64,000 nucleotides of DNA from Mobula hypostoma. Taxonomy: Eukaryota. Positions within the stretch are counted from its first letter, which is position 1; each line of letters starts with the position of its first letter. The position numbers and the translations under genes are program-made. Under the pieces are notes generated by a model. It searched no databases, was not told the DNA's origin, and saw nothing but the letters and a program-made list of their open reading frames with translations. This document shows positions 1 through 64,000 of this stretch, piece after piece. Location of the stretch: NCBI RefSeq assembly GCF_963921235.1, contig NC_086097.1, forward strand, positions 99,078,001 to 99,142,000, read 5' to 3'.

Positions 1-3000
1 GCGCGTGTACAGAGGGAGTGAGACAGGTGAAGGTATGCAGCGCGTGGACAGAGGGAGTGAGACAGGTGAAGGTATACAGCGCGTGGACAGAGAAAGTGAG
101 ACAGGTGAAGGTATGCAACGCGTGGACAGAGGAAGTGAGACAGGTGAAGGTATGCAGCGCGTGGACAGAGGGAGTGAGACAGGTGAAGGTATGCAGCGCG
201 TGGACAGAGGAGGTGAGACAGGTGAAGGTATGCAGCGCGTGGACAGAGGGAGTGAGACAGGTGAAGGTATGCAGCGCGTGCACAGAGGAAGTGAGGCAGG
301 TGAAGGTATTCAGCGCGTGGACAGGAGGAGAATGAGACAGGTGAAGGTATGCAGCGTGTGGACAGAGGGAGTGAGACAGGTGAAGGTATGCAGTGCGTGG
401 ACAGAGGAAGTGAGACAGGTGAAGGTATGCAGCGCTTGGACAGAAGAAGTGAGACAGGTGAAGGTATACACCGCGTGGACTGGAGGAGAATGAGACAGGT
501 GAAGGTATGCAGCGAGTGGACGGGAGGAGAATGAGACAGGTGAAGGTATGCAGTGCATGGACAGAGGAAGTGAGACAGGTGAAGGTATGCAGCGCGTGGA
601 CAGGAGGAGAATGAGACAGGTGAAGGTATGCAGCGCGTGGACAGGAGGAGAATTTGACAGGTGAAGGTATGCAGTGCGTGGACAGAGGAAGTGAGACAGG
701 TGAAGGTATACACCGCGTGGACAGGAGAAGAATGAGACAGGTGAAGGTATGCAGCGCGTGGACAGGAGGAGAATGAGACAGGTGAAGGTATGCAGCGCGT
801 GCACAGAGGAAGTGAGTCAGGTGATGGTATGCAGCGCATGGACAGGAGGAGAATGAGACAGGTGAAAGGTATGCAGCGCGTGGACAGGAGCAGAATGAGA
901 CAGGTGAAGGTATGCAGCGCGTGGACAGGAGGAGAATTAGACAGCTGAAGGTATGCAGCGAGTGGACAGAGGAAGTGAGACAGGTGAAGGTATGCAGCGC
1001 GTGGACAGAGGAAGTGAGACAGGTGAAGGTATGCAGCGCATGGAAAGAGGAAGTGAGGCAGGTGAAGGTATGCAGCGCGTGGACAGGGGAAGTGAGACAG
1101 GTGAAGGTATGCAGCGCGTGGACAGAGTAAGTGAGACAGGTGAAGGTATACAGCACGTGGACGGAGGAAGTGAGACAGGTGAAGGTATGCAGCACGTGGA
1201 CAGGAGGAGAATGAGACAGGTGAAGGTATACACTGCGTGGACAGGAGGAGAATGAGACAGGTGAAGGTATGCAGCGCGTGGACAGGAGGAGAATGAGACA
1301 GGTGAAGGTATGTAGCGCGTGGACAGAGGAAGTGAGACAGGTGAAGGTATGCAGCGCGTGTACAGAGGGAGAGAGACAGGTGAAGGTATGCAGCGCGTAG
1401 ACAGAGGGAGTGAGACAGGTGAAGGTATGCAGCGCGTGGACAGAGGGAGTGAGACAGGTGAAGGTATGCAACGCGTGGACAGAGGAAGTGAGACAGGTGT
1501 AGGTATGCAGCGCGTGGACAGGAGTAGACTGAGACAGGTGAAGGTATGCAGCGCGTGCACAGAGGAAGTGAGACAGGTGAAGGTATGCAGCGCTTGGACA
1601 GGAGGAGAATGAGACAGGTGAAGGTATGCAGCACGTGGACAGAGGAAGTGAGACAGTTGAAGGAATGCAGCGCGTGGACAGAGGAACTGAGACAGGTGAA
1701 GCTTGGCAGCGCGTGGACAGGAGGAGAATGAGACAGGTGAAGGTATGCAGCACGTGGACAGAGGAAGTGAGACAGGTGAACGTATGCAGCGCGTGGACAG
1801 GAGGAGAATGAGACAGGTGAAGGTATGCAGCGCGTGGACAGAGGAAGTGAGACAGGTGAAGGTATGCAGCACGTGGACAGAGAAAGTGAGACAGGTGAAG
1901 GTATGCAGCGCCTGGAGAGGAGGAGAATGAGACAGGTGAAGATATGCAGCGTGTGGACAGAGGGAGTGAGACAGGTGAAGGTATGCAGAGCGTGGACAGT
2001 GGAAGTGAGACAGGTGAAGGTATGCAGCGCATGGACAGGAGGAGAATGAGACAGGTGAAGGTATACAGCGCGTGAACAGGAGGAGAATGAGACAGGTGAA
2101 GGTATGCAGCGCGTGGACAGAGGAAGTGAGACAGGTGAAGGTATGCAGCGCGTGGACAGAGGAAGTGAGACAGGTGAAGGTATGCAGTGCGTGGACAGAA
2201 GAAGTGAGACAGGTGAAGGTATACACCGCATGGACAGGAGGAGAATGAGACAGGTGAAGGTATGCAGCGCGTGGACAGGAGGAGAATGAGACAGGTGAAG
2301 GTATGCAGCACGTGGACAGAGGAAGTGAGACAGGTGAAGGTATGCAGCGCGTGGACAGAGGGAGTGAGACAGGTGAAGGTATGCAGCGCGTGGACAGAGG
2401 GAGTGAGACAGGTGAAGGTATGCAGCGCATGGACAGAGGGAGTGAGACAGGTGAAGGTATGCAGCGTGTGGACAGGAGGAGAATAAGACAGGTGAAGGTA
2501 TGCAGCGCGTGCACAGAGGAACTAAGTCAGGTGAAGGTATGCAGCGCGTGGACAGGAGGAGAATGAGACAGGTGAAGGTATGCAGCGCGTGTACAGAGGG
2601 AGTGAGACAGGTGAAGGTATGCAGCGCGTGGACAGAGGGAGTGAGACAGGTGAAGGTATACAGCGCGTGGACAGAGAAAGTGAGACAGGTGAAGGTATGC
2701 AACGCGTGGACAGAGGAAGTGAGACAGGTGAAGGTATGCAGCGCGTGGACAGAGGGAGTGAGACAGGTGAAGGTATGCAGCGCGTGGACAGAGGAGGTGA
2801 GACAGGTGAAGGTATGCAGCGCGTGGACAGAGGGAGTGAGACAGGTGAAGGTATGCAGCGCGTGCACAGAGGAAGTGAGGCAGGTGAAGGTATTCAGCGC
2901 GTGGACAGGAGGAGAATAAGACAGGTGAAGGTATGCAGCGTGTGGACAGAGGGAGTGAGACAGGTGAAGGTATGCAGTGCGTGGACAGAGGAAGTGAGAC

Positions 3001-6000
3001 AGGTGAAGGTATGCAGCGCTTGGACAGAAGAAGTGAGACAGGTGAAGGTATACACCGCGTGGACTGGAGGAGAATGAGACAGGTGAAGGTATGCAGCGAG
3101 TGGACGGGAGGAGAATGAGACAGGTGAAGGTATGCAGTGCATGGACAGAGGAAGTGAGACAGGTGAAGGTATGCAGCGCGTGGACAGGAGGAGAATGAGA
3201 CAGGTGAAGGTATGCAGCGCGTGGACAGGAGGAGAATTTGACAGGTGAAGGTATGCAGTGCGTGGACAGAGGAAGTGAGACAGGTGAAGGTATACACCGC
3301 GTGGACAGGAGAAGAATGAGACAGGTGAAGGTATGCAGCGCGTGGACAGGAGGAGAATGAGACAGGTGAAGGTATGCAGCGCGTGCACAGAGGAAGTGAG
3401 TCAGGTGATGGTATGCAGCGCATGGACAGGAGGAGAATGAGACAGGTGAAAGGTATGCAGCGCGTGGACAGGAGCAGAATGAGACAGGTGAAGGTATGCA
3501 GCGCGTGGACAGGAGGAGAATTAGACAGCTGAAGGTATGCAGCGAGTGGACAGAGGAAGTGAGACAGGTGAAGGTATGCAGCGCGTGGACAGAGGAAGTG
3601 AGACAGGTGAAGGTATGCAGCGCATGGAAAGAGGAAGTGAGGCAGGTGAAGGTATGCAGCGCGTGTACAGAGGGAGAGAGACAGGTGAAGGTATGCAGCG
3701 CGTAGACAGAGGGAGTGAGACAGGTGAAGGTATGCAGCGCGTGGACAGAGGGAGTGAGACAGGTGAAGGTATGCAACGCGTGGACAGAGGAAGTGAGACA
3801 GGTGTAGGTATGCAGCGCGTGGACAGGAGTAGACTGAGACAGGTGAAGGTATGCAGCGCGTGCACAGAGGAAGTGAGACAGGTGAAGGTATGCAGCGCTT
3901 GGACAGGAGGAGAATGAGACAGGTGAAGGTATGCAGCACGTGGACAGAGGTAGTGAGACAGTTGAAGGAATGCAGCGCGTGGACAGAGGAACTGAGACAG
4001 GTGAAGCTTGGCAGCGCGTGGACAGGAGGAGAATGAGACAGGTGAAGGTATGCAGCACGTGGACAGAGGAAGTGAGACAGGTGAACGTATGCAGCGCGTG
4101 GACAGGAGGAGAATGAGACAGGTGAAGGTATGCAGCGCGTGGACAGAGGAAGTGAGACAGGTGAAGGTATGCAGCGCGTGGAGAGAGGAAGTGAGACAGG
4201 TGAAGGTATGCAGTGCGTGGACAGAGGAAGTGAGACAGGTGAAGGTATGCAGTGCGTGGACAGAGGGAGTGAGACAGGTGAAGGTATGCAGCGCGTGGAC
4301 AGAGGAAGTGAGACAGGTGAAGGTATGCAGCGCGTGGAGAGAGGAAGTGAGACAGGTGAAGGTATGCAGTGCCTGGACAGAGGAAGTGAGACAGGTGAAG
4401 GTATGCAGTGCGTGGACAGAGGAAGTGAGACAGGTGAAGGTATGCAGCGCGTGGACAGAGGAAGTGAGACAGGTGAAGGTATGCAGTGCGTGGACAGAGG
4501 AGGTGAGACAGGTGAAGGTACGCAGCGCGTGGAGAGAGGGAGTGAGACAGGTGAAGGTATGCAGCACGTGGACAGGAGGAGAATGAGACAGGTGAAGGTA
4601 TGCAGCGCGTGGACAGAGGAAGTGAGACAGGTGAAGGTATGCAGCGCGTGGACAGAGAAAGTGAGACAGGTGAAGGTATGCAGCGCATGGACAGGAGGAG
4701 AATGAGACAGGTGAAGGTATGCAGCGCGTGGACAGAGGAAGTGAGTCAGGTGAAGGTATGCAGCGCGTGGACAGGAGGAGAATGAGACAGGTGAAGGTAT
4801 GCAGCGCGTGCACAGAGGAAGTGAGACAGGTGAAGGTATACACCGCGTGGACAGGAGGAGAATGAGACAGGTGAAGGTATGCAGCGCGTGGACAGGAGGA
4901 GAATGAGACAGGTGAAGGTATGTAGCGCGTGGACAGAGGAAGTGAGACAGGTGAAGGTATGCAGCGCGTGTACAGAGGGAGTGAGACAGGTGAAGTTATG
5001 CAGCGCGTGGACAGAGGGAGTGAGACAGGTGAAGGTATGCAGCGCGTGGACAGAGGGAGTGAGACAGGTGAAGGAATGTAGCGCATGAACAGAGGAAGTG
5101 AGACAGGTGAAGGTATGCAGCGAGTGGACAGAGGAAGTGAGACAGGTGAAGGTATGCAGCGCGTGGACAGGAGGAGACTGAGACAGGTGAAGGTATGCAG
5201 CGCGTGGACAGGAGGAGAATGAGACAGGTGAAGGTATGTAGCGCGTGGACAGAGGAAGTGAGACAGGTGAAGGTATGCAGCGCGTGGACAGGAGGAGAAT
5301 GAGACAGGTGAAGGTATGCAGCGCGTGGACAGGAGGAGAATGAGACAGGTGAAGGTATGCAGCGCGTGGACAGAGGGAGTGAGACAGGTGAAGGTATGCA
5401 GCATGTGGACAGAGGAAGTGAGACAGGTGAAGGTATGCAGCGCGTGGACAGAGGGAGTGAGACAGGTGAAGGTATGCAGCGCGTGGACAGAGGGAGTGAG
5501 ACAGGTGAAGGTATGCAGCGCGTGTACAGAGGGAGTGAGACAGGTGAAGGTATGCAGCGTGTGGACAGGAGGAGAATAAGACAGGTGAAGGTATGCAGCG
5601 CGTGGACAGGAGGAGCATGAGACAGGTGAAGGTATGCAGGGCGTGGACAGAGGGAGTGAGACAGGTGAAGGTATACAGCGCGTGGACAGAGGAAGTGAGA
5701 CAGGTGAAGGTATGCAGCGCGTGGACAGAGGGAGTGAGACAGGTGAAGGTATGCAGCGCGTGGACAGAGGAGGTGAGACAGGTGAAGGTATGCAGCGAGT
5801 GGACAGAGGGAGTGAGACAGGTGAAGGTATGCAGCGCGTGCACAGAGGAAGTGAGGCAGGTGAAGGTATGCAGCGCGTGGACAGGAGGAGAATGAGACAG
5901 GTGAAGGTGTGCAACGCGTGGACAAAGGAAGCGAGACAGGTGAAGGTATGCAGCGCGTGGACATAGGAAGTGAGACAGTTGAAGGTATGCAGCGCCTGGA

Positions 6001-9000
6001 CAGGAGGAGAATGAGACAGGTGAAGGTATGCAGCGTGTGGACAGAGGGAGTGAGACAGGTGAAGGTATGCAGTGCGTGGACAGTGGAAGTGAGACAGGTG
6101 AAGGTATGCAGCGCATGGACAGGAGGAGAATGAGACAGGTGAAGGTATACAGCGCGTGAACAGGAGGAGAATGAGACAGGTGAAGGCATGCAGCGCGTGG
6201 TCAGAGGAAGTGAGACAGGTGAAGGTATGCAGCGCGTGGACAGAGGAAGTGAGACAGGTGAAGGTATGCAGCGCGTGGACAGAAGAAGTGAGACAGGTGA
6301 AGGTATACACCGCGTGGACTGGAGGAGAATGAGACAGGTGAAGGTATGCAGCGAGTGGACAGGAGGAGAATGAGACAGGTGAAGGTATGCAGTGCATGGA
6401 CAGAGGAAGTGAGACAGGTGAAGTTATGCAGCGCGTGCACAGAGGAAGTGAGTCAGGTGAAGGTATGCAGCGTGTGGACAGGAGGAGAGTGAGACAGGTG
6501 AAGGTATGAAGCGCGTGGACAGAGGGAGTGAGACAGGTGAAGGTATGCAGCATGTGGACAGAGGAAGTGAGACAGGTGAAGGCATGCAGCGCGTGGACAG
6601 AGGTAGTGAGACAGGTGAAGGTATGCAGCGCGTGGACAGAGGGAGTGAGACAGGTGAAGGTATGCAGCGCGTGTACAGAGGGAGTGAGACAGGTGAAGGT
6701 ATGCAGCGTGTGGACAGGAGGAGAATAAGACAGGTGAAGGTATGCAGCGCGTGGACAGGAGGAGCACGAGACAGGTGAAGGTATGCAGGGCGTGGACAGA
6801 GGGAGTGAGACAGGTGAAGGTATACAGCGCGTGGACAGAGGAAGTGAGACAGGTGAAGGTATGCAGCGCGTGGACAGAGGGAGTGAGACAGGTGAAGGTA
6901 TGCAGCGCGTGGACAGAGGAGGTGAGACAGGTGAAGGTATGCAGCGAGTGGACAGAGGGAGTGAGACAGGTGAAGGTATGCAGCGCGTGCACAGAGGAAG
7001 TGAGGCAGGTGAAGGTATGCAGCGCGTGGACAGGAGGAGAATGAGACAGGTGAAGGTGTGCAGCACGTGGACAAAGGAAGCGAGACAGGTGAAGGTATGC
7101 AGCGCGTGGACATAGGAAGTGAGACAGTTGAAGGTATGCAGCGCCTGGACAGGAGTAGAATGAGACAGGTGAAGGTATGCCGCGTGTGGACAGAGGGAGT
7201 GAGACAGGTGAAGGTATGCAGTGCGTGGACAGTGGAAGTGAGACAGGTGAAGGTATGCAGCGCATGGACAGGAGGAGAATGAGACAGGTGAAGGTATACA
7301 GCGCGTGAACAGGAGGAGAATGAGACAGGTGAAGGCATGCAGCGCGTGGACAGAGGAAGTGAGACAGGTGAAGGTATGCAGCGCGTGGACAGAAGAAGTG
7401 AGACAGGTGAAGGTATACACCGCGTGGACTGGAGGAGAATGAGACAGGTGAAGGTATGCAGCGAGTGGACAGGAGGAGAATGAGACAGGTGAAGGTATGC
7501 AGCGAGTGGACAGGAGGAGAATGAGACAGGTGAAGGTATGCAGTGCATGGACAGAGGAAGTGAGACAGGTGAAGGTATGCAGCGCGTGGACAGGAGGAGA
7601 ATGAGACAGGAGAAGGTATGCAGCGCGTGGACAGGAGGAGAATGAGACAGGTGAAGGTATGCAGTGCGTGGACAAAGGAAGTGAGTCAGGTGAAGGTATG
7701 CAGCGCGTGGACAGAGGAAGTGAGACAGGTGAAGGTATGCAGCACGTGGACAGAGGAAATGAGACAGGTGAAGGTATGCAGCGCGTGGACAGAGGAAGTG
7801 AGACAGGTGAAGGTATGCAGCACGTGGACAGAGGAAATGAGACAGGTGAAGGTATGCAGCGCGTGGACAGAGGAAGTGAGACAGGTGAAGGTATGCAGCA
7901 CGTGGACAGAGGAAGTGAGACAGGTGAAGGTATGCAGCGAGTGGACAGAGGAAGTGAGACAGGTGAATGTATGCAGCGCGTGGACAGGAGGAGAATGAGA
8001 CAGGTGAAGGTATGCAGCACGCGGACAGGAGGAGAATGAGACAGGTGAAGGTATGTAGCGCGTGGACAGAGGAAGTGAGACAGGTGAAGGTATGCAGCGC
8101 GTGTACAGAGGGAGTGAGACAGGTGAAGGTATGCAGCGTGTGGACAGGGAAAGTGAGACAGGAGAAGGTATGCAGCGCGTGGACAGAGTAAGTGAGACAG
8201 GTGAAGGTATACAGCACGTGGACGTAGGAAGTGAGACAGGTGAAGGTATGCAGCACGTGCACAGGAGGAGAATGAGACAGGTGAAAGTATGCAGCGCGTG
8301 GACAGAGGAAGTGAGACAGTTGAAGGTATGCAGCGCGTGGACAGAGGAAGTGAGACAGGTGAAGGTATGCAGCGCGTGGACAGAGGAAATGAGACATTTG
8401 AAGGTATACACCGCGTGGACAGGAGGAGAATGAGACAGGTGAAGGTATGCAGCGCGTGGACAGGAGGAGAATGAGACAGGTGAAGGTATGTAGCGCGTGG
8501 ACAGAGGAAGTGAGACAGGTGAAGGTATGCAGCGCGTAGACAGAGGGAGTGAGACAGGTTAATGTATGCAGCGCGTGGACAGAGGGAGTGAGACAGGTGA
8601 AGGTATGCAACGCGTGGACAGAGGAAGTGAGACAGGTGTAGGTATGCAGCGCATGGACAGGAGGAGAATGAGACAGGTGAAGGTATACAGCGCGTGGACA
8701 GGAGGAGAATGAGACAGGTGAAGGTATGCAGCACGTGGACAGAGGAAGTGAGACAGGTGAAGGTATGCAGCGCGTGGACAGAGGGAGTGAGACAGGTGAA
8801 GGTATGCAGCGCGTGGACAGAGGGAGTGAGACAGGTGAAGGTATGCAACGCATGCACAGAGGGAGTGAGACAGGTGAAGGTATGCAGCGTGTGGACAGGA
8901 GGAGAATAAGACAGGTGAAGGTATGCAGCGCGTGCACAGAGGAACTAAGTCAGGTGAAGGTATGCAGCGCGTGGACAGGAGGAGCATGAGACAGGTGAAG

Positions 9001-12000
9001 GTATGCAGCGCGTGTACAGAGGGAGTGAGACAGGTGAAGGTATGCTGCGCGTGGACAGAGGGAGTGAGACAGGTGAAGGTATACAGCGCGTGGACAGAGG
9101 AAGTGAGACAGGTGAAGGTATGCAGCGCGTGGACAGAGGGAGTGAGACAGGTGAAGGTATGCAGCGCGTGGACAGAGGAGGTGAGACAGGTGAAGGTATG
9201 CAGCGCGTGGACAGAGGGAGTGAGACAGGTGAAGGTATGCAGCGCGTGCACAGAGGAAGTGAGGCAGGTGAAGGTATGCAGCACGTGGACAGGAGGAGAA
9301 TGAGACAGGTGAAGGTGTGCAGAGCGTGGACAAAGGAAGCGAGACAGGTGAAGGTATGCAGCGCGTGGACAGAGGAAGTGAGACAGGTGAAGGTATGCAG
9401 CGCCTGGACAGGAGGAGAATGAGACAGGTGAAGGTATGCAGCGTGTGGACAGAGGGAGTGAGACAGGTGAAGGTATGCAGTGCGTGGACAGTGGAAGTGA
9501 GACAGGTGAAGGTATGCAGCGCCTGGACAGGAGGAGAATGAGACAGGTGAAGGTATGCCGCGTGTGGACAGAGGGAGTGAGACAGGTGAAGGTATGCAGT
9601 GCGTGGACAGTGGAAGTGAGACAGGTGAAGGTATGCAGCGCATGGACAGGAGGAGAATGAGACAGGTGAAGGTATGCAGCGCGTGGACAGGAGGAGAATG
9701 AGACAGGTGAAGGTATGCAGTGCGTGGACAAAGGGAGTGAGTCAGGTGAAGGTATGCAGCGCGTGCACAGAGGAAGTGAGTCAGGTGAAGGTATGCAGCG
9801 CGTGGACAGGAGGAGAATGAGTCAGGTGAAGGTATGCAGCGCGTGGACAGGAGGAGAATGAGACAGGTGAAGGTATGCAGTGCATGGACAGAGGAAGTGA
9901 GACAGGGGAAGGTATGCAGCATGTGGACAGAGGAAATGAGACAGGTGAAGGTATGCAGCGCATGGACAGAGGAAGTGAGACAGGTGAAGGTATGCAGCAC
10001 GTGGACAGAGGAAGTTAGACAGGTGAAGGTATGCAGCGAGTGGACAGAGGAAGTGAGACAGGTGAATGTATGCAGCGCGTGGACAGGAGGAGAATGAGAC
10101 AGGTGAAGGTATGCAGCACGCGGACAGGAGGAGAATGAGACAGGTGAAGGTATGTAGCGCGTGGACAGAGGAAGTGAGACAGGTGAAGGTATGCAGCGCG
10201 TGTACAGAGGGAGTGAGACAGGTAAAGGTATGCAGCGCGTGGACAGAGGAAGTGAGACAGGTGAAGGTATGCAGCGCATGGAGAGAGGAAGTGAGGCAGG
10301 TGAAGGTATGCAGCGTGTGGACAGGGAATGTGAGACAGGTGAAGGAATGCAGCGCGTGGACAGAGTAAGTGAGACAGGTGAAGGTATACAGCACGTGGAC
10401 GGAGGAAGTGAGACAGGTGAAGGTATGCAGCACGTGCACAGGAGGAGAATGAGACAGGTGAAGGTATGCAGCGCGTGGACAGAGGAAGTGAGACAGTTGA
10501 AGGTATGCAGCGCGTGGACAGAGGAAGTTAGACAGGTGAAGGTATGCAGCGCGTGGACAGAGGAAATGAGACAGGTGAAGTTATACACCGCGTGGACAGG
10601 AGGAGAATGAGACAGGTGAAGGTATGCAGCGCGTGGACAGGAGGAGAATGAGACAGGTGAAGGTATGTAGCGCGTGGACAGAGGAAGTGAGACAGGTGAA
10701 GGTATACAGCGCGTGTACAGAGGGAGAGAGACAGGTGAAGGTATGCAGCGCGTAGACAGAGGGAGTGAGACAGGTGAAGGTATGCAGCGCGTGGACAGAG
10801 GGAGTGAGACAGGTGAAGGTATGCAACGCGTGGACAGAGGAAGTGAGACAGGTGTAGGTATGCAGCGCATGGACAGGAGGAGAATGAGACAGGTGAAGGT
10901 ATACAGCGCGTGGACAGGAGGAGAATGAGACAGGTGAAGGTATGCAGCACGTGGACAGAGGAAGTGAGACAGGTGAAGGTATGCAGCGCGTGGACAGAGG
11001 GAGTGAGACAGGTGAAGGTATGCAGCGCGTGGACAGAGGGAGTGAGACAGGTGAAGGTATGCAGCGCATGTACAGAGGGAGTGAGACAGGTGAAGGTATG
11101 CAGCGTGTGGACAGGAGGAGAATAAGACAGGTGAAGGTATGCAGCGCGTGCACAGAGGAACTAAGTCAGGTGAAGGTATGCAGCGCGTGGACAGGAGGAG
11201 CATGAGACAGGTGAAGGTATGCAGCGCGTGTACAGAGGGAGTGAGACAGGTGAAGGTATGCAGCGCGTGGACAGAGGGAGTGAGACAGGTGAAGGTATAC
11301 AGCACGTGGACAGAGGAAGTGAGACAGGTGAAGGTATGCAGCACGTGGACAGAGGGAGTGAGACAGGTGAAGGTATGCATCGCGTGGACAGGAGGAGAAT
11401 GAGACAGGTGAAGGTGCGCAGAGCGTGGACAAAGGAAGCGAGACAGGTGAAGGTATGCAGCGCGTGGACAGAGGAAGTGAGACAGGTGAAGGTATGCAGC
11501 GCCTGGACAGGAGGAGAATGAGACAGGTGAAGGTATGCAGCGTGTGGACAGAGGGAGTGAGACAGGTGAAGGTATGCAGCGCGTGTACAGAGGGAGAGAG
11601 ACAGGTGAAGGTATGCAGCGCGTAGACAGAGGGAGTGAGACAGGTGAAGGTATGCAGCGCGTGGACAGAGGGAGTGAGACAGGTGAAGGTATGCAACGCG
11701 TGGACAGAGGAAGTGAGACAGGTGTAGGTATGCAGCGCGTGGACAGGAGTAGACTGAGACAGGTGAAGGTATGCAGCGCTTGGACAGGAGGAGAATGAGA
11801 CAGGTGAAAGTATGCAGCACGTGGACAGAGGAAGTGAGTCAGGTGAAGGTATGCAGCGCGTGGACAGGAGGAGAATGAGACAGGTGAAGGTATGCAGCGC
11901 GTGGACAGGAGGAGAATGAGACAGGTGAAGGTATGTAGCGCGTGGACAGAGGAAGTGAGACAGGTGAAGGTATGCAGCGCGTGTACAGAGGGAGTGAGAC

Positions 12001-15000
12001 AGGTGAAGTTATGCAGCGCGTGGACAGAGGGAGTGAGACAGGTGAAGGTATGCAGCGCGTGGACAGAGGGAGTGAGACAGGTGAAGGAATGTAGCGCGTG
12101 AACAGAGGAAGTGAGACAGGTGAAGGTATGCAGCGAGTGGACAGAGGAAGTGAGACAGGTGAAGGTATGCAGCGCGTGGACAGGAGGAGAATGAGACAGG
12201 TGAAGGTATGCAGCGCGTGGACAGGAGGAGAATGAGACAGGTGAAGGTATGTAGCGCGTGGACAGAGGAAGTGAGACAGGTGAAGGTATGCAGCGCGTGG
12301 ACAGGAGGAGAATGAGACAGGTGAAGGTATGCAGCGCGTGGACAGGAGGAGAATGAGACAGGTGAAGGTATGCAGCGCGTGGACAGGAGGAGAATGAGAC
12401 AGGTGAAGGTATGCAGCGCGTGGACAGGAGGAGAATGAGACAGGTGAAGGTATGCAGCGCGTGGACAGAGGAAGTGAGACAGGTGAAGGTATGCAGCGCG
12501 TGTACAGAGGGAGTGAGACAGGTGAAGGTATGAAGTGCGTGGACAGAGGGAGTGAGACAGGTGAAGGTATGCAGCATGTGGACAGAGGAAGTGAGACAGG
12601 TGAAGGTATGCAGCGCGTGGACAGAGGGAGTGAGACAGGTGAAGGTATGCAGCGCGTGGACAGAGGGAGTGAGACATGTGAAGGTATGCAGCGCGTGTAC
12701 AGAGGGAGTGAGACAGGTGAAGGTATGCAGCGTGTGGACAGGAGGAGAATAAGACAGGTGAAGGTATGCAGCGCGTGGACAGGAGGAGCATGAGACAGGT
12801 GAAGGTATGCAGGGCGTGGACAGAGGGAGTGAGACAGGTGAAGGTATACAGCGCGTGGACAGAGGAAGTGAGACAGGTGAAGGTATGCAGCGCGTGGACA
12901 GAGGGAGTGAGACAGGTGAAGGTATGCAGCGCGTGGACAGAGGAGGTGAGACAGGTGAAGGTATGCAGCGAGTGGACAGAGGGAGTGAGACAGGTGAAGG
13001 TATGCAGCGCGTGCACAGAGGAAGTGAGGCAGGTGAAGGTATGCAGCGCGTGGACAGGAGGAGAATGAGACAGGTGAAGGTGTGCAACGCGTGGACAAAG
13101 GAAGCGAGACAGGTGAAGGTATGCAGCGCGTGGACATAGGAAGTGAGACAGTTGAAGGTATGCAGCGCCTGGACAGGAGGAGAATGAGACAGGTGAAGTT
13201 ATGCAGCGTGTGGACAGAGGGAGTGAGACAGGTGAAGGTATGCAGTGCGTGGACAGTGGAAGTGAGACAGGTGAAGGTATGCAGCGCATGGACAGGAGGA
13301 GAATGAGACAGGTGAAGGTATACAGCGCGTGAACAGGAGGAGAATGAGACAGGTGAAGGCATGCAGCGCGTGGTCAGAGGAAGTGAGACAGGTGAAGGGA
13401 TGCAGCGCGTGGACAGAGGAAGTGAGACAGGTGAAGGTATGCAGCGCGTGGACAGAAGAAGTGAGACAGGTGAAGGTATACACCGCGTGGACTGGAGGAG
13501 AATGAGACAGGTGAAGGTATGCAGCGAGTGGACAGGAGGAGAATGAGACAGGTGAAGGTATGCAGTGCATGGACAGAGGAAGTGAGACAGGTGAAGTTAT
13601 GCAGCGCGTGCACAGAGGAAGTGAGTCAGGTGAAGGTATGCAGCGTGTGGACAGGAGGAGAGTGAGACAGGTGAAGGTATGAAGCGCGTGGACAGAGGGA
13701 GTGAGACAGGTGAAGGTATGCAGCATGTGGACAGAGGAAGTGAGACAGGTGAAGGTATGCAGCGCGTGGACAGAGGGAGTGAGACAGGTGAAGGTATGCA
13801 GCGCGTGGACAGAGGGAGTGAGACAGGTGAAGGTATGCAGCGCGTGTACAGAGGGAGTGAGACAGGTGAAGGTATGCAGCGTGTGGACAGGAGGAGAATA
13901 AGACAGGTGAAGGTATGCAGCGCGTGGACAGGAGGAGCACGAGACAGGTGAAGGTATGCAGGGCGTGGACAGAGGGAGTGAGACAGGTGAAGGTATACAG
14001 CGCGTGGACAGAGGAAGTGAGACAGGTGAAGGTATGCAGCGCGTGGACAGAGGGAGTGAGACAGGTGAAGGTATGCAGCGCGTGGACAGAGGAGGTGAGA
14101 CAGGTGAAGGTATGCAGCGAGTGGACAGAGGGAGTGAGACAGGTGAAGGTATGCAGCGCGTGCACAGAGGAAGTGAGGCAGGTGAAGGTATGCAGCGCGT
14201 GGACAGGAGGAGAATGAGACAGGTGAAGGTGTGCAGCACGTGGACAAAGGAAGCGAGACAGGTGAAGGTATGCAGCGCGTGGACATAGGAAGTGAGACAG
14301 TTGAAGGTATGCAGCGCCTGGACAGGAGGAGAATGAGACAGGTGAAGGTATGCAGCGTGTGGACAGAAGGAGTGAGACAGGTGAAGGTATGCAGTGCGTG
14401 GACAGTGGAAGTGAGACAGGTGAAGGTATGCAGCGCATGGACAGGAGGAGAATGAGACAGGTGAAGGTATACAGCGCGTGAACAGGAGGAGAATGAGACA
14501 GGTGAAGGCATGCAGCGCGTGGTCAGAGGAAGTGAGACAGGTGAAGGTATGCAGCGCGTGGACAGAGGAAGTGAGACAGGTGAAGGTATGCAGCGCGTGG
14601 ACAGAAGAAGTGAGACAGGTGAAGGTATACACCGCGTGGACTGGAGGAGAATGAGACAGGTGAAGGTATGCAGCGAGTGGACAGGAGGAGAATGAGACAG
14701 GTGAAGGTATGCATTGCATGGACAGAGGAAGTGAGACAGGTGAAGTTATGCAGTGCGTGCACAGAGGAAGTGAGTCAGGTGAAGGTATGCAGCGCGTGGA
14801 CAGGAGGAGAATGAGACAGGAGAAGGTATGCAGCGCGTGGACAGGAGGAGAATGAGACAGGTGAAGGTATGCAGTGCGTGGACAAAGGAAGTGAGTCAGG
14901 TGAAGGTATGCAGCGCGTGGACAGAGGAAGTGAGACAGTGAAGGTATGCAGCACGTGGACAGAGGAAATGAGAGAGGTGAAGGTATGCAGCGCGTGGACA

Positions 15001-18000
15001 GAGGAAGTGAGACAGGTGAAGGTATGCAGCACGTGGACAGAGGAAATGAGACAGGTGAAGGTATGCAGCGCGTGGACAGAGGAAGTGAGACAGGTGAAGG
15101 TATGCAGCACGTGGACAGAGGAAGTGAGACAGGTGAAGGTATGCAGCGAGTGGACAGAGGAAGTGAGACAGGTGAATGTATGCAGCGCGTGGACAGGAGG
15201 AGAATGAGACAGGTGAAGGTATGCAGCACGCGGACAGGAGGAGAATGAGACAGGTGAAGGTATGTAGCGCGTGGACAGAGGAAGTGAGACAGGTGAAGGT
15301 ATGCAGCGCGTGTACAGAGGGAGTGAGACAGGTGAAGGTATGCAGCGCGTGGACAGAGGAAGTGAGACAGGTGAAGGTATGCAGCGCATGGAGAGAGGAA
15401 GTGAGGCAGGTGAAGGTATGCAGCGTGTGGACAGGGAAAGTGAGACAGGAGAAGGTATGCAGCGCGTGGACAGAGTAAGTGAGACAGGTGAAGGTATACA
15501 GCACGTGGACGTAGGAAGTGAGACAGGTGAAGGTATGCAGCACGTGCACAGGAGGAGAATGAGACAGGTGAAAGTATGCAGCGCGTGGACAGAGGAAGTG
15601 AGACAGTTGAAGGTATGCAGCGCGTGGACAGAGGAAGTGAGACAGGTGAAGGTATGCAGCGCGTGGACAGAGGAAATGAGACAGGTGAAGGTATACACCG
15701 CGTGGACAGGAGGAGAATGAGACAGGTGAAGGTATGCAGCGCGTGGACAGGAGGAGAATGAGACAGGTGAAGGTATGTAGCGCGTGGACAGAGGAAGTGA
15801 GACAGGTGAAGGTATGCAGCGCGTGCACAGAGGAAGTGAGACAGTTGAAGGTATGCAGCGCCTGGACAGGAGGAGAATGAGACAGGTGAAGGTATGCAGC
15901 GTGTGGACAGAGGGAGTGAGACAGGTGAAGGTATGCAGTGCGTGGACAGTGGAAGTGAGACAGGTGAAGGTATGCAGCGCATGGACAGGAGGAGAATGAG
16001 ACAGGTGAAGGTATACAGCGCGTGAACAGGAGGAGAATGAGACAGGTGAAGGCATGCAGCGCGTGGTCAGAGGAAGTGAGACAGGTGAAGGTATGCAGCG
16101 CGTGGACAGAGGAAGTGAGACAGGTGAAGGTATGCAGCGCGTGGACAGAAGAAGTGAGACAGGTGAAGGTATACACCGCGTGGACTGGAGGAGAATGAGA
16201 CAGGTGAAGGTATGCAGCGAGTGGACAGGAGGAGAATGAGACAGGTGAAGGTATGCAGTGCATGGACAGAGGAAGTGAGACAGGTGAAGTTATGCAGCGC
16301 GTGCACAGAGGAAGTGAGTCAGGTGAAGGTATGCAGCGTGTGGACAGGAGGAGAGTGAGACAGGTGAAGGTATGAAGCGCGTGGACAGAGGGAGTGAGAC
16401 AGGTGAAGGTATGCAGCATGTGGACAGAGGAAGTGAGACAGGTGAAGGTATGCAGCGCGTGGACAGAGGGAGTGAGACAGGTGAAGGTATGCAGCGCGTG
16501 GACAGAGGGAGTGAGACTGGTGAAGGTATGCAGCGCGTGTACAGAGGGAGTGAGACAGGTGAAGGTATGCAGCGTGTGGACAGGAGGAGAATAAGACAGG
16601 TGAAGGTATGCAGCGCGTGGACAGGAGGAGCACGAGACAGGTGAAGGTATGCAGGGCGTGGACAGAGGGAGTGAGACAGGTGAAGGTATACAGCGCGTGG
16701 ACAGAGGAAGTGAGACAGGTGAAGGTATGCAGCGCGTGGACAGAGGGAGTGAGACAGGTGAAGGTATGCAGCGCGTGGACAGAGGATGTGAGACAGGTGA
16801 AGGTATGCAGCGAGTGGACAGAGGGAGTGAGACAGGTGAAGGTATGCAGCGCGTGCACAGAGGAAGTGAGGCAGGTGAAGGTATGCAGCGCGTGGACAGG
16901 AGGAGAATGAGACAGGTGAAGGTGTGCAGCACGTGGACAAAGGAAGCGAGACAGGTGAAGGTATGCAGCGCGTGGACATAGGAAGTGAGACAGTTGAAGG
17001 TATGCAGCGCCTGGACAGGAGGAGAATGAGACAGGTGAAGGTATGCAGCGTGTGGACAGAGGGAGTGAGACAGGTGAAGGTATGCAGTGCGTGGACAGTG
17101 GAAGTGAGACAGGTGAAGGTATGCAGCGCATGGACAGGAGGAGAATGAGACAGGTGAAGGTATACAGCGCGTGAACAGGAGGAGAATGAGACAGGTGAAG
17201 GCATGCAGCGCGTGGTCAGAGGAAGTGAGACAGGTGAAGGTATGCAGCGCGTGGACAGAGGAAGTGAGACAGGTGAAGGTATGCAGCGCGTGGACAGAAG
17301 AAGTGAGACAGGTGAAGGTATACACCGCGTGGACTGGAGGAGAATGAGACAGGTGAAGGTATGCAGCGAGTGGACAGGAGGAGAATGAGACAGGTGAAGG
17401 TATGCATTGCATGGACAGAGGAAGTGAGACAGGTGAAGTTATGCAGTGCGTGCACAGAGGAAGTGAGTCAGGTGAAGGTATGCAGCGCGTGGACAGGAGG
17501 AGAATGAGACAGGAGAAGGTATGCAGCGCGTGGACAGGAGGAGAATGAGACAGGTGAAGGTATGCAGTGCGTGGACAAAGGAAGTGAGTCAGGTGAAGGT
17601 ATGCAGCGCGTGGACAGAGGAAGTGAGACAGTGAAGGTATGCAGCACGTGGACAGAGGAAATGAGACAGGTGAAGGTATGCAGCGCGTGGACAGAGGAAG
17701 TGAGACAGGTGAAGGTATGCAGCACGTGGACAGAGGAAATGAGACAGGTGAAGGTATGCAGCGCGTGGACAGAGGAAGTGAGACAGGTGAAGGTATGCAG
17801 CACGTGGACAGAGGAAGTGAGACAGGTGAAGGTATGCAGCGAGTGGACAGAGGAAGTGAGACAGGTGAATGTATGCAGCGCGTGGACAGGAGGAGAATGA
17901 GACAGGTGAAGGTATGCAGCACGCGGACAGGAGGAGAATGAGACAGGTGAAGGTATGTAGCGCGTGGACAGAGGAAGTGAGACAGGTGAAGGTATGCAGC

Positions 18001-21000
18001 GCGTGTACAGAGGGAGTGAGACAGGTGAAGGTATGCAGCGCGTGGACAGAGGAAGTGAGACAGGTGAAGGTATGCAGCGCATGGAGAGAGGAAGTGAGGC
18101 AGGTGAAGGTATGCAGCGTGTGGACAGGGAAAGTGAGACAGGAGAAGGTATGCAGCGCGTGGACAGAGTAAGTGAGACAGGTGAAGGTATACAGCACGTG
18201 GACGTAGGAAGTGAGACAGGTGAAGGTATGCAGCACGTGCACAGGAGGAGAATGAGACAGGTGAAAGTATGCAGCGCGTGGACAGAGGAAGTGAGACAGT
18301 TGAAGGTATGCAGCGCGTGGACAGAGGAAGTGAGACAGGTGAAGGTATGCAGCGCGTGGACAGAGGAAATGAGACAGGTGAAGGTATACACCGCGTGGAC
18401 AGGAGGAGAATGAGACAGGTGAAGGTATGCAGCGCGTGGACAGGAGGAGAATGAGACAGGTGAAGGTATGTAGCGCGTGGACAGAGGAAGTGAGACAGGT
18501 GAATGTATGCAGCGCGTGTACAGAGGGAGAGAGACAGGTGAAGGTATGCAGCGCGTAGACAGAGGGAGTGAGACAGGTTAAGGTATGCAGCGCGTGGACA
18601 GAGGGAGTGAGACAGGTGAAGGTATGCAACGCGTGGACAGAGGAAGTGAGACAGGTGTAGGTATGCAGCGCATGGACAGGAGGAGAATGAGACAGGTGAA
18701 GGTATACAGCGCGTGGACAGGAGGAGAATGAGACAGGTGAAGGTATGCAGCACGTGGACAGAGGAAGTGAGACAGGTGAAGGTATGCAGCGCGTGGACAG
18801 AGGGAGTGAGACAGGTGAAGGTATGCAGCGCGTGGACAGAGGGAGTGAGACAGGTGAAGGTATGCAACGCTGGTACAGAGGGAGTGAGACAGGTGAAGGT
18901 ATGCAGCGTGTGGACAGGAGGAGAATAAGACAGGTGAAGGTATGCAGCGCGTGCACAGAGGAACTAAGTCAGGTGAAGGTATGCAGCGCGTGGACAGGAG
19001 GAGCATGAGACAGGTGAAGGTATGCAGCGCGTGTACAGAGGGAGTGAGACAGGTGAAGGTATGCAGCGCGTGGACAGAGGGAGTGAGACAGGTGAAGGTA
19101 TACAGCGCGTGGACAGAGGAAGTGAGACAGGTGAAGGTATGCAGCGCGTGGACAGAGGGAGTGAGACAGGTGAAGGTATGCAGCGCGTGGACAGAGGAGG
19201 TGAGACAGGTGAAGGTATGCAGCGCGTGGACAGAGGGAGTGAGACAGGTGAAGGTATGCAGCGCGTGCACAGAGGAAGTGAGGCAGGTGAAGGTATGCAG
19301 CACGTGGACAGGAGGAGAATGAGACAGGTGAAGGTGTGCAGAGCGTGGACAAAGGAAGCGAGACAGGTGAAGGTATGCAGCGCGTGGACAGAGGAAGTGA
19401 GACAGGTGAAGGTATGCAGCGCCTGGACAGGAGGAGAATGAGACAGGTGAAGGTATGCAGCGTGTGGACAGAGGGAGTGAGACAGGTGAAGGTATGCAGT
19501 GCGTGGACAGTGTAAGTGAGACAGGTGAAGGTATGCAGCGCCTGGACAGGAGGAGAATGAGACAGGTGAAGGTATGCCGCGTGTGGACAGAGGGAGTGAG
19601 ACAGGTGAAGGTATGCAGTGCGTGGACAGTGGAAGTGAGACAGGTGAAGGTATGCAGCGCATGGACAGGAGGAGAATGAGACAGGTGAAGGTATGCAGCG
19701 CGTGGACAGGAGGAGAATGAGACAGGTGAAGGTATGCAGTGCGTGGACAAAGGGAGTGAGTCAGGTGAAGGTATGCAGCGCGTGCACAGAGGAAGTGCTT
19801 CAGGTGAAGGTATGCAGCGCGTGGACAGGAGGAGAATGAGTCAGGTGAAGGTATGCAGCGCGTGGACAGGAGGAGAATGAGACAGGTGAAGGTATGCAGT
19901 GCATGGACAGAGGAAGTGAGACAGGGGAAGGTATGCAGCATGTGGACAGAGGAAATGAGACAGGTGAAGGTATGCAGCGCATGGACAGAGGAAGCGAGAC
20001 AGGTGAAGGTATGCAGCACGTGGACAGAGGAAGTGAGACAGGTGAAGGTATGCAGCGAGTGGACAGAGGAAGTGAGACAGGTGAATGTATGCAGCGCGTG
20101 GACAGGAGGAGAATGAGACAGGTGAAGGTATGCAGCACGCGGACAGGAGGAGAATGAGACAGGTGAAGGTATGTAGCGCGTGGACAGAGGAAGTGAGACA
20201 GGTGAAGGTATGCAGCGCGTGTACAGAGGGAGTGAGACAGGTAAAGGTATGCAGCGCGTGGACAGAGGAAGTGAGACAGGTGAAGGTATGCAGCGCATGG
20301 AGAGAGGAAGTGAGGCAGGTGAAGGTATGCAGCGTGTGGACAGGGAATGTGAGACAGGTGAAGGAATGCAGTGCGTGGACAGAGTAAGTGAGACAGGTGA
20401 AGGTATACAGCACGTGGACGGAGGAAGTGAGACAGGTGAAGGTATGCAGCACGTGCACAGGAGGAGAATGAGACAGGTGAAGGTATGCAGCGCGTGGACA
20501 GAGGAAGTGAGACAGTTGAAGGTATGCAGCGCGTGGACAGAGGAAGTTAGACAGGTGAAGGTATGCAGCGCGTGGACAGAGGAAATGAGACAGGTGAAGT
20601 TATACACCGCGTGGACAGGAGGAGAATGAGACAGGTGAAGGTATGCAGCGCGTGGACAGGAGGAGAATGAGACAGGTGAAGGTATGTAGCGCGTGGACAG
20701 AGGAAGTGAGACAGGTGAAGTTATGCAGCGCGTGTACAGAGGGAGAGAGACAGGTGAAGGTATGCAGCGCGTAGACAGAGGGAGTGAGACAGGTGAAGGT
20801 ATGCAGCGCGTGGACAGAGGGAGTGAGACAGGTGAAGGTATGCAACGCGTGGACAGAGGAAGTAAGACAGGTGTAGGTATGCAGCGCATGGACAGGAGGA
20901 GAATGAGACAGGTGAAGGTATACAGCGCGTGGACAGGAGGAGAATGAGACAGGTGAAGGTATGCAGCACGTGGACAGAGGAAGTGAGACAGGTGAAGGTA

Positions 21001-24000
21001 TGCAGCGCGTGGAGAGAGGGAGTGAGACAGGTGAAGGTATGCAGCGCGTGGACAGAGGGAGTGAGACAGGTGAAGGTATGCAGCGCATGTACAGAGGGAG
21101 TGAGACAGGTGAAGGTATGCAGCGTGTGGACAGGAGGAGAATAAGACAGGTGAAGGTATGCAGCGCGTGCACAGAGGAACTAAGTCAGGTGAAGGTATGC
21201 AGCGCGTGGACAGGAGGAGCATGAGACAGGTGAAGGTATGCAGCGCGTGTACAGAGGGAGTGAGACAGGTGAAGGTATGCAGCGCGTGGACAGAGGGAGT
21301 GAGACAGGTGAAGGTATACAGCACGTGGACAGAGGAAGTGAGACAGGTGAAGGTATGCAGCGCGTGGACAGAGGGAGTGAGACAGGTGAAGGTATGCATC
21401 GCGTGGACAGGAGGAGAATGAGACAGGTGAAGGTGCGCAGAGCGTGGACAAAGGAAGCGAGACAGGTGAAGGTATGCAGCGCGTGGACAGAGGAAGTGAG
21501 ACAGGTGAAGGTATGCAGCGCCTGGACAGGAGGAGAATGAGACAGGTGAAGGTATGCAGCGTGTGGACAGAGGGAGTGAGACAGGTGAAGGTATGCAGCG
21601 CGTGTACAGAGGGAGAGAGACAGGTGAAGGTATGCAGCGCGTAGACAGAGGGAGTGAGACAGGTGAAGGTATGCAGCGCGTGGACAGAGGGAGTGAGACA
21701 GGTGAAGGTATGCAACGCGTGGACAGAGGAAGTGAGACAGGTGTAGGTATGCAGCGCGTGGACAGGAGTAGACTGAGACAGGTGAAGGTATGCAGCGCGT
21801 GCACAGAGGAAGTGAGACAGGTGAAGGTATGCAGCGCTTGGACAGGAGGAGAATGAGACAGGTGAAAGTATGCAGCACGTGGACAGAGGAAGTGAGACAG
21901 TTGAAGGAATGCAGCGCGTGGACAGAGGAACTGAGACAGGTGAAGCTATGCAGCGCGTGGACAGGAGGAGAATGAGACAGGTGAAGGTATGCAGCACGTG
22001 GACAGAGGAAGTGAGACAGGTGAACGTATGCAGCACGTGGACAGGAGGAGAATGAGACAGGTGAAGGTATGCAGCGCGTGGACAGAGGAAGTGAGACAGG
22101 TGAAGGTATGCAGTGCGTGGACAGAGGAAGTGAGACAGGTGAAGGTATGCAGTGCGTGGACAGAGGAAGTGAGACAGGTGAAGGTATGCAGTGCGTGGAC
22201 AGAGGAAGTGAGACAGGTGAAGGTATGTAGCGCGTGGACAGAGGAAGTGAGACAGGTGAAGGTATGCAGTGCGTGGACAGAGGAGGTGAGACAGGTGAAG
22301 GTACGCAGCGCGTGGAGAGAGGGAGTGAGACAGGTGAAGGTCTGCAGCACGTGGACAGGAGGAGAATGACACAGGTGAAGCTATGCAGCGCGTGGACAGA
22401 GGAAGTGAGACAGGTGAAGGTATGCAGCGCGTGGACAGAGAAAGTGAGACAGGTGAAGGTACGCAGCGCGTGGAGAGAGGGAGTGAGACAGGTGAAGGTC
22501 TGCAGCACGTGGACAGGAGGAGAATGACACAGGTGAAGCTATGCAGCGCGTGGACAGAGGAAGTGAGACAGGTGAAGGTATGCAGCGCGTGGACAGAGAA
22601 AGTGAGACAGGTGAAGGTATGCAGCGCGTGGACGGGAGGAGAATGAGACAGTTGAAGGTATGCAGCGCGTGGACAGGAGGAGAATGAGACAGGTGAAGGT
22701 ATGCAGCGCGTGGACAGAGGAAGTGAGTCAGGTGAAGGTATGCAGCGCGTGGACAGGAGGAGAATGAGACAGGTGAAGGTATGCAGCGCGTGGACAGGAG
22801 GAGAATGAGACAGGTGAAGGTATGTAGCGCGAGGACAGAGGAAGTGAGACAGGTGAAGTTATGCAGCGCGTGTACAGAGGGAGTGAGACAGGTGAAGTTA
22901 TGCAGCGCGTGGACAGAGGGAGTGAGACAGGTGAAGGTATGCAGCGCGTGGACAGAGGGAGTGAGACAGGTGAAGGAATGTAGCGCGTGAACAGAGGAAG
23001 TGAGACAGGTGAAGGTATGCAGCGCGTGGACAGAGGAAGTGAGACAGGTGAAGGTATGCAGCGTGTGGACAGAGGGAGTGAGACAGGTGAAGGTATGCAG
23101 TGCGTGGACAGTGGAAGTGAGACAGGTGAAGGTATGCAGCGCATGGACAGGAGGAGAATGAGACAGGTGAAGGTATACAGCGCGTGAACAGGAGGAGAAT
23201 GAGACAGGTGAAGGCATGCAGCGCGTGGTCAGAGGAAGTGAGACAGGTGAAGGTATGCAGCGCGTGGACAGAGGAAGTGTGACAGGTGAAGGTATGCAGC
23301 GCGTGGACAGAAGAAGTGAGACAGGTGAAGGTATACACCGCGTGGACTGGAGGAGAATGAGACAGGTGAAGGTATGCAGCGAGTGGACAGGAGGAGAATG
23401 AGACAGGTGAAGGTGTGCAGCGTGTGGACAGAGGGAGCGAGACAGGTGAAGGTATGCAGTGCGTGGACAGTGGAAGTGAGACAGGTGAAGGTATGCAGCG
23501 CGTGGACAGGAGGAGAATGAGACAGGTGAAGGTATGCAGCGTGTGGACAGAGGGAGTGAGACAGGTGAAGGTATGCAGTGCGTGGACAGTGGAAGTGAGA
23601 CAGGTGAAGGTATGCAGCGCATGGACAGGAGGAGAATGAGACAGGTGAAGGTATACAGCGCGTGAACAGGAGGAGAATGAGACAGGTGAAGACATGCAGC
23701 GCGTGGTCAGAGGAAGTGAGACAGGTGAAGGTATGCAGCGCGTGGACAGAGGAAGTGAGACAGGTGAAGGTATGCAGCGCGTGGACAGAAGAAGTGAGAC
23801 AGGTGAAGGTATACACCGCGTGGACTGGAGGAGAATGAGACAGGTGAAGGTATGCAGCGAGTGGACAGGAGGAGAATGAGACAGGTGAAGGTATGCAGCG
23901 AGTGGACAGGAGGAGAATGAGACAGGTGAAGGTATGCAGTGCATGGACAGAGGAAGTGAGACAGGTGAAGTTATGCAGCGCGTGCACAGAGGAAGTGAGT

Positions 24001-27000
24001 CAGGTGAAGGTATGCAGCGCGTGGACAGGAGGAGAATGAGACAGGAGAAGGTATGCAGCGCGTGGACAGGAGGAGAATGAGACAGGTGAAGGTATGCAGT
24101 GCGTGGACAGAGGAAGTGAGACAGGTGAAGGTATGCAGCGCGTGGACAGAGGAAGTGAGTCAGGTGAAGGTATGCAGCGTGTGCACAGAGGAAGTGAGTC
24201 AGTTGAAGGTATGCAGCGCGTGGACAGAGGAAGTGAGTCAGGTGAAGGTATGCAGCGCGTGCACAGAGGAAGTGAGACAGGTGAAGGTATGCAGCGCATG
24301 GACAGGAGGAGAATGAGACAGGTGAAGGTATGCAGCGCGTGGACAGGAGGAGAATGAGTCAGGTGAAGGTATGCAGCGCGTGGACAGGGGGAGAATGAGA
24401 CAGGTGAAAGTTATGCAGCGCGTGGACAGGAGGAGAATGAGACAGGTGAAGGTATGCAGCGCGTGGACAGGAGGAGAATGAGACAGGTGAAGGTATGCAG
24501 TGCATGGACAGAGGAAGTGAGACAGGTGAAGGTATGCAGCACGTGGACAGAGGAAATGAGACAGGTGAAGGTATGCAGCGCATGGACAGAGGAAGTGAGA
24601 GAGGTGAAGGTATGCAGCACGTGGACAGAGGAAGTGAGACAGGTGAAGGTATGCAGCGAGTGGACAGAGGAAGTGAGACAGGTGAATGTATGCAGCGCGT
24701 GGACAGGAGGAGGATGAGACAGGTGAAGGTATGCAGCACGCGGACAGGAGGAGAATGAGACAGGTGAAGGTATGCAGCGCGTGGACAGGGAAAGTGAGAC
24801 AGGTGAAGGTATGCAGCGCGTGGACAGAGTAAGTGAGACAGGTGAAGGTATACAGCACGTGGACGGAGGAAGTGAGACAGGTGAAGGTATGCAGCACGTG
24901 CACAGGAGGAGAATGAGACAGGTGAAGTTATGCAGCGCGTGGACAGAGGAAGTGAGACAGTTGAAGGTATGCAACGCGTGGACAGAGGAAGTGAGACAGG
25001 TGAAGGTATGCAGCGCGTGGACAGAGGAAATGAGACAGGTGAAGGTATACACCGCGTGGACAGGAGGAGAATGAGACAGGTGAAGGTATGTAGCGCGTGG
25101 ACAGAGGAAGTGAGACAGGTGAAGGTATGCAGCGCGTGTACAGAGGGAGAGAGACAGGTGAAGGTATGCAGCGCGTAGACAGAGGGAGTGAGACAGGTGA
25201 AGGTATGCAGCGCGTGGACAGAGGGAGTGAGACAGGTGAAGGTATGCAACGCGTGGACAGTGGAAATGAGACAGGTGTAGGTATGCAGCGCGTGGACAGG
25301 AGTAGACTGAGACAGGTGAAGGTATGCAGCGCGTGCACAGAAGAAGTGAGACAGGTGAAGGTATGCAGCGCTTGGACAGGAGGAGAATGAGACAGGTGAA
25401 GGTATGCAGCACGTGGACAGAGGAAGTGAGACAGGTGAACGTATGCAGCGCGTGGACAGGAGGAGAATGAGACAGGTGAAGGTATACAGTGCGTGGACAG
25501 AGGAGGTGAGACAGGTGAAGGTATGCAGCGCGTGGACAGAGGAAGTGAGACAGGTGAAGGTATGCAGTGCGTGGAGAGCGAAGTGAGACAGGTGAAGGTA
25601 TGCAGTGCGTGGACAGAGGAAGTGAGACAGGTGAAGGTATGCAGTGCGTGGACAGAGGAAGTGAGACAGGTGAAGGTATGCAGTGCGTGGACAGAGGAAG
25701 TGAGACAGGTGAAGGTATGCAGAGCGTGGACAGAGGAAGTGAGACAGGTGAAGGTATGCAGTGCGTGGACAGAGGAGGTGAGACAGGTGAAGGTACGCAG
25801 CGCGTGGAGAGAGGGAGTGAGACAGGTGAAGGTATGCAGCACGTGGACAGGAGGAGAATGACACAGGTGAAGGTATGCAGCGCGTGGACAGAGGAAGTGA
25901 GACAGGTGAAGGTATGCAGCGCGTGAACAGAGAAAGTGAGATAGGTGTAGGTATGCAGCGCGTGGACAGGAGGAGAATGAGACAGGTGAAGTTATGCAGC
26001 GCGTGCACAGAGGAAGTGAGACAGGTGAAGGTATACACCTCGTGGACAGGAGGAGAATGAGACAGTTGAAGGTATGCAGCGCGTGGACAGGAGGAGAATG
26101 AGACAGGTGAAGGTATGCAGCGCGTGGACAGAGGAAGTGAGTCAGGTGAAGGTATGCAGCGCGTGGACAGTAGGAGAATGAGACAGGTGAAGGTATGCAG
26201 CGCGTGCACAGAGGAAGTGAGACAGGTGAAAGTATGCAGCGCGCGGACAAAAGGAGAATGAGACAGGTGAAGGTATGTAGCGCGTGGACAGAGGAAGTGA
26301 GACAGGTGAAGGTATGCAGTGCGTGTACAGAGGGAGTGAGACAGGTGAAAGTATGCAGCGCGTGGACAGAGGGAGTGAGACAGGTGAAGGTATGCAGCGC
26401 GTGGACAGAGGGAGTGAGACAGGTGAAGGAATGTAGCGCGTGAACAGAGGAAGTGAGACAGGTGAAGGTATGCAGCGAGTGGACAGAGGAAGTGAGACAG
26501 GTGAATGTATGCAGCGCGTGGACAGGAGGAGAATGAGACAGGTGATGGTATGCAGCACGCGGACAGGAGGAGAATGAGACAGGTGAAGGTATGTAGCGCG
26601 TGGACAGAGGAAGTGAGACAGGTGAAGGTATGCAGCGCGTGTACAGAGGGAGTGAGACAGGTGAAGGTATGCAGCGCGTGGACAGAGGGAGTGAGCCAGG
26701 TGAATGTATGCAACGTGTGGACAGACGAAGTGAGACAGGTGAATGTATGAAGCGCGTGGACAGAGGGAGTGAGACAGGTGAAGGTATGCAACGTGTGGAC
26801 AGAGGAAGTGAGACAGGTGAAGGTATGCAGTGCGTGGACAGAGGAGGTGAGACAGGTGAAGGTACGCAGCGCGTGGAGAGAGGGAGTGAGACAGGTGAAG
26901 GTATGCAGCACGTGGACAGGAGGAGAATGAGACAGGTGAAGGTATGCAACGTGTGGACAGAGGAAGTGAGACAGGTGAAGGTATGAAGCGCGTGGACAGA

Positions 27001-30000
27001 GGGAGTGAGACAGGTGAAGGTATGCAACGCGTGGATAGAGGAAGTGAGACAGGTGAAGGTATACACCGCGTGGACAGGAGGAGAATGAGACAGGTGAAGG
27101 TATGCAGCGCGTGCACATAGGAAGTGAGTCAGGTGAAGGTATGCAGCGCGTGGACAGGAGGAGAATGAGACAGGTGAAGATATGCAGTGCATGGACAGAG
27201 GAAGTGAGACAGGTGAAGGTATGCAGCGCGTGGACAGGAAGAGAATGAGACAGGTGAAGGTATGCAGCGCGTGGACAGGAAAAGAATGAGACAGGTGAAG
27301 CTATGCAGCACGTGGACAGAGGAAGTGAGACAGGTGAAGGTATGCAGCACGTGTACAGAGGGAGTGAGACAGGTGAAGGTATGCAGCGCGTGGAGAGAGG
27401 GAGTGAGCCAGGTGAAGGTATGCAACGCGTGGACAGAGGAAGTGAGACAGGTGAAGGTATGAAGCGCGTGGACAGAGGGAGTGAGACAGGTGAAGGTATG
27501 CAACGCGTGGATAGAGGAAGTGAGACAGGTGAAGGTATACACCGCGTGGACAGGAGGAGAATGAGACAGGTGAAGGTATGCAGCGCGTGCACATAGGAAG
27601 TGAGTCAGGTGAGGGTATGCAGCGCGTGGACAGGAGGAGAAAGAGACAGGTGAAGATATGCAGTGCATGGACAGCGGAAGTGAGACAGGTGAAGGTATGC
27701 AGCGCGTGGACAGAGGGAGTGAGACAGGTGAAGGTATGCACCGCGTGCACGGAGGAAGTGAGGCAGGTGAAGGTATGCAGCGCGTGGACAGGAGGAGAAT
27801 GAGACAGGTGAAGGTGTGCAGCGCGTGGACAAAGGAAGCGAGACAGGTGAAGGTATGCAGCGCGTGGACAGAGGAAGTGAGACAGGTGAAGGTATGCAGC
27901 GCCTGGACAGGAGGAGAATGAGACAGGTGAAGGTATGCAGCGTGTGGACAGAGGGAGTGAGACAGGTGAAGGTATGCAGTGCGTGGACAGTGTAAGTGAG
28001 ACAGGTGAAGGTATGCAGCGCATGGACAGGAGGAGAATGAGACAGGTGAAGGTATACAGCGCGTGAACAGGAGGAGAATGAGACAGGTGAAGGCATGCAG
28101 CGCGTGGTCAGAGGAAGTGAGACAGGTGAAGGTATGCAGCGCGTGGACAGGAGGAGAATGAGACAGGTGAAGGTATGCAGTGCTTGGACAGAGGAAGTGA
28201 GACAGGTGAAGGTATGCAGCACGTGGACAGAGGAAATGAGACAGGTGAAGGTATGCAGCGCATGGACAGAGGAAGTGAGACAGGTGAAGGTATGCAGCAC
28301 GTGGACAGAGGAAGTGAGACAGGTGAAGGTATGCAGCGAGTGGACTGAGGAAGTGAGACAGGTGAATGTATGCAGCGCGTGGACAGGAGGAGAATGAGAC
28401 AGGTGAAGGTATGCAGCACGCGGACAGGAGGAGAATGAGACAGGTGAAGGTATGTAGCGCGTGGACAGAGGAAGTGAGACAGGTGAAGGTATGCAGCGCG
28501 TGTACAGAGGGAGTGAGACAGGTGAAGGTATGCAGCGCGTGGACAGAGGAAGTGAGACAGGTGAAGGTATGCAGCGCATGGAGAGAGGAAGTGAGGCAGG
28601 TGAAGGTATGCAGCGCGTGGACAGGGGAAGTGAGACAGGTGAAGGTATGCAGCGCGTGGACAGAGTAAGTGAGACAGGTGAAGGTATACAGCACGTGGAC
28701 GGAGGAAGTGAGACAGGTGAAGGTATGCAGCACGTGCACAGGAGGAGAATGAGACAGGTGAAGGTATGCAGCGCGTGGACATAGGAAGTGAGACAGTTGA
28801 AGGAATGCAGCGCGTGGACAGAGGAAGTGAGACAGGTGAAGGTATGCAGCGAGTGGACAGAGGAAGTGAGACAGGTGAATGTATGCAGCGCGTGGACAGG
28901 AGGAGAATGAGACAGGTGAAGGTATGCAGCACGCGGACAGGAGGAGAATGAGACAGGTGAAGGTATGTAGCGCGTGGACAGAGGAAGTGAGACAGGTGAA
29001 GGTATGCAGCGCGTGTACAGAGGGAGTGAGACAGGTGAAGGTATGCAGCGCGTGGACAGAGTGAGTGAGCCAGGTGAATGTATGCAACGTGTGTACAGAG
29101 GAAGTGAGACAGGTGAAGGTATACACCGCGTGGACAGGAGGAGAATGAGACAGGTGAAGGTATGCAGCGCGTGCACATAGGAAGTGAGTCAGGTGAAGGT
29201 ATGCAGCGCGTGGACAGGAGGAGAATGAGACAGGTGAAGATATGAAGTGCATGGACAGAGGAAGTGAGACAGGTGAAGGTATGCAGCACGTGGACAGGAA
29301 GAGAATGAGACAGGTGAAGGTATGCAGCGCGTGGACAGGAAATGAATGAGACAGGTGAAGGCATGCAGCACGTGGACAGAGGAAGTGAGACAGGTGAAGG
29401 TATGCAGCGCGTGGACAGAGGGAGTGAGACAGGTGAAGGTATGCAGCGCGTGGACAGAGGGAGTGAGACAGGTGAAGGTATGCAGCGCGTGGACAGAGGG
29501 AGTGAGACAGGTGAAGGTATGCAGCGTGTGGACAGGAGGAGAATGAGACAGGTGAAGGTATGCATCGCGTGTACAGAGGAACTAAGTGAGGTGAAGGTAT
29601 GCAGCACGTGGACAGGAGGAGCATGAGACAGGTGAAGGCATGCAGCGCGTGGACAGAGGGAGTGAGACAGGTGAAGGTATACAGCGCGTGGACAGAGGAA
29701 GTGAGACAGGTGAAGGTATGCAGCGCGTGGACAGAGGGAGTGAGACAGGTGAAGGTATGCAGCGCGTGGACAGAGGAGGTGAGACAGGTGAAGGTATGCA
29801 GCGCGTGGACAGAGGGAGTGAGACAGGTGAAGGTATGCAGCGCGTGGACAGAGGAGGTGAGACAGGTGAAGGTATGCAGCGCGTGGACAGAGGGAGTGAG
29901 ACAGGTGAAGGTATGCAGCGCGTGAACAGAGGAAGTGAGGCAGGTGAAGGTATGCAGCGCGTGGACAGGAGGAGAATGAGACAGGTGAAGGTATGCAGCG

Positions 30001-33000
30001 AGTGGACAGGAGGAGAATGAGACAGGTGAAGGTATGTAGCGCGTGGACAGAGGAAGTGAGACAGGTGAAGGTATGCAGCACGTGTACAGAGGGAGTGAGA
30101 CAGGTGAAGGTATGCAGCGCGTGGACAGAGGGAGTGAGCCAGGTGAAGGTATGCAACGCGTGGACAGAGGAAGTGAGACAGGTGAAGGTATGAAGCGCGT
30201 GGACAGAGGGAGTGAGACAGGTGAAGGTATGCAACGCGTGGACAGAGGAAGTGAGACATGTGAAGGTATACACCGCGTGGACAGGAGGAGAATGAGACAG
30301 GTGAAGGTATGCAGCGCGTGCACATAGGAAGTGAGTCAGGTGAAGGTATGCAGCGCGTGGACAGGAGGAGAAAGAGACAGGTGAAGATATGCAGTGCATG
30401 GACAGCGGAAGTGAGACAGGTGAAGGTATGCAGCGCGTGGACAGGAAGAGAATGAGACAGGTGAAGGTATGCAGCGCGTGGACAGGAGGAGAATGAGACA
30501 GGTGAAGGTATGCAGCACGTGGACAGAAGAAGTGAGACAGGTGAAGGTATGCAGCGCGTGGACAGAGGGAGTGAGACAGGTGAAGGTATGTAGCGCGTGG
30601 ACAGAGGGAGTGAGACAGGTGAAGGTATGCAGCGCGTGGACAGAGGGAGTGAGACAGGTGAAGGTATGCAGCGTGTGGACAGAGGAACTAAGTCAGGTGA
30701 AGGTATGCAGCGCGTGGACAGGAGGAGAATGAGACAGGTGAAGGTATGCAGCGCGTGCACAGAGGAACTAAGTCAGGTGAAGGTATGCAGCGCGTGGACA
30801 GTAGGAGAATGAGACAGGTGAAGGTATGCAGTGCGTGGACAGGAGGAGAATGAGACAGGTGAAGGTATGCAGCGCGTGGACAGAGGGAGAGAGACAGGTG
30901 AAGGTAAGCAGCGCGTGGACAGAGGGAGTGAGACAGGTGAAGGTATGCAGCGTGTGGACAGGAGGAGAATGAGACAGTTGAAGGCATGCAGCGCGTGCAC
31001 AGAGGAACTAAGTCAGGTGAAGGTATGCAGCGCGTGGACAGGAGGAGCATGAGACAGGTGAAGGTATGCAGCGCGTGTACAGAGGGAGTGAGACAGGTGA
31101 AGGTATAGAGCGCGTGGACAGAGGAAGTGAGACAGGTGAAGGTATGCAGCGCCTGGACAGGAGGAGAATGAGACAGGTGAAGGTATGCAGCGTGTGGACA
31201 GAGGGAGTGAGACAGGTGAAGGTATGCAGTGCGTGGACAGTGTAAGTGAGACAGGTGAAGGTATGCAGCGCATGGACAGGAGGAGAATGAGACAGGTGAA
31301 GGTATACAGCGCGTGAACAGGAGGAGAATGAGACAGGTGAAGGCATGCAGCGCGTGGTCAGAGGAAGTGAGACAGGTGAAGGTATGCAGCGCGTGGACAG
31401 GAGGAGAATGAGACAGGTGAAGGTATGCAGTGCATGGACAGAGGAAGTGAGACAGGTGAAGGTATGCAGCACGTGGACAGAGGAAATGAGACAGGTGAAG
31501 GTATGCAGCGCATGGACAGAGGAAGTGAGACAGGTGAAGGTATGCAGCACGTGGACAGAGGAAGTGAGACAGGTGAAGGTATGCAGCGAGTGGACTGAGG
31601 AAGTGAGACAGGTGAATGTATGCAGCGCGTGGACAGGAGGAGAATGAGACAGGTGAAGGTATGCAGCACGCGGACAGGAGGAGAATGAGACAGGTGAAGG
31701 TATGTAGCGCGTGGACAGAGGAAGTGAGACAGGTGAAGGTATGCAGCGCGTGTACAGAGGGAGTGAGACAGGTGAAGGTATGCAGCGCGTGGACAGAGGA
31801 AGTGAGACAGGTGAAGGTATGCAGCGCATGGAGAGAGGAAGTGAGGCAGGTGAAGGTATGCAGCGCGTGGACAGGGGAAGTGAGACAGGTGAAGGTATGC
31901 AGCGCGTGGACAGAGTAAGTGAGACAGGTGAAGGTATACAGCACGTGGACGGAGGAAGTGAGACAGGTGAAGGTATGCAGCACGTGCACAGGAGGAGAAT
32001 GAGACAGGTGAAGGTATGCAGCGCGTGGACATAGGAAGTGAGACAGTTGAAGGAATGCAGCGCGTGGACAGAGGAAGTGAGACAGGTGAAGGTATGCAGC
32101 GAGTGGACAGAGGAAGTGAGACAGGTGAATGTATGCAGCGCGTGGACAGGAGGAGAATGAGACAGGTGAAGGTATGCAGCACGCGGACAGGAGGAGAATG
32201 AGACAGGTGAAGGTATGTAGCGCGTGGACAGAGGAAGTGAGACAGGTGAAGGTATGCAGCGCGTGTACAGAGGGAGTGAGACAGGTGAAGGTATGCAGCG
32301 CGTGGACAGAGTGAGTGAGCCAGGTGAATGTATGCAACGTGTGTACAGAGGAAGTGAGACAGGTGAAGGTATACACCGCGTGGACAGGAGGAGAATGAGA
32401 CAGGTGAAGGTATGCAGCGCGTGCACATAGGAAGTGAGTCAGGTGAAGGTATGCAGCGCGTGGACAGGAGGAGAATGAGACAGGTGAAGATATGAAGTGC
32501 ATGGACAGAGGAAGTGAGACAGGTGAAGGTATGCAGCACGTGGACAGGAAGAGAATGAGACAGGTGAAGGTATGCAGCGCGTGGACAGGAAATGAATGAG
32601 ACAGGTGAAGGCATGCAGCACGTGGACAGAGGAAGTGAGACAGGTGAAGGTATGCAGCGCGTGGACAGAGGGAGTGAGACAGGTGAAGGTATGCAGCGCG
32701 TGGACAGAGGGAGTGAGACAGGTGAAGGTATGCAGCGCGTGGACAGAGGGAGTGAGACAGGTGAAGGTATGCAGCGTGTGGACAGGAGGAGAATGAGACA
32801 GGTGAAGGTATGCATCGCGTGTACAGAGGAACTAAGTGAGGTGAAGGTATGCAGCACGTGGACAGGAGGAGCATGAGACAGGTGAAGGCATGCAGCGCGT
32901 GGACAGAGGGAGTGAGACAGGTGAAGGTATACAGCGCGTGGACAGAGGAAGTGAGACAGGTGAAGGTATGCAGCGCGTGGACAGAGGGAGTGAGACAGGT

Positions 33001-36000
33001 GAAGGTATGCAGCGCGTGGACAGAGGAGGTGAGACAGGTGAAGGTATGCAGCGCGTGGACAGAGGGAGTGAGACAGGTGAAGGTATGCAGCGCGTGGACA
33101 GAGGAGGTGAGACAGGTGAAGGTATGCAGCGCGTGGACAGAGGGAGTGAGACAGGTGAAGGTATGCAGCGCGTGAACAGAGGAAGTGAGGCAGGTGAAGG
33201 TATGCAGCGCGTGGACAGGAGGAGAATGAGACAGGTGAAGGTATGCAGCGCGTGGACAGGAGGAGAATGAGACAGGTGAAGGTATGTAGCGCGTGGACAG
33301 AGGAAGTGAGACAGGTGAAGGTATGCAGCACGTGTACAGAGGGAGTGAGACAGGTGAAGGTATGCAGCGCGTGGACAGAGGGAGTGAGCCAGGTGAAGGT
33401 ATGCAACGCGTGGACAGAGGAAGTGAGACAGGTGAAGGTATGAAGCGCGTGGACAGAGGGAGTGAGACAGGTGAAGGTATGCAACGCGTGGACAGAGGAA
33501 GTGAGACAGGTGAAGGTATACACCGCGTGGACAGGAGGAGAATGAGACAGGTGAAGGTATGCAGCGCGTGCACATAGGAAGTGAGTCAGGTGAAGGTATG
33601 CAGCGCGTGGACAGGAGGAGAAAGAGACAGGTGAAGATATGCAGTGCATGGACAGCGGAAGTGAGACAGGTGAAGGTATGCAGCGCGTGGACAGGAAGAG
33701 AATGAGACAGGTGAAGGTATGCAGCGCGTGGACAGGAGGAGAATGAGACAGGTGAAGGTATGCAGCACGTGGACAGAAGAAGTGAGACAGGTGAAGGTAT
33801 GCAGCGCGTGGACAGAGGGAGTGAGACAGGTGAAGGTATGTAGCGCGTGGACAGAGGGAGTGAGACAGGTGAAGGTATGCAGCGCGTGGACAGAGGGAGT
33901 GAGACAGGTGAAGGTATGCAGCGTGTGGACAGAGGAACTAAGTCAGGTGAAGGTATGCAGCGCGTGGACAGGAGGAGAATGAGACAGGTGAAGGTATGCA
34001 GCGCGTGCACAGAGGAACTAAGTCAGGTGAAGGTATGCAGCGCGTGGACAGTAGGAGAATGAGACAGGTGAAGGTATGCAGTGCGTGGACAGGAGGAGAA
34101 TGAGACAGGTGAAGGTATGCAGCGCGTGGACAGAGGGAGTGAGACAGGTGAAGGTATGCAGCGCGTGGACAGAGGGAGTGAGACAGGTGAAGGTATGCAG
34201 CGTGTGGACAGGAGGAGAATGAGACAGTTGAAGGCATGCAGCGCGTGCACAGAGGAACTAAGTCAGGTGAAGGTATGCAGCGCGTGGACAGGAGGAGCAT
34301 GAGACAGGTGAAGGTATGCAGCGCGTGTACAGAGGGAGTGAGACAGGTGAAGGTATAGAGCGCGTGGACAGAGGAAGTGAGACAGGTGAAGGTATGCAGC
34401 GCGTGGACAGAGGGAGTGAGACAGGTGAAGGTATGCAGCGCGTGGACAGAGGAGGTGAGACAGGTGAAGGAATGCAGCGCGTGGACAGAGGGAGTGAGAC
34501 AGGTGAAGGTATGCAGCGCGTGCACAGAGGAAGTGAGGCAGGTGAAGGTATGCAGCGCGTGGACAGGAGGAGAATGAGACAGGTGAAGGTGTGCAGCGCG
34601 TGGACAAAGGAAGCGAGACAGGTGAAGGTATGCAGCGCGTGGACAGAGGAAGTGAGACAGGTCATGGTATGCAGCGTGTGGACAGAGGGAGTGAGACAGG
34701 TGAAGGTATGCAGTGCGTGGACAGTGGAAGTGAGACAGGTGAAGGTATGCAGCGCATGGACAGGAGGAGAATGAGACAGGTGAAGGTATACAGCGCGTGA
34801 ACAGGAGGAGAATGAGACAGGGGAAGGTATGCAGCGTGTGGACAGGAGGAGAATGAGACAGGTGAAGGTATGCAGCGCGTGGACAGGAGGAGAATGAGAC
34901 AGGTGAAGGTATGTAGCGCGTGGACAGATGAAGTGAGACAGGTGAAGGTATGCAGCGCGTGTACAGAGGGAGTGAGACAGGTGAAGGTATGCAGCGCGTG
35001 GACAGAGGGAGTGAGACAGGTGAAGGTATGCAACGTGTGGACAGAGTAAGTGAGACAGGTGAAGGTATGAAGCGCGTGGACAGAGGGAGTGAGACAGGTG
35101 CAGGTATGCAACGCGTGGACAGAGGAAGTGAGACAGGTGAAGGTATACACCGTGTGGACAGGAGGAGAATGAGACAGGTGAAGGTATGCAGCGCGTGGAC
35201 AGGAGGAGAATGAGACAGGTGAAGATATGCAGTGCATGGACAGAGGAAGTGAGACAGGTGAAGGTATGCAGCGCGTGGACAGGAAGAGAATGAGACAGGT
35301 GAAGGTATGCAGCGCGTGTACAGGAGGAGAATGAGACAGGTGAAGGTATGCAGCGCGTGGACAGAGGGAGTGAGACAGTTGAAGGTATGCAGCGCGTGGA
35401 CAGAGGGAGTGAGACAGGTGAAGGTATGCAGCGCGTGGACAGAGGGAGTGAGACAGGTGAAGGTATGCAGCGTGTGGACAGGAGGAGAATGAGACAGGTG
35501 AAGGTATGCAGCGCGTGCACAGAGGAACTAAGTCAGGTGAAGGTATGCTGCGCATGGACAGGAGGAGAATGAGACAGGTGAAGGTGTGCAGCGCGTGGAC
35601 AAAGGAAGCGAGACAGGTGAAGGTATGCAGCGCGTGGACAGAGGAAGTGAGACAGGTGAAGGTACGCAGTGCGTGGACATTGGAAGTGAGACAGGTGAAG
35701 GTATGCAGCGCATGGACAGGAGGAGAAAGAGACAGGTGAAGGTATACAGCGCGTGAACAGGAGGAGAATGAGACAGGTGAAGGCATGCAGCGCGTGGTCA
35801 GAGGAAGTGAGACAGGTGAAGGTATGCAGCGCGTGGACAGAGGAAGTGAGACAGGTGAAGGTATACACTGCGTGTACTGGAGGAGAATGAGACAGGTGAA
35901 GGTATGCAGCGAGTGGACAGGAGGAGAATGAGACAGGTGAAGTTATGCAGCGCGTGCACATAGGAAGTGAGTCAGGTGAAGGTATGCAGCGCGTGGACAG

Positions 36001-39000
36001 GAGGAGAATGAGACAGGTGAAGGTATGCAGTGAATGGACAGAGGAAGTGAGACAGGTGAAGGTATGCAGCGCGTGGACAGGAGGAGAATGAGACAGGTGA
36101 AGGTATGCAGCGCGTGGACAGGAGGAGAATGAGACAGGTGAAGGTATGCAGTGCGTGGACAGAGGAAGTGAGACAGGTGAAGGTATACACCGCGTGGAAA
36201 GGAGAAGAATGAGACAGGTGAAGGTATGCAGCGCGTGGACAGGAGGAGAATGAGACAGGTGAAGGTATGCAGCGCGTGAACAGAGGAAGTGAGTCAGGTG
36301 AAGGTATGCAGCGCGTGGACAGGAGGAGAATGAGACAGGAGAAGGTATGCAACGCATGGACAGGAGGAGAATGAGACAGGTGAAAGGTATGCAGCGCGTG
36401 GACAGCAGGAGAATGAGACAAGTGAAGGTATGCAGCGCATGGACAGGAGGAGAATTAGACAGGTGAAAGGTATGCAGCGCGTGGACAGCAGGAGAATGAG
36501 ACAGGTGAAGGTATGCAGCGCGTGGACAGAGGGAGTGAGACAGGTGAAGGTATGCAACGCGTGGACAGAGGAAGTGAGACAGGTGTAGGTATGCAGCGCG
36601 TGGACAGGAGGAGACTGAGACAGGTGAAGGTATGCAGCGCGTGCAGAGAGGAAGTGAGACAGGTGAAGGTATGCAGCGCTTGGACAGGAGGAGAATCAGA
36701 CAGGTGAAGGTATGCAGCACGTGGACAGAGGAAGTGAGACAGTTGAAGGAATGCAGCGCGTGGACAGAGGAACTGAGACAGGTGAAGCTATGCAGCGCGT
36801 GGAGAGGAGGAGAATGAGACAGTTGAAGGTATGCAGCACGTGGACAGAGGAAGTGAGACAGGTGAAGGTATGCAGCGCGTGGACAGAGGAAGTGAGACAG
36901 GTGAAGGTATGCAGCGCGTGGAGAGAGGAAGTGAGACAGGTGAAGGTATGCAGTGCGTGGACAGAGGAAGTGAGACAGGTGAAGGTATGCAGTGCGTGGA
37001 CAGAGGAAGTGAGTCAGGTGAAGGTATGCAGTGCGTGGACAGAGGAAGTGAGACAGGCGAAGGTATGCAGCGCGTGGACAGAGGAAGTGAGACAGGTGAA
37101 GGTATGCAGTGCGTGGACAGAGGAGGTGAGACAGGTGAAGGTATGCAGCGCGTGGACCGAGGAAGTGAGACAGGTGAAGGTATGCAGCGCGTTTACAGAG
37201 GGAGTGAGATAGGTGAAGGTATGAAGCGTGTGGACATAGCAAGTGAGTCAGGTGAAGGTATGCAGCACGAGGACAGTAGGAGAATGAGACAGGTGAAGGT
37301 ATGCAGCACGTGGATCGAGGAAGTGAGACAGGTGAAGGTATGCAGCGCGTGGACCGAGGAAGCGAGACAGGTGAAGGTATGCAGCGCGTGGACAGAGGAA
37401 GTGAGACAGGTGATGGTATGCAGCGCGTGGACCGTGGGAGTGAGATAGGTGTAGGTATGCAGCGCGTGCACAGAGGAAGTGAGTCAGGTGATGGTATGCA
37501 GCGCGTGTACAGAGTGAGTGAGACAGGTGAAGGTATGCAGCGCGTGGACAGAGGGAGTGAGACAGGTGAATGTATGCAGTGCGTGGACAGAGGGAGTGAG
37601 ACAGGTGAAGGTATGCAGCGCGTGGACAGAGGAAGTGAGACAGGTGAAGGTATGCAGCGCGTGGACAGATGGAGTGAGACAGGTGAAGGTATGCAGCGTG
37701 TGGACAGAGGAAGTGAGTCAGGTGAAGATATGCAGCGCGTGGACAGGAGGAGAATGAGACAGTTGCAGGTATGCAGCGCGTGGACAGGAGGAGAATGAGA
37801 CAGGTGAAGATATGCAGTGCATGGACAGAGGAAGTGAGACAGGTGAAGGTATGCAGCGCGTGGACAGGAAGAGAATGAGACAGGTGAAGGTATGCAGCGC
37901 GTGGACAGGAAAAGAATGAGACAGGTGAAGGTATGCAGCACGTGGACAGAGGAAGTGAGACAGGTCAAGGTATGCAGCGCGTGGACAGAGGGAGTGAGAC
38001 AGGTGAAGGTATGCAGCGCGTGGACAGAGGGAGTGAGACAGGTGAAGGTATGCAGCGCGTGGACAGAGGGAGTGAGACAGGTGAAGGTATGCAGCGTGTG
38101 GACAGGAGGAGAATGAGACAGGTGACGGTATGCAGCGCGTGGACAGAGGGAGTGAGACAGGTGAAGGTATACAGCGCGTGGACAGAGGAAGTGAGACAGG
38201 TGAAGGTATGCAGTGCGTGGACAGAGGAAGTGAGACAGGCGAAGGTATGCAGCGCGTGGACAGAGGAAGTGAGACAGGTGAAGGTATGCAGTGCGTGGAC
38301 AGAGGAAGTGAGACAGGTGAAGGTATGCAGTGCGTGGACAGAGGAAGTGAGTCAGGTGAAGGTATGCAGTGCGTGGACAGAGGAAGTGAGACAGGCGAAG
38401 GTATGCAGCGCGTGGACAGAGGAAGTGAGACAGGTGAAGCTATGCAGTGCGTGGACAGAGGAGGTGAGACAGGTGAAGGTATGCAGCGCGTGGACCAAGG
38501 AAGTGAGACAGGTGAAGGTATGCAGCGCGTGTACAGAGGGAGTGAGATAGGTGAAGGTATGAAGCGCGTGGACAGAGCAAGTGAGTCAGGTGAAGGTATG
38601 CAGCACGAGGACAGTAGGAGAATGAGACAGGTGAAGGTATGCAGCACGTGGATCGAGGAAGTGAGACAGGTGAAGGTATGCAGCGCGTGGACCGAGGAAG
38701 CGAGACAGGTGAAGGTATGCAGCGCGTGGACAGAGGAAGTGAGACAGGTGAAGGTATGCAGCGCGTGGACCGTGGGAGTGAGATAGGTGTAGGTATGCAG
38801 CGCGTGCACAGAGGAAGTGAGTCAGGTGATGGTATGCAGCGCGTGTACAGAGTGAGTGAGACAGGTGAAGGTATGCAGCGCGTGGACAGAGGGAGTGAGA
38901 CAGGTGAATGTATGCAGTGCGTGGACAGAGGGAGTGAGACAGGTGAAGGTATGCAGCGCGTGGACAGAGGAAGTGAGACAGGTGAAGGTATGCAGCGCGT

Positions 39001-42000
39001 GGACAGATGGAGTGAGACAGGTGAAGGTATGCAGCGTGTGGACAGAGGAAGTGAGTCAGGTGAAGATATGCAGCGCGTGGACAGGAGGAGAATGAGACAG
39101 TTGCAGGTATGCAGCGCGTGGACAGGAGGAGAATGAGACAGGTGAAGATATGCAGTGCATGGACAGAGGAAGTGAGACAGGTGAAGGTATGCAGCGCGTG
39201 GACAGGAAGAGAATGAGACAGGTGAAGGTATGCAGCGCGTGGACAGGAAAAGAATGAGACAGGTGAAGGTATGCAGCACGTGGACAGAGGAAGTGAGACA
39301 GGTCAAGGTATGCAGCGCGTGGACAGAGGGAGTGAGACAGGTGAAGGTATGCAGCGCGTGGACAGAGGGAGTGAGACAGGTGAAGGTATGCAGCGCGTGG
39401 ACAGAGGGAGTGAGACAGGTGAAGGTATGCAGCGTGTGGACAGGAGGAGAATGAGACAGGTGACGGTATGCAGTGCGTGGACAGAGGGAGTGAGACAGGT
39501 GAAGGTATACAGCGCGTGGACAGAGGAAGTGAGACAGGTGAAGGTATACAGCGCGTGGACAGAGGGAGTGAGCCAGGTGAAGGTATGCAACGCGTGGACA
39601 GAGGAAGTGAGACAGGTGAAGGTATGAAGCGCGTGGACAGAGGGAGTGAGACAGGTGAAGGTATGCAACGCGTGGACAGAGGAAGTGAGACAGGTGAAGG
39701 TATATACCGCGTGGACCGGAAGAGAATGAGACAGGTGAAGGTATGCAGCGCGTGCACATAGGAAGTGAGTCAGGTGAAGGTATGCAGCGCGTGGACAGGA
39801 GGAGAAAGAGACAGGTGAAGATATGCAGTGCATTGACAGCGGAAGTGAGACAGGTGAAGGTATGCAGCACGTGGACAGGAAGAGAATGAGACAGGTGAAG
39901 GTATGCAGCGCGTGGACAGGAGGAGAATGAGACAGGTGAAGGTATGCAGCACGTGGACAGAGGAAGTGAGACAGGTGAAGGTATGCAGCGCGTGGACAGA
40001 GGGAGTGAGACAGGTGAAGGTATGCAGCGCGTGGACAGAGGGAGTGAGACAGGTGAAGGTATGCAGCGCGTGGACAGAGGGAGTGAGACAGGTGAAGGTA
40101 TGCAGCGTGTGGACAGAGGAACTAAGTCAGGTGAAGGTATGCAGCGCGTGGACAGGAGGAGAATGAGACAGGTGAAGGTATGCAGCGCGTGCACAGAGGA
40201 ACTAAGTCAGGTGAAGGTATGCAGCGCGTGGACAGGAGGAGAATGAGACAGGTGAAGGTATGCAGCGCGTGGACAGGAGGAGAATGAGACAGGTGAAGGT
40301 ATGCAGCGCGTGGACAGGAGGAGAATGAGACAGGTGAAGGTATGCAGCGCGTGGACAGAGGGAGTGAGACAGGTGAAGGTATGCAGCGCGTGGACAGAGG
40401 GAGTGAGACAGGTGAAGGTGTGCAGCGTGTGAACAGGAGGAGAATGAGACAGGTGAAGGTATGCAGCGCGTGCACAGAGGAACTAAGTCAGGTGAAGGTA
40501 TGCAGCGCGTGGACAGGAGGAGCATGAGACAGGTGAAGGTATGCAACGCGTGGACAGAGGGAGTGAGACAGGTGAAGGTATAGAGCGCGTGGACAGAGGA
40601 AGTGAGACAGGTGAAGGTATGCAGCGCGTGGACAGAGGGAGTGAGACAGGTGAAGGAATGCAGCGCGTGGACAGATGGAGTGAGACAGGTGAAGGTATGC
40701 AGCGCGTGCACAGAGGAAGTGAGGCAGGTGAAGGTATGCAGCGCGTGGACAGGAGGAGAATGAGATAGTTGAAGGTGTGCAGCGCGTGGACAAAGGAAGC
40801 GAGACAGGTGAAGGTATGCAGCGCGTGGACAGAGGAAGTGAGACAGGTGATGGTATGCAGCGTGTGGACAGATGGAGTGAGACAGGTGAAGGTATGCAGT
40901 GCGTGCACAGTGGAAGTGAGACAGGTGAAGGTATGCAGCGCATGGACAGGAGGAGAATGGGACAGGTGAAGGTATACAGCGCGTGAACAGGAGGAGAATG
41001 AGACAGGTGAAGGTATGCAGCGTGTGGACAGGAGGAGAATGAGACAGGTGAAGGTATGCAGCGCGTGGACAGGAGGAGAATGAGACAGGTGAAGGTATGT
41101 AGCGCGTGGACAGAGGAAGTGAGACAGGTGAAGGTATGCAGCGCGTGTACAGAGGGAGTGAGACAGGTGAAGGTATGCAGCGCGTGGACAGAGGGAGTGA
41201 GACAGGTGAAGGTATGCAACGCGTGGACAGAGGAAGTGAGACAGGTGAAGGTATGAAGCGAGTGGACAGAGCAAGTGAGTCAGGTGAAGGTATGCAGCAC
41301 GAGGATAGTAGGAGAATGAGACAGGTGAAGGTATGCAGCACGTGGATCGAGGAAGTGAGACAGGTGAAGGTATGCAGCGCGTGGACCGAGGAAGCGAGAC
41401 AGGTGAAGGTATGCAGCGCGTGGACAGAGGAAGTGAGACAGGTGAAGGTATGCAGCGCGTGGACCGTGGGAGTGAGATAGGTGTAGGTATGCAGCGCGTG
41501 CACAGAGGAAGTGAGTCAGGTGATGGTATGCAGCGCGTGTACAGAGTGAGTGAGACAGGTGAAGGTATGCAGCGCGTGGACAGAGGGAGTGAGACAGGTG
41601 AATGTATGCAGTGCGTGGACAGAGGGAGTGAGACAGGTGAAGGTATGCAACGCATGTACAGAGGGAATGAGACAGGTGAAGGTATGCAGCGCGTGCACAT
41701 AGGATGTGAGTCAGGTGAAGGTATGCAGCGCGTGGACAGGAGGAGAAAGAGACAGGTGAAGATATGCAGTGCATTGACAGCGGAAGTGAGACAGGTGAAG
41801 GTATGCAGCGCGTGGACAGGAAGAGAATGAGACAGGTGAAGGTATGCAGCGCGTGGACAGGAGGAGAATGAGACAGGTGAAGGTATGCAGCACGTGGACA
41901 GAGGAAGTGAGACAGGTGAAGGTATGCAGCGCGTGGACAGAGGGAGTGAGACAGGTGAAGGTATGCAGCGCGTGGACAGAGGGAGTGAGACAGGTGAAGG

Positions 42001-45000
42001 TATGCAGCGCGTGGACAGAGGGAGTGAGACAGGTGAAGGTATGCAGCGTGTGGACAGAGGAACTAAGTCAGGTGAAGTTATGCAGCGCGTGGACAGGAGG
42101 AGAATGAGACAGGTGAAGGTATGCAGCGCGTGCACAGAGGAACTAAGTCAGGTGAAGGTATGCAGCGCGTGGACAGGAGGAGAATGAGACAGGTGAAGGT
42201 ATGCAGCGCGTGGACAGGAGGAGAATGAGACAGGTGAAGGTATGCAGCGCGTGGACAGGAGGAGAATGAGACAGGTGAAGGTATGCAGCGCGTGGACAGA
42301 GGGAGTGAGACAGGTGAAGGTATGCAGCGCGTGGACAGAGGGAGTGAGACAGGTGAAGGTGTGCAGCGTGTGAACAGGAGGAGAATGAGACAGGTGAAGG
42401 TATGCAGCGCGTGCACAGAGGAACTAAGTCAGGTGAAGGTATGCAGCGCGTGGACAGGAGGAGCATGAGACAGGTGAAGGTATGCAACGCGTGGACAGAG
42501 GGAGTGAGACAGGTGAAGGTATAGAGCGCGTGGACAGAGGAAGTGAGACAGGTGAAGGTATGCAGCGCGTGGACAGAGGGAGTGAGACAGGTGAAGGAAT
42601 GCAGCGCGTGGACAGATGGAGTGAGACAGGTGAAGGTATGCAGCGCGTGCACAGAGGAAGTGAGGCAGGTGAAGGTATGCAGCGCGTGGACAGGAGGAGA
42701 ATGAGATAGTTGAAGGTGTGCAGCGCGTGGACAAAGGAAGCGAGACAGGTGAAGGTATGCAGCGCGTGGACAGAGGAAGTGAGACAGGTGATGGTATGCA
42801 GCGTGTGGACAGATGGAGTGAGACAGGTGAAGGTATGCAGTGCGTGCACAGTGGAAGTGAGACAGGTGAAGGTATGCAGCGCATGGACAGGAGGAGAATG
42901 GGACAGGTGAAGGTATACAGCGCGTGAACAGGAGGAGAATGAGACAGGTGAAGGTATGCAGCGTGTGGACAGGAGGAGAATGAGACAGGTGAAGGTATGC
43001 AGCGCGTGGACAGGAGGAGAATGAGACAGGTGAAGGTATGTAGCGCGTGGACAGAGGAAGTGAGACAGGTGAAGGTATGCAGCGCGTGTACAGAGGGAGT
43101 GAGACAGGTGAAGGTATGCAGCGCGTGGACAGAGGGAGTGAGACAGGTGAAGGTATGCAACGCGTGGACAGAGGAAGTGAGACAGGTGAAGGTATGAAGC
43201 GCGTGGACAGAGCAAGTGAGTCAGGTGAAGGTATGCAGCACGAGGATAGTAGGAGAATGAGACAGGTGAAGGTATGCAGCACGTGGATCGAGGAAGTGAG
43301 ACAGGTGAAGGTATGCAGCGCGTGGACCGAGGAAGCGAGACAGGTGAAGGTATGCAGCGCGTGGACAGAGGAAGTGAGACAGGTGAAGGTATGCAGCGCG
43401 TGGACCGTGGGAGTGAGATAGGTGTAGGTATGCAGCGCGTGCACAGAGGAAGTGAGTCAGGTGATGGTATGCAGCGCGTGTACAGAGTGAGTGAGACAGG
43501 TGAAGGTATGCAGCGCGTGGACAGAGGGAGTGAGACAGGTGAATGTATGCAGTGCGTGGACAGAGGGAGTGAGACAGGTGAAGGTATGCAGCGCGTGGAC
43601 AGAGGAAGTGAGACAGGTGAAGGTATGCAGCGCGTGGACAGAGGGAGTGAGACAGGTGAAGGTATGCAGCGCGTGGACAGAGGAAGTGAGTCAGGTGAAG
43701 GTATGCAGCGCGTGGACAGGAGGAGAATGAGACAGGTGAAGATATGCAGTGCATGGACAGAGGAAGTGAGACAGGTGAAGGTATGCAGCGCGTGGACAGG
43801 AAGAGAATGAGACAGGTGAAGGTATGCAGCGCGTGGACAGGAAAAGAATGAGACAGGTGAAGGTATGCAGCACGTGGACAGAGGAAGTGAGACAGGTGAA
43901 GGTATGCAGCGCGTGGACAGAGCGAGTGAGACAGGTGAAGGTATGCAGCGCGTGGACAGAGGGAGTGAGACAGGTGAAGGTATGCAGCGCGTGGACAGAG
44001 GGAGTGAGACAGGTGAAGGTATGCAGCGTGTGGACAGGAGGAGAATGAGACAGGTGACGGTATGCAGCGCGTGCACAGAGCAACTAAGTCAGGTGAACGT
44101 ATGCAGCGCGTGGACAGGAGGAGCATGAGACAGGTGAAGGTATGCAGCGCGTGGACAGAGGGAGTGAGACAGGTGAAGGTATACAGCGCGTGGACAGAGG
44201 AAGTGAGACAGGTGAAGGTATACAGCGCGTGGAGAGAGGGAGTGAGCCAGGTGAAGGTATGCAACGCGTGGACAGAGGAAGTGAGACAGGTGAAGGTATG
44301 AAGCGCGTGGACAGAGGGAGTGAGACAGGTGAAGGTATGCAACGCGTGGACAGAGGAAGTGAGACAGGTGAAGGTATACACCGCGTGGACAGGAGGAGAA
44401 TGAGACAGGTGAAGGTATGCAGCGCGTGCACATAGGAAGTGAGTCAGGTGAAGGTATGCAGCGCGTGGACAGGAGGAGAAAGAGACAGGTGAAGATATGC
44501 AGTGCATGGACAGCGGAAGTGAGACAGGTGAAGGTATGCAGTGCGTGGACAGTGGAAGTGAGACAGGTGAAGGTATGCAGCGCATGGACAGGAGGAGAAT
44601 GGGACAGGTGAAGGTATACAGCGCGTGAACAGGAGGAGAATGAGACAGGTGAAGGTATGCAGCACGTGGACAGAGGAAGTGAGACAGGTGAAGGTATGCA
44701 GCGCGTGGACAGAGGGAGTGAGACAGGTGAAGGTATACAGCGCGTGGACAGAGGAAGTGAGACAGGTGAAGGTATACAGCGCGTGGACAGAGGGAGTGAG
44801 CCAGGTGAAGGTATGCAACGCGTGGACAGAGGAAGTGAGACAGGTGAAGGTATGAAGCGCGTGGACAGAGGGAGTGAGACAGGTGAAGGTATGCAACGCG
44901 TGGACAGAGGAAGTGAGACAGGTGAAGGTATACACCGCGTGAACTGGAGGAGAATGAGACAGGTGAAGGTATGCAGCGCGTGCACATAGGAAGTGAGTCA

Positions 45001-48000
45001 GGTGAAGGTATGCAGCGCGTGGACAGAGGATGTGAGACAGGTGATGGTATGCAGCGTGTGGACAGATGGAGTGAGTCAGGTGAAGGTATGCAGTGCGTGG
45101 ACAGTGGAAGTGAGACAGGTGAAGGTATGCAGCGCATGGACAGGAGGAGAATGGGACAGGTGAAGGTATACAGCGCGTGAACAGGAGGAGAATGAGACAG
45201 GTGAAGGTATGCAGCACGTGGACAGAGGAAGTGAGACAGGTGAAGGTATGCAGCGCGTGGACAGAGGGAGTGAGACAGGTGAAGGTATGCAGCGCGTGGA
45301 CAGAGGGAGTGAGACAGGTGAAGGTATGCAGCGCGTGGACAGAGGGAGTGAGACAGGTGAAGGTATGCAGCGTGTGGACAGAGGAACTAAGTCAGGTGAA
45401 GGTATGCAGCGCGTGGACAGGAGGAGAATGAGACAGGTGAAGGTATGCAGCGCGTGCACAGAGGAACTAAGTCAGGTGAAGGTATGCAGCGCGTGGACAG
45501 GAGGAGAATGAGACAGGTGAAGGTATGCAGCGCGTGGACAGGAGGAGAATGAGACAGGTGAAGGTATGCAGCGCGTGGACAGGAGGAGAATGAGACAGGT
45601 GAAGGTATGCAGCGCGTGGACAGAGGGAGTGAGACAGGTGAAGGTATGCAGCGCGTGGACAGAGGGAGTGAGACAGGTGAAAGTGTGCAGCGTGTGAACA
45701 GGAGGAGAATGAGACAGGTGAAGGTATGCAGCGCGTGCACAGAGGAACTAAGTCAGGTGAAGGTATGCAGCGCGTGGACAGGAGGAGCATGAGACAGGTG
45801 AAGGTATGCAACGCGTGGACAGAGGGAGTGAGACAGGTGAAGGTATAGAGCGCGTGGACAGAGGAAGTGAGACAGGTGAAGGTATGCAGCGCGTGGACAG
45901 AGGGAGTGAGACAGGTGAAGGTATGCAGCGCGTGCACAGAGGAAGTGAGGCAGGTGAAGGTATGCAGCGCGTGGACAGATGGAGTGAGACAGGTGATGGT
46001 ATGCAGCGCGTGGACAGAGGGAGTGAGACAGGTGAAGGTATGCAGCGCATGGACAGGAGGAGAATGGGACAGGTGAAGGTATACAGCGCGTGAACAGGAG
46101 GAGAATGAGACAGGTGAAGGTATGCAGCGTGTGGACAGGAGGAGAATGAGACAGGTGAAGGTATGCAGCGCGTGGACAGGAGGAGAATGAGACAGGTGAA
46201 GGTATGTAGCGCGTAGACAGAGGAAGTGAGACAGGTGAAGGTATGCAGCGCGTGTACAGAGGGAGTGAGACAGGTGAAGGTATGCAGCGCGTGGACAGAG
46301 GGAGTGAGACAGGTGAAGGTATGCAACGCGTGGACAGAGGAAGTGAGACAGGTGAAGGTATGAAGCGCGTGGACAGAGCAAGTGAGTCAGGTGAAGGTAT
46401 GCAGCACGAGGATAGTAGGAGAATGAGACAGGTGAAGGTATGCAGCACGTGGATCGAGGAAGTGAGACAGGTGAAGGTATGCAGCGCGTGGACCGAGGAA
46501 GCGAGACAGGTGAAGGTATGCAGCGCGTGGACAGAGGAAGTGAGACAGGTGAAGGTATGCAGCGCGTGGACCGTGGGAGTGAGATAGGTGTAGGTATGCA
46601 GCGCGTGTACAGAGGAAGTGAGTCAGGTGATGGTATGCAGCGCGTGTACAGAGTGAGTGAGACAGGTGAAGGTATGCAGCGCGTGGACAGAGGGAGTGAG
46701 ACAGGTGAATGTATGCAGTGCGTGGACAGAGGGAGTGAGACAGGTGAAGGTATGCAGCGCGTGGACAGAGGAAGTGAGACAGGTGAAGGTATGCAGCGCG
46801 TGGACAGATGGAGTGAGACAGGTGAAGGTATGCAGCGCGTGGACAGAGGAAGTGAGTCAGGTGAAGGTATGCAGCGCGTGGACAGGAGGAGAATGAGACA
46901 GGTGAAGATATGCAGTGCATGGACAGAGGAAGTGAGACAGGTGAAGGTATGCAGCGCGTGGACAGGAAGAGAATGAGACAGGTGAAGGTATGCAGCGCGT
47001 GGACAGGAAAAGAATGAGACAGGTGAAGGTATGCAGCACGTGGACAGAGGAAGTGAGACAGGTGAAGTTATGCAGCGCGTGGACAGAGCGAGTGAGACAG
47101 GTGAAGGTATGCAGCGCGTGGACAGAGGGAGTGAGACAGGTGAAGGTATGCAGCGCGTGGACAGAGGGAGTGAGACAGGTGAAGGTATGCAGCGTGTGGA
47201 CAGGAGGAGAATGAGACAGGTGACGGTATGCAGCGCGTGCACAGAGCAACTAAGTCAGGTGAACGTATGCAGCGCGTGGACAGGAGGAGCATGAGACAGG
47301 TGAAGGTATGCAGCGCGTGGACAGAGGGAGTGAGACAGGTGAAGGTATACAGCGCGTGGACAGAGGAAGTGAGACAGGTGAAGGTATACAGCGCGTGGAG
47401 AGAGGGAGTGAGCCAGGTGAAGGTATGCAACGCGTGGACAGAGGAAGTGAGACAGGTGAAGGTATGAAGCGCGTGGACAGAGGGAGTGAGACAGGTGAAG
47501 GTATGCAACGCGTGGACAGAGGAAGTGAGACAGGTGAAGGTATACACCGCGTGGACAGGAGGAGAATGAGACAGGTGAAGGTATGCAGCGCGTGCACATA
47601 GGAAGTGAGTCAGCTGAAGGTATGCAGCGCGTGGACAGGAGGAGAAAGAGACAGGTGAAGATATGCAGTGCATGGACAGCGGAAGTGAGACAGGTGAAGG
47701 TATGCAGTGCGTGGACAGTGGAAGTGAGACAGGTGAAGGTATGCAGCGCATGGACAGGAGGAGAATGGGACAGGTGAAGGTATACAGCGTGTGAACAGGA
47801 GGAGAATGAGACAGGTGAAGGTATGCAGCACGTGGACAGAGGAAGTGAGACAGGTGAAGGTATGCAGCGCGTGGACAGAGGGAGTGAGACAGGTGAAGGT
47901 ATACAGCGCGTGGACAGAGGAAGTGAGACAGGTGAAGGTATACAGCGCGTGGACAGAGGGAGTGAGCCAGGTGAAGGTATGCAACGCGTGGACAGAGGAA

Positions 48001-51000
48001 GTGAGACAGGTGAAGGTATGAAGCGCGTGGACAGAGGGAGTGAGACAGGTGAAGGTATGCAACGCGTGGACAGAGGAAGTGAGACAGGTGAAGGTATACA
48101 CCGTGTGGACAGGAGGAGAATGAGACACGTGAAGGTATGCAGCGCGTGCACATAGGAAGTGAGTCAGGTGAAGGTATGCAGCGCGTGGACAGAGGATGTG
48201 AGACAGGTGATGGTATGCAGCGTGTGGACAGATGGAGTGAGTCAGGTGAAGGTATGCAGTGCGTGGACAGTGGAAGTGAGACAGGTGAAGGTATGCAGCG
48301 CATGGACAGGAGGAGAATGGGACAGGTGAAGGTATACAGCGCGTGAACAGGAGGAGAATGAGACAGGTGAAGGTATGCAGCACGTGGACAGAGGAAGTGA
48401 GACAGGTGAAGGTATGCAGCGCGTGGACAGAGGGAGTGAGACAGGTGAAGGTATGCAGCGCGTGGACAGAGGGAGTGAGACAGGTGAAGGTATGCAGCGC
48501 GTGGACAGAGGGAGTGAGACAGGTGAAGGTATGCAGCGTGTGGACAGAGGAACAAAGTCAGGTGAAGGTATGCAGCGCGTGGACAGGAGGAGAATGAGAC
48601 AGGTGAAGGTATGCAGCGCGTGCACAGAGGAACTAAGTCAGGTGAAGGTATGCAGCGCGTGGACAGGCGGAGAATGAGACAGGTGAAGGTATGCAGCGCG
48701 TGGACAGGAGGAGAATGAGACAGGTGAAGGTATGCAGCGCGTGGACAGGAGGAGAATGAGACAGGTGAAGGTATGCAGCGCGTGGACAGAGGGAGTGAGA
48801 CAGGTGAAGGTATGCAGCGCGTGGACAGAGGGAGTGAGACAGGTGAAGGTGTGCAGCGTGTGAACAGGAGGAGAATGAGACAGGTGAAGGTATGCAGCGC
48901 GTGCACAGAGGAACTAAGTCAGGTGAAGGTATGCAGCGCGTGGACAGGAGGAGCATGAGACAGGTGAAGGTATGCAACGCGTGGACAGAGGGAGTGAGAC
49001 AGGTAAAGGTATAGAGCGCGTGGACAGAGGAAGTGAGACAGGTGAAGGTATGCAGCGCGTGGACAGAGGGAGTGAGACAGGTGAAGGTATGCAGCGCGTG
49101 CACAGAGGAAGTGAGGCAGGTGAAGGTATGCAGCGCGTGGACAGGAGGAGAATGAGATAGGTGAAGTTGTGCAGCGCGTGGACAAAGGAAGCGAGACAGG
49201 TGAAGGTATGCAGCGCGTGGACAGAGGAAGTGAGACAGGTGATGGTATGCAGCGTGTGGACAGATGGAGTGAGACAGGTGAAGGTATGCAGTGCGTGGAC
49301 AGTGGAAGTGAGACAGGTGAAGGTATGCAGCGCATGGACAGGAGGAGAATGAGACAGGTGAAGGTATACAGCGCGTGAACAGGAGGAGAATGAGACAGGT
49401 GAAGGTATGCAGCGTGTGGACAGGAGGAGAATGAGACAGGTGAAGGTATGCAGCGCGTGGACAGGATTAGAATGAGACAGGTGAAGGTATGTAGCGCGTG
49501 GACAGAGGAAGTGAGACAGGTGAAGGTATGCAGCGCGTGTACAGAGGGAGTGAGACAGGTGAAGGTATGCAGCGCGTGGACAGAGGGAGTGAGACAGGTG
49601 AAGGTATGCAACGCGTGGACAGAGGAAGTGAGACAGGTGAAGGTATGAAGCGCGTGGACAGAGCAAGTGAGTCAGGTGAAGGTATGCAGCACGAGGACAG
49701 TAGGAGAATGAGACAGGTGAAGGTATGCAGCACGTGGATCGAGGAAGTGAGACAGGTGAAGGTATGCAGCGCGTGGACCGAGGAAGCGAGACAGGTGAAG
49801 GTATGCAGCGCGTGGACAGAGGAAGTGAGACAGGTGAAGGTATGCAGCGCGTGGACCGTGGGAGTGAGATAGGTGTAGGTATGCAGCGCGTGTACAGAGG
49901 AAGTGAGTCAGGTGATGGTATGCAGCGCGTGTACAGAGTGAGTGAGACAGGTGAAGGTATGCAGCGCGTGGACAGAGGGAGTGAGACAGGTGAATGTATG
50001 TAGTGCGTGGACAGAGGGAGTGAGACAGGTGAAGGTATGCAGCGCGTGGACAGAGGAAGTGAGACAGGTGAAGGTATGCAGCGCGTGGACAGATGGAGTG
50101 AGACAGGTGAAGGTATGCAGCGCGTGGACAGAGGAAGTGAGTCAGGTGAAGGTATGCAGCGCGTGGACAGGAGGAGAATGAGACAGTTGCAGGTATGCAG
50201 TGCGTGGACAGGAGGAGAATGAGACAGGTGAAGATATGCAGTGCATGGACAGAGGAAGTGAGACAGGTGAAGGTATGCAGCGCGTGGAAAGGAAGAGAAT
50301 GAGACAGGTGAAGGTATGCAGCGCGTGGACAGAGGGAGTGAGACAGGTGAAGGTATGCAGCGTGTGGACAGAGGAACTAAGTCAGGTGAAGGTATGCAGC
50401 GCGTGGACAGGAGGAGAATGAGACAGGTGAAGGTATGCAGCGCGTGCACAGAGGAACTAAGTCAGGTGAAGGTATGCAGCGCGTGGACAGGAGGAGAATG
50501 AGACAGGTGAAGGTATGCAACGCGTGGACAGGAGGAGAATGAGACAGGTGAAGGTATGCAGCGCGTGGACAGGAGGAGAATGAGACAGGTGAAGGTATGC
50601 AGCGCGTGGACAGAGGGAGTGAGACAGGTGAAGGTATGCAGCGCGTGGACAGAGGGAGTGAGACAGGTGAAGGTGTGCAGCGTGTGAACAGGAGGAGAAT
50701 GAGACAGGTGAAGGTATGCAGCGCGTGCACAGAGGAACTAAGTCAGGTGAAGGTATGCAGCGCGTGGACAGGAGGAGCATGAGACAGGTGAAGGTATGCA
50801 ACGCGTGGACAGAGGGAGTGAGACAGGTGAAGGTATAGAGCGCGTGGACAGAGGAAGTGAGACAGGTGAAGGTATGCAGCGCGTGGACAGAGGGAGTGAG
50901 ACAGGTGAAGGTATGCAGCGCGTGGACAGAGGAGGTGAGACAGGTGAAGGAATGCAGCGCGTGGACAGATGGAGTGAGACAGGTGAAGGTATGCAGCGCG

Positions 51001-54000
51001 TGCACAGAGGAAGTGAGGCAGGTGAAGGTATGCAGCGCGTGGACAGGAGGAGAAATGCAGCGCGTGGACAGGAGGAGAATGAGATAGGTGAAGGTGTGCA
51101 GCGCGTGGACAAAGGAAGCGAGACAGGTGAAGGTATGCAGCGCGTGGACAGAGGAAGTGAGACAGGTGATGGTATGCAGCGTGTGGACAGATGGAGTGAG
51201 ACAGGTGAAGGTATGCAGTGCGTGGACAGTGGAAGTGAGACAGGTGAAGGTATGCAGCGCATGGACGGGAGGAGAATGAGACAGGTGAAGGTATACAGCG
51301 CGTGAACAGGAGGAGAATGAGACAGGTGAAGGTATGCAGCGTGTGGACAGGAGGAGAATGAGACAGGTGAAGGTATGCAGCGCGTGGACAGGAGGAGAAT
51401 GAGACAGGTGAAGGTATGTAGCGCGTGGACAGAGGAAGTGAGACAGGTGAAGGTATGCAGCGCGTGTACAGAGGGAGTGAGACAGGTGAAGGTATGCAGC
51501 GCGTGGACAGAGGGAGTGAGACAGGTGAAGGTATGCAACGCGTGGACAGAGGAAGTGAGACAGGTGAAGGTATGAAGCGCGTGGACAGAGGGAGTGAGAC
51601 AGGTGAAGGTATACACCGTGTGGACAGGAGGAGAATGAGACAGGTGAAGGTATGCAGCGCATGGACAGGAGGAGAATGAGACAGGTGAAGGTATGCAGCA
51701 CGTGGACAGAGGAAGTGAGACAGGTGAAGGTATGCAGCGCGTGGACAGAGGGAGTGAGACAGTTGAAGGTATGCAGCGCGTTGACAGAGGGAGTGAGACA
51801 GGTGAAGGTATGCAGCGCGTGGACAGAGGGAGTGAGTCAGGTGAAGGTATGCAGCGTGTGGACAGGAGGAGGATGAGACAGGTGAAGGTATGCAGCGCGT
51901 GCACAGAGGAACTAAGTCAGGTGAAGGTATGCAGCGCGTGGACAGGAGGAGAATGAGACAGGTGAAGGTATACAGCGCGTGAACAGGAGGACAATGAGAC
52001 AGGTGAAGGTATGCAGCGTGTGGACAGGAGGAGAATGAGACAGGTGAACGTATGCAGCGCGCGGACAGAGGAAGTGAGACAGGTGAAGGTATGCAGCGCG
52101 TGTACAGAGGGAGTGAGACAGGTGAAGGTATGCAGCGCGTGGACAGAGGGAGTGAGACAGGTGAAGGATGCAGCGCGCGGACAGAGGAAGTGAGACAGGT
52201 GAAGGTATGCAGCGCGTGTACAGAGGGAGTGAGACAGGTGAAGGTATGCAGCGCGTGGACAGAGGGAGTGAGACAGGTGAAGGTATGCAACGCGTGGACA
52301 GAGGAAGTGAGACAGGTGAAGGTATGAAGCGCGTGGACAGAGGGAGTGAGACAGTTGAAGGTATACACCGTGTGGACAGGAGGAGAATGAGACAGGTGAA
52401 GGTATGCAGCGCGTGGACAGGAGGAGAATGAGACAGGTGAAGGTATGCAGCACGTGGACAGAGGAAGTGAGACAGGTGAAGGTATGCAGCGCGTGGACAG
52501 AGGGAGTGAGACAGTTGAACGTATGCAGCGCGTGGACAGAGGGAGTGAGACAGGTGAAGGTATGCAGCGCGTGGACAGAGGGAGTGAGACAGGTGAAGGT
52601 ATGCAGCGTGTGGACAGGAGGAGAATGAGACAGGTGAAGGTATGCAGCGCGTGCACAGTGGAAGTGAGTCAGGTGAAGGTATGCAGCGCGTGGACAGGAT
52701 GAGAATCAGACAGGTGAAGGTATGCAGTGCGTGGACAGAGGAAGCGAGACAGGTGAAGGTATGTAGCGCGTGGACAGAGGAAGCGAGACAGGTGAAGGTA
52801 TGCAGCGAGTGGACAGCAGGAGAATGAGGCAGGTGAAGGTATGCAGTGCATGGACAGAGGAAGGGAGACAGGTGAAGGTATGCAGAGGGTGGACAGAGGG
52901 AGTGAGAGAGGTGAAGGTATACAGCGAGTGGGCAGCAGGAGAATAAGGCAGGTGAGGTGTGCAGCAAGTGGACAGAGGGCGTGAGACAGGTGAGGTTATG
53001 CAGCGAGTGGACAGGAGGAGAATGAGACAGGTGAAGGTATGCAGCGCGTGGACAGAGGAAGTGAGACAGGTGAAGGTATGCAGTGCGTGGACAGAGGAAG
53101 TGAGACAGGTGAAGGTATGCAGTGCGTGGACAGGAGGAGAATGAGACAGGTGAAGGTATGCAGTGCGTGGACAGAGGGAGTGAGACAGGTGAAGGTATGC
53201 AGCGCGTGGACAGAGGAAGTGAGACAGGTGAAGGTATGCAGCGCGTGGACAGAGGGAGTGAGAAAGGTGAAGGTATGCAGCGCGTGGACAGAGGGAGTGA
53301 GACAGTTGAAGGTATGCAGCTCGTAGACAGAGGAGGTGAGACAGGTGAAGGTATGCAGCGCGTGGACCGAGGGAGTGAGCAGCTGAAGGTATGCAGCGCA
53401 TGGACAGTAGGAGAATGAGACAGGTGATGGTATGCAGCATGTGGACAGAGGGAGTGAGACAGGTGAAGGTATGCAGCGAGTGTACAGGAGGAGAATGAGA
53501 CAGGTGAAGGTATGCAGCGCGTGGACAGGAGGAGAGTGAGACAGGTGAAGGAATGCAGCGCGTGGACAGAGGAAGTGAGACAGGTGAAGGTATGCAGCGC
53601 GTGGACAGGAGGAGAATGAGACAGGTGAAGGTATGCAGCACGTGGACAGAGGAAGTGAGACAGGTGAAGGTATGCAGCGAGTGGACAGAGGAAGTGAGAC
53701 AGGTGAAGGTATGCAGCGCGTGGACAGAGGAAATGAGACAGGTGAAGGTATGCAGCGCGTGGACAGAAGAAGTGAGACAGGTGAAGGTATGCAGCGCGTG
53801 CACAGAGGAAGTGAGTCAGGTGAAGATATGCAGCGCCTGGACAGGAGGAGAATGAGACAGGTGAAGGTATGTAGCGCGTGGATAGAGGATGTGAGACAGG
53901 TGAAGGTATGCAGCGTGTGGACAGAGGAAGTGAGTCAGGTAAGGGTATGCAGCGGGTGGACAGGAAGAGAATCAGACAGGTGAAGGTATGCAGCGCGTGG

Positions 54001-56748
54001 ACAGAGGAAGTGAGACAGGTGAAGGTATGCAGCACGTGGACAGAGGAAGTGAGACAGGTGAAGGTATGCAGCGCTTGGACAGGAGGAGAATGAGACAGGT
54101 GAAGGTATGCAGCGCGTGGACAGGAGGGGAATGAGACAGGTGAAGGTATGCAGCACGTGGACAGAGGAAGTGAGACAGGTGAAGGTATGCAGCGCTTGGA
54201 CAGGAGGAGAATGAGACAGGTGAAGGTATGCAGCGCGTGGACAGGAGGGGAATGAGACAGGTGAAGGTATGCAGCGCGTGGACAGAGAAAGTGAGACAGG
54301 TGAAGGTATACAGTGCGTGGACAGAGGAAGTGAGACAGGTGAAGGTATGCAGCACGTGAACAGAGGAAGTGAGACAGGTGAAGGTATACAGTGCGTGGAC
54401 AGAGGAAGTGAGACAGGTGAAGGTATGCAGCGCGTGGACAGAGGAAGTGAGACAGGTGAAGGTATGCAGCGCGTCGACAGAGGATGTGAGACAGGTGAAG
54501 GTATGCAGCGCGTGGACAGAGGAAGTGAGACAGGTGAAGGTATGCAGCGCATGGACAGTAGGAGAATGAGACAGGTGAAGGTATGCAGCGCGTGGACCGA
54601 GGGAGTGAGCAGCTGAAGGTATGCAGCGCATGGACAGTAGGAGAATGAGACAGGTGATGGTATGCAGCATGTGGACAGAGGGAGTGAGACAGGTGAAGGT
54701 ATGCAACGAGTGTACAGGAGGAGAATGAGACAGGTGAAGGTATGCAGCGCGTGGACAGGAGGAGAATGAGACAGGTGAAGGAATGCAGCGCCTGGACAGA
54801 GGAAGTGAGACAGGTGAAGGTATGCAGCGCGTGGACAGGAGGAGAATGAGACAGGTGAAGGTATGCAGTGCGTGGACAGAGGAAGTGAGACAGGTGAAGG
54901 TATGCAGCGAGTGGACAGAGGAAGTGAGACAGGTGAAGGTATGCAGCGCGTGGACAGAGGAAATGAGACAGGTGAAGGTGTGCAGCGCGTGGACAGATGA
55001 AGTGAGACAGGTGAAGGTATGCAGCGCGTGGACAGAGGAAATGAGACAGGTGAACGTATGCAGCGCGTGGACAGAAGAAGTGAGACAGGTGAAGGTATGC
55101 AGCGCGTGCACAGAGGAAGTGAGTCAGGTGAAGATATGCAGCGCGTGGACAGGAGGAGAATGAGACAGGTGAAGGTATGTAGCGCGTGGATAGAGGATGT
55201 GAGACAGGTGAAGGTATGCAGCGTGTGGACAGAGGAAGTGAGTCAGGTGAAGGTATGCAGCGGGTGGACAGGAGGAGAATCAGACAGGTGAAGGTATGCA
55301 GCGCGTGGACAGAGGAAGTGAGACAGGTGAAGGTATGCAGCACGTGGACAGAGGAAGTGAGACAGGTGAAGGTATGCAGCGCTTGGACAGGAGGAGAATG
55401 AGACAGGTGAAGGTATGCAGCGCGTGGACAGGAGGGGAATGAGACAGGTGAAGGTATGCAGCGCGTGGACAGAGAAAGTGAGACAGGTGAAGGTATGCAG
55501 CACGTGGACAAGAGGAGAATGAGACAGGTGAAGGTATGCAGCGCGTGGACAGGAGGAGAATGAGACAGGTGAAGGTATGCAGCGAGTGGACAGAGAAAGT
55601 GAGACAGGTGAAGGTATACAGTGCGTGGACAGAGGAAGTGAGACAGGTGAAGGTATGCAGCACGTGAACAGAGGAAGTGAGACAGGTGAAGGTATGCAGC
55701 GCGTAGACAGAGGAAGTGAGACAGTTGAAGGTATGCAGCGCGTCGACAGAGGATGTGAGACAGGTGAAGATATGCAGCGCGTGGACCGAGGAAGTGAGAC
55801 AGGTGAAGGTATACAGTGCGTGGACAGAGGAAGTGAGACAGGTGAAGGTATGCAGCGCGTCGACAGAGGATGTGAGAGAGGTGAAGGTATGCAGCGCGTG
55901 GACAGAGGAAGTGAGACAGGTGAAGGTATGCAGCGCATGGACAGTAGGAGAATGAGACAGGTGATGGTATGCAGCATGTCGACAGAGGGAGTGAGACAGG
56001 TGAAGGTATGCAGCGAGTGTACAGGAGGAGAATGAGACAGGTGAAGGTATGCAGCGCGTGGACAGAGGAAGTGAGACAGGTGAAGGTATGCAGCACGTGA
56101 ACAGAGGATGTGAGACAGGTGAAGGTATGCAGCGCGTGGACAGAGGAAGTGAGACAGGTGAAGGTATGCAGCGCGTCGACAGAGGATGTGAGACAGGTGA
56201 AGATATGCAGCGCGTGGACAGAGGAAGTGAGACAGGTGAAGGTATGCAGCGCGTGGACAGGAGGCGAACGAGACAGGTGAAGGTATGCAGCGCGTGGATA
56301 GGAGGAGAATGAGACAGGTGAAGGTATGCAGCGCGTGGATAGGAGGAGAATGAGACAGGTGAAGGTATACAGCGCGTGGACAGAGGAAGTGAGACAGGTG
56401 AAGGTATGCAGCACGTGGACAGAGGAAGTGAGACAGGTGAAGGTATGCAGCGCGTGGACAGGAGGAGAATGAGACAGGTGAAGGTATGCAGCGCGTGTAC
56501 AGGAGGAGAATGAGACAGGTGAAGGTATGCAGCGCTTGGACAGGAGGAGAATGAGACAGGTGAAGGTATGCAGCGCGTGGACAGAGGGAGTGAGACAGGT
56601 GAAGGTATGCAGCGCGTGGACAGGAGGAGAATGAGACAGATGAAGGTATGTCGCGAGTGGACAGAGGAAGTGAGACAGGTGAAGGTATGCAGCGTGTGGA
56701 CAGAGGATGTGAGACAGGTGAAGGTATGTAGCGGGTGGACAGAGGGAG
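1..56748. repeat. Giant tandem minisatellite array of 39-bp and 41-bp units (~1,400 copies), continuing beyond the left edge of the window
   Basis: Direct reading: core TGAGACAGGTGAAGGTATGCAGCGCGTGGACAG followed by AGGAAG, AGGGAG or GAGGAGAA, repeated head-to-tail in one orientation with no foreign insertion seen. The last unit ends ...GCGGGTGGACAGAGGGAG at ~56748. Copy number is estimated as length divided by ~39.6. Confidence 0.99.
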
Positions 56749-56859
56749 AGTGGTGGGATGGGTGGAATCAAGGCAGGCATGCTGTGGAACTGAGATCAAG
56801 CGGAGGGCAAATTCACGAGTATTGACGGAAGGAGGGGTAATATGGAAGGCAGTCATGAG

Positions 56860-57540
56860 GGGTGGAGATGAGAGTTAGAGTGACTAGGAATATGGGAAAG
56901 TGGGTGGTGTGTAAGGTCGTGGAGAGACGAGAAAGAGACAACGTGTGTGAGAGAAGGGGGAAGGAAATGGGGAGAGAGAAGGTGAGTGAAATAAGAGAGG
57001 GGGTAAGGAGTGGAGAGGGTGGAAGGGAGGGAGAGGGAAAGGTGAGGGAGAGGAGAAAGGAGAGGGAGGAAAGAGAGGGGGAAAGTGAAAGGGAACAAGA
57101 GGAAGAGGCAAGAACAAGCGTGTGATCGACGGAGAAGTGAGAAAGAAGGAAGGCAAATGGAGAAAGTGATTGAAATAGTGAGGACGAGGAGGTGAGGGAG
57201 GAAGCAAGAGGGAAGGGACTCCTGAGAGCAAGGGGGAAGAGTGTGGAATCAGTTAATGGCGGGGTGGAAGAGACAGGAAACAAGAAAGGGGTGGTGAGAG
57301 AGAGGAAATAGAGAGAGTGGGAGGCGAGGAGGATGAATGAGGGTGGCAAGTGAGGGGAAGGTAAGGGGGGAGTTGAGAAAAGGGGGTGTGAGGAGTTGAG
57401 AGAGGGGGAAGTGATATAAAGGGGAGGGGAGTTGAGAGGGTGGTGTGAGAGGGGAGTTGAGATATGGGGAAAGAAGAGAGGAGGAAGGCAATAAAGAGGA
57501 GAGGGGAAGGGAGGGGGTGAGAGAGGGGGAGGAGAGGGAG
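56860..57540. repeat. Purine-rich (GA-rich) low-complexity sequence
   Basis: The + strand is dominated by G/A, for example GAGAGGAGAAAGGAGAGGGAGGAAAGAGAGGGGG, with no fixed period. Confidence 0.8.
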
Positions 57541-58680
57541 AGAGAGTGGGGAGGGGAGGGGAGGTGAGGGAGAAAGTGGGGAGGGGAGGGGAGGTGAGGG
57601 AGAGAGTGGGGAGGGGAAGGGAGGTGGGGGAGAGAGTGGGGAGGGCAAGGGCGGTGGTGGAGAGAGTGGGGAGGGGAAGGGAGGTGGGGGAGAGAGTGGG
57701 GAGGGAAGGGGAGGTGGGAGAGTGAGTGGGGAGGGGAGGGGAGGTGGGAGTGAGAGTGGGGAGGGGAAGGGAGGTGGGAGAGAGAGTGGGGAGGGGAGGT
57801 GGGGGAGAGAGTGGGGAGGGGAGGGGAGGTGGGGGGAGAAGTGGGGAAGGGAAGGGAGGTGAGGGAGAGAGGGGTAGGGGAAGGGAGGTGGGGGGAGAGA
57901 GGGGGGAGGGGAAGGGAGGTGGGGGGAGAGAGGGGGGAGGGGAAGGGTGAGGGGGGAGTGGGGAGGGGAAGGGAGGTGGGGGGAGAGAGGGGAAGGGGAA
58001 CGGAGGTGGGGGGAGAGAGGGGGAGGGGAAGGGTGAGGGGGGAGTGGGGAGGGGAAGGGAGGTGGGGGAGAGAGTGGGGAGAGGAAAGGTGGGAGAGAGA
58101 GTGGGGTGGGGAGGTGGGGAGAGAGTGGGGAAGGGAAGGGAGGTGGGAGAGAGAGTGGGGAGGGGAGGTGGGGGAGAGAGTGGGGAGGGGAGGGGAGGTG
58201 GGGGAGAGAGTGGGGAGGGGAAGGGAGGTGGGGGGAGATAGTGGGGAGGGGAAGGGAGGTGGGGGGAGAGAGTGGGGAGGGGAAGGGTGAGGGGGAGTGG
58301 GGAGGGGAGGGGAGGTGGGGGGAGAGAGTGGGGAGGGGAGGGGAGGTGGGGGAGAGAGTGGGGAGGGGAGGGGAGGTGGGGGAGAGAGTGGGGAGGGGAA
58401 GGGAGGTGGGGGGAGATAGTGGGGAGGGGAAGGGAGGTGGGGGGAGAGAGTGGGGAGGGGAAGGGTGAGGGGGAGTGGGGAGGGGAGGGGAGGTGGGGGG
58501 AGAGAGTGGGGAGCGGAGGGGAGGTGGGGGAGAGAGTGGGGAGGGGAGGGGAGGTGGGGGGAGAGTGGGGAGGGGAGGGGAGGGGAGGTGTGGGGAGGGG
58601 AAGGGAGGTGAGGGAGAGAGTGGGGAGGGGAAGGGAGGTGAGGGAGAGAGTGGGGAGGGGAAGGGAGGGGGGAGAGTAGG
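57540..58680. repeat. G-rich ~30-bp degenerate tandem repeat (GAGAGAGTGGGGAGGGGAAGGGAGGTGGGG)n with G-quadruplex/H-DNA potential
   Basis: Recurrent 25-32 bp unit with several runs of 3-7 G per unit and almost no C on the + strand over ~1.1 kb. Confidence 0.9.
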
Positions 58681-58774
58681 GAAAGATTAAGGTGATGATT
58701 AGTAAAACCAGGCACCCAAGTTGATGGGCGTGGAAACATTAGGAGGTTAGAGGACCAAGAGGGCAAATGATAAT

Positions 58775-58776
<2 letters not shown>

Positions 58777-58818
<42 letters not shown>
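58777..58818 (+). repeat. (AC)21 microsatellite
   Basis: Direct reading. Confidence 0.97.
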
Positions 58819-58820
<2 letters not shown>

Positions 58821-59293
58821 GGGGTGATTGATAAGTTTGTGGTCTAAGGGAGAAGGAGTCAATTTTAGAAAACCTAGCACATTTATTTTTCCTACATTTA
58901 CACACTTAGTCCAGCGGTCGTGGAGCATACGGATCCTTTCTTTGTAGAAGTCGGCGTCTTGGACCTCCAGAAGTGGTCCACAGCAGGGGTGGTTGGTAAG
59001 TTCGTGTCCTAAGGTAGAAGGAGATGAGGAGAAACTTCAAACTTTCTGCATTTTCACTCAAAGAGTTGAACTGCTCGTGCATGTAACGAGAGCTGTATAA
59101 CTCATCTCCTTCTACCTTAGGCCATAAACTTATCAATCACCCCTGATGTGGACCACTTCTACAAAGAAGGGATCCGTATGCTCCACGACTGCTGGACTAA
59201 GTGTGTACATGTAGGAGGACAATGTTGAAAAATAAATGTGCTAGGTTTTCTAAAATTAACTCCGTCTTCCTTAGGCCATGAACTTATCAATCA

Positions 59294-59295
<2 letters not shown>

Positions 59296-59341
<46 letters not shown>
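59296..59341 (+). repeat. (GT)23 microsatellite, followed by (AG)8 at 59352-59367
   Basis: Direct reading. Confidence 0.97.
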
Positions 59342-59343
<2 letters not shown>

Positions 59344-59525
59344 CTATAGATAGAGAGAGAGAGAGAGCGGGAGAACAGCAGAAGTGGAAGATGGATTGGA
59401 GGAACAACAAAAGGGAAAAAAAAGGACTGTATTTAAACAAAGTTTGGGAATTTCAAGAAGAAGAATGAAATGGGGAAAGAAAATCTAGAGAAAGAGGAAA
59501 GTGAAAGATTGCTGAATGTTCTCAC

Positions 59526-59729
59526 CTCTCTGGAGGTGGTTGGCTCCATCTGCAGGATATCATGACCTAAGCTGAGCAGAAGTCTGAAAGTCTCTTCACG
59601 AGCGTCAATTTCCGCCCGGAGCTGCTGGTGCTGGTTTAGTTTTAAATCAGTCATGGAGCTGTTCCGGGTGGTCTCCTCCACTTTCATCTCCCTCATCAAA
59701 CCGGTCGACCAGGAGAAGTAATCCCGCAC
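59526..59729 (-). CDS. SPTBN5: Spectrin beta chain non-erythrocytic 5-like, internal exon (68 aa, phase 0/0)
   Basis: Acceptor GTGTCTCCTAG| and donor |GTGAGA. 204 bp translate to VRDYFSWSTGLMREMKVEETTRNSSMTDLKLNQHQQLRAEIDAREETFRLLLSLGHDILQMEPTTSRE, a spectrin repeat (helix A Trp, HQxLxAEIxARE). It resembles the SPTBN5 segment VRDYxSW...HQxLRAE as I recall it; no database search was run. Confidence 0.9.
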
Positions 59730-59905
59730 CTAGGAGACACAAAGTCCAAAGAGAAAGAAAGCTTGATAACTATTTCTCTGACAAGAAATCATTCTTTTCC
59801 CAAGGTGACTTAGAAAATACTTATTTTGTGCAATCACATTTCTAGATCAGAGAAGTGCAGCAGATGGCTCAAATTTCTGCTGAACTGACTTGATGCAGAG
59901 TTTAT

Positions 59906-60057
59906 TCAGCTTGTCCTGTGCTGAAACACAAGCCATTATATATCAGTAACACTCAAATAACTGAGATTAGAACCTGAATCAGCTTGTCCTGTGCTGAAAC
60001 ACAAGCCATTATAATCAGTAACACTCAAATAACTGAGATTAGAATCTGAATCAGCTT
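59906..60057 (+). repeat. 72-73 bp tandem duplication
   Basis: TCAGCTTGTCCTGTGCTGAAACACAAGCCATTATA...GAGATTAGAA(C/T)CTGAA starts at 59906 and at 59979; a third TCAGCTT lies at 60051. Confidence 0.93.
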
Positions 60058-61225
60058 TACTATCACCAGCAAAGGTTGTGAAATTTGTTAACTTAGCAGC
60101 AGCAATACAATGCAATACATGATAAATATAGGGAAAAAACTGAATTACAGTATCTATGTGTAAGTATTAAATAGTTACATTGAAATAAGGAGTTCAAAAA
60201 CAGAAATAAAAAAGTAGCGAGACAGTGTTCATGTTTTAAGGTAGGAGAAAAGGGTAAAACTAGGAACCCAAGTTGGTGGGAGGTTAGAGGACCAAGAACG
60301 GAGGAAGAGGGCAAATGATAATATATAGAGAGAAATCGGATGGCAGAGCGGAAGAAGCTGTTCTTGAATGGCTGAGTGTGTGCCTTTAGGCTCCTGTACC
60401 TCCTTCCTGAGGGTAGCAATGAGAACAAGGCATGACCTGGGTGATGGGGGTCCTTAATGATGGATGCCACCTTCCTGATTCATGGCTCCTTGAAGATGTC
60501 CTGGGTACTACAGGGGCTAGTACCCATGAGGAGGCTGACGAATTTCACAACTTTCTACAGCCTACTTCAACCCTATGCATTAGCCTCCACCACCCCACCC
60601 CCATACCAGACGGTAATGCAGCCAATCAGAATGCTCTCTATGGTACATTGGTACAAGTTTTTGAGTGTTTTAGGTGACAAACCACATCTCCTCAAACTCC
60701 TAAACACTGCCTTGGCTTCTTTGTCCTGTAGCTGTATCGATATGTTGGGACCAGGTTAGATCCTCAGAGATCTTGACACCCAGGAACTTGAAACTGCTCA
60801 CTCTCTTCACTTCTGATCCCTCTAGGAGGATAGGTTCGTGTTCCCTCGTCTTACCCTTCCTGAAGACCACGATCAGCTCTTTGGTCTTGCTGATGCTGGG
60901 TGCAAGGTTGTTGCTGTGACACCACTCCACTAGCTGATATATCTTGTTCCCGTATGCCCTCTTGTCACCATCTGAGATTCTGCCAACAATGGTTGTACCA
61001 TCACAAATTTACAGATGGTATTTGAGCTATGCCTAGCCACACAGTCATGGGTATAGAGAGAGTAGATCAGTGTAAGCACACACCCCTGAGATGTGCCAGT
61101 GATGATTGTCAGTGAAATTATGGAGATGTTATTTCCAGTCTGCACAGATTGTGGTCTTCTGGTTAGGAAGTTGAGGATCCAGTTGTTGAGGAAGGTTCTG
61201 GAGCTTTTCGATCTGGACTGTAGTA
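60040..61225 (-). mobile_element. 5'-truncated, degenerate LINE (Rex1/Babar-like) with reverse transcriptase C-terminus and 3' UTR
   Basis: Frameshifted RT pieces on minus: NWILNFLTRRPQSV...TGTSQGCVL...YSLYTHDCVARHSSNTICKF; WCHSNNL...SKTKELIVVFRK...FKFLGVKISEDLTWSQHID; IIKDPHHPGHALFSLLPSGRRYRS...FKNSFF. These are typical of fish Rex1/Babar elements. An AT-rich tail ends in short AATCTG-type repeats. Confidence 0.88.
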
Positions 61226-61723
61226 ATGATGGTGTCAAGTTATAGTCACACGGTGCATGAGTTAAACTTTTCAGAGATGTTATTCGGCTATTTATATATG
61301 AGATTGCCCTGGAACTGCTGTACAATTTGTCCTCCTGCTCTTTCTCAGAGTTTTATCAATTTCATCCTATCCCCACCCCCAGATCATAACCCCAACCCCA
61401 TGTATTCATCCCAGATAGAGCTGCTGCCTTATCAAAGGTGCCATTCCCTAGATAAACTGGGACCCTGTCTGCCTTCTCTGATGGACAGATTTCAAGAGGA
61501 GCAGGCAATCTCTACCTATTCCCTGGACATTCTCAAGCCATGAAACTACATCATTGCTTCATTGTTCATTGGCGTTTGCAAGCTTCTACCATGTACAAAG
61601 TGGCAGGTACTCTTGTTTTAATATACTTCCAATGTGACCACACCTCATAAAAACAAATCGCACTGCATTAATATTAATCTTGTTATTTTCCACTTCTGCA
61701 ACTTCCACTCCAGTCGTACTCAC

Positions 61724-61903
61724 CTGTACCAGGAACCGTTGGATCTTACAGGCCTTCTCCAGGGATTCCCTTCGCTGGTCCACTTTACTCCTGAGACTCT
61801 CCCAGTTCTCCACCACTGCCGTCTGCTTGGCCTGCAGGACTGCGCTCTGCTCTGTCGTGCACCTGTGCAGTACCCCATCAGCTGCATCCAGCAGTTCCTG
61901 CAT
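61724..61903 (-). CDS. SPTBN5: Spectrin beta chain non-erythrocytic 5-like, internal exon (60 aa, phase 0/0)
   Basis: Acceptor TTTCCCTGTGATCTCAG| and donor |GTGAGT. 180 bp translate to MQELLDAADGVLHRCTTEQSAVLQAKQTAVVENWESLRSKVDQRRESLEKACKIQRFLVQ (spectrin helix C, WxxLxxxxxxRRxxL). It splices in frame to VRDYFSW of the next exon. Confidence 0.9.
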
Positions 61904-62169
61904 CTGAGATCACAGGGAAACTAGTTCTCAACCTCTTTATCTGAGCCTTACTGACACAAACAGCTCTCAGTCTCAGTACAGCACCTCTCTTCACCTCCAA
62001 ATGCAGGTGTGGCTAATCCCTGTACCATCAGCAAGTGGGAGACGGAAACTTTCTGACAGGCTGTGGAAGGTAGGACCAACCAGAGCTTCTAACGTACGGA
62101 CACGTACGGTGAAAAGTGAATCTGCAAACAAGAGCCTTAGAGTGTGCAGCAAGGACGCTGTGAAACGGA

Positions 62170-62432
62170 GAGGGAGAGTGGGGGCAGAGGACGGGGGCAG
62201 AGGAGAGCAGAGCAGAGGGGAGAGAGGAGGGTAGAGGGGGAATTGGAGGAGGGAAGGGGGAGAAGGTAGAGGTCAGAAGGGGAGAGGGTAGTGGTCAGGA
62301 GTGGTGAGGGGGGTGAGAGGGGAGTGATGAGGGAGGCGAGGGAGGAGGGAGGAAGAGGGGGGAAGAGAGAGGAGGGAGGTAGAGAAGGAGGGGGAGAGAG
62401 GAGGAGAGAGAGAGGCAAGCTGGGGAGAAGGG
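62170..62432. repeat. Purine-rich (GGA/GA) low-complexity tract
   Basis: The + strand is almost only G/A, for example GGAGGAGGGAGGAAGAGGGGGGAAGAGAGAGGAGGGAGG. Confidence 0.85.
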
Positions 62433-62649
62433 AACTTCCTAACAATTGTTCATTTTCACTGTCGTCTGTTTCTGACATCCCCAAGCCTGGGTGCTTGAAA
62501 CCTCAGTGAGCAGAAAAGTGTCTGAACTGTCTTACTGCTTATTTCTTGCCAACTACCCGTGACAAAAATCACAGCTTTTTGAACAAAAACACATGCAACT
62601 GATGCTATTTAAAAGCTTTTGCTCTAAGCACAGTGTAGTGTTCGATGGC

Positions 62650-62831
62650 CACACAAGTACACCCGACTGACCCTAGTTTGAAACTGTTCGGCAACGATCA
62701 CCTGTCCCAATTAAGTGGCATACTCTCCCAAATAAACAAAGAGAATCTTGGCTACTTTCTGGATTAACTTTTGTTCTTTAAGAGTTGTCCCAAATAAATG
62801 GCTGCCCCAATTAACCACAGTCCATTGTGTA
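62650..62831. mobile_element. Possible end fragment of a Tigger/pogo-like DNA transposon or MITE
   Basis: Recurrent subterminal motif CCCAATTAA/CCCAAATAA (near 62705, 62727, 62789, 62806), ending CCAATTAACCACAGTCCATTGTGTA, which resembles a ...CCACTG-TA terminus. No partner TIR was found. Confidence 0.35.
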
Positions 62832-63038
62832 TTATTTTGAACCATGATTTGAGAGAGAAGGATACAGCACTGAGACATCATCAGATAATGGATTTCTGCT
62901 ACAGAATGGATGCCCTCCTCCCGGCCGGTGTAAGGGACAGGAATGCACATCAATCTAGCCCTATCTCCTGTCCATATACCTCTCACCGCTCCATTCTAAC
63001 GGCTGGCAAGATGTGATATAAAGTTAAGTGCCATCAAC

Positions 63039-63149
63039 CTGTTGCTCAACTCCCAACAGCTCATGCTCCAGTGCTTCATGTACACGCAGCTGTGCCTGAA
63101 CACTCCGCAGGTCCCTTGCAATCTCATCAGGGATGCTTTTCGACTTCCC
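63039..63149 (-). CDS. SPTBN5: Spectrin beta chain non-erythrocytic 5-like, internal exon (37 aa, phase 0/0), absent from the ORF track
   Basis: Acceptor TTTCCGTCTCTCCAG| and donor |GTTGAT. 111 bp translate to GKSKSIPDEIARDLRSVQAQLRVHEALEHELLGVEQQ (spectrin A-B loop and helix B, DLxSVxxxLxxHExLExEL). It joins both neighbouring exons in frame. Confidence 0.88.
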
Positions 63150-63214
63150 CTGGAGAGACGGAAACAAGGGACAAATGAGAGAATACACTTTGCATTTCAC
63201 CGATTAGAGCTCCC

Positions 63215-63328
63215 ATTGCTCCATTGTATTTATAGATGTATTTAATACTCTCATGTGTGCTGTCGACTATGCGAGCTATATGTAAGCAGGGACTTTCATT
63301 GCCATCTGGTGCATATGACAATAAACTT
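63215..63328 (+). mobile_element. Short LINE/SINE 3'-tail fragment
   Basis: ...GCAGGGACTTTCATTGCCATCTGGTGCATATGACAATAAACT resembles the 3' end with AATAAA of fish non-LTR retroelements. Recognised from memory only. Confidence 0.35.
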
Positions 63329-63411
63329 ACCATGGTTAAGACTGCCAAAGCAGTTTGGAGAATTTCAGCAGAGGAACCAACAGGCTGAACCTGTGGAGCA
63401 GTCACATTTTC

Positions 63412-63860
63412 AAATAAGCTCTCCTCGGTCTCCCAGCAGGGTACAGCTATTGATTTTAACCAAAGTTCCTTCCGATGACAAATTCTGCCATCTTCATCAG
63501 GGATCTCTGCTCCAGTGGTATATCTACGCCCGTCATCCATCCCTCCTGATTGGTTAGTCCTCATCTAATCGGGTTTCCACTGTCCCACTTTGTTTATGAT
63601 CGAATTCCAGTACCTTCATCTTTATTAAGATTCTTTCTCCCCAGTTTAATTTCAATTGCTCCCTTTGCTGGACAGTCCCAAAAGCCATTGGTGCGGGCGG
63701 ACAATGGTGGCATGTATACCACCAGACTAGACATGCCCAGGCATCATCCTTGATGAAGATGGCAGAGTTTGTCATCGCTCCATCAGTTAAAATCAATACT
63801 TGAACCTGGCTGGAAGCCAGAGAAAAGTTTATTCATCATATACGCCAGGAAAGCACAAGA
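63412..63860. mobile_element. Penelope-like element remnant with inverted pseudo-LTR copies and degenerate hammerhead motifs
   Basis: 63412-63504 is an imperfect reverse complement of 63746-63833 (CGATGACAAATTCTGCCATCTTCATCAGGGAT vs ATCCTTGATGAAGATGGCAGAGTTTGTCATCG). Each copy has CTGATGA-like core, a 7-bp stem and a GAAA-like position. Confidence 0.6.
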
Positions 63861-63933
63861 TCCTTTTTTAGCCACATTTTCAGTTTTCCCAAAATATCAC
63901 CTTGTCATGTCGCAAAATGCCCAAAGCTCCTAC

Positions 63934-64000
63934 CTCAATGTGGGTCAGAGCATCGGCCAGGTCTTGGACACACTTGTGAAATTCCACAGCATCACACAGT
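63934..64000 (-). CDS. SPTBN5: Spectrin beta chain non-erythrocytic 5-like, 3' part of an exon truncated by the window edge, absent from the ORF track
   Basis: Minus strand reads LCDAVEFHKCVQDLADALTHIE followed by donor GAG|GTAGGA. This fits the start of a spectrin repeat helix A and is in frame with the exon at 63149. Confidence 0.82.

Follow-up and report, generated by a model that had tools for sequence, protein, structure and literature searches.

A region of the Mobula hypostoma genome (assembly GCF_963921235.1, contig NC_086097.1, positions 99,078,001 to 99,142,000; these 64,000 nucleotides are referred to here as the window) carries part of an intact, spliced SPTBN5 gene, and we consider it likely that a tandem array spanning 56.7 kb or more behind one of its splice donors lies within a single intron, grew in place and is skipped by ordinary splicing. 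The evidence on the position of the array covers its donor side and the spliced junction; the array's left end and the intron's acceptor fall beyond the window. The window contains the following features.

1..56748, no strand assigned: tandem array with ~1,430 units, which are 39 bp or 41 bp long in a ratio of about 2:1; it continues past the left edge (TRF, unit parse).
56749..57526, no strand assigned: GA-rich low-complexity intronic spacer, in which no stretch >11 bp matches the last array units.
57527..58676, no strand assigned: second, unrelated G-rich minisatellite, 39 copies of a 30-bp unit (TRF).
58776..59342, no strand assigned: fold-back element with long inverted arms and edges of (AC)n and (GT)n.
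59520..59525, minus strand: phase-0 GT donor of the long intron; spliced contigs show its use.
59526..59729, minus strand: SPTBN5 exon of 68 codons, residues 1984-2051 of XP_062909505.1, 68/68 identical.
61724..61903, minus strand: SPTBN5 exon of 60 codons, 60/60 identical to the M. hypostoma model.
63039..63149, minus strand: SPTBN5 exon of 37 codons, 37/37 identical to the M. hypostoma model.
63934..64000, minus strand: 3' portion of an SPTBN5 exon that the window edge truncates, 22/22 residues identical to the M. hypostoma model.

The gene lies on the minus strand and comprises four phase-0 exons, the complete ones measuring 111, 180 and 204 bp (each a multiple of three), with GT-AG introns of 784, 1135 and 1994 bp between them. 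The intron lengths agree with a first-pass annotation of the same DNA, which had described four in-frame spectrin exons of a gene called SPTBN5-like. It is indeed a spectrin gene, but "like" proved too weak a term. All 187 residues encoded by the four exons are identical to the M. hypostoma SPTBN5 protein XP_062909505.1 (4,091 aa, encoded on a 256-Mb contig), and the same residues match SPTBN5 of M. birostris at 183/187, SPTBN5 of Hypanus at 173/187 and shark proteins at 146-147/187, with one unanchored protein left out of the counts in each of two protein comparisons. The ortholog test for SPTBN5 gave colinear high identity and the same exon order, and on sequence comparison the gene is SPTBN5 itself. 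The window holds four exons only; the complete M. hypostoma model carries 2 CH domains, 29 Spectrin stretches and a PH domain, and runs 2,040 residues beyond the four exons, to the PH domain. In the M. hypostoma, M. birostris and Hypanus proteins, the same next exon follows these four.

Donor 59525 is joined in frame to this expected next exon in all three RNA-type runs examined. The runs are ones that we take to be RNA, a status not on record; they are three of eight such runs, of 24 matching, and were examined along with one DNA run. Two come from organism A (99+% alike) and one from organism B, and they belong to two studies. Their contigs cover 59524-59731, and before 59524 all carry one common loose end, which, read by hand, gives the next exon of XP_062909505.1 from its first codon to its tenth; 598, 199 and 176 letters lie on the next-exon side in the three runs. 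The exon at 61724..61903 is in turn joined to the acceptor at 59729 in both organism-A runs. At 59375-59518 the depth is zero in all three runs, although contigs demonstrate presence, not absence, which qualifies this gap at the start of the intron (its first 145 bases); the contig depths themselves (811, 7 and 26) are not a ranking of expression. The contig of the DNA run is unbroken over 59383-59895. The RNA-type runs and the DNA run represent different samples, and the arrays in the animals behind the RNA-type runs may be shorter. The junction check proposed in the first-pass annotation thus has a positive answer in three of three runs, with the spliced product seen in three samples and two species. 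Because the exon is joined to the next exon in spliced sequences, the gene is intact.

The next exon itself lies outside the window. A tblastn search of 1-59525, for which the query was the next exon taken from a shark homolog, returned a best E of 1.8 and no exon, and two full-length shark proteins gave low-complexity matches inside the array only (the best at E 0.007, 30% identity, residues 3642-3764). The first 30 letters past the donor in the RNA contigs have no match in 1-59525 with up to three mismatches allowed, and a search for a hidden exon in the spacer and array found none. These results support the earlier statement that more than 59 kb after donor 59525 is free of further exons, and no exon was found at 56750-59525, where its presence would have spoken against a giant intron. 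The lower bound for the intron is 59.5 kb. Between the array and the donor, the template (+) strand of the 30-bp minisatellite holds 32 motifs of the G-quadruplex type, and the fold-back element, which we take to be MITE-like, has one AATAAA on the gene strand. No Rfam family was detected in 54000-64000.

TRF reports the array as one row, 1-56748, with period 39, 1432.5 copies and 88% matches. This is 95.3% of 1-59525, in a window without any N, and matches the earlier description of a single tandem array of at least 57 kb filling about 95% of that interval. The unit parse (n = 1,428) resolved 972 units of 39 bp, 443 of 41 bp and 13 of other lengths; a first array parse contained 368 distinct pieces. 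Orientation is uniform, with a GC skew of +0.53 to +0.56 in all 2-kb bins to 56 kb, no array 12-mer has a reverse-complement partner within 1-59525, and 74% of the gene strand is pyrimidine. No large duplication lies in the last 6 kb, and the boundary of the array falls within a unit, in register. A search for the source of the unit turned up no parent element, and nothing >11 bp right of the array matched its final units. A unit tens of bases long, repeated head to tail in a single orientation, and kilobase-scale internal duplication are traits shared with giant intronic VNTRs. As a candidate coding sequence, the array offers stop-free runs of up to 1,807 codons on the gene strand; this was rejected because the consensus units are stop-free in all three frames, the 41-mers shift the frame and the RNA contigs skip the array.

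Our placement of the array in the intron takes the assembly as right, judged from the array's internal structure alone. An assembly artefact would leave the gene intact and the true intronic array much shorter, the assembly having either fused it with a bigger same-family array from another place or lengthened it by haplotype stacking. Later copies of blocks less than 1% diverged account for 595 of the 1,428 units (23.6 kb), and there are near-identical tandem blocks of 1-3.3 kb, four of them directly tandem at 0.15-0.7% divergence; joined haplotypes would look like this too. Variant-unit sharing also steps down near 36 and 54 kb. However, there are 34 near-identical blocks of at least 12 units and none is mismatch-free at 500 bp or more. 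Once all later copies are taken out, 33 kb survive. The block duplications, 0.5-3.3 kb in length, are nested, with varied lags of 1.1-11 kb, like the real CACNA1C repeat alleles described in the available part of PMC11118589. The unit mix is steady along the array (41-mers make up 22-36% of each 3-kb bin), and variant-unit sharing declines with distance, with Jaccard values of 0.09-0.41 between adjacent 6-kb bins and 0.06 between the array ends. The unit was found in none of the other annotated windows compared, with 275 annotated windows of this genome covered. In addition, transitions per site average 7.7% at CpG and 1.3% elsewhere, with transversions at 0.9%, a CpG decay within the array that points to methylation. 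With its nested near-identical blocks, CpG decay and distinct edge, the array looks biological, and we regard an artefact as unlikely. A genuine array would probably have grown in place through unequal exchange or slippage during replication, with blocks of 0.5-10 kb being copied, and its methylated CpG sites would have decayed as it grew.

We then consider how such an array could be spliced out. On the transcribed strand of the array there are no donor-like sites at ≥5/7 and six at 4/7, compared to 2,596 and 3,318 on the opposite strand. AG density on the gene strand is 2.0 per kb, versus 61-75 in the three short introns, and the 93 cryptic acceptors in the array would be unable to define an exon since the transcribed strand has no usable donor. 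The array also contains no AATAAA or ATTAAA on the transcribed strand, no YAG-GT recursive splicing site on the gene strand and no inverted-repeat stems. Since strong donors, polyadenylation hexamers, AG-GT sites and stems are all missing, the array is likely skipped by ordinary splicing. Of the 20 variants that could create an AG on the gene strand, 18 occur, which is no depletion (permutation P 0.59), so that the array sequence bears no sign of selection. The splice-silent orientation is a single observation and may be a chance outcome, and nothing requires or suggests that the array has a function. C-rich transcripts are poor R-loop formers, and the array would be tolerated by virtue of such a transcript and of a transcribed strand with neither usable donor nor polyadenylation hexamer. 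We favour, as the likely reading, polymerase transcription through the satellite-scale array. For polymerase II, this would cost roughly half an hour, scaled from the rate of 45 minutes per 100 kb given in the consulted part of PMC2773006.

A real intronic array might instead need dedicated help, with PTB-type proteins coating the pyrimidine-rich, unstructured intron RNA and controlling the timing or tissue of SPTBN5. The 74% pyrimidine content would suit such proteins, as would 31 TCTC and 16 CTCT per kb of transcribed strand, against about 12 in the short introns. No RNA structure is predicted for the unit (z +1.15), and recursive sites and stems, the aids discussed for large introns in the part of PMC2773006 at hand, are both absent from the array. 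Heph, a PTB homolog, is required for kl-5 processing (PMC6508621, in part). However, the visible intron is far short of megabase size, human introns >50 kb number 3,473 (PMC2773006, same part), the spliced product occurs in three samples from two species, and the array is without a selection signal. We think dedicated help very improbable. The first-pass annotation proposed that the gene is transcribed through the array, which we hold likely; for a special expression programme, which it mentioned for Drosophila Y fertility genes, we found no evidence. Its other proposal, that the array marks a break truncating the gene mid-rod (or a dead partial copy), could draw on 59.5 kb without a downstream exon, the AATAAA of the fold-back element near the donor and a stop 30 codons into read-through past the donor, but is barely credible and was rejected because donor 59525 is spliced in frame in three of three runs, with no coverage of the intron's first 145 bases as far as contigs can tell, and because the annotated full-length protein, identical across all four exons, continues for 2,040 residues to the PH domain.

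If the assembly holds, correct splicing of a vertebrate gene bridges a single tandem repeat of 57 kb or more, and that repeat is without any aid proposed for large introns. The locus would be a clean natural test of the pure-repeat load that an intron tolerates and of the role of orientation. In a bolder version, which we consider quite unlikely, the array would be several-fold longer than its part in the window and fixed in devil rays, it would be one of many ray intronic arrays persisting only in an orientation with a donor-free, pyrimidine-rich, C-skewed transcript, and a PTB-type coating would act like Heph. Were this true, splicing of SPTBN5 would bridge a satellite-scale intron in a vertebrate without recursive sites or repeat stems.

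Our literature search found no paper on a tandem repeat in an SPTBN5 spectrin intron, and the main text of a mobulid genome preprint (10.64898/2026.10.27.761883) contains no occurrence of spectrin or SPTBN5. In the red stingray, the accessible portion of a preprint (10.1101/2025.06.08.657570) describes many regions that are mostly simple tandem repeats, accumulating alike in introns and intergenic DNA. Ordinary large vertebrate introns belong to the same size class as the SPTBN5 intron; the consulted part of PMC2773006 counts 3,473 introns >50 kb in human, 853 in chicken and 756 in zebrafish, reports that recursive splice sites are not enriched in vertebrates, and describes interspersed SINEs and LINEs as proposed stem formers. 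Unlike these SINE- and LINE-filled introns, the visible 56.7 kb of the SPTBN5 array run in a single orientation, and none of its 12-mers has an inverted partner.

The first-pass comparison with Drosophila Y fertility genes was overdrawn. In the Y-loop genes kl-3 and kl-5, megabases of 5-bp satellites make up >99% of the locus, and transcription takes about 90 hours and dedicated proteins (PMC6508621, PMC11207136, each in part); the introns contain AAGAC and AATAT repeats, and Blanks and the PTB homolog Heph are needed (PMC6508621, in part). As in SPTBN5, the encoded protein is very large, a tandem repeat takes up nearly the whole of an intron and the mRNA is spliced across it. However, the SPTBN5 units are 39/41 bp rather than ~5 bp, tens of kilobases are visible, and no special factor is indicated. 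Human CACNA1C intron 3 is the closer precedent. Its VNTR has a 30-bp unit with 158 variant units, a common allele of 5.7 kb and Type 5 alleles of 13-61 kb, according to the available part of PMC11118589. Both arrays have a minisatellite-sized unit, many variants and kilobase-scale internal duplications, and both lie, the SPTBN5 array probably, in an intron of a coding gene. The host intron of CACNA1C is long anyway, whereas the neighbouring introns of SPTBN5 measure 0.8-2 kb, and the SPTBN5 array differs in filling 95% of the visible intron, over at least 56.7 kb, with two unit lengths mixed. By itself, the SPTBN5 array equals the upper range of the known human case.

Tandem Repeats Finder reported a single array at 1-56748, open at the left window edge, with a period of 39, 1432.5 copies and 88% matches. 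Parsing split it into 1,428 units, all in the same orientation end to end; 972 measure 39 bp, 443 measure 41 bp and 13 have some other length. There is no N anywhere in the window. The array makes up 95.3% of 1-59525, in agreement with the first-pass annotation of one array over about 95% of >59 kb, and it likely lies within an intron of SPTBN5. The exons and neighboring elements are as follows.

Features right of the array
64000-63934, minus strand: exon cut by the window edge
63149-63039, minus strand: exon
61903-61724, minus strand: exon
59906-60057: 72-bp tandem duplication with 97% matches, within the 1994-bp intron
59729-59526, minus strand: exon
58776-59342: fold-back element, 180 bases inside the long intron; its inverted arms measure 116, 62 and 60 bp
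57527-58676: second minisatellite, 30-bp, G-rich, 39 copies, unrelated to the 39/41-bp array
Directly right of the array, before 57527: GA-rich spacer, in the long intron

We identified 34 near-identical, nested blocks within the array, such as 27883-31132, which recurs at a lag of 3250 with 5 mismatches, 8871-11759 (lag 10019, 12 mismatches) and 13149-15802 (lag 2693, 6 mismatches). None of the 34 is mismatch-free at >=500 bp, and 33 kb of array is left once every later block copy is taken out. Sharing of variant units declines with distance along the array, dropping stepwise near 36 and 54 kb. The final 6 kb has more one-off units and no large duplication, and the array stops at its right end in register, inside a unit. 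Per-site averages were 7.7% for CpG transitions, 1.3% for other transitions and 0.9% for transversions; an excess of CpG transitions is a sign of methylated DNA, not of read error. Position and length rest on the assembly, and haplotype stacking or a join within the array might account for the length, which we consider improbable. The block pattern, CpG decay and array edge are consistent with growth in place, and we regard the array as real as first described.

The four exons are separated by GT-AG introns of 784, 1135 and 1994 bp, the lengths given in the first-pass annotation. The donor of the 63039 exon (63033-63038) is a weak GTTGAT, yet agrees with a junction in the annotated protein. 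Through homolog searches and cluster look-ups we reached three ray proteins that carry the name SPTBN5, and the exons match those of M. hypostoma (XP_062909505.1, residues 1865-2051 of 4,091), M. birostris and Hypanus sabinus at 187, 183 and 173 of 187 residues, respectively, which places the window in M. hypostoma or a closely allied devil ray. The M. hypostoma model, with two CH domains, 29 Spectrin stretches and one PH domain, continues for 2,040 residues past the window exons. A homologous next exon is present at the same position in the 3 rays, 2 skates and 5 other cartilaginous fishes examined. At 2,917 and 2,916 aa for two skates and 3,306 aa for Hypanus, the public models P0240, P0243 and P0251 fall short of the 4,090 aa of the mobulid models. 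Both skate models stop at the same point, 864 residues past the 59729-59526 exon, reflecting either a break in the annotation or a short isoform that the two have in common.

No next exon was found in the window, including 56750-59525, where its presence was anticipated as an objection to a single giant intron: tblastn of the window with the bamboo shark counterpart gave a best E of 1.8, two full-length shark proteins had only low-complexity matches left of 59526, and six-frame translation and splice signals revealed no spectrin-like sequence in the spacer. Sequencing runs matching 59400-62000 numbered 24, none recorded as RNA and 8 guessed to be RNA; three of these 8 and one DNA run were examined on 59375-59895. 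The RNA-type runs X9 and X10 (organism A) and X13 (organism B) represent three samples from two studies, distinct from the DNA sample. X9 and X10 had no differing letters from the window and X13 was 95-99% alike. In all three, the main contig spans 59524-59731 and depth is zero over 59375-59518. The DNA run, X1, covers 59383-59895 without a break and, as a possible source of the assembly, is not independent. The X9 and X10 contigs join exon 59526-59729 behind to the end of the 61724 exon, and an identical 30 letters precede it in all three runs. Manual translation of these letters, together with two shared with the donor, gave the opening ten codons of the exon that comes next in P0250, the M. 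hypostoma model; the 30 letters have no window match at <=3 mismatches. On this side the contigs extend for 598 (X9), 199 (X10) and 176 (X13) letters. The junction proposed as a check is thus present in all three runs, and truncation of the gene at the array is rejected. SPTBN5 is intact and spliced in this species and a relative. A second X13 contig covers the acceptor region 59702-59751 and continues into window-foreign letters from 59751, either because the intron differs between species or because an alternative piece lies upstream.

On the template strand, the second minisatellite (57527-58676) carries 32 G-quadruplex-type motifs; its gene strand is without AG. The fold-back element is flanked by mirror-image (AC)21 and (GT)23, presumably resembles two nested MITE-type copies and might fold into a long hairpin close to the donor. 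Its gene strand contains a single AATAAA. We take 60220-61250 to resemble a decayed LINE.

On its transcribed strand, the array has no donor-like sites at >=5/7 consensus positions and 6 at 4/7, compared to 2,596 and 3,318 on the other (plus) strand, where each unit has two such motifs. Short segments complementary to 5' splice sites are therefore numerous in gene-strand RNA, probably by chance. AG occurs 2.0 times per kb on the transcribed strand, compared to 61-75 in the short introns, and this strand of the array contains no AATAAA, ATTAAA or YAG-GT. Pyrimidine runs precede 93 YAG sites, but these sites would define no exons because there is no donor. AG-creating variants are not depleted in the array (18 of 20 seen, P 0.59), which suggests that tolerance stems from the founding unit and orientation instead of ongoing selection; for a single array, this orientation may be fortuitous. 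The array transcript is C-rich (skew -0.54), which disfavors R-loops, and is predicted to be unstructured (z +1.15), with no inverted-repeat stems in the array. At 45 minutes per 100 kb, a pace given in PMC2773006, the visible part would lengthen transcription by about half an hour. The array is most simply explained as neutral intronic sequence that would be bypassed by ordinary exon-defined splicing.

We found no literature on this locus. PMC2773006 counts 3,473 introns >50 kb in human and 756 in zebrafish. The red stingray genome (10.1101/2025.06.08.657570) has many tandem-repeat-dominated regions, with repeats filling introns and intergenic DNA equally. Drosophila Y-loop genes have simple satellite that spans megabases and require Blanks and Heph (PMC6508621). 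Unlike those introns, the SPTBN5 array is not built of simple-satellite units, and its size is a lower bound only; only its pyrimidine richness hints at PTB-type binding, a likeness to the Heph case by analogy. Compared to giant intronic VNTRs of the human CACNA1C type, the array lies at the top of the size range and, because its length is known only as a lower bound, possibly above it.
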